Part shown: one piece after another, positions 1-35,022 of the stretch
How positions within the stretch are numbered: the stretch's first letter is position 1
Layout: every line of letters begins with the position of its first letter
Virus genome (UHGV): UHGV-0182056
Reading direction: 5' to 3' (one strand)
DNA: 35,022 nucleotides
Origin: a virus
The notes under the pieces: generated by a model
The model's database searches: none
Told to the model about the DNA's origin: nothing
What the model saw: only the letters and a program-made list of their open reading frames with translations
Made by a program: the position numbers and the translations under genes

Positions 1-124
1 ATTTACTCCTTTCTAACATCACCAGGAAAAGTATAACGGATTGAAAATACATTGTTTATAAAAACAGCAGGCGCACGGTAATGGCTGGATTGCGACACGG
101 AGTTACTTTATAATCCGCTACCAT

Positions 125-200
125 GGCCCCTTAGCTCAGTGGTTAGAGCAGGCGACTCATAATCGCTTGGTCGCTGGTTCAAGTCCAGCAGGGGCCACCA
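125..200 (+). tRNA. ileX: tRNA with CAT anticodon; sequence looks like enterobacterial tRNA-Ile2 (lysidine-modified CAU, ileX/ileY type); intact gene used as the prophage attachment site
   Basis: 76 nt with 7-bp acceptor stem GGCCCCT/AGGGGCC, D-arm AGCTCAGTGGTTAGAGC, anticodon loop CTCATAA, T-arm GGTTCAAGTCC and 3' CCA. Ile2 rather than Met is from recall of the E. coli gene and the yqjH neighbour, not from the anticodon. Confidence 0.8.
154..200 (+). repeat. attL core: 3' 47 bp of the tRNA, exactly repeated at 33978-34024
   Basis: Exact 47/47 direct repeat read from the sequence (GACTCATAATCGCTTGGTCGCTGGTTCAAGTCCAGCAGGGGCCACCA). Confidence 0.85.
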
Positions 201-227
201 AATTTAGCAATAAAATCAAATAATTAA

Positions 228-252
228 GCCACTCGATCGAGTGGCTTTTTTG
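228..252 (+). terminator. Rho-independent terminator downstream of the tRNA, supplied by the phage side of attL
   Basis: Hairpin GCCACTCGATCGAGTGGC followed by TTTTTTG. Confidence 0.6.
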
Positions 253-268
253 TTTCTGGTACTTCGAT

Positions 269-290
269 TGGCAGCAAAATGGCAGCAGAA
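269..290 (+). repeat. Two tandem 11-bp repeats (TGGCAGCAAAA, TGGCAGCAGAA); candidate integrase arm-type binding sites at the attL side
   Basis: Tandem repeat seen directly; the same 11-mer recurs in tandem near attR (33855-33887). Confidence 0.45.
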
Positions 291-336
291 TTTAGAAAGT
301 TCCTAAGAAAAAACCCGCAATAACGGGTCAATTTCT

Positions 337-552
337 TTAAAAATTCATGTGTCCCTGCCCCCATGTCGATGGATGTGGAGGGGCAATATCAATTAAATTT
401 GGAGTAACGATGTAACGTACAACCGTCTCATGAGTAACAAAAGTAGCGCCACAATTTATGTTTTGGCATTGGCAATAACGCTCCTTCGTCTGATCAGATA
501 CTCGAAAACTACTTCTTGTATGTGCCGCGTGTCCGCACTTCGGGCAATTCAT
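337..552 (-). CDS. ogr: Ogr-like zinc-finger late-gene transcription activator (P2 Ogr / 186 B family)
   Basis: Track ORF 337..600; likely start at the internal Met giving MNCPKCGHAAHTRSS...KERYCQCQNINCGATF, a C-x2-C...C-x4-C pattern that resembles P2 Ogr as I recall it. Confidence 0.8.
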   Translation of the reverse strand: MNCPKCGHAAHTRSSFRVSDQTKERYCQCQNINCGATFVTHETVVRYIVTPNLIDIAPPHPSTWGQGHMNF

Positions 553-623
553 CATATCTGCATCACTCCCCACAATTTTTTCAATCACATAATGATACAA
601 GATACATTCATTTTGTGAACAAA

Positions 624-1772
624 TTATTCCATTTCGAAATCATCAATCCTCACTTCAAGCTCCAGACTGGTCGTAAAACCGTTATCCGGGCTGACGGTAT
701 GTGTCAGAGTCGTAATGGTCCATTCCGCATCATCTATCGGCTGTTTAAAGCCACTGACTTTCACTGGCATTTCCGTGTAGAGATCTGCCCGCCCTTCCGC
801 CAGTTGTAGCGAGAATGACGCAACGCCGCGTTGCAGGCGTTCCCACTGCATTTTCGCCGCTCGCTCGGCGTTGCTCCGGTTGGCATAAGTACGATTAAGT
901 ACCAGCACATTTTCATCCGTACCCACCAGGTAATCGCCCTGCTTCGCTTCCGGCTCTTTCTTCTGCTTCTTAGTCCTGCGCTTACGCTTCACCGTGGTGC
1001 TTTCTTTCTTCGCGGGTTCGCGGGTATGCAACCAGCTGGCAATTACGCCCGTGTAGGCACCGCGATCAGCCAGGGTAAATCGGTGACTGTCGCCGTCCTT
1101 GCGTGTGATAGTGATCACCGGCAGAGGTTTACCGCTGGCGCTTTTGCCCTGTCCCTGCCGGATGAATAACAGATTGCCATTTTTCACCGACGCAATAGCA
1201 CCGTACTGGCGCGCCAGCCGCATCAAAAAACTGGCGTCACTCTCATTGGTCTGGTCTATGTGATCCACGGGCTTATCCGAGAGGTCTTTACCCAGAGCCA
1301 TCTTCAGCTTGTGACGCGCGGCTATTTCCTTCACCACTTCCCCAACTGTGGTCTTGTGCCACGATTTTTCACGGCGGGTATTCAGCGTTTCCCGAAAATC
1401 AGCACTTCGCGCCCGGATAGTCAGGCGGTCCGGTGCGCCAGTGTGTTCAATCTCGTCCACCGTGAATGCCCCTTTCGGGAAAAGCGGCTGCCCCTTCCAG
1501 CCCAGCGCCAGCGTAATGACCGCACCACGGCGCGGCAGCACGATTTTTCCGTCAGCGTCGTCCAGCTCCAGATCAAGCTGGTCCGCTTCAAAGCCCCGGT
1601 TATCCGTCAGCGTAAGCCCCATCAGGCGGTTGTCCAGCACAGTGGTGATATCCCTGCCTTCAATACTGATGCTGAATGCCGGAGAATTGTTGCCTTTGTT
1701 AAGCAGTTCAGAGCTGAAATTCACGACAGCAGCCCTCCCACCGTTTTCGTTTGAGCGACAGGGTGAACTCAA
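624..1772 (-). CDS. D: Tail protein gpD (late control D)
   Basis: 382-aa ORF at the P2 position after gpU; resembles P2 D-family proteins. Confidence 0.8.
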   Translation of the reverse strand: MSSPCRSNENGGRAAVVNFSSELLNKGNNSPAFSISIEGRDITTVLDNRLMGLTLTDNRGFEADQLDLELDDADGKIVLPRRGAVITLALGWKGQPLFPKGAFTVDEIEHTGAPDRLTIRARSADFRETLNTRREKSWHKTTVGEVVKEIAARHKLKMALGKDLSDKPVDHIDQTNESDASFLMRLARQYGAIASVKNGNLLFIRQGQGKSASGKPLPVITITRKDGDSHRFTLADRGAYTGVIASWLHTREPAKKESTTVKRKRRTKKQKKEPEAKQGDYLVGTDENVLVLNRTYANRSNAERAAKMQWERLQRGVASFSLQLAEGRADLYTEMPVKVSGFKQPIDDAEWTITTLTHTVSPDNGFTTSLELEVRIDDFEME

Positions 1773-2112
1773 TCCGGCGCGGCATACCGTCGCGGAAAAA
1801 CTCCGTTTTAGTCTGATTCAGTCCCTCAATCACATACATGCCGTAAATCGTGCCGCTGCCTTCAATCAGAGGCCATGCTTTCCCCTGTTCTGCCATCTGC
1901 TCCAGTGCCAGCAACGACAGCCTGCCGCCTGTTATCTCCGGCATAAGAACACCAGAAAGCGTCAGCATGTCGTTGTCCGGTCCCAGAAACTGCGTGGACG
2001 GACGACGATTTACCCGGCTGTTAGCCGCATGTCGCCAGCTACGCTGATACTGCAGTTCCTGATACGGCACGGTGCGCAGCATAAACACGTACAATCCCAG
2101 CACCATCATCAT
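1708..2112 (-). CDS. U: Tail protein gpU
   Basis: 134 aa; N-terminus MMMVLGLYVFM...LTGG...AWPL resembles P2 gpU; lies between T and D. Confidence 0.8.
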   Translation of the reverse strand: MMMVLGLYVFMLRTVPYQELQYQRSWRHAANSRVNRRPSTQFLGPDNDMLTLSGVLMPEITGGRLSLLALEQMAEQGKAWPLIEGSGTIYGMYVIEGLNQTKTEFFRDGMPRRIEFTLSLKRKRWEGCCREFQL

Positions 2113-5100
2113 GCGTCGTATCCCCCCTGATCGCTGTAGTTACTCCTGGCTTTTGCCTTCAGCCTGCGTTCACGTTCATCAAGCTGGCGGGCCACCTCCC
2201 GCGCAATATCCTGCGCACTTTGTCCTGGTTGCGTCTGGATGATGATCTGCGTCGGTGCCTCAATCCGGTAAACGGGCGTCACAGTGGCTGCGCGATTAAT
2301 CATCGCTTCACCGCCTTTCGTGGGAAGTGCCAAAGGATGTAACGGCGGAAGCTCTGCAGGCGCAGCAGCAACGCCCATCATTCCGGCAACAACGGCAGCC
2401 AGTGCAGCTGTATTTCTCCGGCTGGTCACATTTGCCGGACCGTTGACAATTTCAGGCCCGTTTTCACCGACAATACCGAACTGCCCGCGCGGGATATACC
2501 CCCCACTGTCATACATCCCCGCAAAGCCATATCCCCATGACGGAAAGCCACCTGATGGCATCATCACTTTACCGTCTGTATTCACCGTCGCAGGTTGCTG
2601 ACGCGTCACGCTTTCCGGCAGTTTCGCCTTTGCTGCCTCTTTACTGACAATGCCGAGTTTCTCCAGCAACCAGGAAACACCGGATTTCAGGGAGTCCAGC
2701 GGATGCATGACCATATTCAGCCCTTCCGCCAGTGCCTCCCCGAATCGTCGCCCCATTGTCGCTGCGCTCTGCAGTTCGGCAGAGGTCGACTTAACGGGCG
2801 TCAGCAGATCAGTAAACCAGCCCCACAACGCCTGCACTTTGTCGCCAATCCACTGAAACACAGGCTTAAGTGGTTCGAATGCTGCACTGATGGGACCTGC
2901 CGCCGCTTTGAATCCTTCCACCACGCCACCGAGAAATGCGGTGATGGGTTGCCAGTATTTCCAGACAACCAGCGCCACGCCCGCCAGTGCAGTAACCACA
3001 AGACCTATCGGACTGAGCAGAGCACCTAACAGACCAGATATGGCATACAGGGCAACGCGCAGCATCGCCAGCGGGCCGGATGCGAGCACACGCAGCACCG
3101 AGCCTGCGGCAGCCAGCCCACCGCGTAGTGCTGCCAGTGGATTCATAAACATCACAGCAACAGCACGTAAACCGGATAATCCAGACCGCAAAAGTGCAAC
3201 CGGCGCACCTGCTACAGTTTTCAGGACATTCCCCGTCAGTGATACCGTGCGACGCAAAGACGACAACGGAGCAGTAAGTAAACCCGCTGCGTTGCCCGAT
3301 GAAGCAAGCCCGCGTCGCAGCAGTGCCAGTGGTGCGCCAGCCAGCCAGGACAACGTGCTGCTGGTTCGAGTTACTGCTGCCGTAACGGAAGGTAACGTTT
3401 TGATACCCAGCACAGAGAATCCCAGACGGATCACTGCCAGCGGCCCCAGCACTGCAGCCAGCGCCACCGCTAAGGTGCCGAGGCCTACGGTAACCGCAGC
3501 CACAACAGCCACTACTTTCATCAGTGTGCCTGTCAGTTCCGGGTTAGCTTCCACCCAGCGGCGCAACGCCCCCGTGACGCTTTTCACCGTGTACAGAATA
3601 TCCATCAGCGGCTGGCGCAGCGTTTCGCCCAGGCTGCTGAAGGTGTTCTGCGCTCCGGTTTTGACCAGCAACCACTGAGCAGAAAGTGAGTCTTTGTTGA
3701 TGTCGGATTCTTTCTGCATCGAACCGAGCGCATCATTGCCCGCTGTCAGTTTTAGCTGGCGCTGTAGTTCCGGCAGGTTGTTTGCCAGTTTCGCCGCGTC
3801 ATCGCCAAACTCTTTACCAAACAACATGGTCATGGCAGACAGACGCTTGTCCTGCGGCAGTGCGTTTACCTTCTCCAGTACACGCTGGATGGTTCCCATC
3901 GCATCCTTCGTCATCTGCTTTTCAATCACTTCAGGATTGAGTTTCAGCAGATTCATCCCTTCAAAGAAACTCTTGCTTTGCATGGTGGCAATGGACAATT
4001 CACGCACCATCGCGTTTGCTGCACTGGCTGCAACCTCCGGCGCAGCGCCCAGTGTCAGAAAGGTGGAACCCAGTGCTGCCGCTTTACGATAATCCAGACG
4101 GTCAGCCACACCGCCCAGACGTTGCATCACATCAATGATGTCCGCCCCTTTCGACATGGCGTTATCATCCAGATAGTTCAGCGCATCGCCGAGCTGTTCA
4201 ATATTGCGGGTAGGTATTTTGTAGAGCTGGGCGATTTTCCCCAGACTTTCTGACAGTTCATCCGCTGGCAGCTCAAAGGCTGTTGCCGCCTTTGCTGCCG
4301 TACTGGCGAAGGCCAGCAGGTCACGTTTCTGGTCTTCCCAGCTGTCGTCAGGGTTTGCCACGTTCATGCGCGCACCACCTTCAACCAGTGCAGCGAAGTC
4401 CACCGCACCGTTTTCCATCGGCAACTGTTCGCTGGCAGCCTTGATGGCATCCTGCATTTCGTAAAAACGCGCAGTGCGGTTGCCATTATCGTCACGCAGA
4501 CCATTGACCTGCTTTGCCACACCTTTCATGGCATCTTCCATGCTGGTATAGCTTTTTACCGCCGCCATCACTGGCGCGCCCATTGCCAGCCCTGCAGCCG
4601 TGGTGGTGGCTCCGGCTCCTGCGATACGATCGCGCACTTCAAGCCGTCTTGAGTATTGTTCTCTGGCAGCGTTCATCCGTGCCTGTTGTTCACCCAGACG
4701 TTTAAGTGCTTTTTGCTGGCCCTCCAGTGCCTGCCTTGTTTCTTCAGCATTTTTCTTAAGTTCTCGCTGGGCACTACTGAGTTGCCTGGTATCAATCCCT
4801 GATTCTTTAAGTGCCTGACGTTGTCTCTGGACCGCCCCCAACAAGCCGTTATAGGTCTGCTGAAGTTCCTGTACTCGTGTTTTGGCCTGACTGAATAACT
4901 TTGCCTGCGCGGCGGTTGGCCTGTTAGTGGCAGCAAATTGTGTGGCGAGTTTTGCCGCCTCTTCGCGGGCTGCGTTCAGGTTGTTGGCTGTTATGGCTAG
5001 TTGCGAGCGCGTCTTGCGAAACTCATCAATTCTGCCAGCCTGCTTATTCAGTTCTTTGAGGCTGTTTCTGGTATTCTGAATTGCGCCAGCCAGCTCTTTC

Positions 5101-5186
5101 GAACTGGCCTGTGCAGCACGGAATGGGCGGGTGAGTTTGTCAACCGCATTAAGAATGACCTGCAGGCGCAGGTTGTTATCACTCAT
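2109..5186 (-). CDS. T: Tail tape measure protein gpT
   Basis: 1025-aa Ala/Gly-rich protein with N-terminal coiled-coil and hydrophobic repeats, immediately after the E/E' chaperone gene. Confidence 0.85.
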   Translation of the reverse strand: MSDNNLRLQVILNAVDKLTRPFRAAQASSKELAGAIQNTRNSLKELNKQAGRIDEFRKTRSQLAITANNLNAAREEAAKLATQFAATNRPTAAQAKLFSQAKTRVQELQQTYNGLLGAVQRQRQALKESGIDTRQLSSAQRELKKNAEETRQALEGQQKALKRLGEQQARMNAAREQYSRRLEVRDRIAGAGATTTAAGLAMGAPVMAAVKSYTSMEDAMKGVAKQVNGLRDDNGNRTARFYEMQDAIKAASEQLPMENGAVDFAALVEGGARMNVANPDDSWEDQKRDLLAFASTAAKAATAFELPADELSESLGKIAQLYKIPTRNIEQLGDALNYLDDNAMSKGADIIDVMQRLGGVADRLDYRKAAALGSTFLTLGAAPEVAASAANAMVRELSIATMQSKSFFEGMNLLKLNPEVIEKQMTKDAMGTIQRVLEKVNALPQDKRLSAMTMLFGKEFGDDAAKLANNLPELQRQLKLTAGNDALGSMQKESDINKDSLSAQWLLVKTGAQNTFSSLGETLRQPLMDILYTVKSVTGALRRWVEANPELTGTLMKVVAVVAAVTVGLGTLAVALAAVLGPLAVIRLGFSVLGIKTLPSVTAAVTRTSSTLSWLAGAPLALLRRGLASSGNAAGLLTAPLSSLRRTVSLTGNVLKTVAGAPVALLRSGLSGLRAVAVMFMNPLAALRGGLAAAGSVLRVLASGPLAMLRVALYAISGLLGALLSPIGLVVTALAGVALVVWKYWQPITAFLGGVVEGFKAAAGPISAAFEPLKPVFQWIGDKVQALWGWFTDLLTPVKSTSAELQSAATMGRRFGEALAEGLNMVMHPLDSLKSGVSWLLEKLGIVSKEAAKAKLPESVTRQQPATVNTDGKVMMPSGGFPSWGYGFAGMYDSGGYIPRGQFGIVGENGPEIVNGPANVTSRRNTAALAAVVAGMMGVAAAPAELPPLHPLALPTKGGEAMINRAATVTPVYRIEAPTQIIIQTQPGQSAQDIAREVARQLDERERRLKAKARSNYSDQGGYDA

Positions 5187-5615
5187 CGTTGGCCCCGCTT
5201 CTCTGAATCGCTTTATACCGCCATTCCAGCACTTCGGTCAGCGGCATAACGTCAGTAACGGATGGCGGCCAGTGAAAAATGGTGGCGATATCTGCCACCA
5301 GATCGTCAACCGTCAGGCTGTCGGTAAACCGGCAAGCACCGACTTCTTCAACAAAAAAGTGACAACCTCAACCGACATGGCAGTGAGATCTGCCGGGTCC
5401 ATCTCTGCAATTTCCTGTGCAGTCAGTGCCGGGCTGGAGATGCGGGGGATCACGGTCATCATCGCGTTCACATCCATATCCATAATCGCCTGCAGGCGTG
5501 TACCGCGCAGCGCACCGGACTGCGGTTTACGCAGCACAATTTCGGTGATTTCTGTTTTACCGCGCTTGATGGGGGTATCCAGTTGAATGGTCTTTTCAGT
5601 CTGCTTATCGCTCAT
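5179..5615 (-). CDS. E': gpE+E' fusion made by programmed -1 ribosomal frameshift at T TTT TTG (slip site at plus-strand 5352-5358)
   Basis: My manual translation of the -1 frame after the heptamer stays open for about 57 codons and ends at a TGA overlapping the start of T; same arrangement as P2 E/E'. Confidence 0.65.
5313..5615 (-). CDS. E: Tail assembly chaperone gpE (zero-frame product)
   Basis: 100-aa ORF between tail tube and tape measure genes; contains slippery TTTTTTG near its 3' end. Confidence 0.8.
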   Translation of the reverse strand: MSDKQTEKTIQLDTPIKRGKTEITEIVLRKPQSGALRGTRLQAIMDMDVNAMMTVIPRISSPALTAQEIAEMDPADLTAMSVEVVTFLLKKSVLAGLPTA

Positions 5616-5669
5616 TTTGCTGTCCTGTAAATTGGGTTCTGGCGCGGTATCCCGCGCCGTTCAGATATA

Positions 5670-6185
5670 TCAGAGGCCGAGTGCGTTGCGGTGTGCTTCC
5701 ATCAGGTCCACACCATCCACAATTTCCACCATGTTGATAAGGTCCACTTCATAGAGCACCTCACCATTGATGGTCAGCTTCGCGTAGCTGTTGGTACTGG
5801 TCACTTTGGTGGTGTTGCTTTCGCCCGTCTTCCACTCACCGGAATCCACTTCTTTGTGACGTCCACGCACCACAAGCTCCACGGCCTGCACTTCCCCGGT
5901 ATCGTCACGCTGGATAGAGCCGGTAAAGCGCAACTGGATGCCATCCACCGTGGCTTTGCCCATCTGCTTAAACAGCAGCAGTTCAGTACCACCAATGGAA
6001 AATTCTGTGTCCAGCGCACTGTCATCAAGCCCCAGATCCACATCCACTGCACCCGGCATTCCGCCGCCGCGATACTTCTCATATTTGCGGGTGAATTTCG
6101 GCAGCGTCAGCGACTCAACGATCCCCTGCCAGTTGTTCCCGTCGTTAAACAGGTTCAGGTGTTTTAATTTGCGTGGTAAAGCCAT
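5670..6185 (-). CDS. FII: Tail tube protein gpFII
   Basis: 171 aa, at the P2 position directly after the sheath gene. Confidence 0.85.
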   Translation of the reverse strand: MALPRKLKHLNLFNDGNNWQGIVESLTLPKFTRKYEKYRGGGMPGAVDVDLGLDDSALDTEFSIGGTELLLFKQMGKATVDGIQLRFTGSIQRDDTGEVQAVELVVRGRHKEVDSGEWKTGESNTTKVTSTNSYAKLTINGEVLYEVDLINMVEIVDGVDLMEAHRNALGL

Positions 6186-6194
6186 GTTGTCCCC

Positions 6195-7367
6195 TTACGC
6201 GCTGACCTGGCTGGCGAAATTCACCAGGTACTGATCGGTGATGCGCTGACGCAACATCAGGTTTTCAAGTGGCGGCACTGGCGTGTAGTCGTAGTCGATG
6301 GTGAGTTTTCCGGCTTTCAGAGTATCTTTGTCGTTCACCGACTCATCCAGCCAGCAATCACCACCAATGAGATAGCCCTGACTGACCAGGCTGCGCATTT
6401 TGGCGCGGATACCTTCGATAATGTCGCGGGCCAACGACGGGTTCAGCGGTTTGTCCACCGCCCACATATGCGCTTCTGCCATTGTGTCCATAAGTACCTG
6501 CGCCGTGCGGGTGTAGTTTTCGAAGGCAAAGAGCGGGTCATCACTCAGGCAGCGGGAACCCCAGAAGCGGAAACCGTCTTTGCGGATAAGGGTGGTGACG
6601 TCGCTCTGGTTCAGCAGTCCCGCATCTGTTGCCGTGTCCTGCAGATCCCAGAACACATCAGCAGAAATTCCGGTGACACCGTTCACGCCCACGTTGGACA
6701 GGCTTTTGTGCCATCCGGTCTGCTCATCAATTTTGGCGCGCAGACCAAGCGCACGGGCGGTGGCATATGCCGTTGCTTCGGCATTCAGTACCGTGTCCCA
6801 GCCAGTAAAGTCAGGCCAGATCAGCATCCCTTCGCGCTGGCTGAAGTTTTCACGGTAAGTGATCGCCTCCTGCACTGTCTTGCAGCCATACGCTGACAGG
6901 TAAGCAAACCCACGTAGGCTTTGCGCCACGCTCAGCAACTCAGTCGCAACGGCTTTGTTATCATGGCCTGGCACGCCGAGAATGCGCGGTTTAACGCCGA
7001 GCTGTGACTGGGCAGATAACAGAGCTTTCATGCCTGTTTTTTTACCTTCAGCAGTCACTGCGCCGATGATATTGGTCGTGGTTTCTTCTTCCGTTTCACC
7101 CTGCGGCACACGCACAACAACGGTCACGGGTTTTGCCTGGTCAGCGATGGCATCCAGCGAACGGGCCAGCGTGCCGGACTCACCCGCTTTACCGCTGGCA
7201 GTCAGCACATCAGTGATCAGCACGGGTTTATTAAGAGGAAACATTTTTGCATCGGCATCATCGCCCGTGCAGACCATACCCACGATGGCGGTGCTCACCG
7301 TGGTAATGGATCGGGTGCCTTCGTTGACTTCAACAACGCGCACCCCGTGGTGGTAATCCTGAGCCAT
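6195..7367 (-). CDS. FI: Contractile tail sheath protein gpFI
   Basis: 390 aa, sheath-like sequence, followed by the tube gene. Confidence 0.85.
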
Positions 7368-7443
7368 AGTGGCGAACCTCCTGATTGGATTAGGCTTCGC
7401 CCTATGTTGAAGTGATTGTGCCTGACAAACAGCTAAGCGCAGT

Positions 7444-7461
7444 TGTACCGTTATTCACACA
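7444..7461. promoter_or_regulatory. Candidate Ogr-dependent late promoter element (TGT-N12-ACA dyad) upstream of the FI tail operon
   Basis: TGTACCGTTATTCACACA lies 77-94 bp upstream of the FI start; nearly the same as the dyad in the O-P intergenic region. Confidence 0.5.
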
Positions 7462-7509
7462 AAATGACGGTATTTGTCTGCTTGCAGGGATAATCAAAAT
7501 AATGCTGAT

Positions 7510-8076
7510 TCAGGGGGATTCATTACTCTTATTTGCCGGAAATTTTCTATAAATTGTGGAAACACCCACATCAAAAATCAGTGCAATACGCTGTCTTGAT
7601 TCTCCGGCCTCGAGTAAGCGTCCAATCTGTGCCCACTGTTCGGTAGTCAACTTAGGACGGCGTCCACCTACTCTGCCTTTGGCGCGAGCTGCAGCAAGCC
7701 CCGCCCTGGTACGTTCAACTATCAGTTCGCGTTCCATTTCAGCCAGGGCACCCATGACATGAAAAAAGAAACGGCCCATTGGGGTACTGGTATCAATACT
7801 GTCAGTCAGGCTTCGGAAATTCACACCTCGCTGGCGCAACTCTTCTATCAACGTAACAAGATGCCGCATACTGCGCCCCAACCTGTCCAGCTTCCAGACA
7901 ACCAGCGTGTCTCCTGCCGATAGTGTCCTGAGCAGCTTTTTCAGCCCCGGTCTGTCGGACTTGGTGCCACTGATTTTATCCTCAAAAATCCGCTCACATC
8001 CCGCACAGTTCAGTGCATTGCGTTGCAAATCGGTGTTCTGGTCATTTGTTGACACGCGTACATAGCCAATAAGCAT
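7510..8076 (-). CDS. pin: Serine-recombinase DNA invertase of the Pin/Gin/Cin/Hin family
   Basis: MLIGYVRVSTNDQNTDLQRNAL...LVVWKLDRLGRSM...FFHVMGALAEMEREL closely resembles e14 Pin / Mu Gin as I recall them; gene abuts the left crossover site. Confidence 0.85.
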   Translation of the reverse strand: MLIGYVRVSTNDQNTDLQRNALNCAGCERIFEDKISGTKSDRPGLKKLLRTLSAGDTLVVWKLDRLGRSMRHLVTLIEELRQRGVNFRSLTDSIDTSTPMGRFFFHVMGALAEMERELIVERTRAGLAAARAKGRVGGRRPKLTTEQWAQIGRLLEAGESRQRIALIFDVGVSTIYRKFPANKSNESP

Positions 8077-8131
8077 GATCATCCCCCTGAATAAAAACCG
8101 GAGATGATGCCAGTTAGCCGTTATCTCTGCA

Positions 8132-8157
8132 TTTTCATAAACGTTGGTTTGGGAGAA
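8132..8157. other. Left recombination site (gix/pix-like) of the invertible tail-fibre segment
   Basis: TTTTCATAAACGTTGGTTTGGGAGAA; its outer 15 bp are a perfect inverted repeat of 10037-10051 and the whole resembles the 26-bp gix site as I recall it. Confidence 0.65.
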
Positions 8158-8496
8158 GCGGCCAAATTGCCTGCGATTAGTGGCTCTTTATCATCATCTG
8201 GCTGGATAAAAATCCCTGTTATAGAGGGGAAGTCTTTTATTATCCAATGGGGAAGAATCGGACCTTCTGATAGTAAAACTGGTGTTGCAACAGGAAGTTA
8301 TCCTATTGCTTTTCCAAATTCTGCATTTATGGCATTTATTGCTGAAAAAACCGCAGTATCCACAGGCCCAATAGGTATTAATTCCTGGGGAGTGTCCGAA
8401 CTAACAAAAACAGAATTAAAGGCCATTTGTGCTGCAAGGACTATATCAACTTCAGCCGCAACTGAAACAGGTGATTTTCTGGTACTGGGATATTGA
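8144..8496 (+). CDS. Silent alternative tail-fibre C-terminal cassette (no own start; would be fused to the constant fibre region after inversion)
   Basis: Open frame runs through the left crossover site and encodes ...VGLGEAAKLPAISGS..., sharing the GLGE junction with the active fibre; AT-rich. Confidence 0.6.
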
Positions 8497-8966
8497 GCTT
8501 CCATAAGGATTATAAAATGTCGAGCATAATATACTACAGCTCTATAAATAATGCATTTTACCCTGAGCATTTGAAACAAGAATATATTAAATCTAATTCT
8601 TTTCCAGCAGATGCAAAACCCGTTAAATATTCTGTTTTCGAAGAATTTGCACTTAAACCAGCACCAGAAGGAAAATATAGATGCGTTGGTGAAGATGGAA
8701 TGCCATCATGGGCAGATATTCCACCACCAACACATGAGGAACAGATTGCCGCAGCCGAATTGAAAAAGCAGCAATTGATTAACCTGGTCAACGAATACAT
8801 GAACAGTAAACAATGGCCCGGTAAAGCGGCTATTGGTCGTCTGAAAGGTGAGGAACTGGCGCAATATAATTTGTGGCTGGATTATCTGGACGCACTGGAA
8901 CTGGTTGATACCTCCAGTGCTCCAGATATTGAATGGCCTACGCCTCCAGCAGTTCAGGCCAGATGA
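8493..8966 (+). CDS. Alternative tail-fibre assembly chaperone (Tfa')
   Basis: C-terminus LWLDYLDALELVDTSSAPDIEWP parallels the C-terminus of the active Tfa (LDYIDAVTATDTSTAPDVIWP). Confidence 0.7.
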   Translation: MSFHKDYKMSSIIYYSSINNAFYPEHLKQEYIKSNSFPADAKPVKYSVFEEFALKPAPEGKYRCVGEDGMPSWADIPPPTHEEQIAAAELKKQQLINLVNEYMNSKQWPGKAAIGRLKGEELAQYNLWLDYLDALELVDTSSAPDIEWPTPPAVQAR

Positions 8967-9540
8967 CATCCGGCGCGGTGCTGGTATCTGTTGCCGTCAC
9001 CGCGTCAATGTAATCCAGCACGGCGTTAAGTCGGGTGTTTTCTGTCTGCGTCAGCTTCCGCACGGCCTGTAATTTCAGTTGAATCAGACTGATAGAAGCC
9101 ATTGCAGCATCAATCAGCGACTGGCGCTGTGCTTCTGCCGCTTCTACTGCGGCGCTATGCTGTGCCTCAGTATCGGTCACCCATTTCTCACCATCCCATT
9201 TATCGTATGGCGTTAACGGTGCGAGAGTGGTTGTTTTTTCGGGATAGTCGCCTGGTGCTGTGATTTCTTTGGCATCTCCCGTTTCGGTGTTATAGACAAT
9301 TTCACCGCGATGGTCTGGCACATATTCCCATGAGTTAAAATCTGCTGAGCGGCAGATAGCATAACCAGCTTTATGTGTAACTGGCGCATCTAAACAAGAA
9401 CATGCCGGGATACCGACGCCAACAGCAAGATATTCAGTTGATGTGGAAATATATTCCCGCGTTTCACCATCATAATTATAAACGGTAATATCTCCCGCCT
9501 TTGTGGCGATGAGTTCCTTATTTAATATAGCTTTATCCAT
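8938..9540 (-). CDS. G: Tail-fibre assembly chaperone (gpG-like), currently expressed orientation
   Basis: 200 aa; N-terminal ...ITVYNYDGETREY... typical of this family; start overlaps the fibre stop. Confidence 0.8.
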   Translation of the reverse strand: MDKAILNKELIATKAGDITVYNYDGETREYISTSTEYLAVGVGIPACSCLDAPVTHKAGYAICRSADFNSWEYVPDHRGEIVYNTETGDAKEITAPGDYPEKTTTLAPLTPYDKWDGEKWVTDTEAQHSAAVEAAEAQRQSLIDAAMASISLIQLKLQAVRKLTQTENTRLNAVLDYIDAVTATDTSTAPDVIWPELLEA

Positions 9541-11099
9541 CAGGCAGCCCTCACGATATAATTAAAGGCAATGTTACGGGGTCGATTTTCGTTTGCAGTT
9601 GGAACAATTCTTGAAGCATCAAGGCCAATCACTTTTGGGTAAACAGCGCCGTCTGCTCTTTCTGTCACCATACTTCTGGTTAAGGAGAAATAACTATTGT
9701 TTGTAGAGGGACTCAATGGCACTATGGCCCCCTTAAACGAGCCTGCTGTTTCCCATATTGAATAATTTTCAGTGTTTACAGTTCTGAACTCACCATAGAT
9801 ATTACGTATGGCATCGCCCTGAGCTGATAATATTGCCCTCCCCGTATCCATACCACGTCCGTCATCCCAGCCACGAATAAACTCACCACGTAAATCAGGC
9901 AATTTTTTTGTCGGGTAAGCCTTTGCCAGTTCCGGGTATTCTTCAGCAGAAAATGCCGCACCGTTGCATTTCAGCCAGCCTGTTGGCGGAGTGGCGGAAG
10001 GCCACGGAACAGGCACACCAACGGGTAATGCCGAACCTTCTCCCAAACCAAGGTATGCGAGAAGACCAGCTACATCCTTTCCACTCAAATTAGTCAGCGT
10101 ATTGTCCAGCGGTTGTTTACCTGCCAGTGCATTAAGCATTGTCGTGGCAAAGTTCGGGTCATTCCCCAGCGCCGCCGCCAGTTCGTTCAGTGTATCCAGT
10201 GCCGCAGGTGCAGAACCCACCATTGCCGCTATCGCCGATTTCACAAAAGCCGTAGTGGCAATCTGTGTATTGTTGACCGACTGCGCCGCCGTGGGGGCTG
10301 TTGGCGTTCCGGTGAGTTCCGGACTCAACAGCGGCACTTTCAGTGCCAGCGCATTATTAATGGTGGTACTGAATTTCGGATCATTGTTAATGGCTACGGC
10401 TATTTCTTTCAGCGTGTCCAGCGTGGCTGGCGCACCATTAATCAGGGCTGTCAGTGCCGCCTGAACAAACGCGGTGGTCGCAAGTTGCGTGGTATTATTC
10501 CCCGCCGCTGGCGTCGGCGCTTTGGGGGTTCCGGTAAATATCGGGCTGGCTTTTGGCGCATACTGTGAATGTGGGTCCGCTGCGGCAAGGTGTTTTGCCA
10601 TCAGGTCATCCACATACACCTTCAGCTCCAGTGCCTTATCATCCACATACTTGCGAGTTGCCAGTACTACAGCAGGGTCGATTTTCAGGGTGATATTGTC
10701 CGTACTGCTGGTAATCAGCACCATGCGCACGGTCTGGGTGCGCCCGCTGCCTTCAGCCAGTTGCGGCTTATAGCTTTCCGGGCAGTTGCCCACGGCAATC
10801 AATGCCCCGGACTCATCAAACAGGCCCACTTCACGTATCCACCAACCGCCCTCGTTTTCAGGGATCACCTGTTCAGCAATAATCTGGCTGCTGTTCTGCG
10901 GGTCGATATAGAGCATATTCAGCGCAGCCCGGCGTTTCTCATTTACCAGTGCAGTCTGCTTTGCGTCCGGCGTTGGCAATACTCCGCCACCATCGCCCAC
11001 CGCCATATGGGTAATTTTTAGCGGCACACCGAGCGCGGCGGAACTGGCAAGTTTCGCCGCGCCAATATCCGTCAGCAGGGTATAAAATTTTGTGCTCAT
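9540..11099 (-). CDS. H: Tail fibre protein gpH (constant N-terminal part plus invertible C-terminal part)
   Basis: N-terminus MSTKFYTLLTDIGAAKLA...MAVGDGGG resembles P2 gpH; the C-terminal ~170 aa lie inside the invertible segment. Confidence 0.85.
   Translation of the reverse strand: MSTKFYTLLTDIGAAKLASSAALGVPLKITHMAVGDGGGVLPTPDAKQTALVNEKRRAALNMLYIDPQNSSQIIAEQVIPENEGGWWIREVGLFDESGALIAVGNCPESYKPQLAEGSGRTQTVRMVLITSSTDNITLKIDPAVVLATRKYVDDKALELKVYVDDLMAKHLAAADPHSQYAPKASPIFTGTPKAPTPAAGNNTTQLATTAFVQAALTALINGAPATLDTLKEIAVAINNDPKFSTTINNALALKVPLLSPELTGTPTAPTAAQSVNNTQIATTAFVKSAIAAMVGSAPAALDTLNELAAALGNDPNFATTMLNALAGKQPLDNTLTNLSGKDVAGLLAYLGLGEGSALPVGVPVPWPSATPPTGWLKCNGAAFSAEEYPELAKAYPTKKLPDLRGEFIRGWDDGRGMDTGRAILSAQGDAIRNIYGEFRTVNTENYSIWETAGSFKGAIVPLSPSTNNSYFSLTRSMVTERADGAVYPKVIGLDASRIVPTANENRPRNIAFNYIVRAA
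10038..10063. other. Right recombination site (gix/pix-like), inside the tail-fibre gene at the constant/variable junction
   Basis: TTCTCCCAAACCAAGGTATGCGAGAA, inverted relative to 8132-8157; encodes the shared ...LGLGE... junction. Confidence 0.65.
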
Positions 11100-11701
11100 G
11101 GATTCACTCTCATTGTGTCAATAACATGGACCGCCCCGCCTTCATGCGCGGTGCCGCCGGAAATAATTGTTTCGTTGATATACGGATAGATCGTGATTTC
11201 TTCGCCAAGATAGCTGGCGGCTCCCACCCAATGCGGGCCGCTGGTCTGCAGGTTGATGGACATGCCGATCATGTGACGGCTACATGGTTTGGCATCGCTT
11301 ATCAGTCGCTCAAGTTCCAGATAGGTATCTTCAGTGATGCCCTGGTCCTGCACGCCGATATCCAGGCGAAACGTGCCCGGTGTTTCTCCGGTCTGCCACC
11401 ACTCAATAATGCGGATCAGAAAGCCGAACGGCTCCACCACCCGCCGCACGGCACTGGTGGTCCCTTTATGCTGATGAATATAAAAAGCATCCTTCACCAC
11501 CTGGCGCTTGACGCTTTCTGTCCAGCCCTCGTCCCAGCGATCCACAGAGAACGCCCAGGCGAGGTAAGGCAGGAAACTGACCGGACAGGTTGCCGGATTC
11601 CACAAGTCACGCAGCGGCACTTGCAGATCAGAAATCCCGCTGCAGGTTTGCGCCAGTCGGCGCTCCAGTGGTGTTGAACCCGGAGGCAGCAGACTATTCA
11701 T
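11096..11701 (-). CDS. I: Baseplate protein gpI
   Basis: 201 aa, P2 position between J and H. Confidence 0.8.
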   Translation of the reverse strand: MNSLLPPGSTPLERRLAQTCSGISDLQVPLRDLWNPATCPVSFLPYLAWAFSVDRWDEGWTESVKRQVVKDAFYIHQHKGTTSAVRRVVEPFGFLIRIIEWWQTGETPGTFRLDIGVQDQGITEDTYLELERLISDAKPCSRHMIGMSINLQTSGPHWVGAASYLGEEITIYPYINETIISGGTAHEGGAVHVIDTMRVNP

Positions 11702-12602
11702 CCGTTCCTCCGTTGGTTACGCTCCACTGCGTACATGATGCCGCCTGTGTTTTATTCAGAACCACATCCGCCAGCGGAGAAGCCAGTTCCACACGTTGAA
11801 CACCCTCAACATGCAGCGCGGCAAAAATAGCACTACGGCGAATATCCCGACCGAGCCGCGTCTGACTGGCGATGTACCTCTGCAGGCTGACTTTTGCCGC
11901 TGCCATTACCGGCTCTGCTTCCGGTCCCGGATAAAGAAAAATGGTGGCTTCCACACGGTACGGGATGATTTCTGCGCTGCGAACCGTAAGACGGTCAGCC
12001 ACCGGGCGGACGTTCTCACTGTTCAGAGCTTTTTCCACCATGTCCAGCAGGTCTTTTTCTGCAGTTCCATCGCCTTCGCGGCTAAGGACAGTCAGCACCA
12101 CCTCTGCAGGTGCCGGGCTGGTTGCACTGGCATCCGCCACCCGGCCGTCGGCGCTTCGGGCATGAAATTCATAAGCTGCAGTTGGCCCCGCAACTGAAAG
12201 CCCTTCAAAGGCTGCAGGCACACGCAGGCGTAACGCTTCATCGCTTTCCATCACAGCTGCAACGGGCGGCACAGCGTCATTATCAGCAGGCGTCACCGTC
12301 AGGCGTTTCACGTTGTAGTTGGCAGCGAGCTGGTCAAGATCGCTGCCCATCGCGTAAGCCACCATCACAGCCTGCGCGGCTTCGTTAATGCGCTGGCGCA
12401 GAAGCAACTCACGGTAAGCGTTCTCCTGCAGCAATTTGGTGACGGGTTCAGATTCCAGTTCCAGCGTGCGGATCACTGCTTCCTGCTCATCTTTCGGATG
12501 AAGCGCCACAAATTCGGCCTTGCGTTCGGCAAGCAGCGTCTCAAAGTCCGGCACATCCACAATCTGCGGCGCAGGCAACTGCGAAAGGTCAATCACTGCC
12601 AT
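11694..12602 (-). CDS. J: Baseplate assembly protein gpJ
   Basis: Track ORF 11694..12641; likely start at MAVIDLSQLPAP, which resembles the P2 gpJ N-terminus. Confidence 0.8.
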   Translation of the reverse strand: MAVIDLSQLPAPQIVDVPDFETLLAERKAEFVALHPKDEQEAVIRTLELESEPVTKLLQENAYRELLLRQRINEAAQAVMVAYAMGSDLDQLAANYNVKRLTVTPADNDAVPPVAAVMESDEALRLRVPAAFEGLSVAGPTAAYEFHARSADGRVADASATSPAPAEVVLTVLSREGDGTAEKDLLDMVEKALNSENVRPVADRLTVRSAEIIPYRVEATIFLYPGPEAEPVMAAAKVSLQRYIASQTRLGRDIRRSAIFAALHVEGVQRVELASPLADVVLNKTQAASCTQWSVTNGGTDE

Positions 12603-12948
12603 TCTCTGCTCCTGTTGATACGGAAAGGGAAACAGGCACACCGTTATTACGCCGCCCGGTCAGCTCCACCACCATAGAACCGTCAAAGTTGCTGTTGATG
12701 GTGATGGAATCAAGCGTCAGCCGTGGCTCCCAGCGACTCAGCGCCACATACACTGCCGACATGACCTGCAGGCGTAATGCCGGATTTTGTGGCTGGTCTA
12801 TCAGTGCCGACAGCAGGGAACCATATTCCCGACGGGCAATGCGGCTACCCTGTGGCGTCAGCAGAATGTCCCGCACCGACTGGCGCAGATGGTCAATATC
12901 AGTAATGACTTTGCCGCTGGTATTGTTCATCCCGCTATAAAGCGTCAT
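12589..12948 (-). CDS. W: Baseplate protein gpW
   Basis: 119 aa, position and size fit P2 gpW. Confidence 0.75.
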   Translation of the reverse strand: MTLYSGMNNTSGKVITDIDHLRQSVRDILLTPQGSRIARREYGSLLSALIDQPQNPALRLQVMSAVYVALSRWEPRLTLDSITINSNFDGSMVVELTGRRNNGVPVSLSVSTGAENGSD

Positions 12949-13523
12949 ACCGGGCCTCCGGTTGTATCGCCGCCTTTCAGGACGCCAGTATGCTGATGCG
13001 CATCAACCACGATCCCGTTAGAACTCATCGCTCCGCCGCCCTGGGTAACGCCACCATTGATCACCACTTCGCTGTTAATGCGCGTGCGGTCAGCCTCCAG
13101 TACAAACTCACTGGTTTTCATGGTGATGTTGTCAGCGGCCTCAATGACCATTGATTTGATGCCCCTGACATACCAGCGCCCGGTGGCGGGTTCGTATTCA
13201 AACCAGCCACCGTCAGGATGTTCTGTCACGCAGGCGTCCGCCGACGTCGACGGTGGCGCGAACTGATTCGAATAGATGGCGGGTAACGCAAAGGCGGTTT
13301 CCAGATTGCCGCCCAGACTCAGCAGCACCACCTGCTCACCTTCCGATGGTCGCCACCATGTGCGGGCATTCCCGGCACGCAGCGTCAGCCAGCTGATCCA
13401 GTTGGTTTCAAGCTCGCCCGTTTTCACCCGGCAAAGCCAGTTTTCCCTGTCCACTTCGGTGACTACCCCAGTGCGGATCAGGTTGGTGATAAGGCGCATG
13501 ATTTCGGTTAATTGTGCGTTCAT
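12945..13523 (-). CDS. V: Baseplate spike protein gpV
   Basis: 192 aa, first gene of the V-W-J-I-H-G operon. Confidence 0.75.
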   Translation of the reverse strand: MNAQLTEIMRLITNLIRTGVVTEVDRENWLCRVKTGELETNWISWLTLRAGNARTWWRPSEGEQVVLLSLGGNLETAFALPAIYSNQFAPPSTSADACVTEHPDGGWFEYEPATGRWYVRGIKSMVIEAADNITMKTSEFVLEADRTRINSEVVINGGVTQGGGAMSSNGIVVDAHQHTGVLKGGDTTGGPV

Positions 13524-13569
13524 AGGGAAAGGTTGCCATCAGGGGAAGAAAGGCGGCAGTGCTGCAACT

Positions 13570-13587
13570 TGTATCAGTGCTGATACA
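13570..13587. promoter_or_regulatory. Candidate Ogr-dependent late promoter element (TGT-N12-ACA) upstream of V
   Basis: Dyad TGTATCAGTGCTGATACA, 47-64 bp upstream of the V start. Confidence 0.5.
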
Positions 13588-13591
13588 AAGA

Positions 13592-14038
13592 TCACTCCGC
13601 CAGCCATTGCAGAATCATGTCGCGGGTCATTGCCTCAACATCATCATTTACACCCAGCAGGCGGCGCTCTGCGTAACGGACCTCCGGTCCTTTGCGACTG
13701 ACGCGATCACGCAGGCCGTAATGGTGAACACGGGCAATACGCTGCACCTTGCCTTCAAACTGTACGCTGGCAGAGTCGGCGCTGGCGGCAGTTTTCAGGT
13801 ATTTTGTGGTGCGCAGCTTTGCAAACATCTGACGTTTGATGCGGCCTTTTTTACTGCGTGCTGTTACCCGTCGCGGTTCATAGCTGCTGCCGTCAGGGTT
13901 GCGCTGCATCCTGATGTTCTGCTGCTGTGTCCGGCGCAGTTCCTGCGCCAGCTGGCGCATCATGCGACTTCTGGCGGCTGGCTCCAGATTCGCCAGCAAG
14001 GCACTCAGCCAGTCGTCCACTTTCTGCAGTTCAGCCAC
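13592..14038 (-). CDS. S: Tail completion protein gpS
   Basis: 148 aa, P2 order R-S-V. Confidence 0.75.
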   Translation of the reverse strand: MAELQKVDDWLSALLANLEPAARSRMMRQLAQELRRTQQQNIRMQRNPDGSSYEPRRVTARSKKGRIKRQMFAKLRTTKYLKTAASADSASVQFEGKVQRIARVHHYGLRDRVSRKGPEVRYAERRLLGVNDDVEAMTRDMILQWLAE

Positions 14039-14483
14039 GTTTCACCGTCCACATTTCTTCAGGTTCATCGGGTTCTGCTACAGCTTCAACGCTCGACACA
14101 CTGCCGTCAGTGCTGACCAGCACACGCTCCGTCAGTTGCAGGTTAAGGCTGATATCACAGACATCGTTGCGCAGAATATCCACCTCAAAGGTGAATAGTT
14201 TTTCCCGTAACGCCGGATTATTGATGGCATCGGGCTGGTTATCCCGCAGCCACAGCAAAACCGGGGCCATCAGCAGATTCTGGTCCCCGCTGAAATCCTC
14301 AATCACCGCGTTCAGGGTGTAACGGTACTCCCATGACATGGAGCCGGCCCCCGTGGCAACCAGCGAACCGTTATCCACAAACAGATGCAGTTTGTCCGGG
14401 TTATTGCGGACATAAGGCACCGCTTTATTGAGGGCGTGGCGCAGGGATTGTGGTTTGTTCACTGTTTCGCTCCTGACACGCAA
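14031..14483 (-). CDS. R: Tail completion protein gpR
   Basis: 150 aa, P2 order. Confidence 0.75.
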   Translation of the reverse strand: MRVRSETVNKPQSLRHALNKAVPYVRNNPDKLHLFVDNGSLVATGAGSMSWEYRYTLNAVIEDFSGDQNLLMAPVLLWLRDNQPDAINNPALREKLFTFEVDILRNDVCDISLNLQLTERVLVSTDGSVSSVEAVAEPDEPEEMWTVKRG

Positions 14484-14715
14484 TAATCATGTCCACTTTG
14501 TCTGCACAGACCGCCCAGGCGGCCTCCGTTTCATCCAGCAACGCGTTCAGATCACCGTTAGTGCGCGGCGCTGCCTGATCCAGCCGACACGGCGTCACTC
14601 GCGGACAACCACTGACGGTAAGCTGCACCTCCGGTGAGCGTCGGACGTTCCCGCAGCCGGATAATGTCAGCAGGCAAAGGAGTATCAGCCCAGCGGCGTA
14701 AATCCTCGTTCTCAC
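14425..14715 (-). CDS. lysC: LysC, Rz1-like outer-membrane lipoprotein spanin, overlapping lysB in another frame
   Basis: 96 aa with lipobox LTLSGC after a signal peptide; Pro-rich. Confidence 0.65.
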   Translation of the reverse strand: MRTRIYAAGLILLCLLTLSGCGNVRRSPEVQLTVSGCPRVTPCRLDQAAPRTNGDLNALLDETEAAWAVCADKVDMIIACQERNSEQTTIPAPRPQ

Positions 14716-14986
14716 GTTTCAGTTCCTCTATCCGGTGTTGTCGTTGTCTCAGCAGCGCGCTGGTATGTTCTGCTTCGGCATAGAGCCGCGCCTGCTCCCG
14801 GTTATTGGTTTCAGTCAGAATGGACAGGCTGATAAGCTGGCTGTTGCTCTTTGCCAGTGCCTGGCTTTTGCTCTGCAGCTCGTCTGCCTGCGTGCTGATG
14901 GTCTGGCTGGCATCAGCCAGCCGCCACGTCTGCCAGCCCAGCGCCGCCAGTAATAACGCCAGCATAACCAGCAGCAACCGGTTCAT
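14558..14986 (-). CDS. lysB: LysB, Rz-like inner-membrane spanin
   Basis: 142 aa with N-terminal transmembrane helix and coiled-coil region; follows lysA. Confidence 0.7.
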   Translation of the reverse strand: MNRLLLVMLALLLAALGWQTWRLADASQTISTQADELQSKSQALAKSNSQLISLSILTETNNREQARLYAEAEHTSALLRQRQHRIEELKRENEDLRRWADTPLPADIIRLRERPTLTGGAAYRQWLSASDAVSAGSGSAAH

Positions 14987-15360
14987 GCTGCTACCTGTTG
15001 CGCCATCTGATTACGGGTGATCCAGAAGGCAATAACGGTCAGTAGATAAAAGACCAGGGTAATAGCCCACCCCGTCCAGGCGAGACTTACGACAATCAGC
15101 AATCGCATCACCCAGCTGATAAATACGTTTTCTTTTCGGGTAATGGTCTTCAGCAAAGATGCCCTCAACTCCTGCCAGAGCGGGCCATTCTTAATTAACG
15201 CAGCCAGTGCTACCGGAATTACCGCCCATGTCAGTAAACAGGCTACCCAAACGCCGGACGCTGCCAGTACCGGAAAAATCCCCTGCGGATACACCATTGC
15301 TGCGATTAACAGCGCCATCCATAACATCAGAAACAGCCCGCTGATTAATTTCTTTTTCAT
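14983..15360 (-). CDS. lysA: LysA-like multi-pass membrane protein (lysis timing)
   Basis: Track ORF 14983..15432; likely start at MKKKLISGLF; several hydrophobic helices. Confidence 0.6.
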   Translation of the reverse strand: MKKKLISGLFLMLWMALLIAAMVYPQGIFPVLAASGVWVACLLTWAVIPVALAALIKNGPLWQELRASLLKTITRKENVFISWVMRLLIVVSLAWTGWAITLVFYLLTVIAFWITRNQMAQQVAA

Positions 15361-15361
15361 T

Positions 15362-15874
15362 TCAGTTTGCTCCCTGTAAACACCAGGCCATCTCCCGCGC
15401 ACGGCGGTTATCCAGCCCCTGATTAAACACACCTTTCACATAAACCCAGCGCGGCAACTGTCGGCACGCATCCGCCCAGCGCCGCTGATTGAGTAATTTC
15501 ACCAGCGTGGAACTGCAGGCATTGCCCGTTCCCACGTTGAAGGCAAACGACACCGTAGCGTCATATACCTTCTGCGGCGGCTGTTGTTTCACACACCTTT
15601 CCAGCGCTCGCTCCACACGCAGCACGTTGGAAATCAGTCCTTCTGCTGCCTGTCGTTCCGTAATGGTTTTGCCGGGAATGACGCCTGACGTGTTACCAAT
15701 GCCGTCGGTCCAGACGCCCGCGCTGCACTGATACGGCTGCAGACGACAGCCTTCGTAATCGGCAATCAGTTTCAGCCCCTCCACGGAGGTGTGAAGCTGC
15801 TGAAACCCCGGCAGCGTGGCAGCAATAGCCAGCACGGCCCCGACAAGGCAGCGTTTAACGATTGATGGATTCAT
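15362..15874 (-). CDS. Endolysin, lysozyme-like, with N-terminal signal-anchor (SAR-type)
   Basis: N-terminal hydrophobic stretch VGAVLAIAATLPG followed by an E...D/C...T motif (VEGLKLIADYEGC...WTDGIGNT) typical of T4-lysozyme-fold endolysins. Confidence 0.75.
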   Translation of the reverse strand: MNPSIVKRCLVGAVLAIAATLPGFQQLHTSVEGLKLIADYEGCRLQPYQCSAGVWTDGIGNTSGVIPGKTITERQAAEGLISNVLRVERALERCVKQQPPQKVYDATVSFAFNVGTGNACSSTLVKLLNQRRWADACRQLPRWVYVKGVFNQGLDNRRAREMAWCLQGAN

Positions 15875-16070
15875 AGTCCTCCCGCGAGATCTGCCCGTCG
15901 CGCAGAAGCTGGTAGGCTTTGTGTTTGTAGTACCAGTTGATAGCCAGCATCAGCACACCAATCATCAGGCCGCCCAGCGTTGAGGCATCCTTGATGGACA
16001 AATCGCCCAGCCAGGCCAGCACAACGGCGATGCAGTACGTGATAAAGGCGCTGATTCGCTCAAGCGTCAT
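15855..16070 (-). CDS. Holin (small two-helix membrane protein; candidate pinholin)
   Basis: 71 aa with two hydrophobic helices and a charged C-terminus, directly upstream of the endolysin. Confidence 0.7.
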   Translation of the reverse strand: MTLERISAFITYCIAVVLAWLGDLSIKDASTLGGLMIGVLMLAINWYYKHKAYQLLRDGQISREDYESINR

Positions 16071-16073
16071 AAT

Positions 16074-16277
16074 TCAGTCCCATAGCTGGACGGTCTGCAC
16101 GGTGGTGGTGGTCGGAATGTCCGGCAGCTCCACCTGCAGCCCGTGAGGTAAAAAGGGGCCATATTCGGCAAGCCCCGGATTTGCCTTCAGTACCTGCTCC
16201 GTGACACCCTGCGTGCGCCCGTAATGACGCCAGCAAAGCGCGTCCACCGTGTCATACTGATGTGCACGCACTTTCAT
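16074..16277 (-). CDS. X: Tail protein gpX
   Basis: 67 aa, P2 position between L and the lysis genes. Confidence 0.7.
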   Translation of the reverse strand: MKVRAHQYDTVDALCWRHYGRTQGVTEQVLKANPGLAEYGPFLPHGLQVELPDIPTTTTVQTVQLWD

Positions 16278-16741
16278 CAGATAAGCTCCACTGTGCAGTG
16301 CGGCGCATCCTGCACCCGGCTGATGGCCCAGCGGGCGTCACGCCACAAATCACCGCTGGATTCCGCCAGTTCCTCGCCTCGCTTCACACCGGATGCCGTG
16401 GCGTCATAGTCCTGGTATCGTTCGTTGAGCATGGCGCGTGCCCAGCAGTAAACCGCGTTGAAATAGTGCTGAATGCGCTCACTTTTGCCGTCCAGCTGTT
16501 CCGCCGGAACCTCAGCCAGCGACACATACCCCAGCATCTGCTGACGTCTGCGAAACTCATACAGCTCTGCGTTGACCTCCGAAATTGCCGACAGCGCAAC
16601 CTGCTTTAAACGCGGCTGCGTCACCGTGCCGTCAGTGCGCATGACACTGCGAAACTCCGACAGGTCCACATCAGGCCAGAACGGCGTATTTCTGATGATT
16701 TCCGCCTGTTCCGGTGCCTGTTCTGGCGCAACAAACTTCAT
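16277..16741 (-). CDS. L: Capsid completion protein gpL
   Basis: Track ORF 16277..16804; likely start at MKFVAPEQ, preceded by AGGAG. Confidence 0.75.
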   Translation of the reverse strand: MKFVAPEQAPEQAEIIRNTPFWPDVDLSEFRSVMRTDGTVTQPRLKQVALSAISEVNAELYEFRRRQQMLGYVSLAEVPAEQLDGKSERIQHYFNAVYCWARAMLNERYQDYDATASGVKRGEELAESSGDLWRDARWAISRVQDAPHCTVELI

Positions 16742-16836
16742 GCTGCTTTCTCCTGAAATAGAGGGCGGTGGACGGGGTTTTGATGTGGCAGTGCCTTTCG
16801 CCACCCCGTGCCGCCCGTGCGCGGGGGCACGTTCTG

Positions 16837-17487
16837 TCAGCGGCTGTCATTGCGCAGTCTGCGCTCCAGCTGCTGTTTGTCTTTTTTCACGCCACAGCGG
16901 GGATCAAGCTGTAACGCATGGTTGAGATGATTAAGGGCGGAAGCCGGATTGCTTTCACTCAGGACAGCGCCAATCGCTTTATGCAGACGCGCCCGTGACT
17001 GGTCCGGCATATCCAGACCGTCTGTCAGCTCCAGCGTCTGCAACAACAGATCGGCATCAAAGCCGGTGGCGGCAAGCATTGCGCTCTGCGCGGCGTCTGC
17101 CATTTCCTCTGCCAGCACGGTCTGCACGTTGCGGTTACCCAGCGGCATCACCCAGCCATGACGCAGGGCATGACGCCCGATCTCCAGCGCCCCGGCATAA
17201 TCTCCGGCATCAATGCGCCACAGCATCACGTACATCAGCACGTCATCCTGTTGAGCGCCTCCGGCAGCCAGGACACCCTCTGCCCAGGCGGCGTACTTCG
17301 GCAGCAGCTCCACCTTGATTTCCGCTTTTTTGACCGTGGACTGAACGCCCTTGAGACGGCGGCGGTCTTCCGCCAGTTGCAGCAGCATCAGGTCATAGCC
17401 CGATGCGTGGCGAACACTGCCGCCCTCGCGGGCGGCCTGTTCAGCCTGAACGCGCAGGCGATGCTGCCGTGCGGGACTCAGGCTCAT
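16837..17487 (-). CDS. M: Terminase small (endonuclease) subunit gpM
   Basis: 216 aa, P2 order O-N-M-L. Confidence 0.8.
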   Translation of the reverse strand: MSLSPARQHRLRVQAEQAAREGGSVRHASGYDLMLLQLAEDRRRLKGVQSTVKKAEIKVELLPKYAAWAEGVLAAGGAQQDDVLMYVMLWRIDAGDYAGALEIGRHALRHGWVMPLGNRNVQTVLAEEMADAAQSAMLAATGFDADLLLQTLELTDGLDMPDQSRARLHKAIGAVLSESNPASALNHLNHALQLDPRCGVKKDKQQLERRLRNDSR

Positions 17488-17490
17488 GGA

Positions 17491-18549
17491 TTACGCTCCG
17501 GTTTCGGCTGCGGCGGCGCTGAAATCACCAATCTGGATGTTTTCCACCAGTGCGGCGCAGCGGTAGTCCTCAACCACATAGGCTTCGTTAACGGATTCAA
17601 AGTTTTCAATCCGGTCACGTTTCGGGTTGTCGATAACTGAACGGCGGCGGGTGTCTTCCTGCCAGTAGATGGACAGGTTATCCAGACGGGTGATCAGCAG
17701 CGCATTCGGCGGGAAGAACGGCGCACGCACGGCCTGCAGGCCACCCATGCGTTTCTGGCTGATGATCATATCGGCAGCCAGTTTTTCACTGTTTTCCTGC
17801 TCTTTGTTGACCAGCGGGAAATACTTGTCAGACAACAGTTCACGACCGCAAATCACCACCAGATCGTCATCGTCCTGGTAGACCACGTCGATAAGCTCAT
17901 TGACCGCATCCATCACCACCGCGTCCAGGTTGGCATATTCGCCACCTTTCCCGACTTTCACTGCGCCCGGTGTGGTTTCACCGCCCGTGGTGGTGCTGCC
18001 CATGACGTGATCCGGTGCATCTTCACGGATTTTCTGCAGCCAGCCTTTGTTCACATCCTGCAGCAGCGGGTTTTCACTACGGTTGGAGGTTTTCGCACGC
18101 TTCACGCCGTTAAAGCCGATCATGATGCGGTCCAGTGCCTGACGTTTCACGATGGCGTCACGGATGCGCACCTGGAAATCCTGAAACTTAGCCCACAGGT
18201 CCAGCTTCGCGTAGGTCAGCACCGTGTCAAAGTTGGTCTGCTCGCATTTATATTCCACATCGACCATCAGCGTCGGATCGACAGGTTCACGCTCTTTCGC
18301 GGTGGTGTCAGTGGTTCCGGCAATGGTGCTGCCAACACCCAGCCCCAGCAGCTGACCGGACTGCTCAGTCACTGGCGTGACGTTAATCAGTGTCAGGAAA
18401 GCGGCGGACTGCTGGATCTGGTCTTCCAGCGTCTGCTGCACAGACGGCTCCACGGTGAACTTGCTGGACAGTTCTTCAACTGCCACACCGTTCAGACGCG
18501 CCAGCTGCTGCAGGTAAGCGTTAAAAGCAAAGCGGGTATTCTTCTTCAT
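17491..18549 (-). CDS. N: Major capsid protein gpN
   Basis: 352 aa, P2 order. Confidence 0.85.
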   Translation of the reverse strand: MKKNTRFAFNAYLQQLARLNGVAVEELSSKFTVEPSVQQTLEDQIQQSAAFLTLINVTPVTEQSGQLLGLGVGSTIAGTTDTTAKEREPVDPTLMVDVEYKCEQTNFDTVLTYAKLDLWAKFQDFQVRIRDAIVKRQALDRIMIGFNGVKRAKTSNRSENPLLQDVNKGWLQKIREDAPDHVMGSTTTGGETTPGAVKVGKGGEYANLDAVVMDAVNELIDVVYQDDDDLVVICGRELLSDKYFPLVNKEQENSEKLAADMIISQKRMGGLQAVRAPFFPPNALLITRLDNLSIYWQEDTRRRSVIDNPKRDRIENFESVNEAYVVEDYRCAALVENIQIGDFSAAAAETGA

Positions 18550-18565
18550 CGGGTTTTGTGCTCCA

Positions 18566-19399
18566 TCAGCAATTGGTCAGAGTGTCAGTGGGGGCGTTAC
18601 CGCCTGTTGCACGCTGGCGGTAGTCCTGGCGACTGTCTTCATGACTCAGCTTGTCCACCAGTTCGTTAAAGACGGTTTGCTGTGCCTGCAGGGCAGTCTC
18701 CAGCTCGGACAGGCGTTCTTCCTGCTCAGACAGGGATTTTTCGGTGCGTGCGCTCAGGTTCTGCTGCTCAGTGGCAACCAGCTCCACGGCCTTATGCACA
18801 TCAGAGAACCGGGCGTCATCGGACTGCTCTTTTTTGGTAAACAGCGCCGTTACACGGGCAAACAGAGACGGTTTGTCGTCCTGGATTTCTTCCAGTTCGA
18901 TCACCGTTTCCTCTGCAGCGGTAAAGAGATTGGCAGGATTCTGCTTGCGGTTTGCCAGCGGGTTATGGGCTGCACTGGCGCTGAATGTCAGCATTTCCGT
19001 ACCCAGACTGGCAGGGTCATCAGTGGCAGCCAGGCCGACCAGGTAGGCTTTGCCCGTATCAGCGAACTTCGGGCTGACTTCCATAGAGGTGAATAATTTC
19101 TGGCCTTTTTTCACCAGTTCCACCAGGGACTCCGTTGGCTCAACGTCGGCATACAGCGCCATCTTGCCTGCCAGCGGACCTTCCGTGATTTCTTCAGCAA
19201 ACAGCGCCGTCACCTTGCCGTAGCGGTTAAAGGTGCTGTCCGGTAGATAAGACTTGATGTGCTCAAGGTTAATCAGCGCGGTATACACCGCCGGGTTGTA
19301 GCTGGCTGCCATCTGTTCCAGCCATTCACGCTGGATTTCGCGTCCGTCGGTGGTGGCACCTTCCACCCCGATGCGAAAACGCTTTGCTTTCACTGTCAT
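18566..19399 (-). CDS. O: Capsid scaffolding protein gpO
   Basis: 277 aa, acidic with coiled-coil C-terminus; first gene of the capsid operon, divergent from P. Confidence 0.8.
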   Translation of the reverse strand: MTVKAKRFRIGVEGATTDGREIQREWLEQMAASYNPAVYTALINLEHIKSYLPDSTFNRYGKVTALFAEEITEGPLAGKMALYADVEPTESLVELVKKGQKLFTSMEVSPKFADTGKAYLVGLAATDDPASLGTEMLTFSASAAHNPLANRKQNPANLFTAAEETVIELEEIQDDKPSLFARVTALFTKKEQSDDARFSDVHKAVELVATEQQNLSARTEKSLSEQEERLSELETALQAQQTVFNELVDKLSHEDSRQDYRQRATGGNAPTDTLTNC

Positions 19400-19477
19400 G
19401 AGCCGTGCTCCGTTAGAAAAAACTTACTGGAGCCTTATGGTTGCGGTGATGGGGGCAGTGAAACAATGCGCGGTATT

Positions 19478-19495
19478 TGTACCGACAACCACACA
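19478..19495. promoter_or_regulatory. Candidate Ogr-dependent late promoter element (TGT-N12-ACA) in the divergent O/P intergenic region
   Basis: TGTACCGACAACCACACA; 47-64 bp upstream of P and 79-96 bp upstream of O. Confidence 0.5.
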
Positions 19496-19541
19496 AACCG
19501 CAGGCGGGGAAAGCCTTCATTCAAGGCTGTAGGTTTGTGCC

Positions 19542-21308
19542 ATGAACACCACACTGACACCCGCAGATCTCGATCCCCGTCGGCAGGCCATGCTGCTGTA
19601 CTTTCAGGGATACCGCGTAGCCCGCATTGCTGAAATGCTGGGCGAGAAAGTTGCAACCGTTCACAGCTGGAAAAAACGCGACAAGTGGGGTGACTATGGG
19701 CCGCTGGATCAGATGCAGCTCACCACCGCCGCACGCTACTGCCAGCTCATTATGAAGGAGCACAAAGAAGGGAAAGATTTCAAAGAGATTGACCTGCTGG
19801 CGCGCCAGTCGGAGCGCCATGCGCGGATCGGCAAGTTTAACAATGGCGGCAACGAAGCCGACTTAAACCCTAACGTCGCCAACCGCAACAAAGGCCCGCG
19901 CCGTCAGCCGGAAAAGAACGTTTTCACCGATGAACAGATTGAGAAGCTGGAAGAAATCTTCCATTCCTCCATGTTCAACTACCAGCGCCACTGGTGGGAA
20001 GCCGGAAAAAACAACCGCATCCGCAACCTGCTGAAGTCACGCCAGATCGGCGCGACCTTCTATTTTGCCCGTGAAGCCCTGATTGACGCCCTGCTAACCG
20101 GGCGTAACCAGATTTTCCTTTCCGCCAGCAAGGCTCAGGCCCACGTCTTTAAGCAGTACATCATCGACTTCGCCAAAGAAGTGGAGGTGGAGCTGAAAGG
20201 CGATCCGATGGTGCTTCCTAACAGAGCCACGCTTTACTTCCTCGGCACCAATGCCCGCACGGCCCAGAGTTACCACGGCAACCTGTATCTGGATGAATAT
20301 TTCTGGATACCGAAATTCCAGGAGCTGCGCAAAGTGGCTTCCGGTATGGCTATTCACAAAAAATGGCGACAAACCTATTTTTCCACGCCATCCAGCCTGA
20401 CACACAGTGCTTATCCGTTCTGGTCCGGTGCGCTGTTCAACCGAGGGCGCAACAAAGCCGACAAGGTGGACATCGACCTGTCCCACAGCAATCTGGCCCC
20501 CGGCCTGCTGTGCGCAGACGGGCAATACCGCCAGATAGTCACCGTGGAAGATGCGGTGCGCGGCGGCTGTAACCTGTTCGACCTCGACCAGTTGCGCATG
20601 GAGTACAGCCCGGACGAATACCAGAACCTGCTGATGTGCGAGTTTGTGGACGATCTCGCGTCCGTGTTCCCGCTCAGCGAGCTGCAGGCATGCATGGTGG
20701 ACAGCTGGGAAGTCTGGACCGACTTTCATGCACTGGCCCTGCGCCCGTTTGGCTGGCGCGAAGTGTGGATCGGTTATGACCCGGCAAAAGGTACGCAGAA
20801 CGGCGACAGTGCCGGATGCGTGGTGGTGGCTCCGCCAGCCGTGCCGGGCGGTAAGTTCCGTATTCTTGAGCGTCACCAGTGGCGCGGGATGGACTTCCGC
20901 GCCCAGGCGGACGCCATCAAAAAACTGACCGAACAGTACAACGTGACATACATCGGTATCGACTCAACTGGCGTCGGCCACGGGGTTTACGAGAACGTGA
21001 AAGCATTCTTTCCTGCCGTCCGGGAGTTTGTCTATAACCCCAATGTTAAAAACGCCCTGGTACTCAAGGCCTACGACATTATCAGCCACCGCCGTCTGGA
21101 GTTTGACGCCGGGCACACCGACATTGCGCAGTCATTTATGGCAATCCGTCGCGCTACCACTGCCAGTGGCAACCGCCCGACCTATGAAGCCAGCCGCAGC
21201 GAAGAAGCCAGCCATGCCGATCTGGCCTGGGCAACAATGCACGCACTGTTTAACGAACCGCTGCAGGGCGAGTCCGCCAATACCAGCAATATTGTGGAGA
21301 TTTTTTGA
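19542..21308 (+). CDS. P: Terminase large (ATPase) subunit gpP
   Basis: 588 aa; P2 gpP-like size and position, divergent from the capsid operon. Confidence 0.85.
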   Translation: MNTTLTPADLDPRRQAMLLYFQGYRVARIAEMLGEKVATVHSWKKRDKWGDYGPLDQMQLTTAARYCQLIMKEHKEGKDFKEIDLLARQSERHARIGKFNNGGNEADLNPNVANRNKGPRRQPEKNVFTDEQIEKLEEIFHSSMFNYQRHWWEAGKNNRIRNLLKSRQIGATFYFAREALIDALLTGRNQIFLSASKAQAHVFKQYIIDFAKEVEVELKGDPMVLPNRATLYFLGTNARTAQSYHGNLYLDEYFWIPKFQELRKVASGMAIHKKWRQTYFSTPSSLTHSAYPFWSGALFNRGRNKADKVDIDLSHSNLAPGLLCADGQYRQIVTVEDAVRGGCNLFDLDQLRMEYSPDEYQNLLMCEFVDDLASVFPLSELQACMVDSWEVWTDFHALALRPFGWREVWIGYDPAKGTQNGDSAGCVVVAPPAVPGGKFRILERHQWRGMDFRAQADAIKKLTEQYNVTYIGIDSTGVGHGVYENVKAFFPAVREFVYNPNVKNALVLKAYDIISHRRLEFDAGHTDIAQSFMAIRRATTASGNRPTYEASRSEEASHADLAWATMHALFNEPLQGESANTSNIVEIF

Positions 21309-22342
21309 TGGGCAAGAGTAAGAAGAACCGCGCTGCGTCGACGAAACAGATCCAGCATAAAAGCCAGACTTCAGCCGAAGCATTCAGCTTCGGTGATCCC
21401 GTTCCTGTTCTGGACCGCCGCGAACTGCTGGACTATGTGGAATGCGTACAGATGGATCGTTGGTATGAGCCGCCTGTGAGTTTCGACGGACTGGCGCGAA
21501 CCTTCCGCGCCGCCGTGCATCACAGCTCACCGATTGCAGTGAAGTGCAACATTCTGACCAGCACCTACATCCCTCACCCGCTGCTCAGCCAGCAGGCTTT
21601 TTCGCGTTTTGTACAGGACTATCTGGTTTTTGGTAACGCCTACCTGGAGAAACGCACGAACCGCTTCGGTGAAGTTATCGCCCTTGAGCCTGCACTGGCA
21701 AAATACACCCGACGCGGGTTAGACCTGGATACCTACTGGTTTGTGCAATACGGCATGACTATGCAGCCGTATCAGTTCACGAAAGGCAACATTTTTCATC
21801 TGATGGAACCGGACATCAACCAGGAGATCTACGGCCTGCCCGGTTATCTTTCTGCCATTCCGTCAGCTCTGCTCAACGAGTCCGCCACGCTGTTCCGCCG
21901 CAAGTATTACATTAACGGCAGTCATGCAGGCTTCATCATGTACATGACCGATGCAGCGCAGAACCAGGAGGATGTGAACAACCTCCGCAATGCGATGAAA
22001 AGCGCCAAAGGTCCTGGTAACTTCCGTAACCTGTTTATGTACTCGCCTAACGGTAAAAAGGACGGGCTTCAGATTATCCCGTTGTCAGAAGTGGCGGCGA
22101 AGGATGAGTTCCTGAATATCAAGAACGTGAGCCGGGACGACATGATGGCGGCGCATCGTGTGCCGCCACAAATGATGGGGATAATGCCTAATAATGTCGG
22201 GGGGTTTGGGGATGTGGAGAAGGCCAGTCGCGTATTTGTACGTAATGAATTAACTCCCTTGCAAAAAAGGCTACAAGAGCTGAACGACTGGCTGGGCGAA
22301 GAAGTGATTAAATTTACGCCCTATATTCTTTCAGAAGAATAA
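21305..22342 (+). CDS. Q: Portal protein gpQ
   Basis: 345 aa, overlaps the P stop, P2 order P-Q-cos. Confidence 0.85.
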   Translation: MMGKSKKNRAASTKQIQHKSQTSAEAFSFGDPVPVLDRRELLDYVECVQMDRWYEPPVSFDGLARTFRAAVHHSSPIAVKCNILTSTYIPHPLLSQQAFSRFVQDYLVFGNAYLEKRTNRFGEVIALEPALAKYTRRGLDLDTYWFVQYGMTMQPYQFTKGNIFHLMEPDINQEIYGLPGYLSAIPSALLNESATLFRRKYYINGSHAGFIMYMTDAAQNQEDVNNLRNAMKSAKGPGNFRNLFMYSPNGKKDGLQIIPLSEVAAKDEFLNIKNVSRDDMMAAHRVPPQMMGIMPNNVGGFGDVEKASRVFVRNELTPLQKRLQELNDWLGEEVIKFTPYILSEE

Positions 22343-22350
22343 TTCCGAAC

Positions 22351-23049
22351 TTATTTGTTTCTTCTTTGTTCACGCCTTGTCTTGGCTTCGATAAGGCGTT
22401 GAGGTTCAGTGTAAAGCCGTTCTAAAAAAAGATAGGTAAAATCTTCAAGATCCTCAGCAGCAGCTTTATCCAAAATACCTTCATGCGCTCCATCATTTCC
22501 GTCATCTTTAACGCATTCAGCTAGTTCCCTTAAAGCTTCAGGCAGTAGATGATTATCAAATAACCACTCCATTCTTAACCCTAGGCTTCTCCTTATTTTT
22601 TGCGCAGGCCCTTGCTCCCCATCAGGAAGAAGTCCTTTTGTGGCATAATCAAGGCAAAGCCTAAACATGGTTGCTGCTGCATTATAACAACCTATAGCCA
22701 AACATTTCGCCCCTTCCTCATATGCACTATTGATATGCTCAGGTAAGAACTCTGGTGGCTCCTCTACTGCTAAGTCTGCCGGTGATATAGGCCTAACAAC
22801 CTCTGCAACTTCCTTTAAGCCGAATATTCCACTTTCCCAATTATAGCCATCTAAAGTTTTATTTTTCGTTAAAGGTCTGCAAAGAAACATTGTCGTTTTA
22901 TGACACTCTCGGCAAACACAATAGACCTCGTACTCGTATGTTTTACCCCCGCCCAATGCATTGTAAACCCTAGTGCAATTCAGCCCATTCACATCAAACG
23001 CTATTTTTTGTGATCCACATCGTGGACAGTCATCCACTAACATAACCAT
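22351..23049 (-). CDS. Accessory protein: N-terminal Cys4 zinc ribbon plus alpha-helical C-terminal domain; possible HEPN/DUF4145-like fold; function unknown
   Basis: 232 aa, inserted between Q and cos where P2 has no gene; CPRCG...CRECH; C-terminal GNDGAH resembles the GN-AAH core I recall for DUF4145, but no Arg at the Rx4-6H position; strong RBS GGAGGAG; AT-rich. Confidence 0.45.
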   Translation of the reverse strand: MVMLVDDCPRCGSQKIAFDVNGLNCTRVYNALGGGKTYEYEVYCVCRECHKTTMFLCRPLTKNKTLDGYNWESGIFGLKEVAEVVRPISPADLAVEEPPEFLPEHINSAYEEGAKCLAIGCYNAAATMFRLCLDYATKGLLPDGEQGPAQKIRRSLGLRMEWLFDNHLLPEALRELAECVKDDGNDGAHEGILDKAAAEDLEDFTYLFLERLYTEPQRLIEAKTRREQRRNK

Positions 23050-23160
23050 GTCAATTACTCCTCCCTATGAAAAAAATGAGTTGAAAAATTGAATATTCAC
23101 GACTTAAAAAGCTAGCCTATTTAACACCATAATTTCATTAATTCAACCATGAGCGCGCGC

Positions 23161-23180
23161 TCGTATCCCCGCCACGCCTG
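23161..23180. other. cos-like cohesive-end / packaging site
   Basis: Reverse complement reads GGCGTGGCGGGGATACGAGC, whose first 13 nt match the P2/186 cohesive-end sequence as I recall it; located next to Q as in P2. Confidence 0.5.
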
Positions 23181-23220
23181 CCCGCTTTATGTAGTGGTTT
23201 TCATGCGCCTGCATGACATA

Positions 23221-23247
23221 AGCAAAAGCCCGCCACTCCTGGCGGGC
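23221..23247 (-). terminator. Rho-independent terminator after the 203-aa cargo gene
   Basis: Hairpin GCCCGCCA-loop-TGGCGGGC followed on the minus strand by CTTTTGCTT. Confidence 0.5.
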
Positions 23248-23338
23248 CTCAGCTAAAACGATCCTCAAACGATCATGCGGATTCATGCAGCATAGACATG
23301 CACAATCTCCAAAGCGGGCATCGAGACTTTTTGGAAAC

Positions 23339-23950
23339 CTACGTAACCACAGTTAATGTGTGCATCCTGTCTCGAATTGCATCACACGTCTCATCAAAAA
23401 GCTTGGTGATGGTTGTACGGTTCAACTCCGCCTCTTTCCAATAATTTTGCCCGTCAAATTCTGGATCGCTATGCTGAAACGATATTGACTCTGAAAGGCA
23501 TTCCTTCCGGAAACGGTCCAAGATTATATAAACCTCTGGTGAGATGAACGGTTTGTTAGATTCAACACTTGTGACAAAAGTGTTAAATGCATCAAAAAAA
23601 ACTTTCAACCTTCTAAATTTTCTCTCTTCAAATGGTTCGTTGGGGTCAACATGATCCAGCGCAGGCCTCAGCTTAAGCACGCTTTCTCTGGTTTCAAACA
23701 TCGAATTCCAAATGAGACTATATGCTGATAACTCCTTATCAAAATACGCTTTCGTTACATAAACAGAATTGTCTAACTTAGCCTTTATTCTTTCATTAGT
23801 TGCACTCAGTTGTGATTGAAATTCAGCAATATCTTTGTTTAGCCGCGACTTATATCTTTCTAAATAAACTTTCCCGATCCAAACAAATATGCCAGATGCA
23901 ACAAAAGACACCCCACCCAACGAAGCCAGAACTTTAAAGACTAAATCCAT
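23339..23950 (-). CDS. Accessory membrane-anchored protein of unknown function (N-terminal transmembrane helix, coiled-coil, cytoplasmic domain)
   Basis: 203 aa; hydrophobic segment LASLGGVSFVASGIFVWIG near the N-terminus; AT-rich; lies where P2 carries old/tin. Confidence 0.5.
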   Translation of the reverse strand: MDLVFKVLASLGGVSFVASGIFVWIGKVYLERYKSRLNKDIAEFQSQLSATNERIKAKLDNSVYVTKAYFDKELSAYSLIWNSMFETRESVLKLRPALDHVDPNEPFEERKFRRLKVFFDAFNTFVTSVESNKPFISPEVYIILDRFRKECLSESISFQHSDPEFDGQNYWKEAELNRTTITKLFDETCDAIRDRMHTLTVVT

Positions 23951-23998
23951 TGCGCCCCCACCTACAAAAATAGTATTCCATTATAAGCTAATACATTT

Positions 23999-24259
23999 TT
24001 AATCAAACAGGGGATAATTCGCGTCAACCTCATCACTTCTCTGCTCTACCCTAGTGACTTCCATCAAAAACCCCAGGCCGTCATATAGCGAAACGGGGAA
24101 TTCCAGCTCAAGCCAGAAGCAGTCTTCATAGATGCGGCCCAACCAAAAACCTCCGCCACACTCCTTTGGGCGTTGAAAGAAGACCCAGTCGCCAAGGGTA
24201 AACCGTTCCAGCACCTGGCCCCGATAAATAATCTGGTGATTACTGTCTTTTTTACCCAT
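23999..24259 (-). CDS. Accessory small protein of unknown function
   Basis: Track ORF 23999..24310 begins at a TTG; likely ATG start at MGKKDSNHQ; no family recognised. Confidence 0.4.
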   Translation of the reverse strand: MGKKDSNHQIIYRGQVLERFTLGDWVFFQRPKECGGGFWLGRIYEDCFWLELEFPVSLYDGLGFLMEVTRVEQRSDEVDANYPLFD

Positions 24260-24332
24260 GGCTAACGCCTCGCTACTCTCGTTGTTCAACCTTGCTGACG
24301 TCAGATTCAAGTTCTTACATCAGGAACGTTCC

Positions 24333-24566
24333 TTAGTGCAGCCAGCTGTCGTCTTCCCAAACCTGTTGCATAATTTCCATCACCCGCTTTTTGTCTTCAT
24401 CAAGCTTTAAGCCACTCAGCTCAACGCCGTTTGCCGACCCTTTACGGATGCGGATAGCGGTCTTGGGATAGATGGGTTGCAGGTTGCGGTAAAGCTCGGA
24501 CTCCAGAGCGTCCAGGGTAGACTGGCTAATCTTCTGCTCTTTATCGATCATTATTTCAATGCGCAT
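24333..24566 (-). CDS. DinI-like protein
   Basis: Likely start at MRIEIMIDKEQKIS... preceded by GAGG; 77 aa with acidic C-terminus (VWEDDSWL) resembling E. coli DinI as I recall it. Confidence 0.7.
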   Translation of the reverse strand: MRIEIMIDKEQKISQSTLDALESELYRNLQPIYPKTAIRIRKGSANGVELSGLKLDEDKKRVMEIMQQVWEDDSWLH

Positions 24567-24576
24567 AAAAGTCACC

Positions 24577-24765
24577 TCAGCTGATGACATCCATTGAGCG
24601 GTTGTATTCGTGGCTTCTGATTTTTGCCATGAGTTCATCAGTCAATTCAGAAACCCACTGCAGGGCCAGCCCCTTCTCTTCATCACTACACTCACTAGCC
24701 GCTACAAGCTTAAGAAAAAAATCAATGCGCTGGAGCTTCAAAGACTCCAAAAAATAGTCCTGCAT
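24577..24765 (-). CDS. Small protein (62 aa), first gene of the LexA-box-controlled operon; candidate Tum-like antirepressor (speculative)
   Basis: Start MQDYFLESLK preceded by AGGAGG; LexA box 45-60 bp upstream; 10-bp gap to the DinI-like gene. Confidence 0.45.
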   Translation of the reverse strand: MQDYFLESLKLQRIDFFLKLVAASECSDEEKGLALQWVSELTDELMAKIRSHEYNRSMDVIS

Positions 24766-24807
24766 CTTTCCTCCTATGACACCGCAAACAATACTGTATA
24801 GATAACC

Positions 24808-24826
24808 ACTGTTTATATTTACAGTA
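24808..24826. promoter_or_regulatory. LexA (SOS) box
   Basis: ACTGTTTATATTTACAGTA fits CTGT-N8-ACAG with an AT-rich spacer; sits just upstream of the small-ORF/DinI-like operon. Confidence 0.7.
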
Positions 24827-24918
24827 TATAATAATCTTACTGATGTAAAACGTTTTTTTACGTTCATCAGCCTGATATGCCAGGTATTATTAAGAGCACG
24901 AATTGTTAACCCGCGTAA

Positions 24919-27333
24919 TTAATACAGGTTCCGCCACTTATCATCTTCCTGCAAACGCTGGTTCCGATAGAAGACACGCAGGCCTGCTCCTGACGGAATA
25001 CTGCCGCCGCGAAGGAGTAAATCGACCTCTTTCTCGCTGCCATCAAATCCTCTGGACTTCAGTTCATAGACGAGCTGCTGGCGTTGATGGTCTGTAATTC
25101 GCTGTTTGTAGTCTCTACGCCGTTTCGGTTTCACCAGGCGTAACCTTGCAGCCAGTTCCCGGCGCTCTTTTTTGTTCATACTGTGCAGGTAATCGTGCAA
25201 TCCCTTGTCATCCATGCGGGTAATGTCCGTTCTGGTGTCCCCATCAGCTGATTTATCTTTCCCCTGTTTGTTCAAATTTTCAGCAAGGGGACAGTTATTG
25301 CCACGAGTCCAAGGGGCGCAAGCGCCCTGGTCGGCTGCCACCTCCTGAACGTCAACGGCCTTACGAACCATTTTCCACTTCACTGCATGAGTGCAGATCT
25401 TGCCCTCTGCAATGGGTGACCAGATGCCATAAATACGAATACCGTGATCGCCATAGGCGGTTGGCTCTTCGTTGATTTCATAAGCGGTTCTGATGAGTTG
25501 ATATTTGCGGGGAACCAGTACGCCGCCCTGATTCATGATGTAGGTGGCAAAACAACCAGCATCAGCAGCAGCCAGGATGGCATCAAGGCGCGGGTTATCC
25601 AGTACCGGCGCACCTGCTTTTTTGTCACCCTGTTGCCTTGCCGCCTGACCAGCCAGCAATCGCAGTTCACGGTAAGCCTGACGCCCCGGAATGCCAAAGA
25701 AGCGGAATTGCTGAACACGATGCAGAGACGCCCAGGCATTAACGTATTCAGCGTTATCACGCAGGGATTTACCCGTTTCCTTACTGATCTCGCCAGCCAG
25801 ACCACGCCCGTCAATATTCTTACTGATATATTTCGCAATGTAGCTTGTCGGCGTTCCTTTGCGCGGGTTTATCAGCTCAGACTTAAAGCGTGGCCCCGTG
25901 TTATTGCCCAGCTCCTCGCGGTCTTCACGGATGGCAAACTTACGCAACAATGCAGTAATGGCGCGGCGGTCTTTTTTGCGCATGAAACACAACAGGTGCC
26001 AGTGAACTGTGCCGTCATGATGCGGCTCAGCCACCCGCACGCCATACCAGCGCAACCCGGCTTTGTGCATAGCCTTACGAAATGCAGCAAACATGCCGAC
26101 CAGATAATCGCTGCTTTGTCTTACTGTCGCGTTGGTCCAGGTCGGGTTTGGCCTGCCGTTATTTAGCGTGGAATGGAAACGTGACGGACAGGTGATGGTG
26201 TAGAAAACGGCGCAGTCACCACGCATTTCCGCGATAAGCTCCAGGCCTTTAACACAGGCCATCATCTCGTTGCGGCGATGCGCCGGGTTGCTGCTGCTGG
26301 CGTTTACCACATCCTCCATGTTCAGCGTGTCGCCGTCTTCGTTCACCAGTTCATGAGAACGGAAAAACTCCAGCGACTTACGGCGCTGCTCACGTTTATG
26401 CATCACGGCTTCATAGCTGACATAGGGAGATGCTTTTTTGCTGACCAGGCAGACAGCACGCAACTGCTCTTCCCGCCATTCGCAACGCATCTTCCATAAT
26501 TTCCGATACCACCAGTCGGCGCAAAGCATACGCGCCAGCGAACCCGGAATGAGTTCATAAGGCACAGGTTTGCGGCGGTTTCTTTTCCGGCGGAGTTGCT
26601 CAAACGCAGGCGGTATGACATCCAGTCGCAGGGTTTCTGCAGCCACCTTTTCCCATGTCTTGCGGATTTCTTCTGGCTTAACATCATCGGAGGCGTACAA
26701 ATCACCACAAGCGGCATCAAGACACATGCTCATATGCGCAGCGACAAGGGTGGACAGGCGTTTCACCTGATCCTGACTCATTTCAGGCAGGATCAGCAGG
26801 CCGTCCAGCCCTTCATGGCTTGCCATAAAGCGAAAAGAAGTGGATAGCTGACTGTCGCGTACATGCTCCAGTCGTTCCAGACATGGCTTAATCGTCTCAC
26901 GCAAATAGCGGGAATAAGCCTTTGGTCTGCCCAGGCTGCTGAAGTATTCAATACGTTGCATCAGCGGCTTGCTGATATGGGAAGGCTGAGCGTTAACGTC
27001 CGCCAGAATGACCATGTCTGGATTAAAACGCTGCTGCTCATGCGCCAGCTTTGCCCGGCTAATGAGCTTATCCTGCTCCATTTCGCGCTGGACAGGATCA
27101 CGGGATTCATTAAAGAAATAACGCTCCCAGACCTGATCACTCAGTGCCTCGCGGCGCAGTTGTTCCTGCTCGTTATCGGCAGCGTACAGAGTGATCAGGT
27201 TTGAAAGCGCAGAAACCGGCGCAACTTCCGCCGGGTCCAGATAAGGGTTAATGGCCTTTTTCGGGATGTTCCATGAGAATGCTGCGGCGACCTCGTTAAA
27301 GCCGCTGCAGTTGTTCATATCAGCATGGCTCAT
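24919..27333 (-). CDS. A: Replication initiation protein gpA (rolling-circle nickase)
   Basis: 804 aa; size and position fit P2/186 A. Confidence 0.85.
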
Positions 27334-28187
27334 GCACGTACTCCGTACACGGCAGAACTATCCACGCCACGCGAATAATCAAATCCCACCCAGCAGCGCG
27401 GCCCGGAAACAGCAATGATTTCTGTTGCTGATTTACCCTCGCCAGCTGCCACACCGATGCTGCGTTTTGCTTTGATGTAGTGGTGAGTGAAATTGCGATA
27501 CAGAGAACGAATCAGGGATGTGTCACTGTTAGAAACAATGACCGGATGTCCTTCTGATGACCGATGTTCAAGAATGGATGCCAGGTGATACTGGTCATCT
27601 TCAGTGAAACCATCAGTGTGATAGCCGGAAAACGTACCGTCATAAGGCGGATCGCAATACACCACATCCCCCGCCTTCAACATCGCCAGCGTTTCATCAA
27701 AGCTGGCGCAGATAAACGTTGCTCGCTGGGTTTTTTCTGCAAATGCGCGAATTTCTTTTTCAGGGAAATACGGATTTTTATAATTACCGTAGGGAATGTT
27801 GAAATGCCCGCTCTTGTTATAGCGACATAAACCACGGTAACCGTGACGATTGAGATACAGGAAATATACTGCTTTCATGAAATCAGTAATTTCAGTTGAG
27901 TAATTAAACTCCTGCCTTATGTTGTAATAAGCCAGCTCACTGTTTGCTTCCTCAAATAAAACACTGGCACGAGATATAAACGCCTCACAATCAGCGGCAA
28001 TCTTTTTATAGAGGTTGATTAAATCAGGATTAATATCCGCAACCAGATAGCTGGGATAATCCGTCTCCATTATCACAGCACAGGAACCAGCGAAAGGTTC
28101 AACCAGTCGCGGGCCAGCAGGAAGATGTTTTTTCAGTTCGGACATTATGGCGGTTTTATTTCCCGCCCATTTCAGGATGGTGCTCAT
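27330..28187 (-). CDS. Dam-like N6-adenine DNA methyltransferase
   Basis: Likely start at [11 protein letters not shown]; motifs LKWAGNK, EPFAGS and DPPY resemble E. coli Dam; start overlaps the upstream stop (ATGA). Confidence 0.8.
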
Positions 28188-28411
28188 ACAGCACCTCCGT
28201 TGTAATGTTTGCCTTTCAGCTCTGCGATTTCCTGACAGGTAATGCAAAGCTGCACACCCGGAATGGCACGGCGGCGTGCTGGCGGAATTGGCGCTTCACA
28301 CTCAATGCAAAGCACGCGGGACACGCCCGGTGTTTTGGCACGGGCAGCACGGATATGGCGCTGGCGTTCTTCTTCAACGCGCTGCTGTACGAGATCCATT
28401 GCATCAGCCAT
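28184..28411 (-). CDS. TraR/DksA-family C4 zinc-finger protein
   Basis: 75 aa; CIECEAPIP...CITC. Confidence 0.7.
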   Translation of the reverse strand: MADAMDLVQQRVEEERQRHIRAARAKTPGVSRVLCIECEAPIPPARRRAIPGVQLCITCQEIAELKGKHYNGGAV

Positions 28412-28650
28412 TAGTGGACCTCCTGCGCTTCGTTCTGGATTGCTTCAGCGGTCACACGTAGCAGTTCTGCTGCTTCGACGTGGCTTAGCTGGCGGGATGT
28501 AATATGACACGCAAGGCTATCAAGGCGGGCAGCCATTGCCTCAGCCCTTGCCCGACGTTCTTCCAGACGAGCCTCTGTCAGTAAAATATTAAGTCCTGCG
28601 TCATCCGGTCCGCTTTTAGTCGAGAGGGTTTCAATATTACGCATAATCAA
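28411..28650 (-). CDS. Early-region hypothetical protein
   Basis: 79-aa ORF in the early operon; no family recognised. Confidence 0.5.
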   Translation of the reverse strand: MIMRNIETLSTKSGPDDAGLNILLTEARLEERRARAEAMAARLDSLACHITSRQLSHVEAAELLRVTAEAIQNEAQEVH

Positions 28651-28711
28651 TTCTCCTGAATTTAGATAAAGGAATGCCCGGCGGGTTTACGCCATGAATT
28701 TCATTAATTGG

Positions 28712-29053
28712 TTAATTCGGCATGGCTAGCCGTCTGGGAAATAAGCTCACCACTGCACGAAGATGATTCATTACTTTAATCAACTCCCGCTTTTCGTCAG
28801 TGGTCAGCTCATTAATGCTGATGCTATGACGTTCAGCTGGAATTTTTGCTATAAAGAATATGGCAGCCAGTGCCCGTTTATTTTGTTCGCTATTAATATC
28901 CCGTGGATCACGCATCTCTTTAATAAACCGCTCAAGCTCTGACTCAATATTCAGGCCAAAAACTTTCGCCCTTAACTCCGCAATATGATTAAGTCCATTC
29001 AGGCGTTCGCCGGGGCTTAATGGAACAGTCGCCGCAGCGCCTTCAATAGCCAT
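28712..29053 (-). CDS. Early-region hypothetical protein
   Basis: 113-aa ORF between cII and the replication genes. Confidence 0.5.
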   Translation of the reverse strand: MAIEGAAATVPLSPGERLNGLNHIAELRAKVFGLNIESELERFIKEMRDPRDINSEQNKRALAAIFFIAKIPAERHSISINELTTDEKRELIKVMNHLRAVVSLFPRRLAMPN

Positions 29054-29247
29054 TTGTTCCCCCGTTTTTTCGTTGATAGTTCTGCCAGCAATTCATCTTG
29101 TGAACGGCACGGATGCCAGCGTTTACCATCCTTACCCATTATCCAGCCGTGACCGTAGTGCATTGCCGGACTTTGTTTTACCAGCAGCGATGCAAATGAT
29201 GGTTCTTTCGTCAGCATAAGCACCTCACAGCAAACCGAATGAAGCAC
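29017..29247 (-). CDS. Early-region small protein directly downstream of cII (position of 186 fil)
   Basis: 76-aa track ORF; start uncertain. Confidence 0.35.
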   Translation of the reverse strand: MLHSVCCEVLMLTKEPSFASLLVKQSPAMHYGHGWIMGKDGKRWHPCRSQDELLAELSTKKRGNKWLLKALRRLFH

Positions 29248-29734
29248 CGAGGCCAGTCACGGTATCAACTGCACTCGCCATCGCAGGGTTAGCCTGTAAA
29301 CGGGCCTGCAATGACACAGCAGCCAGCGCCATCAGTCGTGTTACAGAGTTAATGCTGCTGATAGCATCACGACGACCTGCACTGGTTTTTACATCGCCAG
29401 ATACCGCACCTGCAGCAACACGCCCGATCTCTGCGGTTGCGCTCATGACGTAATGTGGCAGTTTCTCTTTTGCCACCTCATTAATCGGTACACATGGCAG
29501 ACAATGAATCTGTGCCAGAAAACCATCTACCAGCGTTGAATCTTCAGTCAGATCGGTAAGCAGCCAGATTTCTGACGGCGTGAGCTGATGTGATTGTTCC
29601 GGGTTAAGCTTGTTACGCAGCGTCTGGACGTTCATTCCCGCGCGTTCTGCCAGCTTTGCCATGTTGTGACGCAGTGCGAAAGCCCGGCAGGCTTCATCAA
29701 AATGCGGATGTTTGGAAACACGATAATCAAACAT
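29225..29734 (-). CDS. cII: CII-like lysogeny-establishment activator (phage 186 type)
   Basis: 169 aa; MFDYRVSKHPHFDEACRAFALRHNMAKLAERAGMNVQTLRNKLNPEQ... resembles 186 CII as I recall it. Confidence 0.8.
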   Translation of the reverse strand: MFDYRVSKHPHFDEACRAFALRHNMAKLAERAGMNVQTLRNKLNPEQSHQLTPSEIWLLTDLTEDSTLVDGFLAQIHCLPCVPINEVAKEKLPHYVMSATAEIGRVAAGAVSGDVKTSAGRRDAISSINSVTRLMALAAVSLQARLQANPAMASAVDTVTGLGASFGLL

Positions 29735-29768
29735 GATGTAACACCTTTTCTATCCCAAAATGGAACTA

Positions 29769-30005
29769 TCAGGCTTGCATTGCGACTTCGCAGCCTTGGG
29801 CCGCTTCCATCGTCAACGCGAACATGTTGATTTCGATAAGGCTGTTAACTCCGGCTTTTTTCCTGATGGGAAGGCGGTTTTCCCGGATCATTTGGCGGGC
29901 ATAGCTAGGCTTGTAACCAGTACGACGACAGAACTCATCCAGTGTGATGAATGGCTCAGATATCACAAGGTTGATGCTGGGGCGCATTGAAAAATTACTT
30001 TTCAT
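29769..30005 (-). CDS. apl: Apl/Cox-like excisionase and lytic-switch regulator
   Basis: 78 aa, first gene of the lytic operon, divergent from cI. Confidence 0.7.
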   Translation of the reverse strand: MKSNFSMRPSINLVISEPFITLDEFCRRTGYKPSYARQMIRENRLPIRKKAGVNSLIEINMFALTMEAAQGCEVAMQA

Positions 30006-30106
30006 GATGCACTATTCCTCAGTTTGTGTTTAAAAACTTCACTATTCGGATGTATTCGCACATATACCGAACACCACAAAAGCGATAATAGGATCACAAT
30101 TGAGAT

Positions 30107-30721
30107 ATGTCAAACACAAAAGAAAACCCTAATGAGATTTCAACTTTCATTTTTCCATCTCAAAGTGGGGGAAGAGAGGCCATAACACGCATTCTTCAGG
30201 CTTATGGATTCAGCACAAGACAAGCTCTATGTGATCATCTCGGCGTCTCTCAAAGCACAATGGCTAACCGCTGGATGCGTGACACTTTCCCACATGACTG
30301 GCTTATAGCCTGCCATCTGGACACAGGTGTACCCTTGCTTTGGCTAACTACTGGTAAGGGCACTCCAAAAACCACGCCAAATGAAGATCACGGATTAACT
30401 TTGCAATTAAGCGAAATCACAAATGGGATTCTAAACAACACAACCTTGATTCATTATGACCTACACCTAATTCCTCAAAACACCACAGATCCGTTTCTTG
30501 TCAAATTTGAATCGACGACGTATCTCGTCAGTGAATATAAAGGCGAGATCAATGACGGCACCTGGCTGATTGAGATAGATGGTTTTGCGAGCATCAGACA
30601 GGTTTACCGTCTGCCTGGCGGGCGAGTTCGTGTTGAAAACGGCCCTGCATCATTTGAGTGTGCGGCCTCTGATGTAAAAGTTTTAGGGAAAGTGGCAAGC
30701 AAAATAGATAACGTGGACTGA
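30107..30721 (+). CDS. cI: CI immunity repressor (186 type)
   Basis: 204 aa, divergent from apl; N-terminal HTH-like region (STRQALCDHLGVSQSTMANRW). Confidence 0.75.
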   Translation: MSNTKENPNEISTFIFPSQSGGREAITRILQAYGFSTRQALCDHLGVSQSTMANRWMRDTFPHDWLIACHLDTGVPLLWLTTGKGTPKTTPNEDHGLTLQLSEITNGILNNTTLIHYDLHLIPQNTTDPFLVKFESTTYLVSEYKGEINDGTWLIEIDGFASIRQVYRLPGGRVRVENGPASFECAASDVKVLGKVASKIDNVD

Positions 30722-30745
30722 TATTAAATATCGTAAGGAGAATAA

Positions 30746-31294
30746 ATGAGAGTTTTAGTCACAGGCGTATTAATTTTGTCATCATTTGCTGCAATTGCAG
30801 CACCTGAACAATTCAAAAACATTAATGACTTGATGGAAAACTATAACGATTATCCAACTTATACCGTAGACGGTAAGGATTTTCCATCTTTCAAAATTTT
30901 ATCTGAAAAGCCTTTACACATCCAAATCTCGCCGCGCACTTTATCAGGGAGTTCAACGAAAGATATTAAGTACGAATCAGACAGGGCAGCCATTTACGCA
31001 GCATATCGTACTTTGTATCAAACGCCTGCAGACAGGGTTAAAGTCACAGTATTACCTATTTCAATTACCCCCCAGCCTCGGAAGGTAGAGTATATGACGG
31101 AATATAAATATGATTTTAGCATTACAAAAAAGCAGGCAATAAATTTACTCCGCAGACACAGCAATATATTGAATGAAGACCAGTTAATGTCCGCCAATGG
31201 TGAATGGAGCAAAGCATTTGAAAAGTGCTGTTACCTTGAAGAAGGTAAGCCCGGTTTATCAATATTTGCTAAAGAGTTAATCACGCAAAGGTAA
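30746..31294 (+). CDS. Moron: secreted/periplasmic protein of unknown function, apparently in the lysogenic cI-int operon
   Basis: 182 aa with N-terminal signal peptide MRVLVTGVLILSSFAAIAAP; AT-rich; stop 5 bp before the int start. Confidence 0.55.
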   Translation: MRVLVTGVLILSSFAAIAAPEQFKNINDLMENYNDYPTYTVDGKDFPSFKILSEKPLHIQISPRTLSGSSTKDIKYESDRAAIYAAYRTLYQTPADRVKVTVLPISITPQPRKVEYMTEYKYDFSITKKQAINLLRRHSNILNEDQLMSANGEWSKAFEKCCYLEEGKPGLSIFAKELITQR

Positions 31295-31299
31295 AAAAC

Positions 31300-32313
31300 G
31301 TGGCAGTAACAAAACTCGCTAATGGTAAGTGGCAGGCTCAGGTCTTCCCCAACGGTAGGGATGGGCGGCGTGTACGCCGCCTATTTGCAACTAAAGGGGA
31401 AGCTCTGGCATTTGAGCGATATATAAAAGACCAAACAATTGATAAGCCTTGGCTTGGTGAAAAAAAAGATAAGCGACGTGTTATTGACCTTGTTGATACG
31501 TGGTTTAATGCACACGGTATTACGTTGTCTGATGGTCAGAAAAGAAAAGATACGATGGAGTTTGCTTGCATAGCAATGGGTAACCCTCTTGCGAGTGAGT
31601 TTAATGCGAAATTGTTTGCCAGCTATCGTGAGCAACGTTTAAGCGGAAAAATTACTCGTTCCAACAGAGTAAAAGCAGTCACACCACGAACTGTGAATTT
31701 AGAACTGGCTTACTTCCGCGCAATGTTTAATGAATTGAAGCGTCTGGATGATTGGATGGCTCCTAATCCACTCGAAAATATTCGTGAATTCAAAATTGAT
31801 GAAGCGGAGTTGTCTTGGTTGACAGTAGAAGAGGTAAAAGTGCTTCTTGCTGAGTGCGAAAAAAGCAGAGCTAAAGACCTGTCGATGATCGTACAAATTT
31901 GTCTGGCCACTGGTGCTCGTTGGGGTGAGGCAGAATCCCTGTCTGGCATGCAAATCAGTCCCGGGAAGATCACCTTCACCAAAACAAAGGGAAAAAAGAA
32001 CAGAACTGTTCCAATAAGTGATGAACTATACGAAATGCTTCCACGCATCAGAACATCAAAACCTCTGTTTAAGCCATGCTACTCCGCATTCAGAACTGCA
32101 ATAAAAAGGGCCAAAATTGAATTACCTGATGGCCAGCTTTCGCATGTTCTTCGACACACTTTCGCAAGCCACTTTATGATGGGGGGGGGCAACATTCTTG
32201 TACTCCAACGCATCCTTGGACATACAGATATTAAGGTAACGATGCGCTACGCACATTTTTCCCCTGACCATCTGACAGAAGCAGTTGAGTTAAATCCTTT
32301 AAATCATCTTTAA
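31300..32313 (+). CDS. int: Tyrosine integrase (P2/186 Int family)
   Basis: 337 aa; C-terminal HVLRHTFASH...LGHTDIKVTMRYAHF catalytic region; GTG start. Confidence 0.9.
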   Translation: MAVTKLANGKWQAQVFPNGRDGRRVRRLFATKGEALAFERYIKDQTIDKPWLGEKKDKRRVIDLVDTWFNAHGITLSDGQKRKDTMEFACIAMGNPLASEFNAKLFASYREQRLSGKITRSNRVKAVTPRTVNLELAYFRAMFNELKRLDDWMAPNPLENIREFKIDEAELSWLTVEEVKVLLAECEKSRAKDLSMIVQICLATGARWGEAESLSGMQISPGKITFTKTKGKKNRTVPISDELYEMLPRIRTSKPLFKPCYSAFRTAIKRAKIELPDGQLSHVLRHTFASHFMMGGGNILVLQRILGHTDIKVTMRYAHFSPDHLTEAVELNPLNHL

Positions 32314-32346
32314 CTAAAAAAAGGGCGATTTCAACGCCCTTTTTTA
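32314..32346. terminator. Bidirectional terminator between int and the convergent cargo gene
   Basis: A-run, hairpin AGGGCG-ATTTCAA-CGCCCT, T-run. Confidence 0.6.
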
Positions 32347-32350
32347 TCAA

Positions 32351-33703
32351 TCAATCAAAAAAATCCTTTTTGAAATCGCTACTACTAGATAATCCAGGTC
32401 TTATTTTTTCAATAACATCTTGACAAGCCGCAGGTTGATCATCAAGTGCCTTGGACGCTTTTTCCTTTATTTTTGGTATATTATTAAACCTACCTTTCAT
32501 CATTCCATCCGGCCCATACGCACCCCAAATACCTGCAGCGCAGATATTCACTATCAATTCAAAACATTCAAGATCATTCATTAATAAAGCAATATCTTTA
32601 TCATAAACGCTAGCACTTCTAGCGAATGAGTTCGCCTCATCAAATGTTGAAGATCCTGCTTTTGAAAAAATATTACTAATTAATTTAGCTCTAGCCCATT
32701 CTTTATGCTTCACAACATTCATCAATACAGGGCTGAATTTATACTTATTCAACACATCATCAATATTATTCATAAAAAACTTATCTAATACAGCCTTGTC
32801 CAATGCCAGAAGACTTCTTACTATTTGAACAGGATGTCTCAAATATGTATGTTGATCTGCTGTACTTGTAGACGAAATTGTACTTTCAAACATTTTATTA
32901 ATTCTTAAATAAAATATATCATCTAAATCCTTTATCAAATTTGAATTTGTTGAAATTGACTCCATTAAAAACTTAGTTTTATTTTCATCTGAACTGCACT
33001 CCTCTAAAACCTGTTTTTTTATTTGTTGAAGAACTTGATCATTCAAAGGATTACTCGACAGTCCAAGAAGATATCTCTTAGCATTAACTTGTATCTGTTC
33101 GTTCGGATTATCAAGAGATTGGAGTAGTTTTTTTAATAGATAGGAGTAACCATCATGATGAAGATTCTTTACACCTTCATTTACTACTGTAGCATGATCT
33201 TGTATGTTTGTTGTAGGAAATAAATATGCATTTGTTAATTTTGATATAATTTCATCTGCAACTTGTGTTGTAGAAAGAATTGGTTTTGAAAGGAATCTGC
33301 CAATTGTTTCTGAAAAGACATATCTTGCTTCTTCGGCTGTTGGTTTGTGACCGGAAGGATGCGCTGCTTTGTTTCTAAGAGTTTTCAATACGGTTAGAAA
33401 ATCAGCATCTATATCAGTAATTATTTTTTCAGATTTTAAGCGATTCAGCAAATCATTCTCAAAAACCTTTTGCTCTTCCCTTTTTTTATTTATCTCTGCA
33501 AATATGGCCCTTGCAACTTTATTTGTCGATGCCATTCCATTTAGTTTTTTTAATAAATCTTCAAATATAGCGATAAAAGATAAAACAACACATGCGCGAT
33601 GAGCACCTGTCATATAGCAAGTTAGTGCTTCGCGCATATACTCCTTAAGCTCTACATCAACAATATCACTTATAAGTTCTTCCATGTCCCTCAAACTTGA
33701 CAT
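32351..33703 (-). CDS. Accessory protein: N-terminal HEPN-like (DUF4145-like) domain with an Rx4H motif plus a large C-terminal helical domain; candidate single-gene abortive-infection/defence protein
   Basis: 450 aa, strongly AT-rich, between int and attR; ...LTVLKTLRNKAAHPSGH... gives R-x4-H; RBS GAGGGG upstream. Confidence 0.5.
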   Translation of the reverse strand: MSSLRDMEELISDIVDVELKEYMREALTCYMTGAHRACVVLSFIAIFEDLLKKLNGMASTNKVARAIFAEINKKREEQKVFENDLLNRLKSEKIITDIDADFLTVLKTLRNKAAHPSGHKPTAEEARYVFSETIGRFLSKPILSTTQVADEIISKLTNAYLFPTTNIQDHATVVNEGVKNLHHDGYSYLLKKLLQSLDNPNEQIQVNAKRYLLGLSSNPLNDQVLQQIKKQVLEECSSDENKTKFLMESISTNSNLIKDLDDIFYLRINKMFESTISSTSTADQHTYLRHPVQIVRSLLALDKAVLDKFFMNNIDDVLNKYKFSPVLMNVVKHKEWARAKLISNIFSKAGSSTFDEANSFARSASVYDKDIALLMNDLECFELIVNICAAGIWGAYGPDGMMKGRFNNIPKIKEKASKALDDQPAACQDVIEKIRPGLSSSSDFKKDFFD

Positions 33704-33742
33704 ACTAACCCCTCATTTGGTTCTTTAAAAATTCCATCATAC

Positions 33743-33760
33743 CATACAAATGTTTGTATG
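33743..33760. promoter_or_regulatory. 8-2-8 perfect dyad (CATACAAA TG TTTGTATG) in the promoter region of the 450-aa cargo gene; candidate operator
   Basis: Perfect inverted repeat about 40 bp upstream of the start codon. Confidence 0.35.
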
Positions 33761-33854
33761 CTTTATTGGCAAAGTTTATTGTAACTTTAATGTCAAGCCA
33801 AATATGAGCATATCATCAGGAGGATGTTTTTCATCTCATGTAAGCGTTAGACGT

Positions 33855-33887
33855 AGGTAGCAAAATGGCAGCAAAATGGCAGCAAAA
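33855..33887 (+). repeat. Three tandem 11-bp repeats (GGTAGCAAAA TGGCAGCAAAA TGGCAGCAAAA); candidate integrase arm-type sites at the attR side
   Basis: Same 11-mer as at 269-290, same orientation. Confidence 0.45.
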
Positions 33888-33977
33888 CTATCCACTATGC
33901 TTTCATATTCCCCACTATTCGACGGCGCAATGTGTTGAAATTTAAGTAACTAATTGTTTTTCAATACTTAAGATTGG

Positions 33978-34024
33978 GACTCATAATCGCTTGGTCGCTG
34001 GTTCAAGTCCAGCAGGGGCCACCA
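33978..34024 (+). repeat. attR core: truncated 3' tRNA copy (47 bp), identical to 154-200
   Basis: Exact repeat; upstream tRNA sequence is absent, so not a second tRNA gene. Confidence 0.85.
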
Positions 34025-34035
34025 GATATAGCAAA

Positions 34036-34068
34036 GGCTGACGAGAAATCGTCAGCCTTTTTCTTTTT
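34036..34068 (+). terminator. Rho-independent terminator (native tRNA terminator on the host side)
   Basis: Hairpin AGGCTGACG-AGAAAT-CGTCAGCCT followed by a T-run. Confidence 0.6.
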
Positions 34069-34077
34069 ATATATCAG

Positions 34078-34842
34078 TTACTTTGCGTGCCAGTAAGCCG
34101 CTGCACGTACCCGCTGTGGGTCATACTGTTCCGCTTCAAAGCGGCGGCTTAAATTCTTAACGACTTTACCTTCGCCGGTTATCCAGATGAAGTAATCATC
34201 GGCAGGGATTTGCATCTGCGCCAGACGCGCATCTACCGCCTGCTCATCATGTGCCAGCCATTCGATATTAAAACCATCAAGGTGCGCGAGATAATCCTGA
34301 CAGGCGTTATCCCGCACGCTAACCAGCGCACTAACTTGCGGTTTAACGGCAAGTTTGCTCAACGTTTCCAGGCGGCGGCGCAGTGCGGGCATTCCGGATT
34401 CATCGCAGACATACAGCTGATACGCGTAATCTTCCGGCACCACCAGCGAACCGCGCGGACCTGCCACCGTAAGTTTATCGCCCGGTTGCGCCTGCATCGC
34501 CCAGCCGCTGGCGACCCCACCGTCGTGAATAAAGAAATCGATCGCCAGTTCATGGCGTAGTTCGTCATACAGCGGCGTATAGTCACGCGACGGTGGGCGT
34601 GGTCCTTCCGGCCAGACGATGCCCTCTTCCGTTACCGTTGGCGGCACAAAGTGAGCGTCAGGTTGAGGAAAGAAGAGTTTGCTGTGATCGTCAAAGCCGC
34701 GCGATGTAAAACCGTCCAGCGCCTCGCCGCCGAGGACAATGCGCTGAAAACCGGCGCTGATGCGCTCAACGCGTAACACAGTCAGTTCACGGAAGCGCAG
34801 ATCATTGCGAACGCGCTGCGGGTAGCGGGGGGAGTTATTCAT
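34078..34842 (-). CDS. yqjH: Host siderophore-interacting FAD-binding ferric-chelate reductase (YqjH/ViuB family)
   Basis: 254 aa; sequence resembles E. coli YqjH as I recall it; immediately outside attR. Confidence 0.8.
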   Translation of the reverse strand: MNNSPRYPQRVRNDLRFRELTVLRVERISAGFQRIVLGGEALDGFTSRGFDDHSKLFFPQPDAHFVPPTVTEEGIVWPEGPRPPSRDYTPLYDELRHELAIDFFIHDGGVASGWAMQAQPGDKLTVAGPRGSLVVPEDYAYQLYVCDESGMPALRRRLETLSKLAVKPQVSALVSVRDNACQDYLAHLDGFNIEWLAHDEQAVDARLAQMQIPADDYFIWITGEGKVVKNLSRRFEAEQYDPQRVRAAAYWHAK

Positions 34843-34893
34843 TGTTATCGCCTTCGTGATAGTAATCAGATATATCTAAATAATTTTCGTAAA

Positions 34894-34917
34894 TGATAAT
34901 GATTGTTAATCATGATA
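34894..34917. promoter_or_regulatory. Fur-box-like AT-rich dyad in the yqjH upstream region
   Basis: GATAATGATTGTTAATCATGATAA resembles the Fur consensus GATAATGATAATCATTATC. Confidence 0.45.
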
Positions 34918-34984
34918 AATGCAAGCGATTTGTAGAACTGATATATCTGAAGTATGTGAAGGCATTCAGTGCCATAGCAATGCT

Positions 34985-35020
34985 GCCGGATGCGGCGTGA
35001 ACGTCTTATCCGGCCTGGAT
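34985..35020. repeat. REP-like element (repetitive extragenic palindrome)
   Basis: GCCGGATGCGGCGTGAACGTCTTATCCGGCC resembles the E. coli REP consensus as I recall it; truncated by the window end. Confidence 0.5.
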
Positions 35021-35022
35021 GT

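Follow-up and report, generated by a model that had tools for sequence, protein, structure and literature searches.

The 35,022-nt stretch of DNA analyzed here (the window) very probably holds a complete-looking 186-type (Peduoviridae) prophage integrated in the E. coli tRNA gene ileX, in which tandem 11-mers serve as arm-type sites for the integrase (Int) and a recombination directionality factor (RDF) and IHF act in excision as proposed below. This reading draws on core repeats, an empty site, homology and positional equivalence to the attP of phage 186, and conservation in relatives. The element is not phage 186 itself (Eganvirus ev186), as a megablast search against 186 returned no match apart from the tRNA core.

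The ends of the element are marked by a 47-bp block at 154-200 (+), the attL copy of the common core, which is repeated exactly at 33978-34024 (+) as the attR copy and displaced 3' part of the tRNA. The two copies are identical, as the initial annotation had it in describing intact core repeats and a tRNA 3' end repeated ~33.8 kb downstream. Beyond 47 bp the match continues imperfectly (57 nt at 96%), and an exact repeat of 47 bp in 35 kb cannot be due to chance. Between the repeats lies a 33.8-kb P2/186-like element. When window positions 1-200 were joined to the sequence from 34025 onward, this junction query matched the empty ileX-nfeF locus in a single piece at 100% identity, indicating that the element ends inside the 47-bp repeats and upholding the boundaries first proposed. 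The suggested comparison with an uninfected tRNA locus took in 5426 complete E. coli genomes, of which 4955 matched over at least 80% of the junction query, and the host context of the empty locus, mug-ileX-nfeF, is uninterrupted in most of the complete genomes.

ARAGORN finds a single tRNA, at 125-200 (+), and calls it Met-CAT. RefSeq annotates the identical gene, located between mug and nfeF, as tRNA-Ile, and the earlier identification as tRNA-Met thus gives way to tRNA-Ile2; the gene at this locus is ileX, which has a lysidine-modified CAU anticodon. At attL this gene is a hybrid, with host DNA at its 5' side and its last 47 bp within the att repeat. The common core spans the anticodon stem to CCA and is identical to the 186 attP at 46 of 47 bases. 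Its anticodon-loop sequence CTCATAA, at 156-162 and again at 33980-33986 in attR, is the counterpart of the 'predicted crossover region' in the 186 annotation, and we infer the exact crossover point accordingly. Host DNA resumes with the native ileX terminator (34033-34060, +), followed by nfeF (34078-34842, −).

Tandem 11-mers are found inside both ends of the element. Exact copies of TGGCAGCAAAA are confined to the two att arms, at 269-279, 33866-33876 and 33877-33887, and all three are on the + strand. Adjoining these are TGGCAGCAGAA at 280-290 (+), with one mismatch, and AGGTAGCAAAA at 33855-33865 (+), in which two mismatches destroy the family-invariant TGGC. Two copies had been reported 69 bp inside attL and three copies about 90 bp inside attR; both distances are correct (269−200 = 69 bp, and 90 bp from 33887 to 33978), as is the shared orientation at the two ends, but the counts resolve into one exact and one near copy at attL, and two exact copies and one degenerate copy at attR. 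Because AGGTAGCAAAA is without TGGC and was absent from the relatives in our alignment, it is probably not a functional site. We designate the pair at 269-290 (+) as candidate Int arm-type sites P'1 and P'2, and the exact tandem pair at 33866-33887 (+) as candidate sites P1 and P2. With up to one mismatch allowed, the 11-mer has six matches in the window against 1.75 expected, a number reached in none of 100 shuffles.

The arrangement closely parallels that of phage 186, whose GenBank record lists tandem 11-mers as predicted Int arm-type sites, three on the int side of the core and two on the other side. Measured from the CTCATAA crossover sequence, the conserved 11-mers of the window begin 114 and 103 bp to the left and 113 and 124 bp to the right; the corresponding offsets in 186 are 115 and 104 bp to the left and 114 and 125 bp to the right. 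This agreement to within 1 bp, together with retention of the 11-mers in relatives, supports the original proposal that they are candidate Int arm-binding sites, bearing in mind that the 186 sites are themselves predicted rather than footprinted as far as the record and the literature examined show. Against the 186 consensus YAYCGCCAYTY the window 11-mer agrees at 9 of 11 bases, the conserved GCCA among them; the other two positions (TGCTGCCATTT) fall outside the strict IUPAC consensus, making it a variant motif. Arm sites of the 186 type have been described as direct repeats that flank the core on both sides, with consensus tgccGCCActt, and that Int recognizes through its N-terminal domain (PMC3448106).

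The integrase gene (31300-32313, +) encodes 337 aa and is intact, as first noted, and its product matches 186 Int along its whole length at 60% identity. Pfam identifies Int_N and Phage_integrase, the core-binding and catalytic domains, and detected no arm-binding domain. PDB searches matched HP1 Int (1AIH, E=1e-87) and integrase chain 5C6K, which we take to be P2 Int; judged by sequence, the HP1 and P2 integrases are the closest solved structures. These matches leave residues 1-46 uncovered. A single-sequence model of the N-terminal 70 aa, of moderate confidence, predicted a three-stranded sheet plus a helix, and lambda Int was not among the top hits to this model. The initial annotation had int adjoining attR, but a low-GC (32.5%) PD-T7-3-like defense gene of 450 aa with a DUF4145 domain intervenes (32351-33703, −). 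This cargo, an insertion of 1.5 kb that separates int from the P-arm sites, is absent at that position in relatives.

Conservation of the 11-mers was assessed in the att regions of related phages and prophages, where they are present while the adjacent sequence diverges. Five other genera are represented among the relatives that keep them, with Int identities of 83-97%. Two copies of TGGCAGCA directly follow int in Escherichia sp., Citrobacter, Enterobacter, an Erwiniaceae bacterium and Pseudescherichia, and the P-arm 11-mers are likewise kept in loci L003, L004, L005, L006 and L031 and in Klebsiella and Kosakonia records. The Kosakonia record (Kc166BP) is a 6-kb early-region fragment with no P' arm; in Klebsiella phage ST13-OXA48phi12.1 (Int 85%), TGGCAGCA is present on both arms, and its attL has the same two P' 11-mer copies as the window. 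Megablast comparison of the int-att module with 50,697 phage records turned up no close relative; what matched was the tRNA core and, in the same Klebsiella phage, part of the cII-cI region at 77.5% identity.

The arm motif differs between phages that share this tRNA core, and within each phage it is the same on both arms. TGGCGRT is found on both arms of 186, BIS20, EtG and GCS667, TGGCAGCA on both arms of the window and of Klebsiella phage ST13-OXA48phi12.1, and TGYCCCCT on both arms of ev015, giving one motif class per phage in 7/7 phages. We also examined the correlation between the Int N-terminus and the arm motif across 26 loci, and a strict one-to-one code between the two was not clean; we therefore use the within-phage concordance as evidence instead. 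Among these loci, Yersinia locus L017 has a 186-like Int N-terminus near TGGCAGCA repeats, and the Yersinia loci have a different tRNA core and mostly one TGGC copy after int. The N-domain of the window's Int has Q14/F16 vs E14/Y16 in 186. These positions were proposed as arm-site discriminators by Nilsson et al., who numbered them by their own alignment. It is tempting, though doubtful, to view the TGGCAGCA motif and the Q14/F16 N-domain as a distinct arm-recognition specificity that could be orthogonal to 186-type elements on the same tRNA-Ile core. If the specificity were distinct, two elements could share ileX/ileY or sit in tandem without cross-excision; L005, L006 and L031 have hybrid junctions of this sort, in the form P(TGGCAGCA)-core-P'(TGGCGRT).

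A second family of repeats points to the likely excisionase sites. The first gene of the early operon (29769-30005, −) encodes a 78-aa Cox/Apl-family protein, presumed to be both excisionase and switch repressor, that matches PHROG 575 at E=8e-23; 186 Apl matches the same profile at 2.8e-9. Hence the 'intact Apl' of the initial annotation stands as a full-length Cox/Apl-family member by profile but not as a close homolog of Apl, since BLASTP found no similarity to 186 Apl and PHROG 575 is the sole link. Between this gene and that of the 186-type CI repressor (30107-30721, +; Pfam Phage_CI_repr and Phage_CI_C) lies the switch region (30012-30067, +), where candidate RDF operators are present as hexamers in 10-bp phase: CTATTC (30012), CTATTC (30042), GTATTC (30052) and ATATAC (30062). 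These are kept in relatives L003, L004 and L006. Three further hexamers, CTATGC, ATATTC and CTATTC, lie on the P arm at 33895-33920 (+) with exact 10-bp spacing, in the position occupied by the five Apl sites in 186, and are candidate Cox/Apl (RDF) sites. The pattern TATKC-N5-TATKC has three matches in the window (30043, 33896 and 33906) against 0.22 expected, in the switch and P arm only. This repeat, which the P arm has in common with the pR-pL switch, is probably where the excisionase binds.

Candidate IHF sites and transcription terminators complete the att region. The P' arm contains an exact IHF consensus match, AATCAAATAATTA (214-226, +), at the position homologous to the P' IHF footprint in the 186 annotation; four matches occur in the window, where 1.37 are expected. 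Between the RDF sites and the core are two one-mismatch matches (33928-33940 and 33947-33959, −), whose columns are conserved across the family alignment but which are consensus matches only. A phage-supplied terminator hairpin and T-run (226-257, +) takes the place of the native ileX terminator, and a comparison with 186 and other phages showed a homologous hairpin in 186. The first phage gene inside attL encodes an Ogr/Delta zinc-finger late activator, the homolog of 186 gene B (337-600, −; Pfam Ogr_Delta, E=3.6e-22), and is followed by a tB-like terminator (312-329, −). Homology to phage Cartapus begins at this terminator, which marks the boundary of the module.

Taken together, these parts suggest a model in which the phage's own tyrosine integrase would insert it into the 3' part of ileX. 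On the phage attP there would be a tRNA copy that runs from the anticodon stem to CCA, together with a terminator of the phage, such that integration restores an intact tRNA at attL and displaces 47 bp to attR. The tandem 11-mers, TGGCAGCA(A/G)AA, would be bound by the N-terminal domain of Int, with functional pairs at 33866-33887 on the P arm and at 269-290 on the P' arm, and arm- and core-bound Int together with IHF bends at 214-226 and ~33928-33959 would build the intasome in which recombination takes place. Excision would further involve the Cox/Apl-family protein, bound to the three TATKC hexamers phased along the P arm; like Apl in 186, this protein would recognize its motif in the pR-pL switch as well.

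Other roles for the 11-mers were considered. Direct repeats offset by roughly one helical turn are typical of RDF sites (PMC7498355), and the 11-bp tandem spacing would fit sites for the Cox/Apl-family excisionase/repressor rather than Int. We regard this as very unlikely: Cox/Apl-family RDFs use the same motif at the pR-pL switch, where a motif scan of the window did not find the 11-mer, whereas another phased repeat, TATKC, is common to switch and P arm. Moreover, the 11-mers lie on both arms and are positionally homologous to the Int arm-type sites of 186, not to its five Apl sites, which are restricted to the int side, where they separate the arm-type sites from the core. That the 11-mers are short and A-rich, with copy number varying from 2 to 4 among relatives, might instead recall functionless tandem duplications left by slippage. 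Such an origin is hard to credit for repeats whose exact copies lie only in two att arms in one orientation, which are kept across six genera despite diverging neighboring bases, whose offsets equal those of 186 within 1 bp and whose motif class is shared by both arms in 7/7 phages. A role as CI operators was rejected, as the P' copies (269-290) are not at a promoter but downstream of the terminator of gene B.

A separate question is whether a prophage with genuine att sites and arm repeats has become fixed and no longer excises. Three features could be read this way: the 1.5-kb cargo between int and the arm sites; the absence, from an SOS operon that has a LexA box and a DinI-like gene, of any detectable counterpart to the N-terminal half of 186 Tum, such that induction may differ from 186; and the presence of the int-to-attR module in only 2/5426 complete E. 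coli genomes. Int acts in trans, however, so the cargo insertion need not matter, and the int-att interval is a recognized cargo hotspot in P2-like phages (PMC13586616). The two cores do not differ, none of the four conserved arm sites is damaged, and int, the cox/apl-like gene, cI and cII have their full length. Eight major genes for structure and replication were scanned (D, tape measure, sheath, fiber, capsid, terminase, portal and replicase A), and each gave a full-length profile match. The late region is, in addition, 96.5% identical over 90% to the phage record Cartapus. A cryptic prophage is therefore improbable, and we favor a probably excision-competent element with candidate Int-arm, RDF and IHF sites.

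For a rare 186-like prophage that targets ileX, these results provide nucleotide-level boundaries and an attP parts list comprising the core, the four arm sites, candidate sites for RDF and IHF, and the terminators, of use for annotation, for junction PCR design and possibly as an extra arm-specificity variant for integrase toolkits; they leave the understanding of site-specific recombination unchanged. Among the nearest known elements are Klebsiella phage ST13-OXA48phi12.1 (Dagavirus, MK422453) and prophages of Escherichia sp. E1V33, Citrobacter, Enterobacter, Erwiniaceae and Pseudescherichia, which share the Int lineage (83-97%), the ileX-type core, the TGGCAGCA arm repeats (on both arms in the Klebsiella phage) and CACTAT/TATKC repeats on the P arm. 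Unlike in the window, int adjoins the arm sites in these relatives, which are without the DUF4145/PD-T7-3-like cargo and the degenerate third copy.

The 186 attP/Int/Apl module (GenBank U32222; Dodd, Reed, Egan and colleagues) shares the core formed by the tRNA-Ile2 3' part from the anticodon loop, the tandem 11-bp arm-type repeats on both sides, candidate IHF sites flanking the core, a phage-borne terminator after the tRNA end, candidate RDF direct repeats that separate the P-arm sites from the core and recur in the pR-pL switch, and the gene order cII, apl-like, cI, int, att, B, D. It differs in its target (ileY is the site annotated for 186, ileX that of the window), in its arm motif (TGGCG(A/G)T rather than TGGCAGCA), in having three rather than two conserved P-arm copies, and in RDF operators of TGGCAA-type repeats rather than TATKC. 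The window also has an extra 182-aa signal-peptide ORF between cI and int, the PD-T7-3-like gene where 186 has Orf69, and structural genes closest to phage Cartapus, not 186. The same logic extends to the attP of P2 and lambda, where a heterobivalent tyrosine integrase binds direct-repeat arm sites via its N-terminal domain, IHF bends the DNA and an RDF binds phased P-arm direct repeats (PMC3448106, PMC7498355). P2 has Int arm sites tgTGGaCa with Cox and IHF, and lambda has heterobivalent Int with Xis and IHF. Both differ from the window in arm motif and target site; P2 integrates intergenically with a short core, and lambda Int and Xis are not close to the window's proteins in sequence. The architecture is one already described for 186 and P2, and the 11-mers are very probably this lineage's version of known arm sites.

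We found a single tRNA gene in the window (125-200, + strand, anticodon CAT; ARAGORN), and its 47-bp 3′ end (154-200, attL) is exactly repeated at 33978-34024 (attR), with the similarity running on imperfectly to 57 nt with two mismatches. Past the 47-bp core, phage positions 201-210 and host positions 34025-34034 are still alike (AATTTAGCAA vs GATATAGCAA), and therefore the tRNA-region copy carried by the phage reaches slightly beyond the CCA. The initial annotation had placed the prophage boundaries at these repeats, and this was borne out: positions 1-200 joined to 34025 onward are 100% identical, in one piece, to an uninterrupted locus in many E. coli. This reconstructed empty locus is at least 80% covered in 4955 of 5426 complete E. 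coli genomes, where it is annotated as tRNA-Ile followed by nfeF; the K-12 gene order at the site is rpoD-mug-tRNA-Ile-nfeF-nfeR. We take the tRNA gene to be ileX, encoding the lysidine-modified tRNA-Ile2, and tRNA finders name the ileX tRNA ‘Met’. E. coli PSS-07 (NZ_AP027673.1) carries a sequence identical to the window, and the module from int to attR is present in only two of the 5426 genomes. Nilsson et al. 2011 (PMC3448106) had already described prophages whose target is ‘tRNA-Met’ and whose common cores are long.

Judged by its predicted genes, the element between the repeats is a P2/186-like phage, with an Ogr/Delta-type late activator (337-600, −), D (624-1772, −), tape measure (2109-5186, −), sheath (6195-7367, −), fibre (9540-11099, −), capsid (17491-18549, −), terminase (19542-21308, +), portal (21305-22342, +), replicase A (24919-27333, −), CII (29225-29734, −), a 78-aa Cox/Apl-family ORF (29769-30005, −), a 186-type CI (30107-30721, +) and a 337-aa integrase (31300-32313, +). 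The late region is 96.5% identical to Escherichia phage Cartapus over 90% of its length. Homology to Cartapus and other Peduoviridae (91-96%) begins at ∼332, at the late-activator terminator. A structural module that is already known is thus combined, as a mosaic, with the att/int/immunity module. The P′ arm (attL side, 201-331) belongs to the int/att module, which is of a different lineage. The early operon also carries a DNA methyltransferase gene (27330-28247, −; PHROG 56, E=1.8e-121). A DNA invertase gene (7510-8082, −) is adjoined by a fibre C-terminus and fibre-assembly ORFs in the opposite orientation (8104-8496 and 8493-8966, +), and 7510-8966 resembles an invertible host-range segment of the Gin/Cin type. 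In the portal-replicase interval (22351-23950, −), the old/tin hotspot of P2, are a 232-aa ORF weakly matching PD-T7-4 (E=1.2e-6) and assigned to PHROG 1305 ‘DNA binding protein’, and a 203-aa ORF of PHROG 26391.

The integrase gene had been taken to adjoin attR, but a 450-aa gene convergent to int (32351-33703, −; GC 32.5% vs 51% for the prophage) stands between them. It has a DUF4145 domain and is matched by the PADLOC model PD-T7-3 (E=2.9e-16). By eye, an apparent bidirectional terminator hairpin, not listed by the terminator scan, follows the int stop (∼32316-32345). Close relatives are without the 450-aa gene there, and their int stop adjoins the arm sites; in P2-like phages, the stretch between int and att is known as a minor hotspot for defence genes (PMC13586616). 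Between cI and int lies an ORF of 182 aa (30746-31294, +; GC 38%) whose product starts with a signal peptide and for which nothing was found in Pfam, PHROG or PADLOC. It presumably belongs to the lysogenic transcript and could possibly be a lysogenic-conversion or exclusion protein. The cI-int spacing is the same in two loci encoding integrase relatives (L003 and L004), suggesting that both share this ORF with the window.

Within the prophage ends, exact copies of the 11-mer TGGCAGCAAAA lie at 269-279, 33866-33876 and 33877-33887, all on the + strand and at the two ends only. The two copies claimed at attL and three at attR are present and positioned as stated (69 bp and 90 bp inside the repeats), with the correction that one copy at each end is imperfect: 280-290 (+) has one mismatch and 33855-33865 (+; AGGTAGCAAAA) has two. 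Allowing one mismatch at most, the 11-mer has six matches vs 1.75 expected, a number reached in 0 of 100 shuffles. The 33855-33865 copy is without TGGC, is not conserved and lies at the insertion junction of the cargo gene; we count the predicted functional arm-type sites of the P arm (attR side) as two.

The proposal that the 11-mers are candidate Int arm sites is supported by their retention in the att regions of relatives, which we scanned in one genome per species (34 loci). All integrase relatives of 83-97% identity (in Escherichia sp., Citrobacter, Enterobacter, an Erwiniaceae bacterium and Pseudescherichia) have an ileX-type core ∼120 bp past the int stop codon and two tandem TGGCAGCA units right behind int, while the neighbouring bases diverge. 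Klebsiella phage ST13-OXA48phi12.1 (Int 85%) has TGGCAGCA units on both arms. Among phages with the same tRNA core, TGGCG(A/G)T is found on both arms of 186, BIS20, EtG and GCS667, and TG(T/C)CCCCT on both arms of ESSI2_ev015; the motif class thus differs between phages, is always equal on a phage’s two arms, and the Int N-termini differ in step with it, as predicted for a single arm-reading domain. The initial annotation had named absence of the 11-mers from related att regions as a refutation, and their conservation speaks against that. Across more distant Int loci, a clean code from N-terminus to motif was not seen. No solved structure covers Int residues 1-46 and no Pfam arm-binding family matched Int; residues 1-70, modelled by AlphaFold2 from the single sequence (pLDDT 73.6), form three strands and then a helix. 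In other genera, the ileX-type site is occupied in tandem (L005, 5000-6500; L006 and L031, ∼5000-5300), with a P arm bearing TGGCAGCA repeats and a core, then a 186-type P′ arm (TGGCGRT repeats). L005 has a second 186-type P arm and core 1.2 kb further on, and therefore a remnant element in tandem. These hybrid junctions suggest that the variant arm motif might possibly give arm-level orthogonality among elements with the same tRNA core.

We also considered whether the 11-mers are instead sites for the excisionase (RDF). The 78-aa ORF has no similarity to 186 Apl by BLASTP; it matches PHROG 575 ‘Cox-like excisionase and repressor’ (E=8e-23), as does 186 Apl (2.8e-9). The window has three exact copies of the octamer CACTATTC, at 30010 and 30040 in the apl-cI intergenic region and at 33913 in the P arm, with a one-mismatch copy at 33893, and TATKC-N5-TATKC has three matches vs 0.22 expected (30043, 33896 and 33906). 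There are therefore three 10-bp-phased hexamers between the arm sites and the core, and the same motif in the switch. This separate phased motif on the P arm and switch, found in relatives too, argues against the 11-mers being RDF sites. The hexamers occupy exactly the place of the 186 Apl sites; 186 Apl uses phased direct repeats at both att and switch and needs at least three adjacent operators for binding (PMC7498355), with which the window’s arrangement agrees.

For SOS induction, a perfect LexA box (CTGTTTATATTTACAG, 24809-24824) overlaps a promoter-like sequence, recognised by eye, on the − strand. Downstream are a 62-aa ORF (24577-24765, −) without similarity to the N-terminal half of 186 Tum, and a separate 77-aa DinI-like gene (24333-24566, −) whose product shares 43% identity with the C-terminal half of Tum. 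A Tum-like function appears to be split or only in part there, and SOS induction of the prophage is plausible but not assured.

The window integrase shares 60% identity with 186 Int. The GenBank record of 186 attP has a truncated tRNA-Ile with a predicted crossover region (the anticodon loop CTCATAA), two IHF footprints, five Apl sites and ‘predicted Int arm-type recognition sequences’ (consensus YAYCGCCAYTY), three left and two right of attP. In window orientation, the left 11-mers of 186 are GAATGGCGATA, AAGTGGCGGTA and GAAATGGCGAA, with TGGC starting 115, 104 and 92 bp left of CTCATAA, compared with 114 and 103 bp in the window (degenerate copy, 125); the right 11-mers are GAGTGGCGATA and GAATGGCGGTG, 114 and 125 bp to the right, compared with 113 and 124 bp. 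The window unit in 186 phase, TGCTGCCATTT, fits the 186 consensus at 9 of 11 positions, GCCA among them. A phage-borne terminator hairpin right behind the tRNA end (226-247) has homologs in 186 and other phages, an exact IHF consensus (214-226) lies at the place of the 186 P′ footprint, and two one-mismatch IHF matches lie within 33928-33959. In 186-type phages, direct repeats (consensus tgccGCCActt) flank the core on both sides and are read by the Int N-terminal domain (Nilsson et al. 2011; PMC3448106). The finding of the initial annotation is accurate, its interpretation is supported and its general interest is low: it describes a standard 186-type attachment-site architecture, here in an ileX-targeting lineage that is rare and whose arm motif is a variant.

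Follow-up and report, generated by a model that had tools for sequence, protein, structure and literature searches.

Does the tail-fibre region of this prophage form a genetic switch, in which inversion of a DNA segment exchanges the tip of the fibre together with its chaperone, or can its oppositely oriented genes be explained otherwise? An initial annotation had proposed such a switch, of the kind represented by the G segment of Mu, the C segment of P1 and the P segment of e14, on the basis of a serine invertase gene lying beside a bounded segment in a P2-like tail module. We have evaluated the proposal by analyzing the whole stretch of viral DNA available, 35,022 bp long and hereafter called the window, and by comparing the locus with its relatives in public databases. 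The results strongly favor a two-state Pin-type invertible tail-fibre segment of this same kind, as now supported by invertase identity, crossover sites and gene order, and the switch is real and very probably functional.

Organization of the Tail-Fibre Locus

The minus-strand tail ORFs of the window follow the order V-W-J-I-H-(G/Tfa)-FI-FII-E-T-U-D, with families matching those of P2 (Peduoviridae). This order, which bears out the earlier assignment to a P2-like module, is supported by the annotation of a homologous locus, by the Pfam families of contig L012 and by GPD and GPA. Moreover, within the first 25 kb of the window, 89% is matched by the P2-like phage Cartapus at 96.5% identity. The host element appears to be a complete P2/186-like myovirus prophage, in which fibre gene H and the sheath gene flank the switch (table 1).

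Table 1. Features of the invertible tail-fibre locus, with positions in the window
Feature	Position	Strand	Basis or remark
Serine DNA invertase gene, Pin/Cin/Gin family, 188 aa	7510..8076	-	Pfam; identity to PinE/Cin/Gin; alignment to Gin PDB 3uj3
Predicted Fis-dependent recombinational enhancer, 5' end of invertase gene (gene nt 19-90)	7987..8058		Equivalent of P1 cin enhancer
Left, invertase-proximal 26-bp crossover site	8132..8157		Minus-strand reading TTCTCCCAAACC AA CGTTTATGAAAA; same as pin-proximal e14 site
Invertible segment of 1,908 bp, from one core dinucleotide to the other	8144..10051		In-silico inversion; inverted homologues in relatives
Alternative fibre C-terminus, silent, 112 aa following GLGE, Gp53-like_C	8146..8496	+	Pfam PF21882, E 2.7e-9
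Silent tail-fibre assembly chaperone, 149 aa	8517..8966	+	Pfam Caudo_TAP, E 8.8e-35
Active tail-fibre assembly chaperone, TfaE-like, 200 aa	8938..9540	-	Pfam Caudo_TAP, E 1.1e-29
Variable fibre C-terminus, active, 165 aa following GLGE	9540..10049	-	Pfam Collar, fibre residues 361-408
Right 26-bp crossover site, within fibre gene	10038..10063		TTCTCCCAAACC AA GGTATGCGAGAA; near P1 cixR
Constant N-terminal part, from residue 1 up to about 350, of the P2 H-type tail-fibre gene	10052..11099	-	Pfam Phage_tail_fib, residues 1-150

The constant part of the fibre gene is followed by the active tip and its chaperone, then by a second chaperone and a second tip in the opposite direction and finally by the invertase gene; the two chaperone genes share 29 bp in a tail-to-tail overlap. 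As originally read, the active gene of 519 aa (9540-11099, minus strand) crosses the right site (...AYLGLGE|GSALPV...), while a plus-strand frame crosses the left site (...VGLGE|AAKLPAIS...) and stops at 8496. The constant part is in frame with either cassette and hence common to both fibre forms, for inversion in silico joins it to the silent tip in an uninterrupted fibre of 466 aa. This agrees with the expected exchange of fibre C-terminus and Tfa chaperone, and the same fusion is present in public assemblies.

Other aspects of the previous description need adjustment. The silent tip is indeed the shorter of the two, but the lengths of about 170 and 113 aa become 165 and 112 aa. Likewise, the silent cassette is the more AT-rich, with a G+C content of 0.416 for the tip and 0.420 for the chaperone vs. 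0.476 and 0.488 in the active cassette, yet both cassettes lie below the constant fibre part (0.55) and the backbone. The horizontal acquisition suggested for the silent module is plausible, given that the cassettes occur in an e14-like context, but it should not be limited to that module, since the active chaperone and e14 TfaE share 90% identity. The two tips fall into separate Pfam families (Collar and Gp53-like_C) and therefore are likely to recognize different receptors.

Crossover Sites and Predicted Enhancer

The inverted-repeat arms at 8132-8158 and 10037-10063 are 81% complementary across 27 nt and stand 1878 nt apart. They include the perfect 15-bp repeat noted before (TTGGTTTGGGAGAAG / CTTCTCCCAAACCAA), whereas the number of such perfect inverted repeats expected by chance in 3.1 kb is estimated at about 0.005. 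The crossover sites within these arms, 8132-8157 and 10038-10063, are inverted and present the core dinucleotide AA in both cases when read from the conserved half-site; the segment of about 1.9 kb noted earlier is confirmed, at the length given in table 1.

We then scanned for 26-mers containing two TTMTCNNAAACC half-sites with matches in at least 16 of the 20 specified positions. Only the same two sites were retrieved from the 35,022 bp of the window, and one pair was retrieved from each of the Mu, P1 and e14 loci, corresponding to the annotated cixL and cixR in P1 and lying on the annotated G-segment boundaries in Mu. The alignment to gix, cix and pix that had been recommended as a check shows pix/cix-like 26-mers: the left site is identical in 26 of 26 positions to the pin-proximal site of e14 (L005 4606-4631), while the right site is close to P1 cixR (TTCTCTTAAACC AA GGTATTGGATAA). 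In the left site, the outer half (TTTTCATAAACG) deviates from the half-site consensus at two of its 10 specified positions. No third site with two half-sites is present in the window, the nearest resemblance being a half-site-like sequence at 9678-9689 with two mismatches and no partner half. A shufflon-like locus, with at least three sites and more than two arrangements as in the three-repeat EPEC P2-like locus, does not fit, as only two sites pass the scan.

The 5' end of the invertase gene contains a stretch corresponding to that annotated in P1 as 'enhancer of Cin-mediated C-segment inversion' (table 1). Its identity is 55/72 to cin, 63/72 to pinE and 53/72 to gin, a conservation confounded by coding constraint. 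The same constraint applies to its two 15-mers of the form G-N13-C, starting at gene nt 22 and 71 and found at the same positions in gin and pinE. The center of the first 15-mer lies 96.5 bp from that of the near site, vs. 95.5 bp in both Mu and e14. By these sequence likenesses, the stretch may function as a recombinational enhancer dependent upon Fis.

The Invertase

The invertase ORF spans 7510-8082 on the minus strand, but the start homologous to that of its relatives is the ATG at 8076, which gives a protein of 188 aa; an alternative in-frame ATG upstream, at 8082, would add two residues. The gene lies outside the invertible segment, has the same direction of transcription as the fibre gene and begins 56 bp from the left crossover site. 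Its recognition in the initial annotation agrees with matches to the Pfam profiles Resolvase (E 2e-53) and HTH_7 (E 1.5e-15), and with identities of 83.5% to e14 PinE, 77.1% to P1 Cin and 71.5% to Mu Gin, which compare with the 72-81% that Gin, Cin and PinE share with each other. The protein also aligns without gaps to the sequence of the Gin crystal structure (PDB 3uj3, residues 1-184, E 8e-93), while the resolvases match much more weakly (E 1e-34 vs. 1e-93).

Additional evidence comes from functional residues, for which Hin numbering equals that of the window invertase plus one. Catalytic Ser9 is retained within the motif MLIGYVRVS, and so are the basic residues K46, K47 and R50 of helix B, equivalent to the invertase-specific K47, K/R48 and K/R51 of Hin (PMC3798978). 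Conserved too are the Fis-contact residues Q150, R153 and L154, equivalent to Q151, R154 and L155 in Hin's DNA-binding domain, which are required for activation by Fis (PMC3798978). The product of the gene can be assigned, from these signatures, to the Fis/enhancer-dependent serine DNA invertases (Hin/Gin/Cin/Pin).

Orientation of the Segment in Related Genomes

The heterogeneity of orientation expected of an active switch was searched among relatives of the window and found both between sister isolates and within a single strain. The sister E. coli isolates DG342-2 and DG341-1, whose genome lengths are equal, differ over 8.7 kb solely by the exact inversion of a segment of 1,583-1,613 bp, bounded by the same 15-bp repeat as that of the window. 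Strain 13P477T has a chromosomal copy and a circular copy of 37 kb, which are oppositely oriented between 26-mers identical to those of the window. Furthermore, in contig L012 the backbone agrees with that of the window at 99.87% identity but the segment, 94.6% identical, is oppositely oriented, so that the 466-aa fibre and, after it, the 149-aa chaperone are encoded on one strand; the end of the contig coincides exactly with the second site. For the predicted flipped fibre, public databases contain proteins of 466 aa with 94-99% identity over 100% of the length, and the silent tip is joined to the constant part in P0002 as well as in L012.

Disruption of the silent frame in related genomes would have weighed against the original proposal. 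In L007, however, the silent tip is intact and 99.1% identical, with a silent chaperone 98.7% identical. L006 has a 95.2% identical copy of the active tip cassette in the silent position. The silent cassette is joined to the constant part in none of 5,426 complete E. coli genomes, which could hint at a bias in orientation; unlike these genomes, draft assemblies do show this junction. A metagenome contig also contains the cassettes of the window, there within an e14-like ymfQ-stfP context. Experimental work on the invertible loci of enteropathogenic (EPEC) P2-like prophages has demonstrated population heterogeneity, with inversion confirmed by PCR (PMC4272514).

Alternative Explanations

Could the segment be a relic, once invertible but now locked because the invertase gene is silent or a site is defective, leaving the 519-aa form as the only fibre produced? 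The minus-strand interval from the left site to the start codon yielded no consensus sigma-70 promoter for the invertase, a weak negative that would agree with this possibility, as would the constantly silent position of the silent cassette in complete E. coli genomes and the two off-consensus positions in the outer half of the left site. Yet this very site is that of e14, the segment of which flips to about 1:1 in culture (PMC4272514). Moreover, the invertase ORF is intact and keeps its catalytic and Fis-contact residues, both 26-mers of the window have recombined within strain 13P477T, the flipped segment occurs in a prophage having a 99.87% identical backbone and the silent cassette frames remain intact at 99% identity. 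We consider a locked segment unlikely.

Still less probable is that the plus-strand ORFs 8104-8496 and 8517-8966 are stand-alone genes expressed in place, the repeat then being incidental homology between two fibre genes. It is true that ATG 8104 opens an ORF of 130 aa, the homologues of which are labeled in RefSeq/PGAP as a separate 'gp53-like domain-containing protein' or 'hypothetical protein', but the first 18 codons of this ORF are spacer and crossover site, it has no fibre N-terminus of any kind and its full-length fusions to the constant part exist. The repeat, besides, is a two-half-site invertase site identical to that of e14, and no plus-strand promoter was detected between 8077 and 8145, consistent with the earlier view of the frame as promoterless. 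Most improbable of all is that the differences in orientation among database entries derive from assembly error or RecA-mediated recombination, the invertase playing no part. Contig L012 does break at the repeat and the 13P477T assembly does contain frameshifts; however, reads greatly exceed a repeat of 15-26 bp, which also falls below the length needed for RecA to exchange DNA efficiently, and the breakpoints of three independent comparisons fall inside the shared repeat at the invertase sites. The PCR-confirmed inversion of such loci in P2-like prophages also argues against artifacts (PMC4272514).

Proposed Mechanism and Implications

For the two-state invertible segment, we propose the following mechanism. 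In the orientation found in the window, the minus-strand late tail operon would produce the 519-aa fibre, formed by the constant part and the 165-aa Collar tip, and then the TfaE-like chaperone. Invertase dimers would bind the two 26-bp sites and, with host Fis bound to the enhancer within the invertase gene, assemble into a synaptic tetramer; both sites would be cut at the central AA, rotated by 180 degrees and religated, leaving 8144-10051 flipped. The constant part would then continue into the 112-aa gp53-like tip to form the 466-aa fibre, and the 149-aa chaperone belonging to this fibre would follow. We infer from the relatives that inversion takes place in this particular genome too, and a difference in host range between the two orientations is likely on the evidence of the tips. 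The virions released by a lysogen population may therefore have two receptor specificities.

In practical terms, the plus-strand gene annotated as 'gp53-like' or 'hypothetical' is best regarded as the silent half of a switch rather than a separate gene, and the host range of the prophage as two-state; assemblies of lysogens carrying such a switch may break or differ at this locus. The switch itself is already known: its mechanism is textbook knowledge (Mu G, P1 C and e14 P), it has been reported to be present and active in P2-like prophages of E. coli (PMC4272514) and near-identical loci in both orientations are available in public databases. Consequently, the locus opens no new question.

There is a slim chance that Pin-type sites additionally serve as junctions moving whole receptor-binding cassettes between unrelated prophages, such as e14-like lambdoid and P2-like ones. 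This idea would fit the lower identity of the segment than the backbone in L012 (94.6% vs. 99.87%), the identity of one site with that of e14 and the recurrence of the cassettes in the e14-like metagenome contig. As to how cassettes spread, site-specific exchange in trans and homologous recombination in conserved flanks are both compatible with the evidence.

Comparison with Known Systems

The G segment of Mu with Gin and the C segment of P1 with Cin share with the window their mechanism and the logic of tip/chaperone cassettes. Gene order and invertase direction in Mu match those of the window, whereas P1 cin is transcribed towards its segment, with cixL at the 3' end of the gene; on the other hand, P1 cixR resembles the right site, and the P1 enhancer lies within the 5' end of cin as predicted here. 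The segments differ in length (3 kb in Mu and 4.2 kb in P1 vs. 1.9 kb in the window) and, for Mu, in core dinucleotide (GA/TC vs. AA). The fibre cassettes of both phages are unrelated in sequence to those of the window, alignment being confined to the invertase genes.

The P segment of e14 is much closer. PinE is the nearest invertase (83.5%), the invertase-proximal site is identical and the second site has its inner half and AA core in common with that of the window. Both loci have the same layout, with a constant part, two opposed tip/chaperone cassettes, the invertase and a 29-bp tail-to-tail overlap of the chaperones; besides the 90% likeness of TfaE, stfE has 92% DNA identity to part of the active tip. 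However, e14 is a defective cryptic lambdoid prophage of E. coli K-12, not a complete-looking P2/186-like myovirus prophage. Its constant part is StfP/YcfK, in contrast with the P2 H-type protein with Phage_tail_fib N-terminus of the window, and its StfP/TfaP differ from the silent cassette of the window, with gp53-like tip and 149-aa chaperone.

The same type of phage as that of the window is represented by the P2-like prophages of EPEC E2348/69 (PMC4272514), the loci of which are likened here by description, and by Cartapus, 500465-1 and Klebsiella phage KP12. The latter three differ in their combinations of cassettes, covering 37-76% of positions 7400-10400, and one EPEC locus, with its three repeats, can adopt four states (PMC4272514) vs. 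the two sites and two states of the window. In the invertible loci of E. coli P2-like prophages, as in the window, the invertase and dual fibre/chaperone genes lie between H and the sheath gene.

A Two-State Invertible Tail-Fibre Locus of a P2/186-like Prophage

The whole window is a P2/186-like prophage beside a tRNA-Met gene, and its first 25 kb share 96.5% identity over 89% with Escherichia phage Cartapus. The identity of its P2-type tail module is backed by the annotation of homologous loci and by GPD/GPA matches, and is also confirmed by the Pfam families in contig PIKU01000012 (hereafter L012), the backbone of which is 99.87% identical to that of the window. The fibre gene H is separated from the sheath gene by an extra block, formed by a serine recombinase gene and a segment of ~1.9 kb, which the initial annotation had read as a Pin/Gin-type invertible tail-fibre segment in a P2-like module. 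Enzyme, sites, reading frames and gene order bear this out: the Pin-type two-state invertible segment is real and was correctly interpreted.

The tRNA-Met gene and, at the opposite end of the window, the flavoprotein gene probably belong to host DNA flanking the prophage. The prophage also encodes an integrase, a CI-type repressor and an adenine methyltransferase, the gene of which adjoins replication gene A; on account of the repressor we take the prophage to be 186-like rather than like P2 itself. For its two DUF4145 proteins, matches of weak to moderate strength were obtained to PD-T7-4 (E 1e-6) and PD-T7-3 (E 3e-16), both candidate anti-phage systems; of the two genes, one adjoins the presumed portal gene and the other sits just past the integrase, which are typical cargo positions of P2-like prophages.

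Coordinates of the main features in the window
Feature	Position	Strand	Remarks
tRNA-Met gene	125-200	+	~130 bp ahead of the start of Cartapus similarity (332)
P2-type tail module	5,300-13,500	-	V, W, J, I, H, Tfa chaperone, then sheath, tube, E, tape measure, U, D
12-bp inverted repeat	7508-7519 / 8081-8092		perfect; ATTCAGGGGGAT / ATCCCCCTGAAT; brackets invertase gene nearly exactly, stop codon to Shine-Dalgarno
Serine recombinase, 188 aa	7510-8076	-	Resolvase and HTH_7 domains
Equivalent of the P1 enhancer	7987-8058		nt 19-90 of invertase gene
Silent C-terminus as called by RefSeq (PGAP)	8104-8496	+	
Inverted repeat bounding the segment	8132-8158 / 10037-10063		core is a perfect 15-mer
Left crossover site	8132-8157		TTCTCCCAAACC-AA-CGTTTATGAAAA, read from the conserved half
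Right crossover site	10038-10063		TTCTCCCAAACC-AA-GGTATGCGAGAA, read from the conserved half
DUF4145 protein	22351-23049	-	
D12-class (Dam-type) adenine methyltransferase	27330-28247	-	
CI-type repressor	30107-30721	+	
Integrase	31300-32313	+	
DUF4145 protein	32351-33703	-	
Siderophore-interacting flavoprotein gene	34078-34842	-	

Cassettes and Gene Order

In the present orientation, H encodes 519 aa: the constant part, ending in ...AYLGLGE, is joined to a tip of 165 aa that carries a tail Collar domain. A Caudo_TAP chaperone of 200 aa, 90% identical to TfaE of e14, comes next. On the opposite strand, running inward from the left site, are a tip of 112 aa containing a Gp53-like_C domain and a 149-aa Caudo_TAP chaperone. 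Tips of ~170 and ~113 aa had been estimated initially; the silent tip is indeed the shorter, with the sizes corrected as here. The same annotation called the silent cassette AT-rich, and it is more so than the active one (G+C 0.416-0.420 vs. 0.476-0.488), but the active pair is itself AT-richer than the backbone (constant part, 0.55; window, 0.512). Inversion of 8144-10051 in silico places the constant part in frame with the second tip, giving a predicted fibre of 466 aa.

The order of the window, i.e. constant part, fibre tip, chaperone, opposed chaperone, opposed fibre tip and invertase, the last being transcribed in the direction of the fibre gene, is that of Mu and e14; the tail-to-tail overlap of 29 bp between the chaperone genes recurs in e14 with tfaP and tfaE. 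RefSeq (PGAP) calls the silent C-terminus and its homologues in three related loci (L001, L007 and L010) an independent gene, labelled ‘gp53-like domain-containing protein’ or ‘hypothetical protein’, and in flipped genomes the other silent tip is annotated as a short ‘phage tail protein’. Such annotation is a systematic artefact of invertible fibre segments, and expression of the plus-strand ORFs as stand-alone genes is unlikely.

Crossover Sites and Recombinase

Each crossover site is a 26-mer in which two half-sites flank an AA core. A scan of all 35,022 bases for 26-mers having both halves similar to TTMTCNNAAACC (at least 16 of 20 specified positions) returned exactly the left and right sites and nothing else, while the same scan yielded one pair in each of the Mu, P1 and e14 K-12 loci: the annotated cixL and cixR in P1, and sites on the annotated G-segment boundaries in Mu. 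A half-site search allowing 2 mismatches gave seven matches in the window, a number reached or exceeded in 2 of 100 shuffles, with two half-sites present at the boundary sites only. A third site, and with it a shufflon, was thus rejected, leaving a two-state switch. When aligned to known sites, as had been proposed, the left site, which is the one nearer the invertase gene, matches the pin-proximal site of e14 at 26 of 26 positions, and the right site has its inner half and AA core in common with the other e14 site and resembles cixR of P1.

The recombinase is 83.5% identical to PinE of e14, 77.1% to Cin of P1 and 71.5% to Gin of Mu, values that fall inside the mutual spread of these three invertases. 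It aligns without gaps to the sequence of the Gin crystal structure (E 8e-93), resolvases scoring far lower, and contains the catalytic Ser9. Also present are the basic residues of helix B, reported to be conserved in DNA invertases alone, as well as the three residues of the DNA-binding domain that are required for activation by Fis (PMC3798978). The 5' part of the gene includes the equivalent of the enhancer that the P1 record annotates for Cin-mediated inversion, with 55 of 72 positions identical to cin and 63 of 72 to pinE. Within it are two G-N13-C 15-mers, at 8041-8055 and 7992-8006, placed in the gene just as in gin and pinE; the centre of the first lies 96.5 bp from that of the near site (95.5 bp in Mu and e14). 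These features are consistent with, though not proof of, a Fis-dependent enhancer, since coding constraint confounds the conservation.

In a promoter and terminator scan, promoter-like matches were no more numerous than in shuffles and none was found for the invertase. We treat the 12-bp repeat around the invertase gene as probably due to chance, given that ~0.3 perfect pairs of this length are expected in 3.1 kb and that one arm is the Shine-Dalgarno region common to e14, while the other comprises the last codons, which differ in the homologue of isolate DG342-2.

Evidence for Inversion in Related Prophages

Because the window alone cannot say whether the segment flips, inversion was read from relatives, and the orientation heterogeneity sought by the initial annotation was found in three cases. 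When the window form and its in-silico flipped form were each used to query complete E. coli genomes, they gave separate sets of best matches. Two sister isolates, DG342-2 and DG341-1, equal in genome length, are identical over 8.7 kb but for one inversion, the exact reverse-complement of a segment of 1,583-1,613 bp with its ends inside the same 15-bp repeat. In strain 13P477T, the chromosomal prophage and a 37-kb circular molecule have opposite orientations, and both 26-mers are identical to those of the window, indicating from sequence data only that these very sites are recombined. Differences in orientation due to assembly error or RecA are unlikely. The circular molecule of 13P477T (L011; NZ_CP019275.1, 37,446 bp) was deposited as ‘plasmid p13P477T-2’ and appears in a phage collection as CP019275.1; it shows 99.8-100% identity to the chromosomal P2-like prophage over the 4.9 kb compared, with the fibre segment flipped, and probably represents that prophage in circular form.

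The third case came from a protein search with the predicted 466-aa fibre, which is found at full length in public assemblies with 94-99% identity. The best match is encoded on L012, in which 6,063 bases 99.87% identical to window 10037-16099 are followed by the flipped segment, the contig terminating exactly at the second crossover site. In relatives with the orientation of the window, the silent plus-strand frame is kept, intact and 99% identical, and in another relative the active cassette of the window (95% identical) occupies the silent position. A 400-bp query over the predicted flipped junction found no place with at least 80% coverage in complete E. coli genomes. The exact junction pattern had no match in genome_contigs and occurred in two contigs of metagenome_contigs, one of which (L009) has the orientation of the window. 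One could still regard the segment of this individual genome as a locked relic, but with an intact enzyme, with sites identical to those recombined elsewhere and with the segment flipped in a near-identical prophage, this reading is improbable. As far as sequences can show, none of the three grounds for refutation named by the initial annotation holds among the relatives, and the invertible segment is very probably functional.

Mosaicism and Origin of the Cassettes

Between the window (8141-10051) and L012 (6046-7911) the segment is 94.6% identical as compared with 99.87% for the backbone, a gap that represents the usual mosaicism of receptor-binding modules; the receptor-binding cassettes are replaced much faster than the remainder of the prophage. 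In the active fibre tip, a stretch of ~275 bp (window 9572-9847) has no megablast alignment to L012 at all. Both the active chaperone and a portion of the active tip resemble their e14 counterparts. A metagenome contig (L008; OKSH01000964.1, 11810-14700) contains the silent tip and both chaperones of the window with 95.6% identity, plus an end fragment of the active tip (85% identical), in an e14-like context of ymfQ-like and stfP-like genes. Past its far site, an in-frame StfP-like coding sequence (...TALENLGLGE) may point to an additional segment or to another fibre gene. The locus ends 73 bp beyond the site and, given also its e14-like context, was rejected as settling cassette expression. 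Horizontal acquisition, suggested initially for the silent module, is plausible, yet not for that module alone, since it may equally apply to the active cassette with its e14-like parts.

Comparison with Known Systems

Experiments have demonstrated inversion and mixed populations in e14 and in two P2-like prophages of EPEC E2348/69 (PMC4272514). In one of the latter ~90% of the population has a single orientation (PMC4272514), so that uniform orientation in consensus assemblies is no argument against switching. A survey of hotspots in P2-like phages also reports DNA invertases inverting adjacent genes at the locus of the receptor-binding protein (bioRxiv 10.1101/2024.10.15.618418). The segment studied here belongs to an established type of system, in a type of phage that is likewise known, and near-identical copies of it, in both orientations, are already public.

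Follow-up and report, generated by a model that had tools for sequence, protein, structure and literature searches.

The window analysed here, the whole 35,022-nucleotide stretch of the virus genome UHGV-0182056, holds a minus-strand open reading frame between the portal gene Q and the cos site, referred to below as the cargo gene (Table 1). Its product matches gp01 of Escherichia phage Cartapus (WP_000245245.1, LF82_788, CARTA_1), a prophage of E. coli LF82, at 100% identity. A first-pass annotation made from the sequence described a 232-codon minus-strand ORF with a strong ribosome-binding site, AT-rich relative to the structural genes that flank it, and was right on both counts: the start codon is preceded by a GGAGGA Shine-Dalgarno element, and the ORF has a G+C fraction of 0.419 and the cassette in which it lies one of 0.401, versus 0.518 for Q, 0.568 for gene P and 0.512 for the window. 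Q and the cargo gene converge, with 8 nt separating their stop codons (22340-22342 and 22351-22353, respectively). The ORF does fill the space from the end of Q (22342) to cos, as had been proposed, but the coordinates first given for cos (23161-23180) had to be corrected: the 19-mer GGCGTGGCGGGGATACGAG, an identical copy of which is found in Fels-2, in a Klebsiella phage and in four E. coli prophages, lies on the minus strand at 23178-23160.

Homologues of the cargo ORF are numerous (603 in one search; 927 cluster representatives at 50% identity in another) and, together with strong purifying selection on the HEPN half of the protein, they mark the ORF as a real gene. The σ70-type promoter listed in Table 1 is a manual candidate only, since an automatic promoter scan, applying a stricter rule, found no promoter on the minus strand. 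The GC-rich hairpin farther upstream is terminator-like and would shield the cargo gene from transcription reading through from the gpA side. An Rfam search of positions 22000-24900 returned chance-level matches only.

Table 1. Features of the Q-cos interval and its flanks (window coordinates)
Feature	Position	Strand	Remarks
Portal gene Q	21305..22342	+	Pfam Phage_portal; tblastn 61% identity to P2 Q; convergent with cargo gene
Variable cassette 1, Q side of cos	22331..23147	.	Delimited by blastn comparison with seven sibling loci
RAZR-like zinc-ribbon/DUF4145 (HEPN) CDS	22351..23049	-	232 aa, ATG start; ORF list
Pro-rich linker and DUF4145/HEPN domain, residues 88-232	22354..22788	-	Putative RNase effector
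Putative active-site motif K181-H189 (KDDGNDGAH)	22483..22509	-	Alignment to PDB 9y9c chain OA
Variable segment, residues 60-87 (~27 residues without RAZR counterpart)	22789..22872	-	MAFFT and hhalign; highest column entropy in the family
Cys4 zinc-ribbon domain, residues 1-59 (C8, C11, C46, C49)	22873..23049	-	Putative sensor; fast-evolving half
Shine-Dalgarno element GGAGGA	23059..23064	-	9 nt 5' of the ATG; read from sequence
Candidate sigma-70 promoter, within the cassette	23118..23146	-	TTGAAT, 17-nt spacer, extended -10 TGtTAAATA; by eye, inferred
Conserved cos block	23148..23303	.	~89-93% identical in sibling prophages; includes 19-mer 23160-23178; 'putative cos site' in the Cartapus record
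GC-rich hairpin followed by UUUUGCUU	23221..23247	-	Upstream of cargo gene; RNA fold -25.1 kcal/mol, z = -5.4

A distant relative of RAZR

RAZR, the ring-activated zinc-finger RNase of E. coli UMB1727, is the PD-T7-4 defence protein (PDB 9Y9C) (Vassallo et al. 2022; Zhang et al. 2026). It forms a 24-mer ring around the phage portal or an Erf-like ring, cleaves single-stranded RNA when triggered and brings about abortive infection; its zinc-finger domain sets its specificity. The description of RAZR dates only from 2026 and was based on two close homologues. Like it, the cargo protein is a single chain of ~220-230 amino acids in which a Cys4 zinc ribbon is followed by a Pro-rich linker and then by a DUF4145/HEPN domain. 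Profile searches of the HMM/HHpred type return a zinc ribbon joined to DUF4145/HEPN, which is the architecture of validated PD-T7-4/RAZR. The N-terminal Cys4 ribbon and the GNDGAH segment noticed in the first-pass annotation are both present and conserved across the family. Each of the four cysteines is conserved in 222-232 of the 236 family sequences, and the CxxC pairs C8/C11 and C46/C49 align with C16/C19 and C49/C52 of RAZR (hhalign, MAFFT). A DUF4145/HEPN domain had also been proposed; the domain stands, but its grading as weak does not. At the family level the assignment is solid, with Lys in the place of the catalytic Arg: Pfam DUF4145 (PF13643) matches residues 114-203 with E = 4.5e-7 and 30.3 bits, above the curated cut-off of 23.1. 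DUF4145 is a HEPN family in which the Rx4-6H motif is 'mostly conserved (80%)', and its fusions to zinc ribbons have already been noted (Anantharaman et al. 2013). The cargo protein also matches phrog_1305, which carries the PHROGs label 'DNA binding protein'.

The relationship to RAZR is distant. PD-T7-4 is the sole defence match in PADLOC, and a weak one (26.1 bits, E = 1.2e-6, profile positions 39-165 of 211), whereas RAZR-family proteins score 315-339 bits over the full length of the same model. A score that is ten-fold too low rules out orthology, and the mechanism of the cargo protein may therefore differ from that of RAZR. BLASTP aligns the two proteins through the linker and HEPN domain only (26% identity over 136 amino acids, E = 8e-6), the cargo zinc ribbon being unrelated in sequence. 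In the PDB, RAZR (chain 9y9c_OA) is the top match of the broad family profile (E = 1.3e-5); phmmer and the narrow family profile found no match there. Comparison of the family with the RAZR family by hhalign gives a probability of 97.7% and E = 2.3e-12 over 169 columns (query 8-224, RAZR 15-189), in an alignment that takes in the two CxxC pairs, the linker and also the HEPN domain; the narrow family profile alone reaches a probability of 62% only. Judged by these alignments, the cargo protein is a full-length homologue of RAZR/PD-T7-4, albeit a distant one. Its HEPN fold and zinc-ribbon geometry are predictions from sequence profiles. Structural models were poor (pLDDT 39.5 from the single sequence, 51.2 when padded with RAZR-family rows), and a Foldseek search of the PDB with these low-pLDDT models returned nothing below E = 1.

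Alignment places H189 opposite the catalytic H154 of RAZR, N185 opposite N150 and K181 opposite R146 (the RAZR residue numbers were checked against the RAZR paper). GNDGAH (residues 184-189) is almost invariant, with His at position 189 in 231 of 236 family sequences. At position 181 the same 236 sequences have K (156), R (67) or Q (6), so that K or R is found in 223 of them (94% basic); all 31 of the full-length P2-slot alleles that were analysed have K. The first-pass annotation was correct that the Arg of Rx4-6H is absent, but it is the position of RAZR R146, eight residues before the His, that the conserved K181 occupies, and the validated motif of this lineage is Rx7H. The cargo protein, with Kx7H, thus departs from the Rx4-6H of the HEPN superfamily, and RAZR itself, with Rx7H, does too. 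The R146A mutation abolishes defence by RAZR (Zhang et al. 2026). The catalytic His and Asn are kept, and E112 and R130, the counterparts of RAZR E88 and R105, are near-invariant. Two further features set the proteins apart: the ~27-residue insertion that follows the cargo zinc ribbon, and the dimer-dimer salt bridge of RAZR, where D180/R184 align with R211/E215, a charge swap. Conservation of R211/E215 in the cargo family is an indirect hint, at most, of a RAZR-like assembly. Since the insertion is accompanied by zinc ribbons that can barely be aligned, the trigger and the geometry of assembly could differ from those of RAZR.

The two halves of the cargo protein have evolved at different rates. 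Identity in the zinc-ribbon half is 0.67 versus 0.87 in the HEPN half among close homologues, and 0.34 versus 0.66 in a second identity band; the zinc-ribbon half has a dN 3-6 times that of the HEPN half, where dN is very low (0.03-0.10, strong purifying selection). A dN/dS test for positive selection on the zinc ribbon was discarded because dS is saturated, so that the contrast in dN alone is usable. In RAZR, also, the zinc-ribbon half is the variable half, and the contrast between halves in the cargo family appears as a RAZR-like evolutionary signature. What emerges from these comparisons is, on sequence evidence, a very widespread family separate from RAZR, with the same architecture and a differing active-site residue and sensor domain.

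The Q side of cos as a cargo slot

The gpA-gpQ defence hotspot of P2-like phages ('P2 hotspot #1' in Vassallo et al. 2022) extends from the replication gene A to the portal gene Q; it holds variable, AT-rich cargo, including validated defence systems (Rousset et al. 2022; Vassallo et al. 2022). The cargo gene, likewise AT-rich, is an occupant of the cos-Q arm of that hotspot. The first-pass annotation's suggestion of a variable, defence-bearing site next to cos is thus sound, but its examples, old and tin, lie in P2 on the gpA side of cos, and the Q side, where the cargo gene sits, is empty: P2 Q ends 167 bp from cosL, with nothing but the tQ terminator in between. Relative to P2, the cargo gene is indeed an insertion.

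Comparison of the window with seven sibling loci by blastn delimits what has been inserted. Homology ends within the 3' end of Q (22257-22330) and restarts at 23148-23153; the last Q codons have been exchanged along with the cassette. Sibling prophages carry in the same slot retron St85, a TIGR02391 protein, an AIPR/Abi-alpha-like protein, a STAS-like pair or a set of three genes; in every case the cos 19-mer is identical and the cargo lies on its Q side. Beyond cos there is a second cassette, which varies independently of the first, so that in this lineage the hotspot consists of two such cassettes split by a conserved 150-bp cos block. Among 5426 complete E. coli genomes, 1258 have this type of Q, only 43 of which have the cargo gene, and it is absent from P2, from Fels-2 and from the Klebsiella relatives. 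The slot is therefore variable, as first proposed, and the gene is far from universal at this position in related phages. Packaging does not need it, and on this occupancy a packaging role was rejected. Recombination within the conserved sequences on either side, the 3' end of Q and cos, would have carried the cassette from one P2-like phage to another.

That the cos-Q slot is a general site for accessory cargo (morons) is shown by the Pseudomonas phage phiCTX, where ctx (362-1222, plus strand) lies in the same orientation between cosL (1-21) and Q (1435-2379, minus strand). The product of ctx is an unrelated, pore-forming toxin serving virulence, not immunity.

The cargo family as a whole is found in many bacterial phyla; in viruses, it occurs most often in the cos-Q slot of P2-like phages. 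Among more distant relatives, some belong to the accessory regions of Stx phages and Burkholderia phages, and one lies at the end of the genome of the Gordonia phage Meyran. RAZR, which is also borne by mobile elements, adjoins integrases, in contrast to the cargo gene. Neither has a partner gene: in 75 genome loci of the cargo family no Pfam family occurred in more than 3 of the 70-74 neighbour genes, and within the cassette there is no ORF that could be a partner, antitoxin-like (MNT or other) ORFs included. A two-gene system with the 203-aa ORF that lies across cos was considered and rejected; the ORF accompanies some copies of an allele but not other, identical ones, and it is missing from other genera. 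It is an odd point that a relative of a portal-sensing immune protein should so persistently be found beside a portal gene.

Expression and probable function

The published RNA-seq table for LF82 (normalised values) bears on expression from the prophage state. In LB, CARTA_1 has a value of 25.6 versus 5-8 for late genes; in macrophages, its log2 value is 9.2-9.6 and that of the portal gene 2.5-3.1. The prophage thus transcribes the cargo gene at a time when its late genes are silent, which answers the check on the lysogen that the first-pass annotation had asked for, and the gene probably has a promoter of its own. Its level in LB lies below the 5-fold threshold that the LF82 authors set for morons, which counts against a defence role. 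The transcript rises ~30-fold from LB to macrophages; since genes of the neighbouring DinI region are also up in the same macrophage samples, the induction looks regional. The setting may be mentioned for its own sake: LF82, which expresses this gene inside macrophages, is a Crohn's-associated strain.

We consider it probable, by analogy with RAZR, that the cargo gene is a prophage-borne gene for single-protein anti-phage immunity, encoding an abortive-infection RNase of the RAZR type. It is the distant kinship with RAZR that makes an anti-phage weapon, not a packaging gene, the likeliest identity; the slot, the domains and expression from the prophage support the cargo or defence candidate of the first-pass annotation. 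What was there called a nucleic-acid-binding sensor or effector is better described, by homology, as sensor and effector in one polypeptide. The steps that follow are modelled on RAZR (Zhang et al. 2026). First, the rapidly evolving zinc-ribbon half would bind a protein of the infecting phage, possibly a large ring (portal or recombinase). This binding would drive or reshape oligomerisation and so bring HEPN domains together in pairs that make up an active RNase site (K181/N185/H189); non-specific RNA cleavage would then stop translation and abort the infection, protecting the lysogen population and the resident prophage. In the literature searched, no phenotype was found reported for any member of the family. 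Other validated defence proteins also combine a HEPN/DUF4145 effector with differing sensor modules, namely DS-38 (DefensePredictor; WP_001313577.1), BxaP and Ishtar, but none has the architecture of the cargo family. DS-38 has a zinc finger too, one that differs from that of PD-T7-4, but at 366 amino acids it is another protein, which rules out identity; BxaP has DUF4145 with a HEAT-like domain, and Ishtar, which acts on plasmids, has its HEPN domain at the N terminus.

If the cargo gene does serve defence, ring- or assembly-triggered HEPN immunity would be extended to a second family, and the hotspot, which roughly one in four of the complete E. coli genomes searched possess, would gain a named system. 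A testable question of self and non-self would also be raised, since the resident phage makes its own portal ring on induction. If it does not, this is an ordinary, uncharacterised accessory cargo gene of a prophage.

The strong recurrence of the cargo gene beside Q could mean, instead of simple hitch-hiking in a hotspot, that the protein works with or on the portal or packaging machinery of its own phage, its place being functional and not accidental. It might be an accessory factor associated with cos or the portal, a guard that distinguishes self from foreign portal rings, or a weapon against satellites that hijack P2 capsids. The exact cos-gene-Q order, with a P2-type Q directly downstream, is found in 50 of 63 IMG/VR loci with a relative and in 5 of 80 species-representative genome loci, and alleles in this order range from 49 to 100% identity while the adjacent Q ranges from 62 to 99.7%. 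RAZR, the homologue, binds portal dodecamers, the distant homologue in Meyran is gene 1, adjoining cos and the terminase genes, and the swapping of the last codons of Q with the cassette points the same way. Against this stand the rarity of the gene among E. coli genomes with this Q, its absence from P2, the ~75 of 80 genome loci that are not beside a P2-type Q, and expression in the lysogen and not with the late genes. Moreover, backbones in which Q is 86-91% identical have cargo genes of 57-88% identity with saturated dS, a pattern more in keeping with an exchange of alleles at a hotspot than with co-evolution with Q. We regard a functional tie to the portal as unlikely. The same doubt attaches to its most specific form, a sister of RAZR whose residence beside Q is functional, whose zinc ribbon would ignore the resident portal ring and sense foreign portal or recombinase rings, or the rings of hijacking satellites, and in which Lys for Arg would mark a distinct RNase branch. 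If a portal link were nevertheless real, the locus would be a natural system for asking how an immune sensor spares the assembly of the virus that encodes it.

Another alternative to the RAZR-type RNase preferred here concerns K181. With Lys for Arg in 156 of the 236 family members and in every P2-slot allele found, with R146A abolishing defence by RAZR and with the phrog_1305 label, one might suppose a catalytically altered or inactive HEPN domain that acts by binding: a decoy or inhibitor co-assembling with host RAZR-type proteins (counter-defence), or a zinc-ribbon regulator that binds nucleic acid. That seems to us quite improbable. In enzymes generally, a conservative change of Arg to Lys can keep transition-state stabilisation. 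The near-invariant His, Asn and GNDGAH and the basic character of position 181 indicate that the active site has not been released from selection, the low dN of the HEPN half also argues against it, and the PHROG label comes from annotation and has no experiment behind it.

There is, finally, only a very slight chance that the protein is not anti-phage at all and is instead a selfish addiction toxin stabilising the prophage, or a stress RNase serving host physiology, for example in macrophages: HEPN domains are common as toxins of toxin-antitoxin systems (Anantharaman et al. 2013) and the macrophage transcript rise would suit a stress role, but the gene has no adjacent antitoxin-like gene or conserved neighbour, RAZR is not toxic on its own, recognised defence systems fill the slot in sibling prophages, and the rise is shared with the DinI-region genes.

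The gene and its relationship to RAZR

The window, a P2-like prophage, belongs to the Peduoviridae and is a close relation of Fels-2. Its region of interest is in essence Escherichia phage Cartapus, prophage 4 of E. coli LF82. Cartapus gp01, which bears the annotation 'DUF4145 domain-containing protein', shares 100% identity with the 232-aa ORF between portal gene Q and cos. The ORF has a GGAGGA site 9 nt 5' of its ATG, is convergent with Q (8 nt separate the stop codons) and is AT-rich (GC 0.419; Q has 0.518, P 0.568 and the window as a whole 0.512). The first-pass annotation had described the ORF and its setting correctly, except that its cos motif is displaced by 1-2 nt. The HEPN core that had been suspected does lack the Arg of Rx4-6H, its motif being Kx7H (K181 to H189), but calling the assignment weak was too cautious: Pfam places DUF4145 at residues 114-203 (E = 4.5e-7, exceeding the curated cut-off). 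DUF4145 is a HEPN family, and its zinc-ribbon fusions were already recorded in 2013.

PADLOC returns a single weak match (26 bits), to PD-T7-4, earlier annotated 'Zn finger-HEPN' and renamed RAZR (ring-activated zinc-finger RNase) in 2026. The N-terminal Cys4 zinc-finger domain of RAZR, its most variable part and the determinant of specificity, binds dodecameric portals of phages or an Erf-like ring of 24 subunits; 24 copies assemble round the ring, and the HEPN domains (R146, H154) cut ssRNA, so that infection aborts. Searching the PDB with the window protein as a single sequence or a narrow profile gave no match; with a broader family profile the top match is RAZR chain 9y9c_OA (E = 1.3e-5). 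The RAZR family, taken from the broad-profile alignment that matched this chain, has members scoring 315-339 bits on the PADLOC PD-T7-4 model, vs 26 for the window protein, which by sequence score falls outside PD-T7-4 as modelled. When the broad family and the RAZR family are compared profile to profile, the probability is 97.7% (E = 2.3e-12), and the 169 aligned columns take in the two CxxC pairs, the linker rich in Pro and the HEPN domain; the narrow family by itself reaches 62%. Pairwise, 136 aa align at 26% identity. Profile search thus finds similarity to a defence-associated family (PD-T7-4/RAZR), and the window protein is a true yet distant homologue of RAZR, related over its full length and with the same architecture. 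Two predicted structure models were poor, and a fold search gave no match.

Differences from RAZR are evident: the window protein has ~27 extra residues after the zinc ribbon, K181 stands at the R146 position, and the dimer-dimer salt bridge D180/R184 aligns with R211/E215, a charge swap. RAZR itself adjoins two integrase genes, outside any P2 slot. The pattern of variation reported for RAZR is matched, the zinc ribbon being hypervariable: identity in the zinc-ribbon half (residues 1-87) is 0.67 vs 0.87 in the HEPN half among close homologues and 0.34 vs 0.66 in the mid range, and pairwise dN is 0.12-0.38 vs 0.03-0.10 (dS is saturated).

The variable slot between cos and Q

In P2, 167 bp holding the tQ terminator alone separate the end of Q from cosL, and relative to P2 the gene is, as had been proposed, an insertion. 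The idea that the neighbourhood of cos varies and carries defence genes also holds, but old and tin, offered as examples, are across cos from this slot. In phiCTX the ctx cytotoxin gene fills the same cos-Q slot in identical orientation. Cassette borders come from blastn of the window against seven sibling prophages, whose homology covers Q and ends within its last 12-85 nt (22257-22330), returns at 23148-23153 to span a conserved cos block (~150 bp, to 23301-23308) and is then absent as far as the DinI region (24251-24343). The Q-cos interval is accordingly a variable slot, and the homology pattern marks out a hotspot of two cassettes flanking cos. Rousset et al. 2022 and Vassallo et al. 2022 define the gpA-gpQ interval as a P2 defence hotspot; the RAZR-like gene is cargo in it. 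The Q-side genes of the siblings differ, each being situated between Q and an identical cos 19-mer and reading towards Q; several, still uncharacterised, would count as defence candidates themselves. Sibling homology stops 12-85 nt short of the Q stop codon (22257-22342), and the last 4-28 portal codons are therefore exchanged along with the cargo cassette.

Features of the window and of comparison loci (L numbers) in other phages and prophages
Feature	Location	Strand	Remarks
RAZR-like gene	22351-23049	minus	232 aa
Candidate promoter TTGAAT-17-TGtTAAATA	23146-23118		putative; just inside the Q-side cassette (22331-23147)
cos 19-mer GGCGTGGCGGGGATACGAG	23178-23160	minus	110 bp from start of RAZR-like gene
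47-aa ORF	23143-23286	minus	overlaps cos 19-mer and hairpin
GC-rich hairpin, then U-run UUUUGCUU	23247-23221	minus	upstream of RAZR-like gene, within conserved cos block 23148-23303
203-aa ORF	23339-23950	minus	phrog_26391; LF82_789/CARTA_47
103-aa ORF	23999-24310	minus	phrog_2100
DinI-family gene	24333-24638		between gpA and cargo
Small ORF	24577-24867		phrog_698; beside DinI-family gene
Retron St85 reverse transcriptase and effector	L010 5547-7595		E. coli B, cos-Q slot
383-aa TIGR02391 protein	L011 5590-6741		CFT073, cos-Q slot
Three-gene set incl. TIGR04255 protein	L012 5576-7925		CX12, cos-Q slot
STAS-like pair	L013 5588-6900		DG342-2, cos-Q slot
AIPR/Abi-alpha-like protein	L006 1896-3341		Klebsiella phage ST512-KPC3phi13.2, cos-Q slot
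STM2723.1, 565 aa	L007 1235-2932		Fels-2, cos-Q slot
POCJ13 gp20	L003 4040-4714		Shigella Stx phage; zinc-ribbon/DUF4145 relative, Rx7H
Meyran gene 1	L005 94-783		Gordonia phage; zinc-ribbon/DUF4145 relative, adjoins cos and terminase genes, Rx7H

The family has 927 representatives at 50% identity, from many phyla. P2-type Q lies directly downstream in 50 of the 63 IMG/VR loci with a relative, most of which also have the cos 19-mer ~100-220 bp upstream; identity to the window runs from 100% down to 49% for the cargo allele and from 99.7% down to 62% for Q. On backbones with Q 86-91% identical the cargo allele has 57-88% identity and saturated synonymous divergence; such divergence beside a similar Q indicates that diverged alleles are exchanged within the same slot. 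Genomes of Raoultella, Leclercia, Tatumella and Enterobacter also show the cos-gene-Q arrangement. Relatives at a greater distance (25-32% identity) are located outside the slot: some are in Burkholderia phages, and some, POCJ13 gp20 among them, are in the accessory region of Stx phages, where their neighbours are a Ren-like exclusion gene and a RelE/ParE toxin. POCJ13 gp20 and Meyran gene 1 have 25-27% identity to the window protein; in the actinophage Meyran, an unrelated lineage, the genome-end position recurs.

The gene is expressed from the prophage. In the published LF82 transcriptome table (log2(fpkm+5)) its LF82 counterpart, CARTA_1/LF82_788, stands at 4.65-4.71 in LB at stationary phase, 7.0-7.6 in DMEM and 9.2-9.6 in macrophages, with the portal gene at 2.45-3.07 across all conditions and capsid and terminase genes at the floor throughout. 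Its normalised LB value, 25.6 vs 5-8 for late genes, is under the authors' 5-fold cut-off, which explains its absence from their list of morons. LF82 releases Cartapus genomes at a low level. A role linked to the portal or to packaging, which the recurring position beside Q favours, is unlikely in view of sparse occupancy (this Q type is in 1258 of 5426 complete E. coli genomes, the RAZR-like gene in 43), lysogenic expression and allele exchange.

An automatic scan called no minus-strand promoter. The hairpin upstream (-25.1 kcal/mol, z = -5.4), kept with the cos block in the siblings, may act as a terminator for transcripts arriving from the gpA side or belong to the site that terminase recognises. 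The 47-aa ORF is probably not a gene, since it has no Pfam match and lies within the conserved non-coding cos block.

Putative active site and proposed mode of action

Among 236 family sequences position 181 is K in 156, R in 67 and Q in 6; H189 is found in 231, N185 in 227, E112 in all 236, R130 in 235, and Cys at positions 8, 11, 46 and 49 in 222-232. Arg prevails at 181 in distant members (33 of the 49 below 40% identity) and Lys in the window protein's own clade, where the 31 alleles analysed, taken from P2-like viral contigs, all have it. By these tallies a basic residue is conserved in that column, completing a His/Asn/basic triad, and the motif around it is nearly invariant. For these two reasons the putative active site is read as live, with Arg to Lys a conservative substitution; K181 might instead mark a non-catalytic binder or decoy, but the near-invariance of the motif makes this quite improbable. 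An addiction or stress RNase is the least credible alternative, there being neither an antitoxin nor any partner gene: in the 70-74 genes flanking 75 genome loci other than P2-like prophages, each Pfam family appears at most 3 times, the sporadic neighbours being integrases, resolvases, transposases, TIR and OLD/AbiEii-like ATPases amid housekeeping genes.

Homology, hotspot slot and prophage expression thus uphold the earlier view of a cargo or defence candidate and sharpen it: the gene, seated in the P2 hotspot on its cos-Q arm, belongs to a family that is sister to RAZR, has Lys for Arg and differs in its sensor domain. In such a protein the zinc ribbon would sense a protein of the incoming phage, oligomerisation would bring paired HEPN domains into position, and non-specific RNA cleavage would stop translation and abort infection. 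This is a clean, testable extension of the very recent (2026) RAZR mechanism, and it raises the question of the phage's own portal.

The gpA side of cos

At 23304-24250 there is a second variable cassette. Its 203-aa ORF, which has a hydrophobic N-terminal helix and a coiled-coil-like region, gave a best Pfam E of 0.009, below cut-off, and no PADLOC match. Its LF82 counterpart is a listed moron, 7-fold over background, and reaches log2 10.5 in macrophages. The ORF and the RAZR-like gene vary independently of one another; the former could likewise serve in exclusion or defence. In LF82 within macrophages the conserved DinI-like gene and the small ORF beside it rise from about log2 3-4 to 9-11 while gpA and the late genes remain silent, which suggests SOS- or stress-linked transcription of the DinI arm without prophage induction.

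Follow-up and report, generated by a model that had tools for sequence, protein, structure and literature searches.

A split tum operon behind a predicted double LexA operator as the probable SOS-induction module of a 186/Fels-2-type prophage

Here, we analyzed a two-gene operon on the minus strand of the virus genome UHGV-0182056 (the window: the whole stretch of 35,022 nucleotides), which represents a 186/Fels-2-type prophage of the P2 family (Peduoviridae). The operon consists of tumA (ORF1) and tumB (ORF2) and directly follows gpA, the P2-type replicase gene, at the same site as p95-tum in phage 186, and gpA as upstream neighbor of tumA fixes the synteny with the A-p95-tum arrangement of that phage. 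Read along the minus strand, the gpA stop codon is followed by a putative −35 hexamer, a putative −10 hexamer that coincides with the start of LexA box 1, LexA box 2, the Shine-Dalgarno sequence AGGAGG, tumA, and tumB (Table 1). Around the operon, the sequence shares 97.6% identity with Escherichia phage Cartapus and about 91% with many P2-like phages of Klebsiella, Escherichia, and Salmonella. A sequence-only reading of this DNA had described a near-consensus LexA box ahead of a 62-amino-acid ORF with a strong ribosome binding site, followed 10 bp later by a 77-amino-acid DinI-like ORF; its coordinates, spacings, and ORF sizes are all correct on the minus strand, and the AGGAGG motif is present. 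The CI repressor encoded elsewhere in the window is of the 186 type, with the domains Phage_CI_repr and Phage_CI_C, and is neither a P2 C-type nor a LexA-like cleavable repressor. This CI is the presumed target of TumA, and the apl/cox-like and cII-like genes would form the lytic arm that is freed on CI inactivation.

Table 1. Features of the tumA-tumB operon and of the associated immunity and replication genes in the window
Feature	Position	Strand	Basis or detail
tumB, 77 aa, DinI family	24333..24566	−	Pfam PF06183, E = 2e-24
Weak hairpin at the tumA/tumB junction	24571..24588	−	terminator-like; 6 pairs, 3 of them G-C
tumA, 62 aa, probable antirepressor	24577..24765 (including stop)	−	phrog_698; homology to 186 Tum; identity to the DuoHS protein
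Shine-Dalgarno AGGAGG of tumA	24770..24775	−	4 nt from the ATG
LexA box 2, CAGTGGTTATCTATACAGTA	24792..24811	−	15/20 to consensus
LexA box 1, TACTGTAAATATAAACAGTG	24807..24826	−	17/20 to consensus TACTGTATATATATACAGTA
Putative −10 hexamer, TACTGT	24821..24826	−	bases 1 to 6 of LexA box 1; by inference
Putative −35 hexamer, TTTACA, of a p95-like SOS promoter	24844..24849	−	by analogy and conservation
gpA, replication endonuclease, 804 aa	24919..27333	−	PF05840 in identical-context loci; stop codon at 24919
cII-like activator	29225..29734	−	PF06892, E = 3e-44
apl/cox-like excisionase-repressor	29769..30005	−	phrog_575, E = 8e-23
cI, 186-type immunity repressor, 204 aa	30107..30721	+	PF07022, E = 2e-28; PF16452, E = 2e-21

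Judged by their sequences, tumA and tumB are real genes: compared with orthologues from Fels-2, SopEPhi, MLG42, Cartapus, and E. coli HS, both have dN/dS values of 0.06 to 0.09 at a dS of about 1, that is, strong purifying selection. The best family match of tumA is phrog_698 (E = 6e-38), the listed function of which is unknown, and searches of Pfam, NCBIfam, and PADLOC with the 62-amino-acid ORF1 returned no match. AlphaFold2 models TumA as a hairpin of two helices (residues 2-23 and 28-61) with a mean pLDDT of 87.7. A PDB sequence search gave no match, and because Foldseek against the PDB returned generic helical hairpins, all with E values above 2, the fold offers no functional lead. As for the extent of the gene, we rejected a 96-amino-acid ORF from an ATG at 24867, which starts upstream of the inferred promoter and contains the LexA boxes; since the upstream ATG precedes the promoter and the boxes fall inside the extension, the 62-amino-acid reading with its AGGAGG is the real one. 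In databases, ORF1 is often called with a wrong, earlier start, at 84 to 109 amino acids, and these extensions vary in length and sequence. The tumB start codon (24566) lies 10 nt past the end of tumA, and the hairpin at this junction holds the tumA stop codon in its loop and the tumB Shine-Dalgarno sequence in its 3′ arm; a role in translational coupling would be speculative.

The LexA box reported earlier is present, its plus-strand string ACTGTTTATATTTACAGTA corresponding to positions 24808 to 24826, and as box 1 it lies 42 to 61 nt upstream of the tumA ATG at 24765. It is the sole occurrence of CTGT-N8-ACAG in the 35-kb window. This core is not rare (0.48 occurrences expected, with at least one in 37 of 100 shuffles), but the 17/20 match of the whole box to the consensus was equalled in none of the 100 shuffles. 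Box 2 had been overlooked in the sequence-only reading. The cores of the two boxes share one base, an arrangement that corresponds to a colicin-type double SOS operator, and together the boxes are a predicted LexA operator placed over the putative −10 hexamer. We assigned both promoter hexamers by analogy with p95 of 186 and by conservation. The 186 annotation gives p95 as TTCACA-N18-TACTGT, with the −10 hexamer TACTGT opening the LexA site, and the layout in the window is the same; SopEPhi and MLG42 retain TTTACA-N17-TACTGT despite a different sequence in the 17-nt spacer. A scan with the generic sigma-70 consensus called no promoter at tumA because it demanded at least four of six matches in each hexamer.

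A LexA box immediately precedes the TumA-like gene in each of the 10 phages and prophages that we compared (186, PSP3, Fels-2, Cartapus, SopEPhi, MLG42, YenM_06.16-2, ESSI-2, ESSI2_ev015, and E. coli HS), with diverged flanks, and likewise in 10 further contigs that encode the identical 62-amino-acid protein. Inspection of the sequences by eye divided the relatives into those with a single box (186, PSP3, YenM, ESSI-2, and ESSI2_ev015) and those that, like the window, have two boxes with cores sharing one base (Fels-2, SopEPhi, MLG42, Cartapus, and HS). Across the 15 Fels-2-type promoters compared, the ACAGT and CAGTG(G/A)TTAT arms of box 2 are invariant, whereas the central bases vary. A search with the 41-nt HS/Fels-2 form of the operator—typed in, and different from the window's own sequence—matched about 1,200 plasmids. 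One of these is a ColRNAI plasmid of 9.3 kb, where the match (92% over 39 nt) falls on the operator of a colicin-like bacteriocin gene; its sequence, TACTGTATATAAAACCAGTGGTTATATGTACAGTA, is almost that of the tum operator. Colicin and bacteriocin operators resemble that of the window in having a pair of LexA boxes that overlap by one core base, but they drive a bacteriocin operon on ColE1-type plasmids and have their −10 hexamer upstream of the boxes. A full-text literature search for the colicin operator sequence gave no match. Colicin double operators bind two LexA dimers and repress very tightly, blocking basal synthesis of a lethal product (PMC2994835). By analogy, the window operator would also be occupied by two LexA dimers, and the double box would keep basal expression of tum very low and set a high threshold for its induction by SOS. 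Such properties would suit a gene that is lethal to the lysogen once expressed.

What the 62-amino-acid protein is likely to do follows from its relation to 186 Tum. BLASTP between ORF1 and 186 Tum produced no alignment, and we therefore turned to profiles. The ORF1-family profile matches that of the N-terminal half of 186 Tum with an hhalign probability of 96.7% (E = 3.2e-10) over 41 ungapped columns that cover residues 3 to 43 of both proteins in the same register. The score of 47.4 compares with a mean of 9.2 (standard deviation, 2.2; maximum, 17.4) in 60 controls with shuffled columns and with 7.1 for the reversed profile; the profiles on which this homology depends were built from short helical sequences. 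Both the ORF1 profile and the 186 Tum N-terminal profile match, with 97% probability, a 60-amino-acid protein of Yersinia phage YenM_06.16-2 that is named “tum protein.” ORF1 and Tum share the core L-x-R-[IV]-x-[LMF]-x3-[LM]-x-A-x3-C-x4-[KR]-x-[LIV]-A-L-x-W-[IVL]-x-E-[LIM], and the nearly invariant positions in the TumA core are D3, E7, R13, I14, C26, A34, W37, E40, and L41. TumB, in turn, aligns to residues 71 to 145 of 186 Tum (43% identity, E = 2e-25), and 186 Tum is therefore the N-terminal domain fused to a DinI domain, which explains why the window TumA is the shorter protein. On account of its length, the sequence-only reading had suggested that the 62-amino-acid protein might be a distinct small antirepressor; this suggestion does not hold, as the protein is the split form of Tum, homologous to its N-terminal half and identical at 60 of 62 positions to the Fels-2 protein STM2728. 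An exhaustive HMMER search with ORF1 against 1.8 billion representative proteins yielded 67 matches, from which the ORF1-family profile was built; nearly all of them are stand-alone proteins of 55 to 75 amino acids, and none of the three longer matches inspected (P0241, P0262, and P0284) was an ORF1-type TumA fused to DinI.

The assignment of the second gene to the DinI family was likewise borne out, at 86.1 bits against a PF06183 cut-off of 24.2. Against the equivalog model of host DinI (NCBIfam NF007893), TumB reaches 53.7 bits, below the cut-off of 111, and by this measure it is a phage DinI-like paralogue and not the chromosomal DinI; it is identical to PSP3 TumB at 71 of 77 positions. TumB is probably not the inducer and would instead modulate RecA-filament (SOS) activity during induction, by analogy with the DinI-only truncated products of 186, which are annotated as modulating SOS induction (NC_001317). 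In ESSI-2 and ESSI2_ev015, a TumA-like ORF follows a LexA box but no DinI gene is present; TumA can therefore stand alone, which supports the view that TumA may be the sufficient core of the module.

The split layout of TumA and TumB and its function are already known from PSP3, Fels-2, and DuoHS. In 186, Tum is repressed by LexA and inhibits DNA binding by CI (PMC7708051; NC_001317 annotation), and 186-type CI is inactivated through Tum binding, that is, by sequestration and not by RecA-mediated cleavage (PMC7708051); the binding of Tum to CI is attributed there to Shearwin et al. 1998. Lemire et al. noted in 2011 that Tum resembles an antirepressor fused to DinI (PMC3121763). Their article also states, citing Bunny et al. 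2002, that in Fels-2 and PSP3 a stop codon divides tum into two parts, and it places the antirepressor activity of PSP3 in the upstream gene. Genetic evidence comes from the P2-like prophage DuoHS of E. coli HS, where the gene deleted as “tum” is ECHS_RS04495, the product of which is identical to ORF1 at 62 of 62 positions. Mapped on E. coli HS, the published delta-tum primers, from the Phollow study (PMC11195241), remove exactly this gene in frame, with its ATG fused to its TGA, and spare the downstream DinI-like gene together with its Shine-Dalgarno sequence and start codon (primer NHR28). In the report on the deletion phenotype (PMC12055606), delta-tum and lexA(Ind-) each abolish both lysis by mitomycin C and viral foci, and the delta-tum strain retains the response of the host SOS reporter.

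Like the window, DuoHS has the same promoter, double LexA box, ribosome binding site, and gpA-tumA-tumB order and differs in TumB (66/77 identical), in CI (42% identical), and in its downstream cargo genes. Fels-2 (STM2728.Fels2 and STM2726.1) and SopEPhi (orf10 and orf11) share the double operator, with 60/62 and 56/62 identical residues in TumA, respectively; their tum genes are annotated just as “hypothetical” or “unknown.” PSP3 also has a split tumA/tumB operon with a LexA box, but a single one. Its tumA encodes 60 amino acids and is annotated “similar to 5′ end 186 tum; UV induction of prophage,” and its tumB “similar to dinI and 3′ end of 186 tum”. The TumA sequence of PSP3 has diverged strongly, and its hhalign probability is 24% against the ORF1 family and 84% against the N-terminal family of 186 Tum. 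Phage 186 itself shares the LexA-repressed promoter p95 directly after gene A, whereas its Tum (146 amino acids, about 20% identical to the window protein in the TumA part) has its halves fused, internal starts that yield the DinI-only products, and a single LexA box. Further afield, GfoA and GftA of the Gifsy prophages and AntC of N15 are, like TumA, small antirepressors in LexA-repressed operons with a dinI homologue; they bind the repressor rather than cleave it, and cross talk between prophages has been reported for them (PMC3121763). Unlike in the window, however, dinI comes first in these operons and the repressor belongs to another family.

Taken with the homology to Tum, the 186-type switch, the synteny, and the DuoHS deletion support the earlier proposal that the 62-amino-acid protein is an antirepressor coupling prophage induction to DNA damage, and we put the probability that tumA-tumB is the SOS-induction module of this 186/Fels-2-type prophage, in the split form of Tum, at roughly 85%. 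In an undamaged lysogen, LexA on the double operator would cover the −10 hexamer and start site of a sigma-70 promoter and keep the operon silent. On DNA damage, RecA would become active, LexA would cleave itself, and the promoter would fire. TumA would then bind and thereby sequester the 186-type CI, causing it to lose its hold on the lytic promoter pR; the derepressed promoter would allow expression of Apl, CII, and the replication genes and so lytic growth, and TumB would modulate RecA or SOS activity in the course of induction. The steps of LexA hold, LexA release, and pR derepression are drawn from the DuoHS genetics and the 186 literature, that of CI sequestration from the homology to Tum, and that of TumB from its DinI-family membership and the 186 annotation. 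For the window phage, we infer direct TumA-CI binding, and since its CI is just 42% identical to that of DuoHS, recognition by TumA is assumed. Given this module, the window prophage is very probably SOS inducible.

The presumed partner of TumA is far more variable than TumA itself. The window CI is 39 to 50% identical to the CIs in the phage collection, where the accompanying TumA proteins are 85 to 100% identical; with Cartapus and with the Fels-2 relative RE2010, for instance, CI identity is about 39%, and in these two phages and DuoHS TumA is 97 to 100% identical. Ten contigs that encode exactly the same 62-amino-acid TumA carry at least eight CI types with 35 to 62% pairwise identity, and three of these CIs, of 292 to 314 amino acids, have two tandem HTH domains. 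The divergence is unevenly spread over the protein: among phages sharing TumA, the N-terminal domains of CI are 61 to 69% identical and the C-terminal domains 28 to 47%, and the N-terminal domain of 186 CI is 36% identical. The conserved part includes an N-terminal patch, S-x-S-T-x-A-x-R-x2-R-D-x-F-P-x2-W-x-I-x-C-x2-E-T-G, on which TumA may dock, as the sequences would suggest. In a wider covariation test, the Spearman rho between TumA identity and CI identity was +0.41 for the N-terminal domain and −0.41 for the C-terminal domain, at a nonsignificant p of about 0.065 over pairs that are not independent of each other. ESSI2_ev015 is a counterexample in this covariation. We speculate that TumA of the Fels-2 type is a generalist antirepressor that acts on many CI types through the N-terminal patch, a tentative reading to which we give somewhat less than an even chance; the colicin-type double LexA operator would make it a late, high-threshold SOS function. 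If this reading is true, the prophage would stay SOS inducible whichever immunity region it acquired, and all heteroimmune P2-like prophages residing in the same cell would be induced together by a single SOS event.

The same CI diversity can be read in the opposite way, namely, that the TumA/TumB operon is genuine but mismatched: after a swap of the immunity region, the resident CI would go unrecognized, and the prophage would either not be SOS inducible or be induced via a co-resident phage. The low CI identities beside nearly or, as in DuoHS, fully identical TumA proteins fit this explanation, as does the mosaic nature of the region, where dS against E. coli HS is 0.03 for tumA and 1.0 for tumB. 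Yet tumA is under strong purifying selection even though identical copies sit beside so many CI types, decay would be expected of a mismatch that recurs in so many lineages, and the conserved N-terminal patch of CI could serve as a common docking surface; we therefore regard a mismatch as unlikely.

Two further explanations keep the SOS control and move the role of inducer away from TumA, and both appear less probable than a mismatch. The DinI-like TumB could be the real inducer, alone or with TumA, for example, by stabilizing RecA filaments that inactivate CI, with TumA as an accessory. DinI proteins do act on RecA filaments (literature cited in PMC3121763), 186 Tum has its DinI half in the same polypeptide, and the DuoHS deletion might have affected tumB translation. 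That deletion is nonetheless in frame and leaves the tumB translation signals intact, phages of the ESSI-2 type have TumA and a LexA box in the absence of a DinI gene, and in PSP3 the antirepressor activity was reported for the upstream gene. The DinI-only products of 186 are, moreover, annotated solely as modulators of SOS induction, and 186-type CI is inactivated by the binding of Tum and not through RecA-mediated cleavage (PMC7708051); we consider induction by TumB very improbable. Least probable of all, in our estimate, is that the small ORF acts in the SOS response independently of the repressor, for instance as a toxin, division inhibitor, or defence factor, and is merely timed by the LexA box. 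Its lack of a Pfam, NCBIfam, or PADLOC match, its membership of a PHROG of “unknown function,” and its generic hairpin fold without significant structural match would be compatible with such a role, but its homology to the N-terminal half of 186 Tum speaks against it, and so does the deletion of the identical gene in DuoHS, which specifically blocks prophage induction in cells whose SOS reporter still responds (PMC12055606).

As the trigger that couples induction of 186/Fels-2-type prophages to DNA damage, the module is known, and the practical value of the present assignment lies in annotation. Among the RefSeq records listed for ORF1, all those from E. coli bear the name “hypothetical protein.” Because a deletion phenotype has been published for the identical protein, the name TumA/Tum antirepressor could be transferred to them. 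An index of the assembly collection lists the exact 62-amino-acid protein in over 38,000 blocks, and the tumA-tumB module occurs in 1,126 of 5,426 complete E. coli genomes.

The junction between tumA, the 62-aa antirepressor gene, and tumB, the 77-aa DinI-family gene, bears a recombination joint, as seen when window 24333-24765 is set against the E. coli HS prophage DuoHS locus (L022:24619-25051). Relative to E. coli HS, tumA differs by a single synonymous change (dS 0.03) and tumB has a dS of 1.0 with 66 of its 77 residues identical, the window's tumB allele being of the PSP3/SopEPhi type. At 24571-24588 on the minus strand, GTCATC-AGCTGA-GGTGAC makes up a weak hairpin that precedes a TTTT run. 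Its loop holds the tumA stop codon and its 3' arm the tumB Shine-Dalgarno sequence, and it may couple translation of the two genes or cause partial termination between them.

Downstream of tumB, the interval up to the portal gene (window 22351-24259, minus; about 8500-11500 in L023-L032, the contigs with exactly the same TumA) is a variable cargo hotspot, occupied in relatives by reverse transcriptase, AIPR, TIR, PIN_12 or acetyltransferase genes. A search of the window 3' of tumB found no terminator; therefore, the first cargo gene may be cotranscribed from the LexA-controlled SOS promoter upstream of tumA. In two of the relatives (L023 and L028), a SNIPE/T5orf172 nuclease is encoded between cI and int, so that interval may be a second cargo site.

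Coordinates of the features described (L, relatives' loci)
Feature	Location	Strand	Remarks
86-aa ORF	within window 22351-24259	minus	phrog_2100
203-aa ORF	within window 22351-24259	minus	phrog_26391
232-aa DUF4145 protein	within window 22351-24259	minus	weak PD-T7-4 defence match, E 1e-6
182-aa ORF	window 30746-31294	plus	no family; between cI and int
450-aa DUF4145 protein	window 32351-33703	minus	just outside int
Long CI	L024:1745-2689	minus (locus coordinates)	prophage with identical TumA
Long CI	L026:1225-2103	minus (locus coordinates)	prophage with identical TumA
Long CI	L030:1505-2383	minus (locus coordinates)	prophage with identical TumA
TumA-like ORF	L006:1201-1425		Cronobacter phage ESSI-2
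TumA-like ORF	L007:1201-1413		Escherichia phage ESSI2_ev015
Serine recombinase/invertase	window 7510-8082	minus	Resolvase + HTH_7
Tail-fibre C-terminal cassette	window 8104-8496	plus, opposite to invertase	Gp53-like_C
Tail-fibre assembly gene	window 8938-9540		

Three prophages with identical TumA (L024, L026 and L030) encode CI repressors of unusual size (292-314 aa), in which two tandem Phage_CI_repr helix-turn-helix domains precede one C-terminal domain. A LexA box accompanies a TumA-like ORF (41-49% identical) in both ESSI-2 and ESSI2_ev015, yet neither phage has a DinI gene; the ORF of ESSI-2 is wholly unannotated. Among database entries (P0001-P0120; MK422454.1), TumA gene calls frequently take a wrong upstream start, yielding 84-109 aa, and are occasionally mislabelled "levan regulatory protein" or "levan regulatory domain protein."

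Elsewhere in the window, the serine recombinase/invertase adjoins an opposite-strand tail-fibre C-terminal cassette and a tail-fibre assembly gene, and this region (7510-9540) is probably an invertible host-range switch.

Follow-up and report, generated by a model that had tools for sequence, protein, structure and literature searches.

Dam genes of Fels-2-like prophages and other phages

The closest described counterparts of the gene studied here are the dam genes of Fels-2 (STM2730), SopEPhi (orf8), RE-2010 (ELphiS00010), and Cartapus. They belong to the same 285-amino-acid (aa) family (73 to 95% identity), lie between a TraR-like zinc-finger gene and the replication gene A with matching overlaps, share the Y-R-L hairpin variant and the C-terminal tail, and show no substantial difference from the copy described here. 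The TraR-dam-A module is annotated in Fels-2, SopEPhi, and RE-2010 and in many Klebsiella and Escherichia coli prophages. Notes in the Fels-2 and SopEPhi records refer to the "retron EC67 DNA adenine methylase," a label in use for these relatives since 1990. The enzyme so named comes from an E. coli prophage related to 186 and is counted here among the closest counterparts. The 1990 Ec67 paper of Hsu, Inouye, and Inouye, the title of which names "Dam methylase functions," reportedly described this family member as a Dam methylase.

Orphan Dam methylases are also carried by other phages with Dam-positive hosts, i.e., P1 (Dmt), T2/T4, HP1, and VT-2, and these enzymes methylate GATC. P1 packaging requires Dam methylation of the pac site, and we know of no Dam-methylation requirement for cos packaging in the P2 family. 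P1 Dam and T4-type Dam were 36% and 22% identical to the protein studied here, respectively, and their genomic contexts differ from that of the present gene. Dam-like genes have been ascribed to all of these phages (PMC7556043), and the role of phage Dam, in a review-type statement of the same source, "is still not well understood." Like host Dam, P1 Dam can trigger the retron-Sen2 toxin system via msDNA methylation (bioRxiv 10.1101/2020.06.22.160242); that study tested host and P1 Dam, and "P2-like" refers there to retron Eco1, so that we did not use it as evidence on Dam proteins of P2-like phages. M.EcoMIV of the ST131 strain EC958 is a prophage "Dam homolog" that is silent in the lysogen; it was considered as possibly the same gene, and the prophage was not found in two 50-kb stretches of the EC958 chromosome. 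In 186 and P2, the slot 5' of A is occupied by orf84 (PAPS-reductase-like) and orf83, respectively, which are likewise non-essential and joined by an ATGA or other short overlap, but their products are unrelated to Dam and neither phage has a methylase in this slot. No putative methylase is encoded by P2 (PMC3091744).

The dam module was present in 1,241 of 5,426 complete E. coli genomes (about a quarter), with the E. coli annotation [quoted passage not shown] At a protein identity of at least 60%, 56 phage records were retrieved, including Fels-2, SopEPhi, RE-2010, and Cartapus; the 90% cluster comprised 4,038 members, and the exact protein occurred on 116 contigs. The present copy was 100% identical over its whole 1,082 bp to E. 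coli strain 28A18CPO003A. An accessory dam of Fels-2/186-like (P2-family) prophages is already known and ordinary, and as a discovery the gene carries little weight: it is accessory, its annotation is routine, and the prophage family that carries it is very common.

An orphan methyltransferase gene of the Dam family

The window is a 35,022-nucleotide stretch, the virus genome UHGV-0182056, in whose coordinates all positions are given (Table 1). The prophage is of the 186 type and is inserted at a tRNA gene; its TraR-like gene, dam, and gene A all lie on the minus strand. We consider it very probable that the gene is the accessory dam of a Fels-2/186-type (Peduoviridae) E. coli prophage, i.e., an orphan methyltransferase that most likely acts on GATC, is made early in the lytic cycle, is coupled to A, and supplements host Dam.

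Table 1. Features of the dam locus, in window coordinates
Feature	Coordinates	Strand	Basis or remark
Gene A, rolling-circle replication initiator/nicking endonuclease, 804 aa	24919..27333	minus	PF05840 Phage_GPA, E=4.6e-127
Hairpin CCGGCG-N7-CGCCGG with a T-rich run after it, possibly corresponding to 186 tM1	27216..27234	minus	Fold and comparison with 186; tentative
ATGA overlap, dam stop (TGA)/gene A start (ATG)	27330..27333	minus	
dam, 285 aa	27330..28187	minus	Dam-family (D12 class, alpha-type motif order) orphan N6-adenine DNA methyltransferase
GGAG, Shine-Dalgarno sequence for gene A	27341..27344	minus	Inside the clade-specific C-terminal tail of dam (codons about 262-285)
DPPY codons (residues 179-182)	27642..27653	minus	Contain a GATC; align with E. 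coli Dam D181-Y184 (181-184)
ATGA overlap, TraR stop (TGA)/dam start (ATG)	28184..28187	minus	
TraR/DksA-family C4 zinc-finger gene, 75 aa, C-x2-C-x17-C-x2-C	28184..28411	minus	PF01258 and TIGR02419 above cutoff
GGAGGTG, Shine-Dalgarno sequence for dam	28192..28198	minus	5 nt upstream of ATG, within the TraR coding end
DUF2732 gene, at the head of the chain of overlapping genes	28411..28644	minus	PF10809, E=1.3e-28; PGAP annotation of identical DNA
pR-like early lytic promoter, TTGACA-17-TATTAT	30085..30113	minus	GATC at 30092-30095; position of annotated 186 pR

The dam open reading frame (ORF), as read from the sequence and by script, runs from an ATG (28187..28185) to a TGA (27332..27330). 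A 305-aa frame opening with TTG at 28247 is an unlikely alternative start: Dam homology begins at residue 4 of the ATG form, the annotated relatives all use an 858-nt gene, and the Shine-Dalgarno sequence is spaced for the ATG. The same GGAGGTG or a near-identical string precedes dam in most dam-carrying relatives.

The preliminary description had called the product a phage-borne orphan Dam-like N6-adenine methyltransferase, an identification that was borne out by profiles, structures, and defense-system models alike. Full-length matches were obtained to Pfam PF02086 (E=1.7e-76; 257.7 bits, with a cutoff of 22) and to NCBIfam TIGR00571 "dam" (E=1.5e-95; 320 bits, with a cutoff of 114.85), and the protein matched the E. 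coli Dam structures 2g1p and 4gol (E about 9e-73). Membership in the Dam family is settled, since annotated copies number in the thousands and E. coli Dam, whose structure is solved, shares 45% identity (about 269 residues aligned). Fold family and motif order are those of E. coli Dam, from which the phage protein differs by N120 to Arg, G39 to Cys, and an extra C-terminal tail of about 15 residues. The phage gene is carried in a lytic operon, whereas the host gene is chromosomal and belongs to the aroK-aroB-damX-dam operon. Because its score against the chromosomal Dam equivalog NF008152/PRK10904 (285.4 bits) lay below the cutoff of 441, we regard the phage dam as a separate subfamily and not as an orthologue of host Dam.

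No restriction endonuclease adjoins dam, which is flanked by the TraR-like gene and gpA here and in the annotated relatives alike; the methyltransferase is an orphan. The best PADLOC model was oMTase ("orphan methyltransferase"; 8.7e-110), which argues against dam being the modification half of a phage-borne restriction or defense system. Such a system would need its effector elsewhere in the prophage, and two DUF4145 proteins, matched by PADLOC to PD-T7-3 (2.9e-16) and PD-T7-4 (1.2e-6), provide candidate cargo genes. These, however, lie 4 to 5 kb away, in other transcription units and at variable cargo positions, and dam keeps its neighbors in relatives with other cargo, such as RE-2010, which has an abortive-infection gene instead. 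Since a GATC-cleaving partner would also be pointless in a Dam-positive host, we consider a two-part system of this kind extremely improbable.

The three motifs listed in the preliminary description, LKWAGNK, EPFAGS, and DPPY, were located at residues 5, 30, and 179. Together with a hairpin at about residues 113 to 140, they follow the order of E. coli Dam, which is the alpha type (X, I, target-recognition region, and IV). Realignment to E. coli Dam and T4-type Dam, a check that the same description had suggested, retained the catalytic DPPY in register with the E. coli motif, and DPPY was kept in 93 of the 94 unique clade proteins. The residues by which E. coli Dam contacts GATC are K9, Y119, N120, L122, R124, P134, and Y138 (PMC4417163). 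Six of these seven (K9, Y119, L122, R124, P134, and Y138) were identical in the phage protein, and the DNA-contact residues were kept across lineages down to 48% identity. On these residues, the target of the phage enzyme is most likely GATC.

An active enzyme of altered or relaxed specificity, one that methylates GATC plus near-cognate sites or some other short adenine motif and thus serves as a broader anti-restriction "hypermethylase," would account for several departures from E. coli Dam. The position of the base-contacting N120 (PMC4417163) is Arg in 87 of the 94 unique proteins of the clade, which is of the Felsduovirus type, including the present one; motif I (FxGxG) reads F-A-G-S-C, the second Gly being replaced by Cys throughout the clade; the score falls short of the chromosomal Dam equivalog, as noted above; and relaxed specificity is known from some prophage methyltransferases (PMC7556043; PMC4659465). 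On the other hand, the readers of GATC base pairs 3 and 4 (L122, P134, and R124) and of the first base pair (K9 and Y138) are all kept. The N120 position is itself variable among the Dam homologues compared, the alignment giving Asn in the ESSI-2, YenM, and P1 Dams and Ser in T4-type Dam, which also has Leu at the second Gly of motif I. The P1 and T4 Dams are GATC specific. The compositional footprint described below was likewise specific to GATC, with no effect for the CATG control, and we judge a change in specificity to be improbable.

Position and junctions of dam in the early operon

The gene order of the prophage, pR-apl-cII-fil-...-DUF2732-zinc finger-(variable genes)-A with cI-int divergent, matches the curated 186 record. 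From cI to gene A, the minus strand held a single strong sigma70 match (11/12), a pR-like site at the position of the annotated 186 promoter. This promoter and the collinearity with the 186 map substantiate the early-operon location that had been proposed for dam. We rejected the possibility that a promoter or terminator inside the operon frees dam from pR control: the promoter scan found no internal minus-strand promoter between the two, terminator-like matches were no commoner than in shuffled sequence, and the only minus-strand match of this type between pR and dam was a weak 5-pair stem inside the TraR gene.

According to the 186 record, pR is repressed by CI, and the interval from the zinc-finger gene to A holds non-essential genes. 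In the early lytic operon (pR-apl-cII-fil-DUF5347-DUF2732-TraR-dam-A), dam is the last gene but one; it would therefore be silent in the lysogen, and its product would appear only upon infection or induction, slightly ahead of the initiator A and alongside it. Microarray data show a joint change of Fels-2 dam (STM2730) and A (STM2729). The lysogen methylome suggested as a check in the preliminary description would be uninformative, given an early promoter under CI repression and a host with a Dam of its own, and prophage Dam enzymes would be missed in such data.

The TraR-like product scored 43.5 bits against PF01258 (cutoff, 24.9) and 65.8 bits against TIGR02419 (cutoff, 59.7). It matched the F-plasmid TraR chains in the RNA polymerase complexes 5w1s and 6n57 (E about 3e-9) and YbiI 2kgo (5e-11) and fell under the equivalog cutoffs for both F TraR and YbiI. 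Homology to TraR in these complexes suggests that the protein may bind the secondary channel of RNA polymerase and affect transcription. Its gene is equivalent to 186 Orf80 and P2 Orf82, of which the 186 homologue is annotated as "unknown function; not essential" in the 186 record. The direct adjacency of the TraR-like gene and dam in the preliminary description holds for this prophage and is common but not obligatory, as other genes lie between the two in about 21 of 110 relatives, SEN8 among them, and nothing points to a functional TraR-Dam partnership.

Both overlaps reported earlier, at the TraR-like stop/dam start and at the dam stop/gene A start, were confirmed and read ATGA on the reverse complement; gene A, labeled "replication endonuclease" in identical E. 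coli DNA, opens with the ATG at 27333..27331. Upstream, the DUF2732 stop and the TraR start share TAATG (28409-28413). ATGA was present at the dam start in 107 of 110 dam-carrying relatives, which, with family matches far above threshold, argues that the gene arrangement is not due to chance. The dam/A overlap in relatives is ATGA, GTGA, or 10 nt.

Stop and start codons overlap by 1 or 4 bases at each step from DUF2732 through TraR and dam to A, so that ribosomes ending one gene could reinitiate on the next. Each gene also has its own Shine-Dalgarno sequence, and an overlap is therefore no proof of coupling. For the orf84/A junction of 186, which is also ATGA, the record states that [quoted passage not shown] and by analogy gene A of this prophage is probably translated efficiently only if dam is translated too.

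This analogy can be carried further, to an ORF that is mainly a translated "leader" bringing ribosomes to gene A and whose methyltransferase activity is dispensable or lost. The unrelated and non-essential PAPS-reductase-like orf84 occupies the same slot in 186, where A is reported to need its translation, and the C-terminal tail of dam, which was not found in alignments of the E. coli, P1, ESSI-2, and YenM Dams, carries the Shine-Dalgarno sequence for A and shows suppressed synonymous change (dS of 0.11 in the tail versus 0.45 in the core, with dN higher in the tail). However, dam as a whole is under purifying selection (median dN/dS of 0.17), its DPPY motif and DNA-contact residues are conserved as described above, and its 285 conserved codons are more than a mere leader would need. 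The GATC footprint is equally at odds with a leader only, and we find such a reading highly improbable. A leader role is compatible with methylation and is probably true in addition. Since dam probably doubles as a translated leader for the essential gene A, its deletion may be polar, and the result may be mistaken for a methylation phenotype.

The candidate equivalent of tM1 lies about 100 nt into gene A, and the annotated 186 tM1 is at +85..+112 of A; a similar hairpin occurs in Fels-2, SEN8, ST15, and MLG42. Because the hairpin failed the terminator scan, the equivalence is tentative.

GATC composition, the pR GATC, and possible roles

The ratio of observed to expected GATC (O/E) was compared between the early operons of dam-carrying and dam-less relatives, with dam itself masked. 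The medians were 0.88 and 0.47, respectively (p=5e-9), and the CATG control was flat. Avoidance of GATC was thus much weaker in the dam-carrying than in the dam-less relatives. Outside the Fels-2-like lineage the values were 0.62 (dam-carrying) and 0.26 (dam-less; p=1e-4), whereas within it no footprint was seen (0.89 versus 0.96; p=0.77), and the footprint is confounded with lineage and an indirect sign of dam activity. A special GATC depletion of the present prophage was rejected, as the difference between its O/E (0.68) and that of the neighboring chromosome (0.83) is modest and such values are informative only across many relatives.

As an accessory enzyme acting on GATC, the phage Dam would top up limited host Dam, such that packaged and rapidly replicating phage DNA would be fully methylated at GATC. 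Full methylation would guard against enzymes that attack unmethylated or hemimethylated GATC (MutH and DpnII/MboI-type restriction) and would lift the counterselection of GATC that is observed in dam-less relatives. What the phage gains from the gene is not obvious, given that its host makes Dam anyway. Anti-restriction, host regulation, mismatch repair, and defense priming, all raised in the preliminary description, are generic possibilities for this gene. Roughly one complete E. coli genome in four encodes, beside the host enzyme, a further Dam that is normally silent and could switch on at induction. Over-produced Dam triggers at least one retron defense, and phages of this kind may be sensed via dam.

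A GATC in the early promoter was present in 31 of 44 unique promoters of dam-carrying prophages and in 5 of 30 of dam-less ones (Fisher p=5e-6, before stratification). The association with dam was rejected after stratification by lineage, as the counts became 29/33 versus 4/5 within the Fels-2-like lineage and 2/11 versus 1/25 outside it; the promoter GATC is a lineage-conserved element only. In the Fels-2-like lineage, this GATC lies one base upstream of the -10 hexamer of pR and is as invariant as the core positions of the -35 and -10 elements. It is conceivable, though we think it rather unlikely, that the lysis-lysogeny switch is sensitive to Dam methylation through the binding of RNA polymerase, CI, or SeqA, and that a phage Dam encoded in the pR operon closes a feedback loop by keeping new promoter copies fully methylated in lytic growth. 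Both the invariance of the promoter GATC and the weaker avoidance of the site in dam-carrying relatives lead to testable hypotheses on why phages of Dam-positive hosts keep Dam. The remainder of the pR spacer varied between immunity types, and the spacer as a whole probably also holds the CI operator.

An orphan Dam-family gene chained to TraR and A in the early operon

The window is almost throughout one P2-family prophage, bounded by a tRNA-Met(CAT)-type gene at one end and by a direct repeat of its 3' part at the other; in the closest E. coli genome, the outside flank is nfeF-nfeR-aer. Tail, lysis, head, and terminase genes are followed by a 186-type control region, with int and cI on the plus strand and apl, cII, fil, DUF5347, DUF2732, TraR, dam, and A on the minus strand. 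The sole strong sigma70-type promoter ahead of the early genes (TTGACA-17-TATTAT) is at the position of 186 pR, which is repressed by CI according to the curated 186 record. No internal minus-strand promoter-like site was detected by a promoter scan between this pR-like promoter and dam, and terminator-like matches in a terminator scan were no more common than in shuffled sequence. The dam gene is the second-last gene of this CI-controlled early operon and is chained to TraR and A by overlaps.

As claimed in the preliminary description, the stop of the TraR-like gene overlaps the dam start, and the dam stop overlaps the start of A (ATGA on the reverse complement in both cases). A third junction, TAATG, joins the upstream DUF2732 gene with the TraR-like gene. 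Shine-Dalgarno sequences were found for the TraR-like gene (AGGAGGT), dam (GGAGGTG, 5 nt ahead of the start), and A (GGAG, 7 nt ahead of the start). The TraR-like product belongs to the TraR/DksA family of C4 zinc-finger proteins (PF01258 and TIGR02419, both above cutoff) and is related to F-plasmid TraR, which is known from RNA polymerase complexes, and A encodes a P2-type replication initiator (PF05840; E = 4.6e-127).

Features of the window discussed in the text
Feature	Coordinates	Strand	Basis or remark
tRNA-Met(CAT)-type gene	125-200	+	one prophage end
Serine recombinase/invertase	7510-8082	-	Resolvase domain, E = 2.3e-53
Tail-fibre genes	about 8100-11100		
Cargo block	22351-24310	-	between portal gene and DinI/Tum-like gene
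Gene A, 804 aa	27333 to 24919	-	sequence read and ORF map
dam/A overlap	27330-27333	-	ATGA
dam tail region, codons about 262-285	27330-27404	-	holds ribosome-binding site for A
dam, 285 aa	28187 to 27330	-	sequence read and ORF map
TraR-like/dam overlap	28184-28187	-	ATGA
TraR-like gene, 75 aa	28411 to 28184	-	sequence read and ORF map
DUF2732/TraR-like junction	28409-28413	-	TAATG
pR-like promoter	30113-30085	-	
GATC in pR spacer	30092-30095		one base upstream of -10 hexamer
182-aa ORF	30746-31294	+	between cI and int
450-aa DUF4145 gene	32351-33703	-	PADLOC match to PD-T7-3, 2.9e-16
Direct repeat, at least 44 nt of tRNA-Met 3' part	33978-34021		other prophage end

The proposed identity of the gene product as a Dam-like orphan methyltransferase was also correct. 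The protein matched Pfam MethyltransfD12 along its entire length (E = 1.7e-76) and the NCBIfam "dam" subfamily TIGR00571 with 320 bits (cutoff, 114.85), scored below the cutoff of the chromosomal Dam equivalog (285 versus 441 bits), and had E. coli Dam as its closest solved structures (E about 9e-73; 45% identity). The motifs LKWAGNK, EPFAGS, and DPPY, named in the same description, begin at residues 5, 30, and 179. Using contact residues from PMC4417163, an alignment with E. coli Dam showed that K9, Y119, L122, R124, P134, Y138, and D181-P-P-Y184 are kept, whereas N120 is replaced by Arg and the second Gly of FxGxG by Cys. Arg occupies the N120 position in 87 of 94 unique proteins of the Fels-2-type clade, and the residue there is Asn in the P1 Dam homologue and Ser in T4-type Dam. 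Because other Dam homologues in the comparison also differ from one another at this position, GATC is still the best prediction for the target. The dam gene is under purifying selection (median dN/dS of 0.17 in 37 comparisons); it is an intact, conserved, orphan member of the Dam family.

Prevalence and the accessory slot among relatives

The gene is an ordinary accessory gene, already known from a very common family of prophages. The 1082-bp stretch of TraR and dam was present in 1,241 of 5,426 complete E. coli genomes, with 100% identity in one strain, and is annotated there as [quoted passage not shown]. Contigs with the exact Dam protein numbered 116, and 4,038 members make up its 90% cluster. 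A phage collection yielded 56 records with a Dam at ≥60% identity and neighbors identical in kind, including Fels-2, SopEPhi, RE-2010, Cartapus, and many Klebsiella prophages. Annotations of Fels-2 and SopEPhi point to "retron EC67 DNA adenine methylase", and retron Ec67 is located in a 186-related prophage. Phage Dams have long been known (P1, T-even phages, HP1, and VT-2), and their role "is still not well understood" (PMC7556043). Novelty is limited to the GATC-avoidance footprint and the side observations on a promoter GATC described below.

The position of dam is a variable accessory slot. In 186 it is filled by an exonuclease, DUF5405, and a PAPS-reductase-like gene, and in P2 by DUF5405; Fels-2 has dam there, and SEN8 has dam together with an exonuclease. 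The 186 record marks the genes lying between the zinc-finger gene and A as non-essential. It also states for orf84, directly upstream of A, that [quoted passage not shown], and places a terminator, tM1, at 85 to 112 nt inside A, which is expected to be active if A is untranslated. The orf84/A junction is ATGA, as at dam/A in the window. A GC hairpin at +99 to +117 of the window gene A failed the terminator scan.

Using the conserved CII protein, we gathered 160 further 186-like loci; distinct species genomes account for 80 of these. Among 110 dam-carrying loci, ATGA was present at the dam start in 107; TraR lay immediately upstream in about 85, was separated from dam by other genes in about 21, and was not found in 4. 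The dam/A overlap in relatives was ATGA, GTGA, or 10 nt. A C-terminal Dam tail of about 15 residues is common to the clade; E. coli Dam, P1 Dam, and the Dams of ESSI-2 and YenM lack it. Synonymous divergence was 0.11 in the tail versus 0.45 in the core, and nonsynonymous divergence was higher (small sample of 24 codons; non-independent pairs), a pattern that fits nucleotide-level constraint from the embedded translation-initiation signals of A. A small predicted hairpin spans part of the Shine-Dalgarno sequence and ATG of A.

An intact dam gene seems to have been overlooked in the deposited records of two Yersinia phages. In vB_YenM_42.18 (locus L002, 3480-4304), an open frame for a 274-aa Dam homologue bears only the annotations of two tiny hypothetical proteins, and the start annotated for gpA overlaps it; in vB_YpM_MLG42 (locus L007, 3001-3858), the interval of a 285-aa dam has no annotation.

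Possible role of the enzyme and GATC sites

The dam gene would be expressed only upon infection or induction, its product would methylate GATC, and ribosomes would be handed from dam to A. The enzyme probably supplements limited host Dam, such that fast-replicating phage DNA becomes fully methylated, a role that would fit a compositional footprint of GATC. A classical view holds that MutH drives counter-selection of GATC in enterobacterial phages. We compared early operons with dam masked (loci L014 to L173 and reference phages; about 24919-30134 in the window). The median observed/expected frequency of GATC was 0.88 in dam-carrying and 0.47 in dam-less operons (p = 5e-9), while that of the control CATG was flat (0.93 versus 1.01); phage 186 had 0.20, and the window had 0.77. 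GATC avoidance is strong in dam-less operons and weak in dam-carrying ones. The difference held outside the Fels-2-like lineage (0.62 with dam versus 0.26 without; p = 1e-4) and was absent within it (0.89 versus 0.96), so the footprint, partly phylogenetic and confounded by lineage, is suggestive.

For the idea that the enzyme primes defence systems, retron-Sen2 is the single real precedent: when host or P1 Dam is over-produced, it methylates the msDNA of this retron and frees the toxin (bioRxiv 10.1101/2020.06.22.160242). Those Dams are of the host and P1, and none is of the P2 family.

A GATC is present in the pR spacer of the window and at the identical offset in Fels-2, SEN8, MLG42, and ST15-OXA48phi14.1, despite their differing immunity regions; 186 pR has no spacer GATC. 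The site is nearly invariant in the Fels-2-like lineage: across 34 unique promoters, the GATC positions carried 2.0, 2.0, 2.0, and 1.8 bits, at the level of the -35/-10 core, compared with 0.2 to 1.1 bits at the remaining spacer positions. An association of this site with dam carriage disappeared once lineage was controlled. The site may be part of a CI operator, since the spacer is frequently palindromic, or it may be a candidate Dam-sensitive promoter element; Dam-controlled prophage promoters exist elsewhere (PMC12455584).

Cargo genes and the tail-fibre region

The 182-aa ORF has a hydrophobic, signal-peptide-like N terminus (MRVLVTGVLILSSFAAIAAP...), had no Pfam or PADLOC match, and is missing at the equivalent position in 186, Fels-2, and the ST15 phage. 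As it is inserted between cI and int, it is probably expressed along with them in the lysogen.

The 450-aa DUF4145 gene, matching a candidate defence gene, has the integrase gene on one side and the right-hand tRNA repeat on the other and is therefore inside the prophage, in an att-proximal cargo position. The cargo block next to the portal gene corresponds to a cos-proximal hot spot that houses retrons Ec67 and Ec86 in related prophages. Its products are a 232-aa DUF4145 protein weakly matching PD-T7-4 (PADLOC, 1.2e-6) and, with no family match, two hypothetical proteins of 203 and about 86 to 103 aa.

The serine recombinase/invertase gene adjoins the tail-fibre genes, which suggests that this region is an invertible host-range segment. 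The region is not collinear with that of the E. coli prophage sharing 100% identity over dam, and fibre gene lengths and offsets differ between the two.

Follow-up and report, generated by a model that had tools for sequence, protein, structure and literature searches.

What might a prophage gain from a gene for a predicted exported protein that sits between its repressor gene and its integrase gene? The question is raised by the UHGV virus genome UHGV-0182056, a stretch of 35,022 nucleotides (hereafter the window) that contains a complete 186/P2-type prophage (Peduoviridae) of about 33.8 kb. The prophage is bounded by an exact 47-bp direct repeat, the att core; the copy at 154..200 (plus strand), within the 3' end of a tRNA gene (125-200), is attL, and the copy at 33978..34024 (plus strand) is attR. 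The flanking host DNA resembles that of E. coli and includes nfeF (34078-34842), and the integration site is the tRNA with anticodon CAU between mug and nfeF, a gene that is called tRNA-Met by ARAGORN and tRNA-Ile by RefSeq. The right arm of the prophage carries dam, a traR/dksA-like gene, DUF2732 and DUF5347 genes, fil, cII and an apl-like gene on the minus strand. These are followed on the plus strand by the 186-type repressor gene cI (30107..30721; Phage_CI_repr PF07022 and Phage_CI_C PF16452), the 182-aa ORF that is the subject of this analysis (30746..31294) and int, a P2/186-type tyrosine integrase gene with a GTG start (31300..32313; PF24624 and PF00589). Further to the left, a DinI-like protein of 101 aa (24333-24638, minus strand) occupies the position of Tum, the SOS-induced antirepressor of 186, which suggests that this prophage is SOS-inducible like 186.

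The first step is to establish that the ORF is a gene. It opens with ATG, encodes 182 aa on the plus strand and closes with TAA at 31292-31294, leaving 24 nt to the end of cI on one side and 5 nt from its stop to the int GTG on the other; the ORF thus lies where the preliminary description of this DNA had placed it. A Shine-Dalgarno sequence, AAGGAG (30735..30740, plus strand), lies 5 nt before the ATG in the unstructured 24-nt spacer. The same description had called the ORF AT-rich, and this holds clearly against the prophage as a whole (37.9% versus 51.1% G+C), yet only moderately against its neighbors cI (44.7%) and int (43.8%). The ORF has homologs in 25 clusters of 175-186 aa with 46-97% identity, and the alignment of the protein with these close homologs shows a mean column identity of 65% and 25 invariant residues. 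Wherever dS is unsaturated, dN/dS is 0.12-0.2, and since these values extend over the whole mature domain, selection acts on the protein and not just on a leader. The ORF is thus a real gene under purifying selection and more than a chance reading frame. There are 113 contigs with the exact protein and 910 with a close variant, in E. coli, Salmonella, Citrobacter and other Enterobacteriaceae, with every copy named 'hypothetical protein', and the exact cI-ORF-int segment occurs in two of 5,426 complete E. coli genomes.

The N-terminus of the protein indicates where it would act. It reads MRVLVTGVLILSSFAAIA followed by APEQ, with Arg2, an uncharged hydrophobic core and A-I-A at positions -3 to -1. 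A rule-based check for the Sec/SPase I features, namely a charged n-region, an uncharged h-region of about 10-15 residues and small residues at -3 and -1, parses this stretch as MR-VLVTGVLILSSFA-AIA before AP. The predicted signal peptide accordingly comprises residues 1-18 (30746..30799, plus strand), with SPase I cleavage between AIA and AP, and the mature alpha/beta domain of about 164 aa, together with the stop codon, occupies 30800..31294 on the same strand. The features are kept throughout the 26 close sequences, all of which have one to three K/R within the first six residues, no D/E before the cleavage site and Ala at -1, while -3 is A, V, T or S in 25 of them. Conservation across this set is lowest over the first 12 positions (47% identity versus 68% in the mature part), as is usual for signal peptides. 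A lipobox of the form [LVI][ASTG][GA]C is absent because the N-terminus lacks a Cys; the first 160 residues have none, and the sole cysteines of the protein are C161 and C162. The product is therefore predicted to be exported by Sec and, once the signal peptide is cleaved, to be a soluble periplasmic protein of about 164 aa. The classic signal peptide of the preliminary description is thereby borne out, and its presence in every homolog contradicts the alternative named there, in which the ORF would be a conserved integrase leader whose homologs lack a signal peptide. Another reading takes the protein for a cytoplasmic PD-(D/E)XK-like nuclease or defense effector whose hydrophobic N-terminus has been misread as a signal peptide. 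A D...(D/E)xK motif on core beta-strands together with a significant fold match, as such a nuclease would show, was not found, and we regard this reading as scarcely credible.

Searching 1.84 billion cluster representatives with a profile places the protein in a much wider family: 228 relatives reach E<1e-3, and for 140 of these E lies below 1e-10. Among 149 members inspected, a crude heuristic assigns 81 to the class with an SPI-like signal ahead of the domain, 35 to that with a lipobox and 24 to that with a TM anchor. An export or anchoring element thus precedes the domain in 140 of the 149, and of the other nine at least five, which begin within the domain, seem to be truncated gene calls. 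Given an N-terminal export or anchor element in about 140 of 149 members, the domain would be extracytoplasmic throughout the family. The 182-aa protein hence belongs to a widespread, unannotated extracytoplasmic domain family. Its mature domain carries the motifs DY..FK.LS..PLHIQ.SP, A.YA.YR and VTV.P., and only D35, P56, T93 and P104 are near-universal. The family alignment contains no conserved set of catalytic-type residues, and for this reason the mature protein may act in the periplasm by binding rather than as an enzyme.

The preliminary description had recognized no family and had proposed homology searches and structure prediction as a check; the relatives described above are one outcome of that check, and a confident structural model is another. 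The AF2 model, built from the close-homolog alignment, reaches a pLDDT of 87.8 and a pTM of 0.83, with a pLDDT below 50 (disordered) only at residues 1-13, and predicts an alpha/beta fold of short strands, a long helix (71-92), four strands and then C-terminal helices. This model finds no match among solved or viral structures, and the profile returns only noise against PDB sequences (E>0.2). Pfam, PHROG, NCBIfam and PADLOC likewise yield no match for the 182-aa protein and 54 family members, which agrees with the initial impression. PADLOC 2.0 run on the protein itself gives no families at E<=1 and hence no match to a catalogued anti-phage defense, and a tblastn search of the protein against 50,697 phage genomes gives no match. 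Ten multi-domain relatives, searched against Pfam with the aim of reading function from fused domains, also gave no match. In some distant relatives the domain is fused to recurring extracytoplasmic regions, in the middle of the protein (P0036, P0079 and P0084) or at the C-terminal end (P0050, P0098 and P0105). These fused regions have no Pfam match and may be further unannotated domains; P0084 carries an N-terminal cytoplasmic zinc ribbon as well.

When would such a protein be made? In phage 186 the annotated lysogenic operon runs from pL through cI, int and orf69 to a terminator, with cI abutting int. The window has the corresponding parts. A candidate pL (TTGAAA-17-CACTAT; 29987..30015, plus strand), identified by eye and weak, as it falls below the scan threshold, lies opposite pR as in 186. 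The consensus scan detects a pR-like lytic promoter (TTGACA-17-TATTAT, 11/12; 30085..30113, minus strand) that overlaps the cI start codon and faces the candidate pL. On the other side, a bidirectional intrinsic terminator of the form A7-GGGCG-loop-CGCCC-T6 (32317..32345; dG -14.6 kcal/mol, z -5.3) closes the cI-ORF-int unit, in which all three genes share one strand and the ORF lies downstream of cI. Between cI and int, the consensus scan finds no promoter-like or terminator-like site, the cI-ORF spacer folds no better than shuffled sequences (z 0.05), and the spacers, 24 nt and 5 nt long, are too short to hold signals of the ORF's own. An Rfam scan of 29000-35022 returned no RNA family. The layout matches that of the 186 pL operon and agrees with the earlier view that the gene is placed for expression in the lysogen; co-expression with cI is probably well founded on these anatomical grounds. 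By analogy only, transcripts of repressor and integrase are reported under all conditions for a P2-like Salmonella prophage (Owen et al. 2020, PMC7067206). In the resulting model, the ORF would be inserted in a 186-like lysogenic operon (pL, cI, ORF, int, terminator), and the exported protein would be made continuously with the repressor. That the ORF is real, exported and part of the lysogenic operon is, in our assessment, very probable. Within the cI-ORF spacer, a perfect AT-rich palindrome, GATATT-A-AATATC (30720-30732), overlaps the cI stop codon and could be a protein-binding site or be functionless. As an operator or terminator, the palindrome GATATTAAATATC was set aside, being kept in close relatives only and forming no stable RNA fold.

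The slot between cI and int is variable among related phages. It is empty in 186, in SopEPhi and in Klebsiella phage ST13-OXA48phi12.1, where cI abuts int. It holds a 558-aa 'chromosome segregation ATPase' in vB_EcoM-813R9 (L010, 4115-5791), a 349-aa hypothetical protein in Klebsiella phage 4LV2017 (L086, 3552-4601) and orf2 together with glo in K139. This patchy presence, along with the deviant G+C content, fits the earlier label of 'moron' insofar as the gene is accessory and absent from related phages. Strictly speaking the gene is no moron, however, because it lacks a promoter and a terminator of its own and is instead an insert inside the repressor operon. On the far side of int, one metagenomic prophage (L005, 7582-8493) encodes an FRG-domain protein.

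The position of the family itself is conserved. A homolog lies directly 3' of the repressor in all six divergent loci first compared (Serratia, Salmonella, metagenomic enterobacteria and Plesiomonas), and the same is true of each of 38 more from IMG/VR and GTDB, where the upstream gene is a 186-type cI in 35 cases and an HTH_3 repressor in three (L053-L055). In 39 of these 44 loci int follows immediately; none was found downstream of the homolog in L053-L055, and in two loci from Plesiomonas (L008 and L058) about 1 kb of extra sequence separates the homolog from int, which in L008 is a called ORF of 299 aa (6609-7508). More distant relatives repeat the arrangement with other repressors. In Yersinia-type P2-like prophages, relatives with 28-32% identity keep the order repressor-X-int next to a 122-aa HTH_3 repressor that is unrelated to 186 CI. 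In high-GC P2-like prophages, the relative starts 16 nt after an HTH_3 repressor of 126-131 aa, with gpD, gpU and the tape-measure gene next to it and no int downstream, and this repressor-X pair is seen in eight of 25 metagenomic loci. The 140 neighbor ORFs at the 25 loci of distant homologs, searched against Pfam, show as recurrent families HTH_3/HTH_31 (nine), Phage_GPD (five), GpU (four), tape measure (four), Ogr (four) and CII (three), and no toxin or other partner recurs among them. The contig-collection scans used alignments A1 and A3, A2 being too divergent. The constant partner of the family is thus the prophage repressor, of two classes, across Peduoviridae, and because a widespread family keeps its place next to the repressor, the gene is not a one-off acquisition.

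Comparison of positions 29225-32313 of the window with loci L022-L058 further shows a mosaic in which the identity of the ORF tracks that of cI more than that of int or cII. In L029-L039, for instance, cII is 96% and int 87% identical to the window, while cI is 50-55% and the ORF 60% identical. As its identity follows cI, the ORF travels with the immunity module. Such a mosaic implies that recombination has its breakpoints where apl meets cI and where the ORF meets int, such that cI and the ORF would form one mobile immunity cassette.

This arrangement also brings up the possibility that the gene serves the life cycle of its own phage in cis, as a helper of integration or excision, by setting int expression through translational coupling, or by changing the envelope for lysogeny or release. 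The tight linkage to int could be taken that way, with a gap of only 4-8 nt between ORF and int in most homologs and the int RBS located within the 3' end of the ORF, and so could the tracking of the cI immunity type just described; translation of int may indeed be coupled to the ORF. An exported protein, as predicted here, could not touch Int, CI or DNA, however, and the three phages with an empty slot manage with cI abutting int. Moreover, the high-GC P2-like relatives follow a repressor with no int to be coupled, and the constraint measured by dN/dS covers the entire mature domain. We therefore judge a cis role to be very unlikely, and turn back to a function of the exported protein in the lysogen.

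The sole characterized occupant of the slot offers a precedent for superinfection exclusion, which the preliminary description had proposed along with an envelope or virulence factor. Glo of the Vibrio cholerae phage K139, also a member of Peduoviridae (NC_003313, K139p02), is likewise encoded between cI and int in the lysogenic operon. This small protein begins with a signal peptide, and its GenBank annotation, on which the present account rests, describes it as a 'periplasmic protein; involved in phage exclusion'. The likeness is one of position and type. Glo has 137 aa against the 182 aa of the present protein, the K139 slot also holds orf2 (cI-orf2-glo-int), and the periplasmic location is annotated for Glo and predicted for the present protein. 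Homology between the two was considered and rejected, as hhalign gives a probability of 1.1% and aligns only 14 signal-peptide columns. By analogy with Glo, the mature protein might interfere with an incoming phage between adsorption and DNA entry and thus confer superinfection exclusion. The complete account, in which a periplasmic protein expressed in the lysogen would block incoming phages at that stage, is the one we favor, and we consider it nearly an even call. Superinfection exclusion as the role of the 182-aa protein, taken by itself and drawn by analogy, is a serious if tentative possibility.

Other exclusion systems share one or the other of these traits. The lambda genes rexA and rexB and other exclusion genes that are co-transcribed with a repressor are accessory and reside within the repressor transcript, so that they need no separate promoter to be expressed in the lysogen. 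The Rex proteins are cytoplasmic or inner-membrane abortive-infection proteins, however, whereas the present protein is a predicted soluble exported domain without homology to them. At the level of the envelope, superinfection exclusion is known from T5 Llp, phi80/T1 Cor, TP-J34 Ltp, T4 Sp/Imm, P22 SieA and HK97 gp15, which are phage-encoded and block receptor use or DNA entry outside the cytoplasm (PMC9586334, PMC3952083, PMC10883804). Among these, Llp, Cor and Ltp are lipoproteins, while the present protein has no lipobox Cys, and SieA, gp15 and Imm are membrane proteins, unlike the soluble protein predicted here. Neither in sequence nor in fold does the present protein match any of these envelope-level exclusion proteins.

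A periplasmic binder need not be directed at phages. The protein could instead be a fitness or protection factor against other threats, for example an orphan immunity protein or inhibitor that acts against peptidoglycan hydrolases delivered by T6SS or as bacteriocins, against tailocins or against host lysozyme, which would make it a case of lysogenic conversion other than phage exclusion. Homologs do occur outside prophages, in secreted, lipoprotein or membrane-anchored form, and those examined lie in accessory islands: one adjoins a Tox-MPTase3 toxin-domain gene and SIR2 (L019), one lies in a restriction-like island (L018), one sits among PIN/MazE toxin-antitoxin pairs (L020) and one is found beside ankyrin, phospholipase and TIR genes (L015). 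The lack of conserved catalytic-type residues would suit a binder or inhibitor of this kind as well. Across the 140 neighbor ORFs, however, what recurs is HTH repressors and P2 tail and regulatory genes and not a toxin or partner, the fold bears no structural likeness to solved immunity proteins or lysozyme inhibitors, and Glo, the one characterized protein from the same slot, is annotated as an exclusion factor. On balance, protection against non-phage threats is unlikely, but it is the main rival to the favored account and well worth keeping in view.

Blocking of phage entry can be extended to a more speculative proposal for the family at large. The proteins might constitute a new periplasmic entry-blocking immunity fold family, with the 182-aa protein as its founding member, that resides beside Peduoviridae repressors and binds the injection parts of contractile tails (spike, tape measure or tube tip) as they cross the periplasm. 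It would thereby exclude heteroimmune P2/186-like phages and possibly R-type tailocins, and the chromosomal lipoprotein or membrane-anchored homologs would be domesticated versions. In this full form, we hold the proposal to be improbable.

What is new here is an unannotated family in a known kind of role, that of an envelope-located prophage accessory protein co-transcribed with the repressor. It was missed by every annotation library tried, as an exported family inside the repressor operon. If the protein does block infection at the envelope, it would join the non-homologous Glo of K139 as a second example and give a function to a family that numbers at least 228 cluster representatives. It would also allow the arrest of contractile-tailed phages in the periplasm to be studied in a tractable E. 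coli model. If it instead shields the host from lysozyme, bacteriocins or T6SS effectors, it would represent a new lysogenic-conversion trait.

The remainder of the prophage provides a point of comparison. P2-like prophages carry cargo and defense hotspots in defined slots (Rousset et al. 2022, PMC9122126), with anti-phage cargo in, among others, the int-att and int-primase intervals (PMC13586616), and nearly all of the defense cargo catalogued for them is cytoplasmic and housed in self-contained hotspots. The prophage in the window shares this backbone, and two such slots are occupied by a PD-T7-3-like and a PD-T7-4-like gene. Hotspot cargo as described comprises recognized cytoplasmic defense systems with their own expression signals, whereas the present gene encodes a predicted exported single-domain protein inside the repressor operon and has no PADLOC match. 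Between int and attR, and convergent with int, lies an ORF of 450 aa (32351-33703, minus strand; G+C 32.5%, GC3 22%) with a DUF4145 domain and a match to the PADLOC model PD-T7-3 (E 2.9e-16), a probable anti-phage gene in the int-att hotspot of P2-like prophages. The gpA-portal (tin/old-type) hotspot, with ORFs at 22351-23049 and 23339-23950 on the minus strand, encodes another protein with DUF4145, which has 232 aa and matches PD-T7-4 weakly (E 1.2e-6), and an adjoining ORF of 203 aa without a family match. Finally, two complete E. coli genomes (PSS-07 and 28A18CPO003A) retain a deleted prophage remnant at the same tRNA site, in which cI, the ORF, int and the PD-T7-3-like gene are all still present.

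Follow-up and report, generated by a model that had tools for sequence, protein, structure and literature searches.

The integrase gene of an apparently complete P2/186-like Escherichia coli prophage contains an uninterrupted run of nine guanines (G9) that is one base shorter or longer in natural isolates on several SNP backgrounds, and either change truncates the encoded protein ahead of its catalytic tyrosine. The run is probably an accidental homopolymer that acts as a hotspot of replication slippage, with ±1 products that lack the catalytic tyrosine and a prophage that should neither excise nor integrate. The run was studied in a window of 35,022 nucleotides (UHGV virus genome UHGV-0182056), which denotes the whole stretch of DNA analysed and to which all coordinates refer unless another sequence is named. 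A sequence-only reading of the window had proposed that slippage at this run would truncate the integrase and lock the prophage in place, and this interpretation is supported overall.

The product of the integrase gene, int, matches the Pfam families Int_N (PF24624; 1.3e-33, 116.2 bits against a curated cut-off of 27) and Phage_integrase (PF00589; 6.2e-23, 81.9 bits against a curated cut-off of 27.1). The catalytic domain of the HP1 integrase (1AIH; E 8.2e-66) can be aligned to residues 168-335 with no large gaps. The protein is 60% identical to the Int of phage 186 and 84.8% identical over 335 residues to the integrase of Klebsiella phage ST13-OXA48phi12.1, a P2-like temperate phage that is the closest named phage by Int. 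R207, H282, R285, H308 and Y317 make up the catalytic set; each falls within a conserved block of the alignment with HP1 Int (1AIH) and is assigned by the HP1 residue numbering. Common to this Int, the HP1 integrase and the P2/186 family are the R...HxxR...H...Y residues, and with the HP1/P2/186 family it further shares the box II sequence HTFASHFMM-x-GGNILVL, the order cI-int-att and integration at the 3′ end of a tRNA. Its domains, residues and att location place the protein, a tyrosine recombinase, clearly within the HP1/P2/186 family of phage integrases. The possibility that the int of the window is a pseudogene or an assembly error was rejected: the frame is intact and full length, and the identical protein occurs in 242 index blocks and two complete genomes. 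The features of the gene are as follows.

31300-32313, plus strand: int, HP1/P2/186-type tyrosine recombinase of 337 aa, intact (Pfam, HP1 alignment)
31918-31920, plus strand: Arg207 codon (in ATGARW), 5′ of the tract and present in the truncated forms (HP1 Int alignment)
32143-32154, plus strand: His282-x-x-Arg285 (HVLR), 5′ of the tract and present in the truncated forms (alignment)
32181-32189, plus strand: G9 homopolymer; public contigs also hold this allele with G8 or G10
32221-32223, plus strand: His308 codon (in LGH), gone after a +1 or -1 shift
32232-32239, plus strand: out-of-frame stops, TAA 32232-32234 closing the G10 product and TAA 32237-32239 the G8 product
32248-32250, plus strand: codon of the nucleophile Tyr317 (in RYAHF), gone after a +1 or -1 shift

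The run (GGGGGGGGG) is preceded by T at 32180 and followed by C at 32190, so that the coordinates given for it inside the integrase coding sequence by the sequence-only reading are exact. The same reading had the tract encode MMGGGN in int, and both parts of this claim hold: the codons are ATG ATG GGG GGG GGC AAC (M293 M294 G295 G296 G297 N298), and the gene is identified by the Int_N, Phage_integrase and HP1 integrase (8e-66) matches. The nine guanines comprise the third base of the Met294 codon, the GGG codons of Gly295 and Gly296, and the first two bases of the Gly297 codon (GGC). Two opposite-strand ORFs across the tract (44 and 49 aa) were dismissed as spurious because they lie inside the well-supported int gene.

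The G9 run is the longest homopolymer of the 35-kb window and its sole G or C run of seven or more; the remaining long runs are two A8 and several A7 or T7 runs. One of the two A8 runs lies in int itself and the second at 23594-23601, apparently within a 203-aa ORF on the minus strand (23339-23950). About 0.14-0.28 runs of nine or more G or C are expected in 35 kb of the same composition, and two or more G8/C8 matches were present in 23 of 100 shuffles. GGG accounts for 18% of the glycine codons of the prophage, and with this codon usage an unbroken G9 is expected in ∼3% of Met-Gly-Gly-Gly motifs. The run is genuine, only mildly unusual and compatible with chance codon choice. Since both the random-sequence and the codon-usage nulls are unremarkable, selection for the tract is not claimed.

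Loss of one guanine (G8, -1) gives a 312-aa product ending ...HFMMGGATFLYSNASLDIQILR, and gain of one (G10, +1) gives a 311-aa product ending ...HFMMGGGQHSCTPTHPWTYRY. The expectation that a shift of one base in either direction would truncate Int before its catalytic C-terminus is thus borne out, as both products end ahead of His308 and Tyr317: R207 and H282/R285 are present in them, and H308 and the nucleophile Y317 are absent. Tyrosine recombinase chemistry requires the catalytic tyrosine nucleophile. The 311- and 312-aa forms should be catalytically dead, and because the catalytic tyrosine is gone from them, both excision and integration would be expected to fail.

RNA polymerase slippage is possible on long homopolymers, which can provoke it, and the run might accordingly be read as a site of programmed recoding, where transcriptional slippage or ribosomal frameshifting makes a truncated Int isoform, such as a regulatory DNA-binding form; a truncated Int would keep the N-terminal arm-binding and core-binding regions. 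However, the alternative frames stop after 14-15 unrelated residues and encode no domain or anything else recognisable. The run is also missing from close and distant homologues, so there is no conserved recoding signal, and recoding is a very improbable explanation of the tract.

The lengths that the run takes in nature were surveyed by searching a public collection for the exact sequences of the predicted G6 through G12 products, and the G8 and G10 alleles were read from assembled contigs. The exact predicted G8 and G10 products were both found. Six contigs carry G8 and three carry G10, with the intact protein in 242 index blocks, although clonal isolates inflate these counts, and neither contigs nor index blocks can be taken as independent samples. 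The DNA of the variant contigs displays clean single-G indels in an int that is otherwise unchanged. The presence of G8, G9 and G10 versions of the same allele in public contigs agrees with the earlier description of the tract as slippage-prone, and its length varies between strains rather than being invariant across them. The G9 form makes up ∼96% and the frame-shifted forms ∼4%, and this dominance of G9 suggests that the hotspot is mild over the sampled time scale. Two of 5426 complete E. coli genomes carry the allele, both as G9, and the one IMG/VR contig carrying it is also G9. Metagenome scans with a flank-anchored pattern and with a right-flank-only pattern returned 0 matches.

Length variation is restricted to the tract and to single-base steps. 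In-frame G6 and G12 products and ±2 tract products are absent from the public collection. The A8 run of int (31460-31467), which lies across Glu-Lys-Lys codons near the 5′ end, is the second homopolymer of the gene, and the 90- and 57-aa products predicted for ±1 changes in it are likewise absent from the collection; it is a weaker control, as such short products are perhaps never called as genes. A sister allele in which the run is interrupted (GGT GGG GGG, 121 blocks) has none of its ±1 products in the public collection. Frameshifts in 9 of 251 for the G9 allele against 0 of 121 for the interrupted sister give p=0.034 by Fisher's test, on counts that are not independent.

Up to 10.9 kb of flanking prophage was compared between contigs to place the variants on haplotypes. 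G8 occurs on a 31193A/25340G haplotype in GCA_900479265.1, ERR1995446 (these two being possibly one isolate), ERR13482074 and SRR24987566; SRR32903574 has it on the 31193G background, like that of the window. In SRR24504109 and SRR13000442, which private SNPs distinguish from one another, G10 is combined with 27870C. The 27870C background also has G9 members (contigs L001 and L044), and a further contig, L006, combines G9 with 31193A and does not cover position 25340. Judged from these haplotypes, G8 and G10 together fall on three or more SNP backgrounds, which points to a minimum of three independent events, each passed on within its haplotype. The prophage genes adjoining int are full length in the G8 and G10 contigs, which suggests that the slip events were recent.

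A sequencing or assembly artefact, in which G9 is stable in all cells and G8 and G10 are miscalls from long-read, Ion Torrent or PCR-amplified libraries, is the first alternative that the contig data have to be weighed against. Spurious indels are known to arise at homopolymers (PMC8808543), the finished genomes and the IMG/VR contig are all G9, and the variants are exclusively ±1, as miscalls would give. However, the variants follow SNP haplotypes and turn up again in different projects, as random miscalls would not, and the A8 run of the same gene is without such variants. A -1 change at a shorter G7 run of a related integrase, described below, recurs in 24 contigs drawn from at least 10 runs, and Illumina homopolymer indel artefacts are a serious problem mainly above ∼14 bp (reviewed in PMC8808543). 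Because separately sequenced isolates of the same haplotype have the variants in common, heritable slippage is favoured over random read error. Part of the variants may be sequencing error, the haplotype sharing argues that most are real, and an artefact is an unlikely account of them as a whole. Replication slippage is also the origin expected from E. coli biology, in which mononucleotide runs are indel hot spots, and G:C runs of 7-8 bp are described both as such and as outliers of the genome, those of 8 bp already being outliers (PMC8510543).

Frameshifts at the same codons are present in two related integrases. The P0135/P0077 integrase reads CGG GGG G-C, a -1 change in a G7 run (CGG GGG GGC), in the 24 contigs mentioned above, which derive from at least 10 runs or metagenomes and differ at two SNP sites in the gene. 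The repaired, in-frame sequence is absent from the public collection, and the -1 frameshift is a fixed state in this lineage; the 2 SNP sites in 11 sequences are too few to show whether the original frame is still used. An Edwardsiella-type allele (P0078) has a -1 change in a G8 run, and its intact form (P0137) is present on 13 contigs. The occurrence of -1 shifts at the same codons in two relatives suggests that the site is a recurrent breaking point wherever G-rich codons are used.

The related integrase with the -1 fixed in 24 contigs is encoded on contig L050 at 1501-2439 (also on L051-L059 and L008), and ∼1.2 kb downstream (L050 3688-3927) lies a 79-aa C-terminal integrase fragment with the codons ATG ATG AAC GGG GGA AAT, which looks like what is left of an element that occupied the site before. 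A 302-aa protein from an ENA contig (P0110) diverges at the tract codons, where …HFMMNG is followed by DRKSVV. When checked by hand, a ±1 shift did not appear to give this tail, and the protein may instead reflect a contig junction there, or a rearrangement.

The element that carries the tract is a prophage of ∼33.8 kb with int near its right end, bounded by a 47-bp exact direct repeat (154-200 and 33978-34024). The features of the prophage that bear on integration, excision and cargo are listed below.

125-200, plus strand: tRNA with anticodon CAT (ileX), of which the 3′ 47 nt (154-200) form the attL core
29769-30005, minus strand: Cox/Apl-like excisionase-repressor (PHROG 575, 8e-23), the expected partner of Int for excision
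30107-30721, plus strand: 186-type CI repressor (Pfam Phage_CI_repr and Phage_CI_C), upstream of int on the same strand
32351-33703, minus strand: PD-T7-3-like defence protein of 450 aa, cargo between int and attR (PADLOC PD-T7-3 2.9e-16; Pfam DUF4145/AF_1680)
33978-34024, plus strand: attR core, 47-bp exact repeat of 154-200 and right prophage end, from which the flank of L006 diverges

The tRNA is called Met (CAT) by ARAGORN and is annotated by PGAP in a complete genome as tRNA-Ile next to mug and rpoD; it should be taken as Ile2 (ileX). NfeF is encoded beyond the right prophage end. The prophage also encodes gpD, tape measure, sheath, tail fibre, capsid, terminase, portal, gpA and CII, and on this gene content it looks like a complete P2/186-like prophage of E. 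coli. The gap between cI and int holds a 182-aa ORF (30746-31294, plus strand) with a hydrophobic, signal-like N-terminus, which is present in all contigs of the prophage and gave no match in Pfam or PADLOC.

The tract itself is not conserved. The motif at this site in 120 homologues is X-G-G-N-I-L, where X is N in 56, R in 28, S in 11, A in 5, G in 2 and K in 2. The conserved glycines are Gly296 and Gly297 only, and the mixture at X indicates that residue 295 is free to vary; HP1 Int has an asparagine at the position of Gly295. A conserved Gly-Gly-Gly motif in homologous integrases, which the sequence-only reading had named as evidence against its proposal, is therefore not what the homologues display: the motif is X-G-G, with Gly at X in 2 of 120. 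Relatives at ∼85% Int identity have MMRGGN (CGN GGG GGN) with G runs of 5-8, as against nine here, and no relative that was examined carries G9 without interruption at this site. Among 34 genome loci, a set biased by the bait used, MMGGGN is widespread in distant relatives (40-58% identity), where it is encoded by mixed GGT, GGC, GGA and GGG codons with G runs of at most 6. Every full-length intact member retrieved from the 90% cluster has MMGGGN. The sister allele with the interrupted run (342 aa, 96-97% identical, ∼96% at the DNA level) uses GGT GGG GGG, as does Escherichia sp. E1V33. The unbroken G9 was seen only in the allele that ends ...SPDHLTEAVELNPLNHL and is accompanied by the PD-T7-3-like cargo. 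On these comparisons the tract appears to be lineage-specific, without retention in orthologues.

The alignment of the window with the sister allele points to a mosaic structure of this part of the gene. Identity between the two is 95-99% as far as the tract, the 83 nt just before it having 1 mismatch; it falls to ∼79% in the final 130 nt of int, after which the cargo is unrelated (window ∼32160-32313 against L045 2302-2545). The tract therefore lies on a mosaic junction, and the run may owe its origin to a point change or to the recombination junction. Box II, being conserved, may provide the left homology arm when cargo is exchanged. A search for the donor of the 3′ end of int and the cargo returned only the same two E. 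coli genomes. The interval between int and attR holds a 401-aa DUF7837 protein in L045-L049, a protein of 399 aa in L009 and proteins of 316 or 324 aa in L050-L059. The unrelated cargo that sister int alleles carry at the same place suggests that the int-att interval is a hot spot for cargo or defence genes.

The pattern of conservation also bears on whether the tract is an adaptive contingency locus, kept as a reversible ON/OFF switch of Int by which the host grounds a defence prophage and the phage regains mobility. Both OFF lengths (G8 and G10) occur naturally, each one slip from ON and in otherwise intact prophages with full-length adjoining genes, and the host might gain by retaining the PD-T7-3-like defence gene aboard. 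However, the tract is interrupted by GGT, GGC or GGA in sister alleles and in the distant relatives that have the GGG peptide, residue 295 is variable, the tract is expected at ∼3% from codon usage alone, the OFF forms are few (∼4%), and no ON revertant is nested in an OFF clade among the few haplotypes compared. Reliance on homopolymer switches is not known from mismatch-repair-proficient E. coli. An adaptive contingency locus is thus improbable. The narrower proposal that G9 is a reversible mobility switch, in which G8 or G10 grounds a functional defence-carrying prophage and a return to G9 re-arms excision, is marginally less probable again. If it were true, a fraction of every lysogen population would always be non-inducible for phage release, and E. 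coli would harbour a phage integrase whose phase variation depends on a homopolymer. The tract is an ordinary lineage-specific slippage hotspot rather than a demonstrated phase-variation device.

Comparison with known systems places the tract between contingency loci and mutational hot spots. The poly-G/C contingency loci of Campylobacter, Neisseria and Haemophilus resemble it in having a coding G run of 8-10 in which a ±1 change truncates the product and whose length differs between isolates; tract-dependent truncation is exemplified by C. jejuni (PMC4004267). Here, the length differences between isolates that shift the frame are present at the level of contigs, and the tract is not retained in orthologues. 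In contrast with the contingency loci, this tract is lineage-specific, without orthologue conservation, near the 3′ end of the gene and in a mismatch-repair-proficient species. Contingency loci switch genes on and off, whereas only length differences between isolates are seen here. The G9 of int is one base longer than the G:C hot-spot runs of the E. coli mutation-accumulation data, which come from mismatch-repair-defective laboratory lines (PMC8510543), whereas the int variants come from natural isolates. Grounded or defective prophages offer a third comparison. Domestication is expected to begin with the catalytic loss of Int while the rest of the prophage is still intact, and the G8 and G10 alleles are alike in this respect; in the related P0135/P0077 lineage, a frameshift at the same site is fixed. 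The lesion of the int allele would be one slip, reversible and confined to a defined hotspot, as opposed to the deletion or IS insertion in grounded prophages.

The accidental slippage favoured here would proceed as follows. The G9 run would have arisen by codon accident in the lineage of a complete P2/186-like prophage, because the invariant Gly296 and Gly297 and the variable residue 295, here Gly, have G-rich codons right after ATG. In replication, the run would occasionally gain or lose one G and yield a G10 or G8 allele, the proteins of which would keep the N-terminal DNA-binding part, Arg207 and His282/Arg285 and, without His308 and Tyr317, would be dead enzymes. A lysogen with G8 or G10 could not excise its prophage, and released genomes could not integrate. 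The prophage and its PD-T7-3-like cargo would be grounded until a compensating slip brings back G9. The origin by replication slippage, the inactivity of truncated Int and the locking of the prophage are the three steps that we infer from sequence.

A literature search for homopolymer-controlled phage integrases or excision found nothing relevant, and the locus is therefore regarded as a new example of an already known type of event. Knowledge of integrases or of slippage is not changed by the finding. Its significance lies in a one-base slip at a predictable site that strips the integrase of its nucleophile and is repeated in natural E. coli and in related integrases. The G8 and G10 alleles would provide a traceable natural case of the first move of an intact prophage toward domestication, and the tract could serve as a ready marker for whether hosts favour grounded prophages, here with a PD-T7-3-like defence gene. 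From a practical standpoint, the site will yield calls of a 'frameshifted integrase' in annotation pipelines and prophage-completeness tools.

Two of the G9 contigs differ from the window in other ways. Contig L006 has the same int and att core as the window, followed by sequence unrelated to the nfeF flank (from the window equivalent of 34015-34027 onward), a sign that the host background or the insertion context differs; its cargo gene is called at 444 aa as opposed to 450 aa in the window. In E. coli PSS-07 (L001, NZ_AP027673.1, 1-888), a deletion fuses a truncated DNA adenine methylase gene to a truncated tape measure gene, and both fused genes are annotated as pseudogenes. The int of PSS-07 is still G9, and the decay of this prophage is by a route other than the int tract.

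Follow-up and report, generated by a model that had tools for sequence, protein, structure and literature searches.

The 35,022-nucleotide stretch of DNA analysed here (UHGV virus genome UHGV-0182056; hereafter the window) is a ~33.8 kb 186/P2-like prophage of Escherichia coli with its flanks, and the single gene lodged between its integrase gene and its right-hand attachment core is probably a moron that encodes an HEPN abortive-infection RNase resembling DARNA (PD-T7-3), a reading that draws on sequence comparison and on analogy with the characterized protein. The sequence-only reading had taken this gene for cargo encoding an HEPN anti-phage or Abi-like effector, without a named system; a significant though low-scoring match to the PD-T7-3 model, a profile alignment with DARNA that reaches residue 278 and an invariant R-x4-H motif support that view and sharpen it to a named, distant relative. 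Judged from its sequences, the cargo family is distinct from DARNA but related to it, and has a divergent sensor head.

The cargo gene at the integrase-attachment junction

The prophage is integrated at the 3′ end of a tRNA gene (125-200, CAT anticodon) that adjoins nfeF/yqjH, and a repeat scan finds the exact 47-bp att core in two copies, at 154-200 (the tRNA 3′ end) and at 33978-34024. The features from the integrase gene to the latter copy are the following:

31300-32313, plus strand: tyrosine integrase gene of the 186-like prophage (annotated phage integrase)
32317-32345: bidirectional intrinsic terminator common to int and the cargo gene (hairpin folding, T-runs on both strands)
32351-33703, minus strand: cargo coding sequence from the ORF list, 450 aa, DARNA-like HEPN plus alpha-solenoid, ATG start, stop codon at 32351-32353
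33709-33714, minus strand: Shine-Dalgarno sequence GAGGGG, 5 nt before the ATG
33736-33744, minus strand: putative extended -10 element TGgTATGAT, picked out by eye and not called by a consensus scan
33743-33760: perfect 8-2-8 dyad CATACAAA-NN-TTTGTATG, overlapping the putative promoter
33855-33887: three 11-bp direct repeats of the TGGCAGCAAAA type (repeat family D2), probable Int arm-type sites
33978-34024, plus strand: int-proximal att core (repeat D1), a copy of the tRNA 3′ end

The integrase is 60% identical to Int of phage 186 and 85% identical to Int of Klebsiella phage ST13-OXA48phi12.1. Two more copies of the 11-bp repeat lie at 269-290, on the ogr side past the other att core; this 3+2 layout is the arrangement annotated in phage 186, and both groups of repeats are probably Int arm-type sites. 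Given the position of the three right-hand copies between the cargo gene and the att core, the gene falls just beyond the functional attP. At its left end (att core, Ogr/B-like zinc finger, gpD) the prophage is free of cargo.

The cargo gene is the sole long ORF between int and the right-hand att core and is convergent with int. The claim of an AT-rich minus-strand gene at this position holds: its GC content is 0.28-0.36, below the ~0.45-0.56 of the adjacent phage genes and the 0.50-0.60 of the flanking host DNA. In one genome (NZ_CM148319.1, locus extract 6001-7335) RefSeq places the start 18 nt downstream, which yields a 444-aa product and corresponds to a difference at window positions 33686-33703; the 450-aa start is favoured by the conservation of L4 and D6 in the family and by the Shine-Dalgarno spacing. 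In the other E. coli genome with the gene, the RefSeq label is plain "hypothetical protein."

The gene has expression signals of its own, three of which had been read from the letters alone. The bidirectional terminator proposed between the convergent genes is borne out: the 37-bp stop-to-stop gap contains a GC-stem hairpin with A/T runs on either side, the folding energies are -14.6 kcal/mol on the plus strand and -17.7 on the minus strand (z -5.6 and -5.0), and none of 200 shuffled sequences folded as well. The ribosome-binding site was likewise recovered, and a purine-rich Shine-Dalgarno sequence is kept in all five homologous loci (5/5). The upstream dyad is indeed perfect and occurs once in the window, with 0.03 occurrences expected by chance; an identical copy is found only in the Enterobacter locus, and the dyad is degenerate or absent at the other homologous loci. 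As an operator the dyad was rejected, given that the window offers no further copy and just one other locus keeps it. The TATGAT of the putative promoter, from which transcription would start near 33729, is kept in the E. coli, Enterobacter and Salmonella loci; a simple promoter/terminator scan called neither the 32317-32345 hairpin nor a convincing cargo promoter. A perfect TTGACA is also present upstream of the gene (33791-33796, minus strand), with no acceptable -10 element at 16-18 bp.

Two other parts of the prophage deserve mention. Between cI and int there is a 182-aa ORF (30746-31294, plus strand) with a signal-peptide-like N-terminus and no family match; in related prophages the corresponding place is empty or taken by an unrelated ORF of 297-299 aa, which makes the cI-int interval another variable slot. 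In the tail-fibre region, a serine resolvase/invertase gene (7510-8082, minus strand) adjoins a tail-fibre C-terminus and tail-fibre-assembly cassettes in opposite orientation (8104-8966, plus strand), and the whole (7510-8966) looks like a Cin/Gin-type host-range inversion switch.

The cargo gene is rare in E. coli (2 of 5,426 complete genomes), as is the linked integrase. A tblastn search of 50,697 phage records with the cargo protein returned no match, and 313 of these records encode a related Int. The int-attP interval holds only the 83-aa Orf69 in phage 186 and is empty in the Klebsiella phage with the 85%-identical Int, so that the content of this junction varies among related phages. 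Absence from all 313 related phages argues against a core phage role, and a part in integration or excision is ruled out on the same ground. Absent from relatives, atypical in GC content, equipped with its own signals (the promoter being putative) and placed at a variable junction, the gene is a prophage accessory gene, or moron.

Its relatives are associated with mobile and defence loci. In 186-like prophages of Salmonella (at the same nfeF site), Pantoea and Edwardsiella, homologues with 72-92% identity have int on one side and the host flank on the other, and a Citrobacter copy with 39% identity again follows int. In a prophage of Enterobacter quasiroggenkampii, a 92%-identical homologue is located on the ogr side of attP (locus extract 6001-9820) and is followed by an 88-aa ORF and then by a gene for an AIPR-domain (abortive infection) protein, an arrangement that suggests a small group of defence genes at the end of the prophage. 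Among distant copies, one in Pseudomonas adjoins DarT/NADAR, one in Vibrio adjoins SLATT/GAP1/DO-GTPase/GASH, and one in Burkholderia adjoins an OLD-like TOPRIM ATPase and SymE; a few plasmids carry full-length copies with 32% identity. An exhaustive HMMER scan collected 832 cluster representatives at E ≤ 1e-3; at E ≤ 1e-30 the number falls to 104, ~90 of them full-length proteins of ~450 aa; representatives of 490-555 aa have only the N-terminal part in common with the cargo family.

The HEPN domain and homology to DARNA

The AF2 model of the cargo protein is all-alpha (pLDDT 90.8) and can be divided as follows:

33269-33703, minus strand: N-terminal HEPN domain, aa 1 to ~145, seven helices
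33347-33376, minus strand: catalytic block R110-N-K-A-A-H115-P-S-G-H119 (R-x4-H), from the family alignment, aligned with R117/H122 of DARNA
32870-33268, minus strand: proximal helical scaffold, aa 146-278, with homology to the proximal portion of the DARNA C-terminal domain (hhalign)
32354-32869, minus strand: distal helical domain, aa 279-450, the putative sensor head and the most variable part
32630-32653, minus strand: motif S351-S-T-F354-D-E-A357-N358, collinear with the ssDNA-contacting S365-x-x-F368-x-x-A371-D372 of DARNA

The signature of HEPN RNases is R-x4-6-H, usually with a polar residue after the arginine. The R-x4-H motif LTVLKTLRNKAAHPSGH that had been pointed out in the N-terminal part conforms to it (R110-N-K-A-A-H115), and R, N, K, H, P, S, G and H of the block are 100% conserved in 117 relatives. 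The domain that carries the motif has the four-helix up-and-down HEPN core fold. The profile search suggested along with the motif gave the Pfam family DUF4145 (PF13643) above its gathering threshold, by a small margin (25.0 bits, cut-off 23.1; aa 74-130, E 2e-5); DUF4145 is a family of the HEPN superfamily (Pfam). The precomputed Pfam tag of the cargo family is PF27235 "AF_1680," on which a literature search found nothing relevant; NCBIfam and PHROGs yielded only noise (GrpE, E 0.056; phrog_9643, E 0.038). An effector half formed by the HEPN domain, with R110/H115 as its catalytic pair, is well supported; it would be expected to dimerise and presumably to act, in the manner of HEPN proteins, as a metal-independent RNase at the dimer interface.

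PD-T7-3, which Vassallo et al. (2022) selected from E. coli ECOR30 with the annotation "HEPN," has since been renamed DARNA and dissected (RCP48690.1; PDB 9tra-9tre; bioRxiv 10.64898/2026.02.22.705581). According to the latter study, the catalytic residues R117/H122 reside in an N-terminal HEPN domain, the tip of the helical C-terminal domain reads "CT" in ssDNA via F368, D372, Q403, W406 and their neighbours, and the active form is a dodecamer that needs F6, N33 and E347; triggered by ssDNA that is presented by phage SSB, DARNA promiscuously cleaves tRNA anticodon loops, with abortive infection as the outcome, and on its own protects against unrelated lytic phages.

Compared with the PDB, the cargo-family profile matches 9wxf, "Dandelion" (460 aa, 12 chains), with an E value of 1.2e-10. 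All seven checkable functional residues of DARNA (7/7) are present in 9wxf with a numbering offset of +5, and "Dandelion" (9wxf; 9wx2, "Dandelion-hepn") is apparently DARNA/PD-T7-3 under another deposited name, as far as the residues tell; a literature search for "Dandelion" with HEPN found nothing relevant, and phmmer against PDB sequences matched only the "Dandelion" HEPN fragment, with 9tra-9tre absent under the DARNA name. As the DARNA reference, a 455-aa proxy (P0121) was retrieved with the Dandelion fragment as the query; it contains 16 of the 16 published functional residues.

The cargo protein matches the PADLOC PD-T7-3 model (PDLC04108) over model positions 5-364 of 432 with an E value of 2.9e-16. 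The score of 57.7 bits is close to that of a PF27235 relative (53.9), compared with 545.8 bits for true DARNA; the match is thus significant, yet by this measure the protein is far outside the core family. BLAST aligns it with the DARNA proxy in the HEPN region only (24% identity over 173 aa, E 1e-8). Alignment of the family profiles with hhalign gives a probability of 98.1-98.3% (E 1e-13 to 2e-14) for residues 6-278 of the cargo protein against 7-296 of DARNA, a span that covers the HEPN domain and the proximal half of the solenoid, so that homology extends past the nuclease domain. Foldseek against the PDB retrieved designed-armadillo and importin structures weakly (E > 3e-3, TM ~0.3), from a library that contained neither DARNA nor Dandelion.

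The cargo protein and DARNA are both single proteins of ~450 aa (~455 aa in DARNA) without a partner gene, with the R-x4-H motif followed by proline in an N-terminal HEPN domain and an all-alpha, Pds5/HEAT-like C-terminal solenoid, and their helix topology is collinear along the whole length. The differences are nonetheless numerous. The cargo protein is assigned to PF27235 and DUF4145 and DARNA to no Pfam family, and the catalytic block is RNKAAHPSGH in the former and RHLSAHP in the latter. At the dodecamer interface, F6 is replaced by R5 (T/R/K in the cargo family) and N33 by T32 (A/T), and E347 falls in a region that is not alignable with the cargo protein, so that none of the three interface residues has a match. 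Of the RNA-binding residues, K204 aligns with K191, beside K192 (95% K), whereas exact counterparts of K69, R98 and K201 are missing: K69 aligns with A66, beside R/K65 (96% basic), R98 is opposite a gap close to K90/K93, and K201 aligns with Y188. The niches also differ, the cargo family being found at prophage int-att junctions or in defence neighbourhoods, whereas true DARNA-family genes are lone chromosomal insertions amid housekeeping genes. The low PD-T7-3 score, together with these interface changes, the loosely matched RNA-binding residues, the replacement of D372 by asparagine and the changes in the second sensor element described below, indicates a sister family rather than DARNA proper.

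The distal domain, the proposed mechanism and its rivals

When only the C-terminal regions were compared as profiles, the distal 170 aa had no significant match to DARNA; the best local match pairs GSSTFDEAN with NSADFERAD (9 columns, E 0.027), which is not significant alone. Accordingly, distal homology is not claimed, only a shared motif and collinear topology. The motif, SxxFxxA[N/D], is 94-99% conserved at collinear positions in both families (in the cargo family, S 94%, F/Y 96%, A 99% and N 99%), and in the AF2 models of both proteins a Ser loop of four residues leads into a helix that begins with the aromatic residue of the motif.

Among the ssDNA-reading residues of DARNA (F368, D372, N402, Q403, Y405, W406 and N408), only the base-stacking F368 is retained, as F354. 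The cytosine-reading D372 is replaced by N358 (99% N); the thymine-reading Q403 and R407 (both 99% in the DARNA family) and N408 have no counterpart, and for W406 there is only a loose match in W393, a position with W in 47% of the cargo family. The NxQxYWR element of DARNA is replaced by A[AG]xWGA[FYW], and the set of residues that reads "CT" is not preserved. With these changes, the trigger specificity is expected to be unlike the "CT" of DARNA; the retained pocket, as seen in the alignments and models, argues for recognition of a nucleobase. The picture that we would tentatively draw, and hold somewhat less probable than its negation, is that of a sister family (~90 clusters at 50% identity) which has kept the nuclease and the scaffold and re-tuned the nucleobase-reading head. 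If so, the head would sense another nucleic-acid signature or an altogether different trigger.

Under the favoured reading, the gene would be a defence unit in itself that arrived by horizontal transfer and now lies between int and the P-arm of attP; it would be transcribed in the lysogen, probably from its own putative promoter, and shielded by the bidirectional terminator from the cI-int transcript. The HEPN domain, fused to a HEAT-like alpha-solenoid, would be expected to dimerise so that R110/H115 of the two chains form a composite active site, and infection would be sensed at the distal end of the solenoid. If DARNA is a guide, the RNase would be off until a cue specific to phages, most likely single-stranded nucleic acid exposed during phage replication, turns it on; cleavage of tRNA or other cellular RNA would then stop translation and abort the infection, protecting the lysogen population and with it the prophage. 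Several observations weigh against this reading: the low PD-T7-3 score, the lack of a significant distal match to DARNA, the altered interface residues, the inexact RNA-binding positions, the loss of Q403 and R407, the poor conservation of the dyad beside a promoter read from sequence, and the different niche of true DARNA genes.

The main rival, which we consider considerably less likely than the above, keeps the HEPN Abi RNase but has the distal domain sense a cue other than ssDNA (a phage protein, RNA or another nucleic-acid structure), so that the DARNA mechanism would transfer for the effector half alone. The distal region is the most variable part and lacks a significant profile match to DARNA, and the loss of Q403, R407 and N408, together with the loose W406/W393 match, speaks for such a sensor. 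Relatives that combine the HEPN domain and scaffold with unrelated tails point the same way: besides the 490-555-aa proteins, these include WP_038992700.1 of K. pneumoniae plasmid pKp2177_2 (2998-4338 of the locus extract), a 446-aa protein of Klebsiella IncFIA/IncR plasmids encoded directly downstream of the replication-initiation gene, which resembles the cargo protein over aa 1-230, in the HEPN domain and the proximal scaffold (34% identity over these 230 aa; motif MRNKASHPTDH), is unrelated to it in the distal C-terminus and appears to represent a third, plasmid-borne clade of the HEPN-solenoid architecture. Set against this rival is the SxxFxxA[N/D] motif, which occupies the positions of DARNA F368 and D372 with the same strong conservation and helix-start geometry.

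A prophage-stabilising or superinfection-exclusion toxin, triggered for example by loss of the prophage or only by P2/186-type phages, is improbable: an Rfam scan of the locus for an RNA antitoxin gave nothing approaching gathering scores, the ORF list contains no antitoxin ORF there, more distant relatives are found outside prophages beside defence genes, and the validated homologue DARNA acts alone on unrelated lytic phages. Slighter still is the chance of a non-catalytic HEPN fold that serves the phage in regulation or structure, as in MtlR or the substrate-binding subunits of nucleotidyltransferases, given the full conservation of the R-x4-H dyad and its flanks in 117 diverse relatives, the absence of the gene from all 313 sequenced related phages and a GC content foreign to the prophage.

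Significance and comparison with known defence systems

A gene of this kind in such a prophage would not greatly surprise a specialist, since defence genes are familiar cargo of P2-like prophages and Abi proteins of the HEPN type are common. What the locus offers beyond that is a relative of DARNA, which belongs to the small number of defence proteins with an understood trigger. The sister family would be a ready-made comparison, in which the catalytic core, the aromatic residue and the Ser/Ala framework of the pocket are kept, the Asp-to-Asn change is fixed and the second reading element differs; exchanging N358 and D372, or swapping whole distal domains, could reveal how trigger specificity is encoded. 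The plasmid-borne and 500-aa relatives with unrelated tails suggest modular tips, and HEPN-solenoid proteins may, if this is true, be a modular sensor family in which tips are swapped or diversified; together with the D-to-N pocket change, such tails provide a handle on specificity in DARNA-type sensors. The family could also tell whether dodecamer assembly is general for this architecture, and its recognition would improve annotation, the gene being labelled "hypothetical" or "DUF4145 domain-containing" in RefSeq.

The location bears comparison with the cargo hotspots of P2-family prophages, which Rousset and colleagues reportedly described in 2022 in the old/tin and Z/fun regions. As in those hotspots, variable and composition-distinct defence cargo is carried by a P2/186-like prophage; the slot, however, is neither of the two classic ones but the int-attP junction, which is not usually listed as a P2 hotspot and would here act as a defence cargo slot of 186-like prophages. 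The classic old/tin slot of the same prophage, between a portal-like gene and the DinI/gpA genes, holds a second HEPN-type candidate, a 232-aa ORF (22351-23049, minus strand) in which an N-terminal zinc-ribbon (CPRCG...CVCRECH) precedes DUF4145 (30.3 bits, cut-off 23.1). This ORF weakly matches PADLOC PD-T7-4 (Zn-finger HEPN, RAZR; E 1.2e-6) and, by eye, has lysine at the canonical arginine position (VKDDGNDGAH). Two ORFs in this cos-proximal cargo region, of 203 aa (23339-23950, minus strand) and 103 aa (23999-24310, minus strand), match no family in Pfam or PADLOC and might be partners of the Zn-ribbon/DUF4145 protein or separate cargo.

Stand-alone HEPN Abi proteins and anticodon nucleases are switched on by infection and shut down translation. 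PrrC/RloC, ApeA, HepS, AbiF/AbiD (Abi_2), PD-T4-5 and PD-T7-4/RAZR are, like the protein proposed here, effectors with an R-x4-6-H HEPN RNase, but combine it with different sensors or regulators, such as an ABC ATPase, an RNA antitoxin or a zinc finger, and none of these families scored against the cargo protein in Pfam, PADLOC or NCBIfam. Similar in described architecture is BxaP (ORF376) of Akkermansia muciniphila, which combines an N-terminal DUF4145 (HEPN) domain with a HEAT-like C-terminus and, as a single gene, gives protection from T4 in an Abi-like manner (Duan et al., 2024; PMC10799925). BxaP is described as structurally similar to PD-T7-3, and by its published description matches the domain layout of the cargo protein; its genes belong to BREX type 3 and type I RM loci in distant phyla (PMC10799925).
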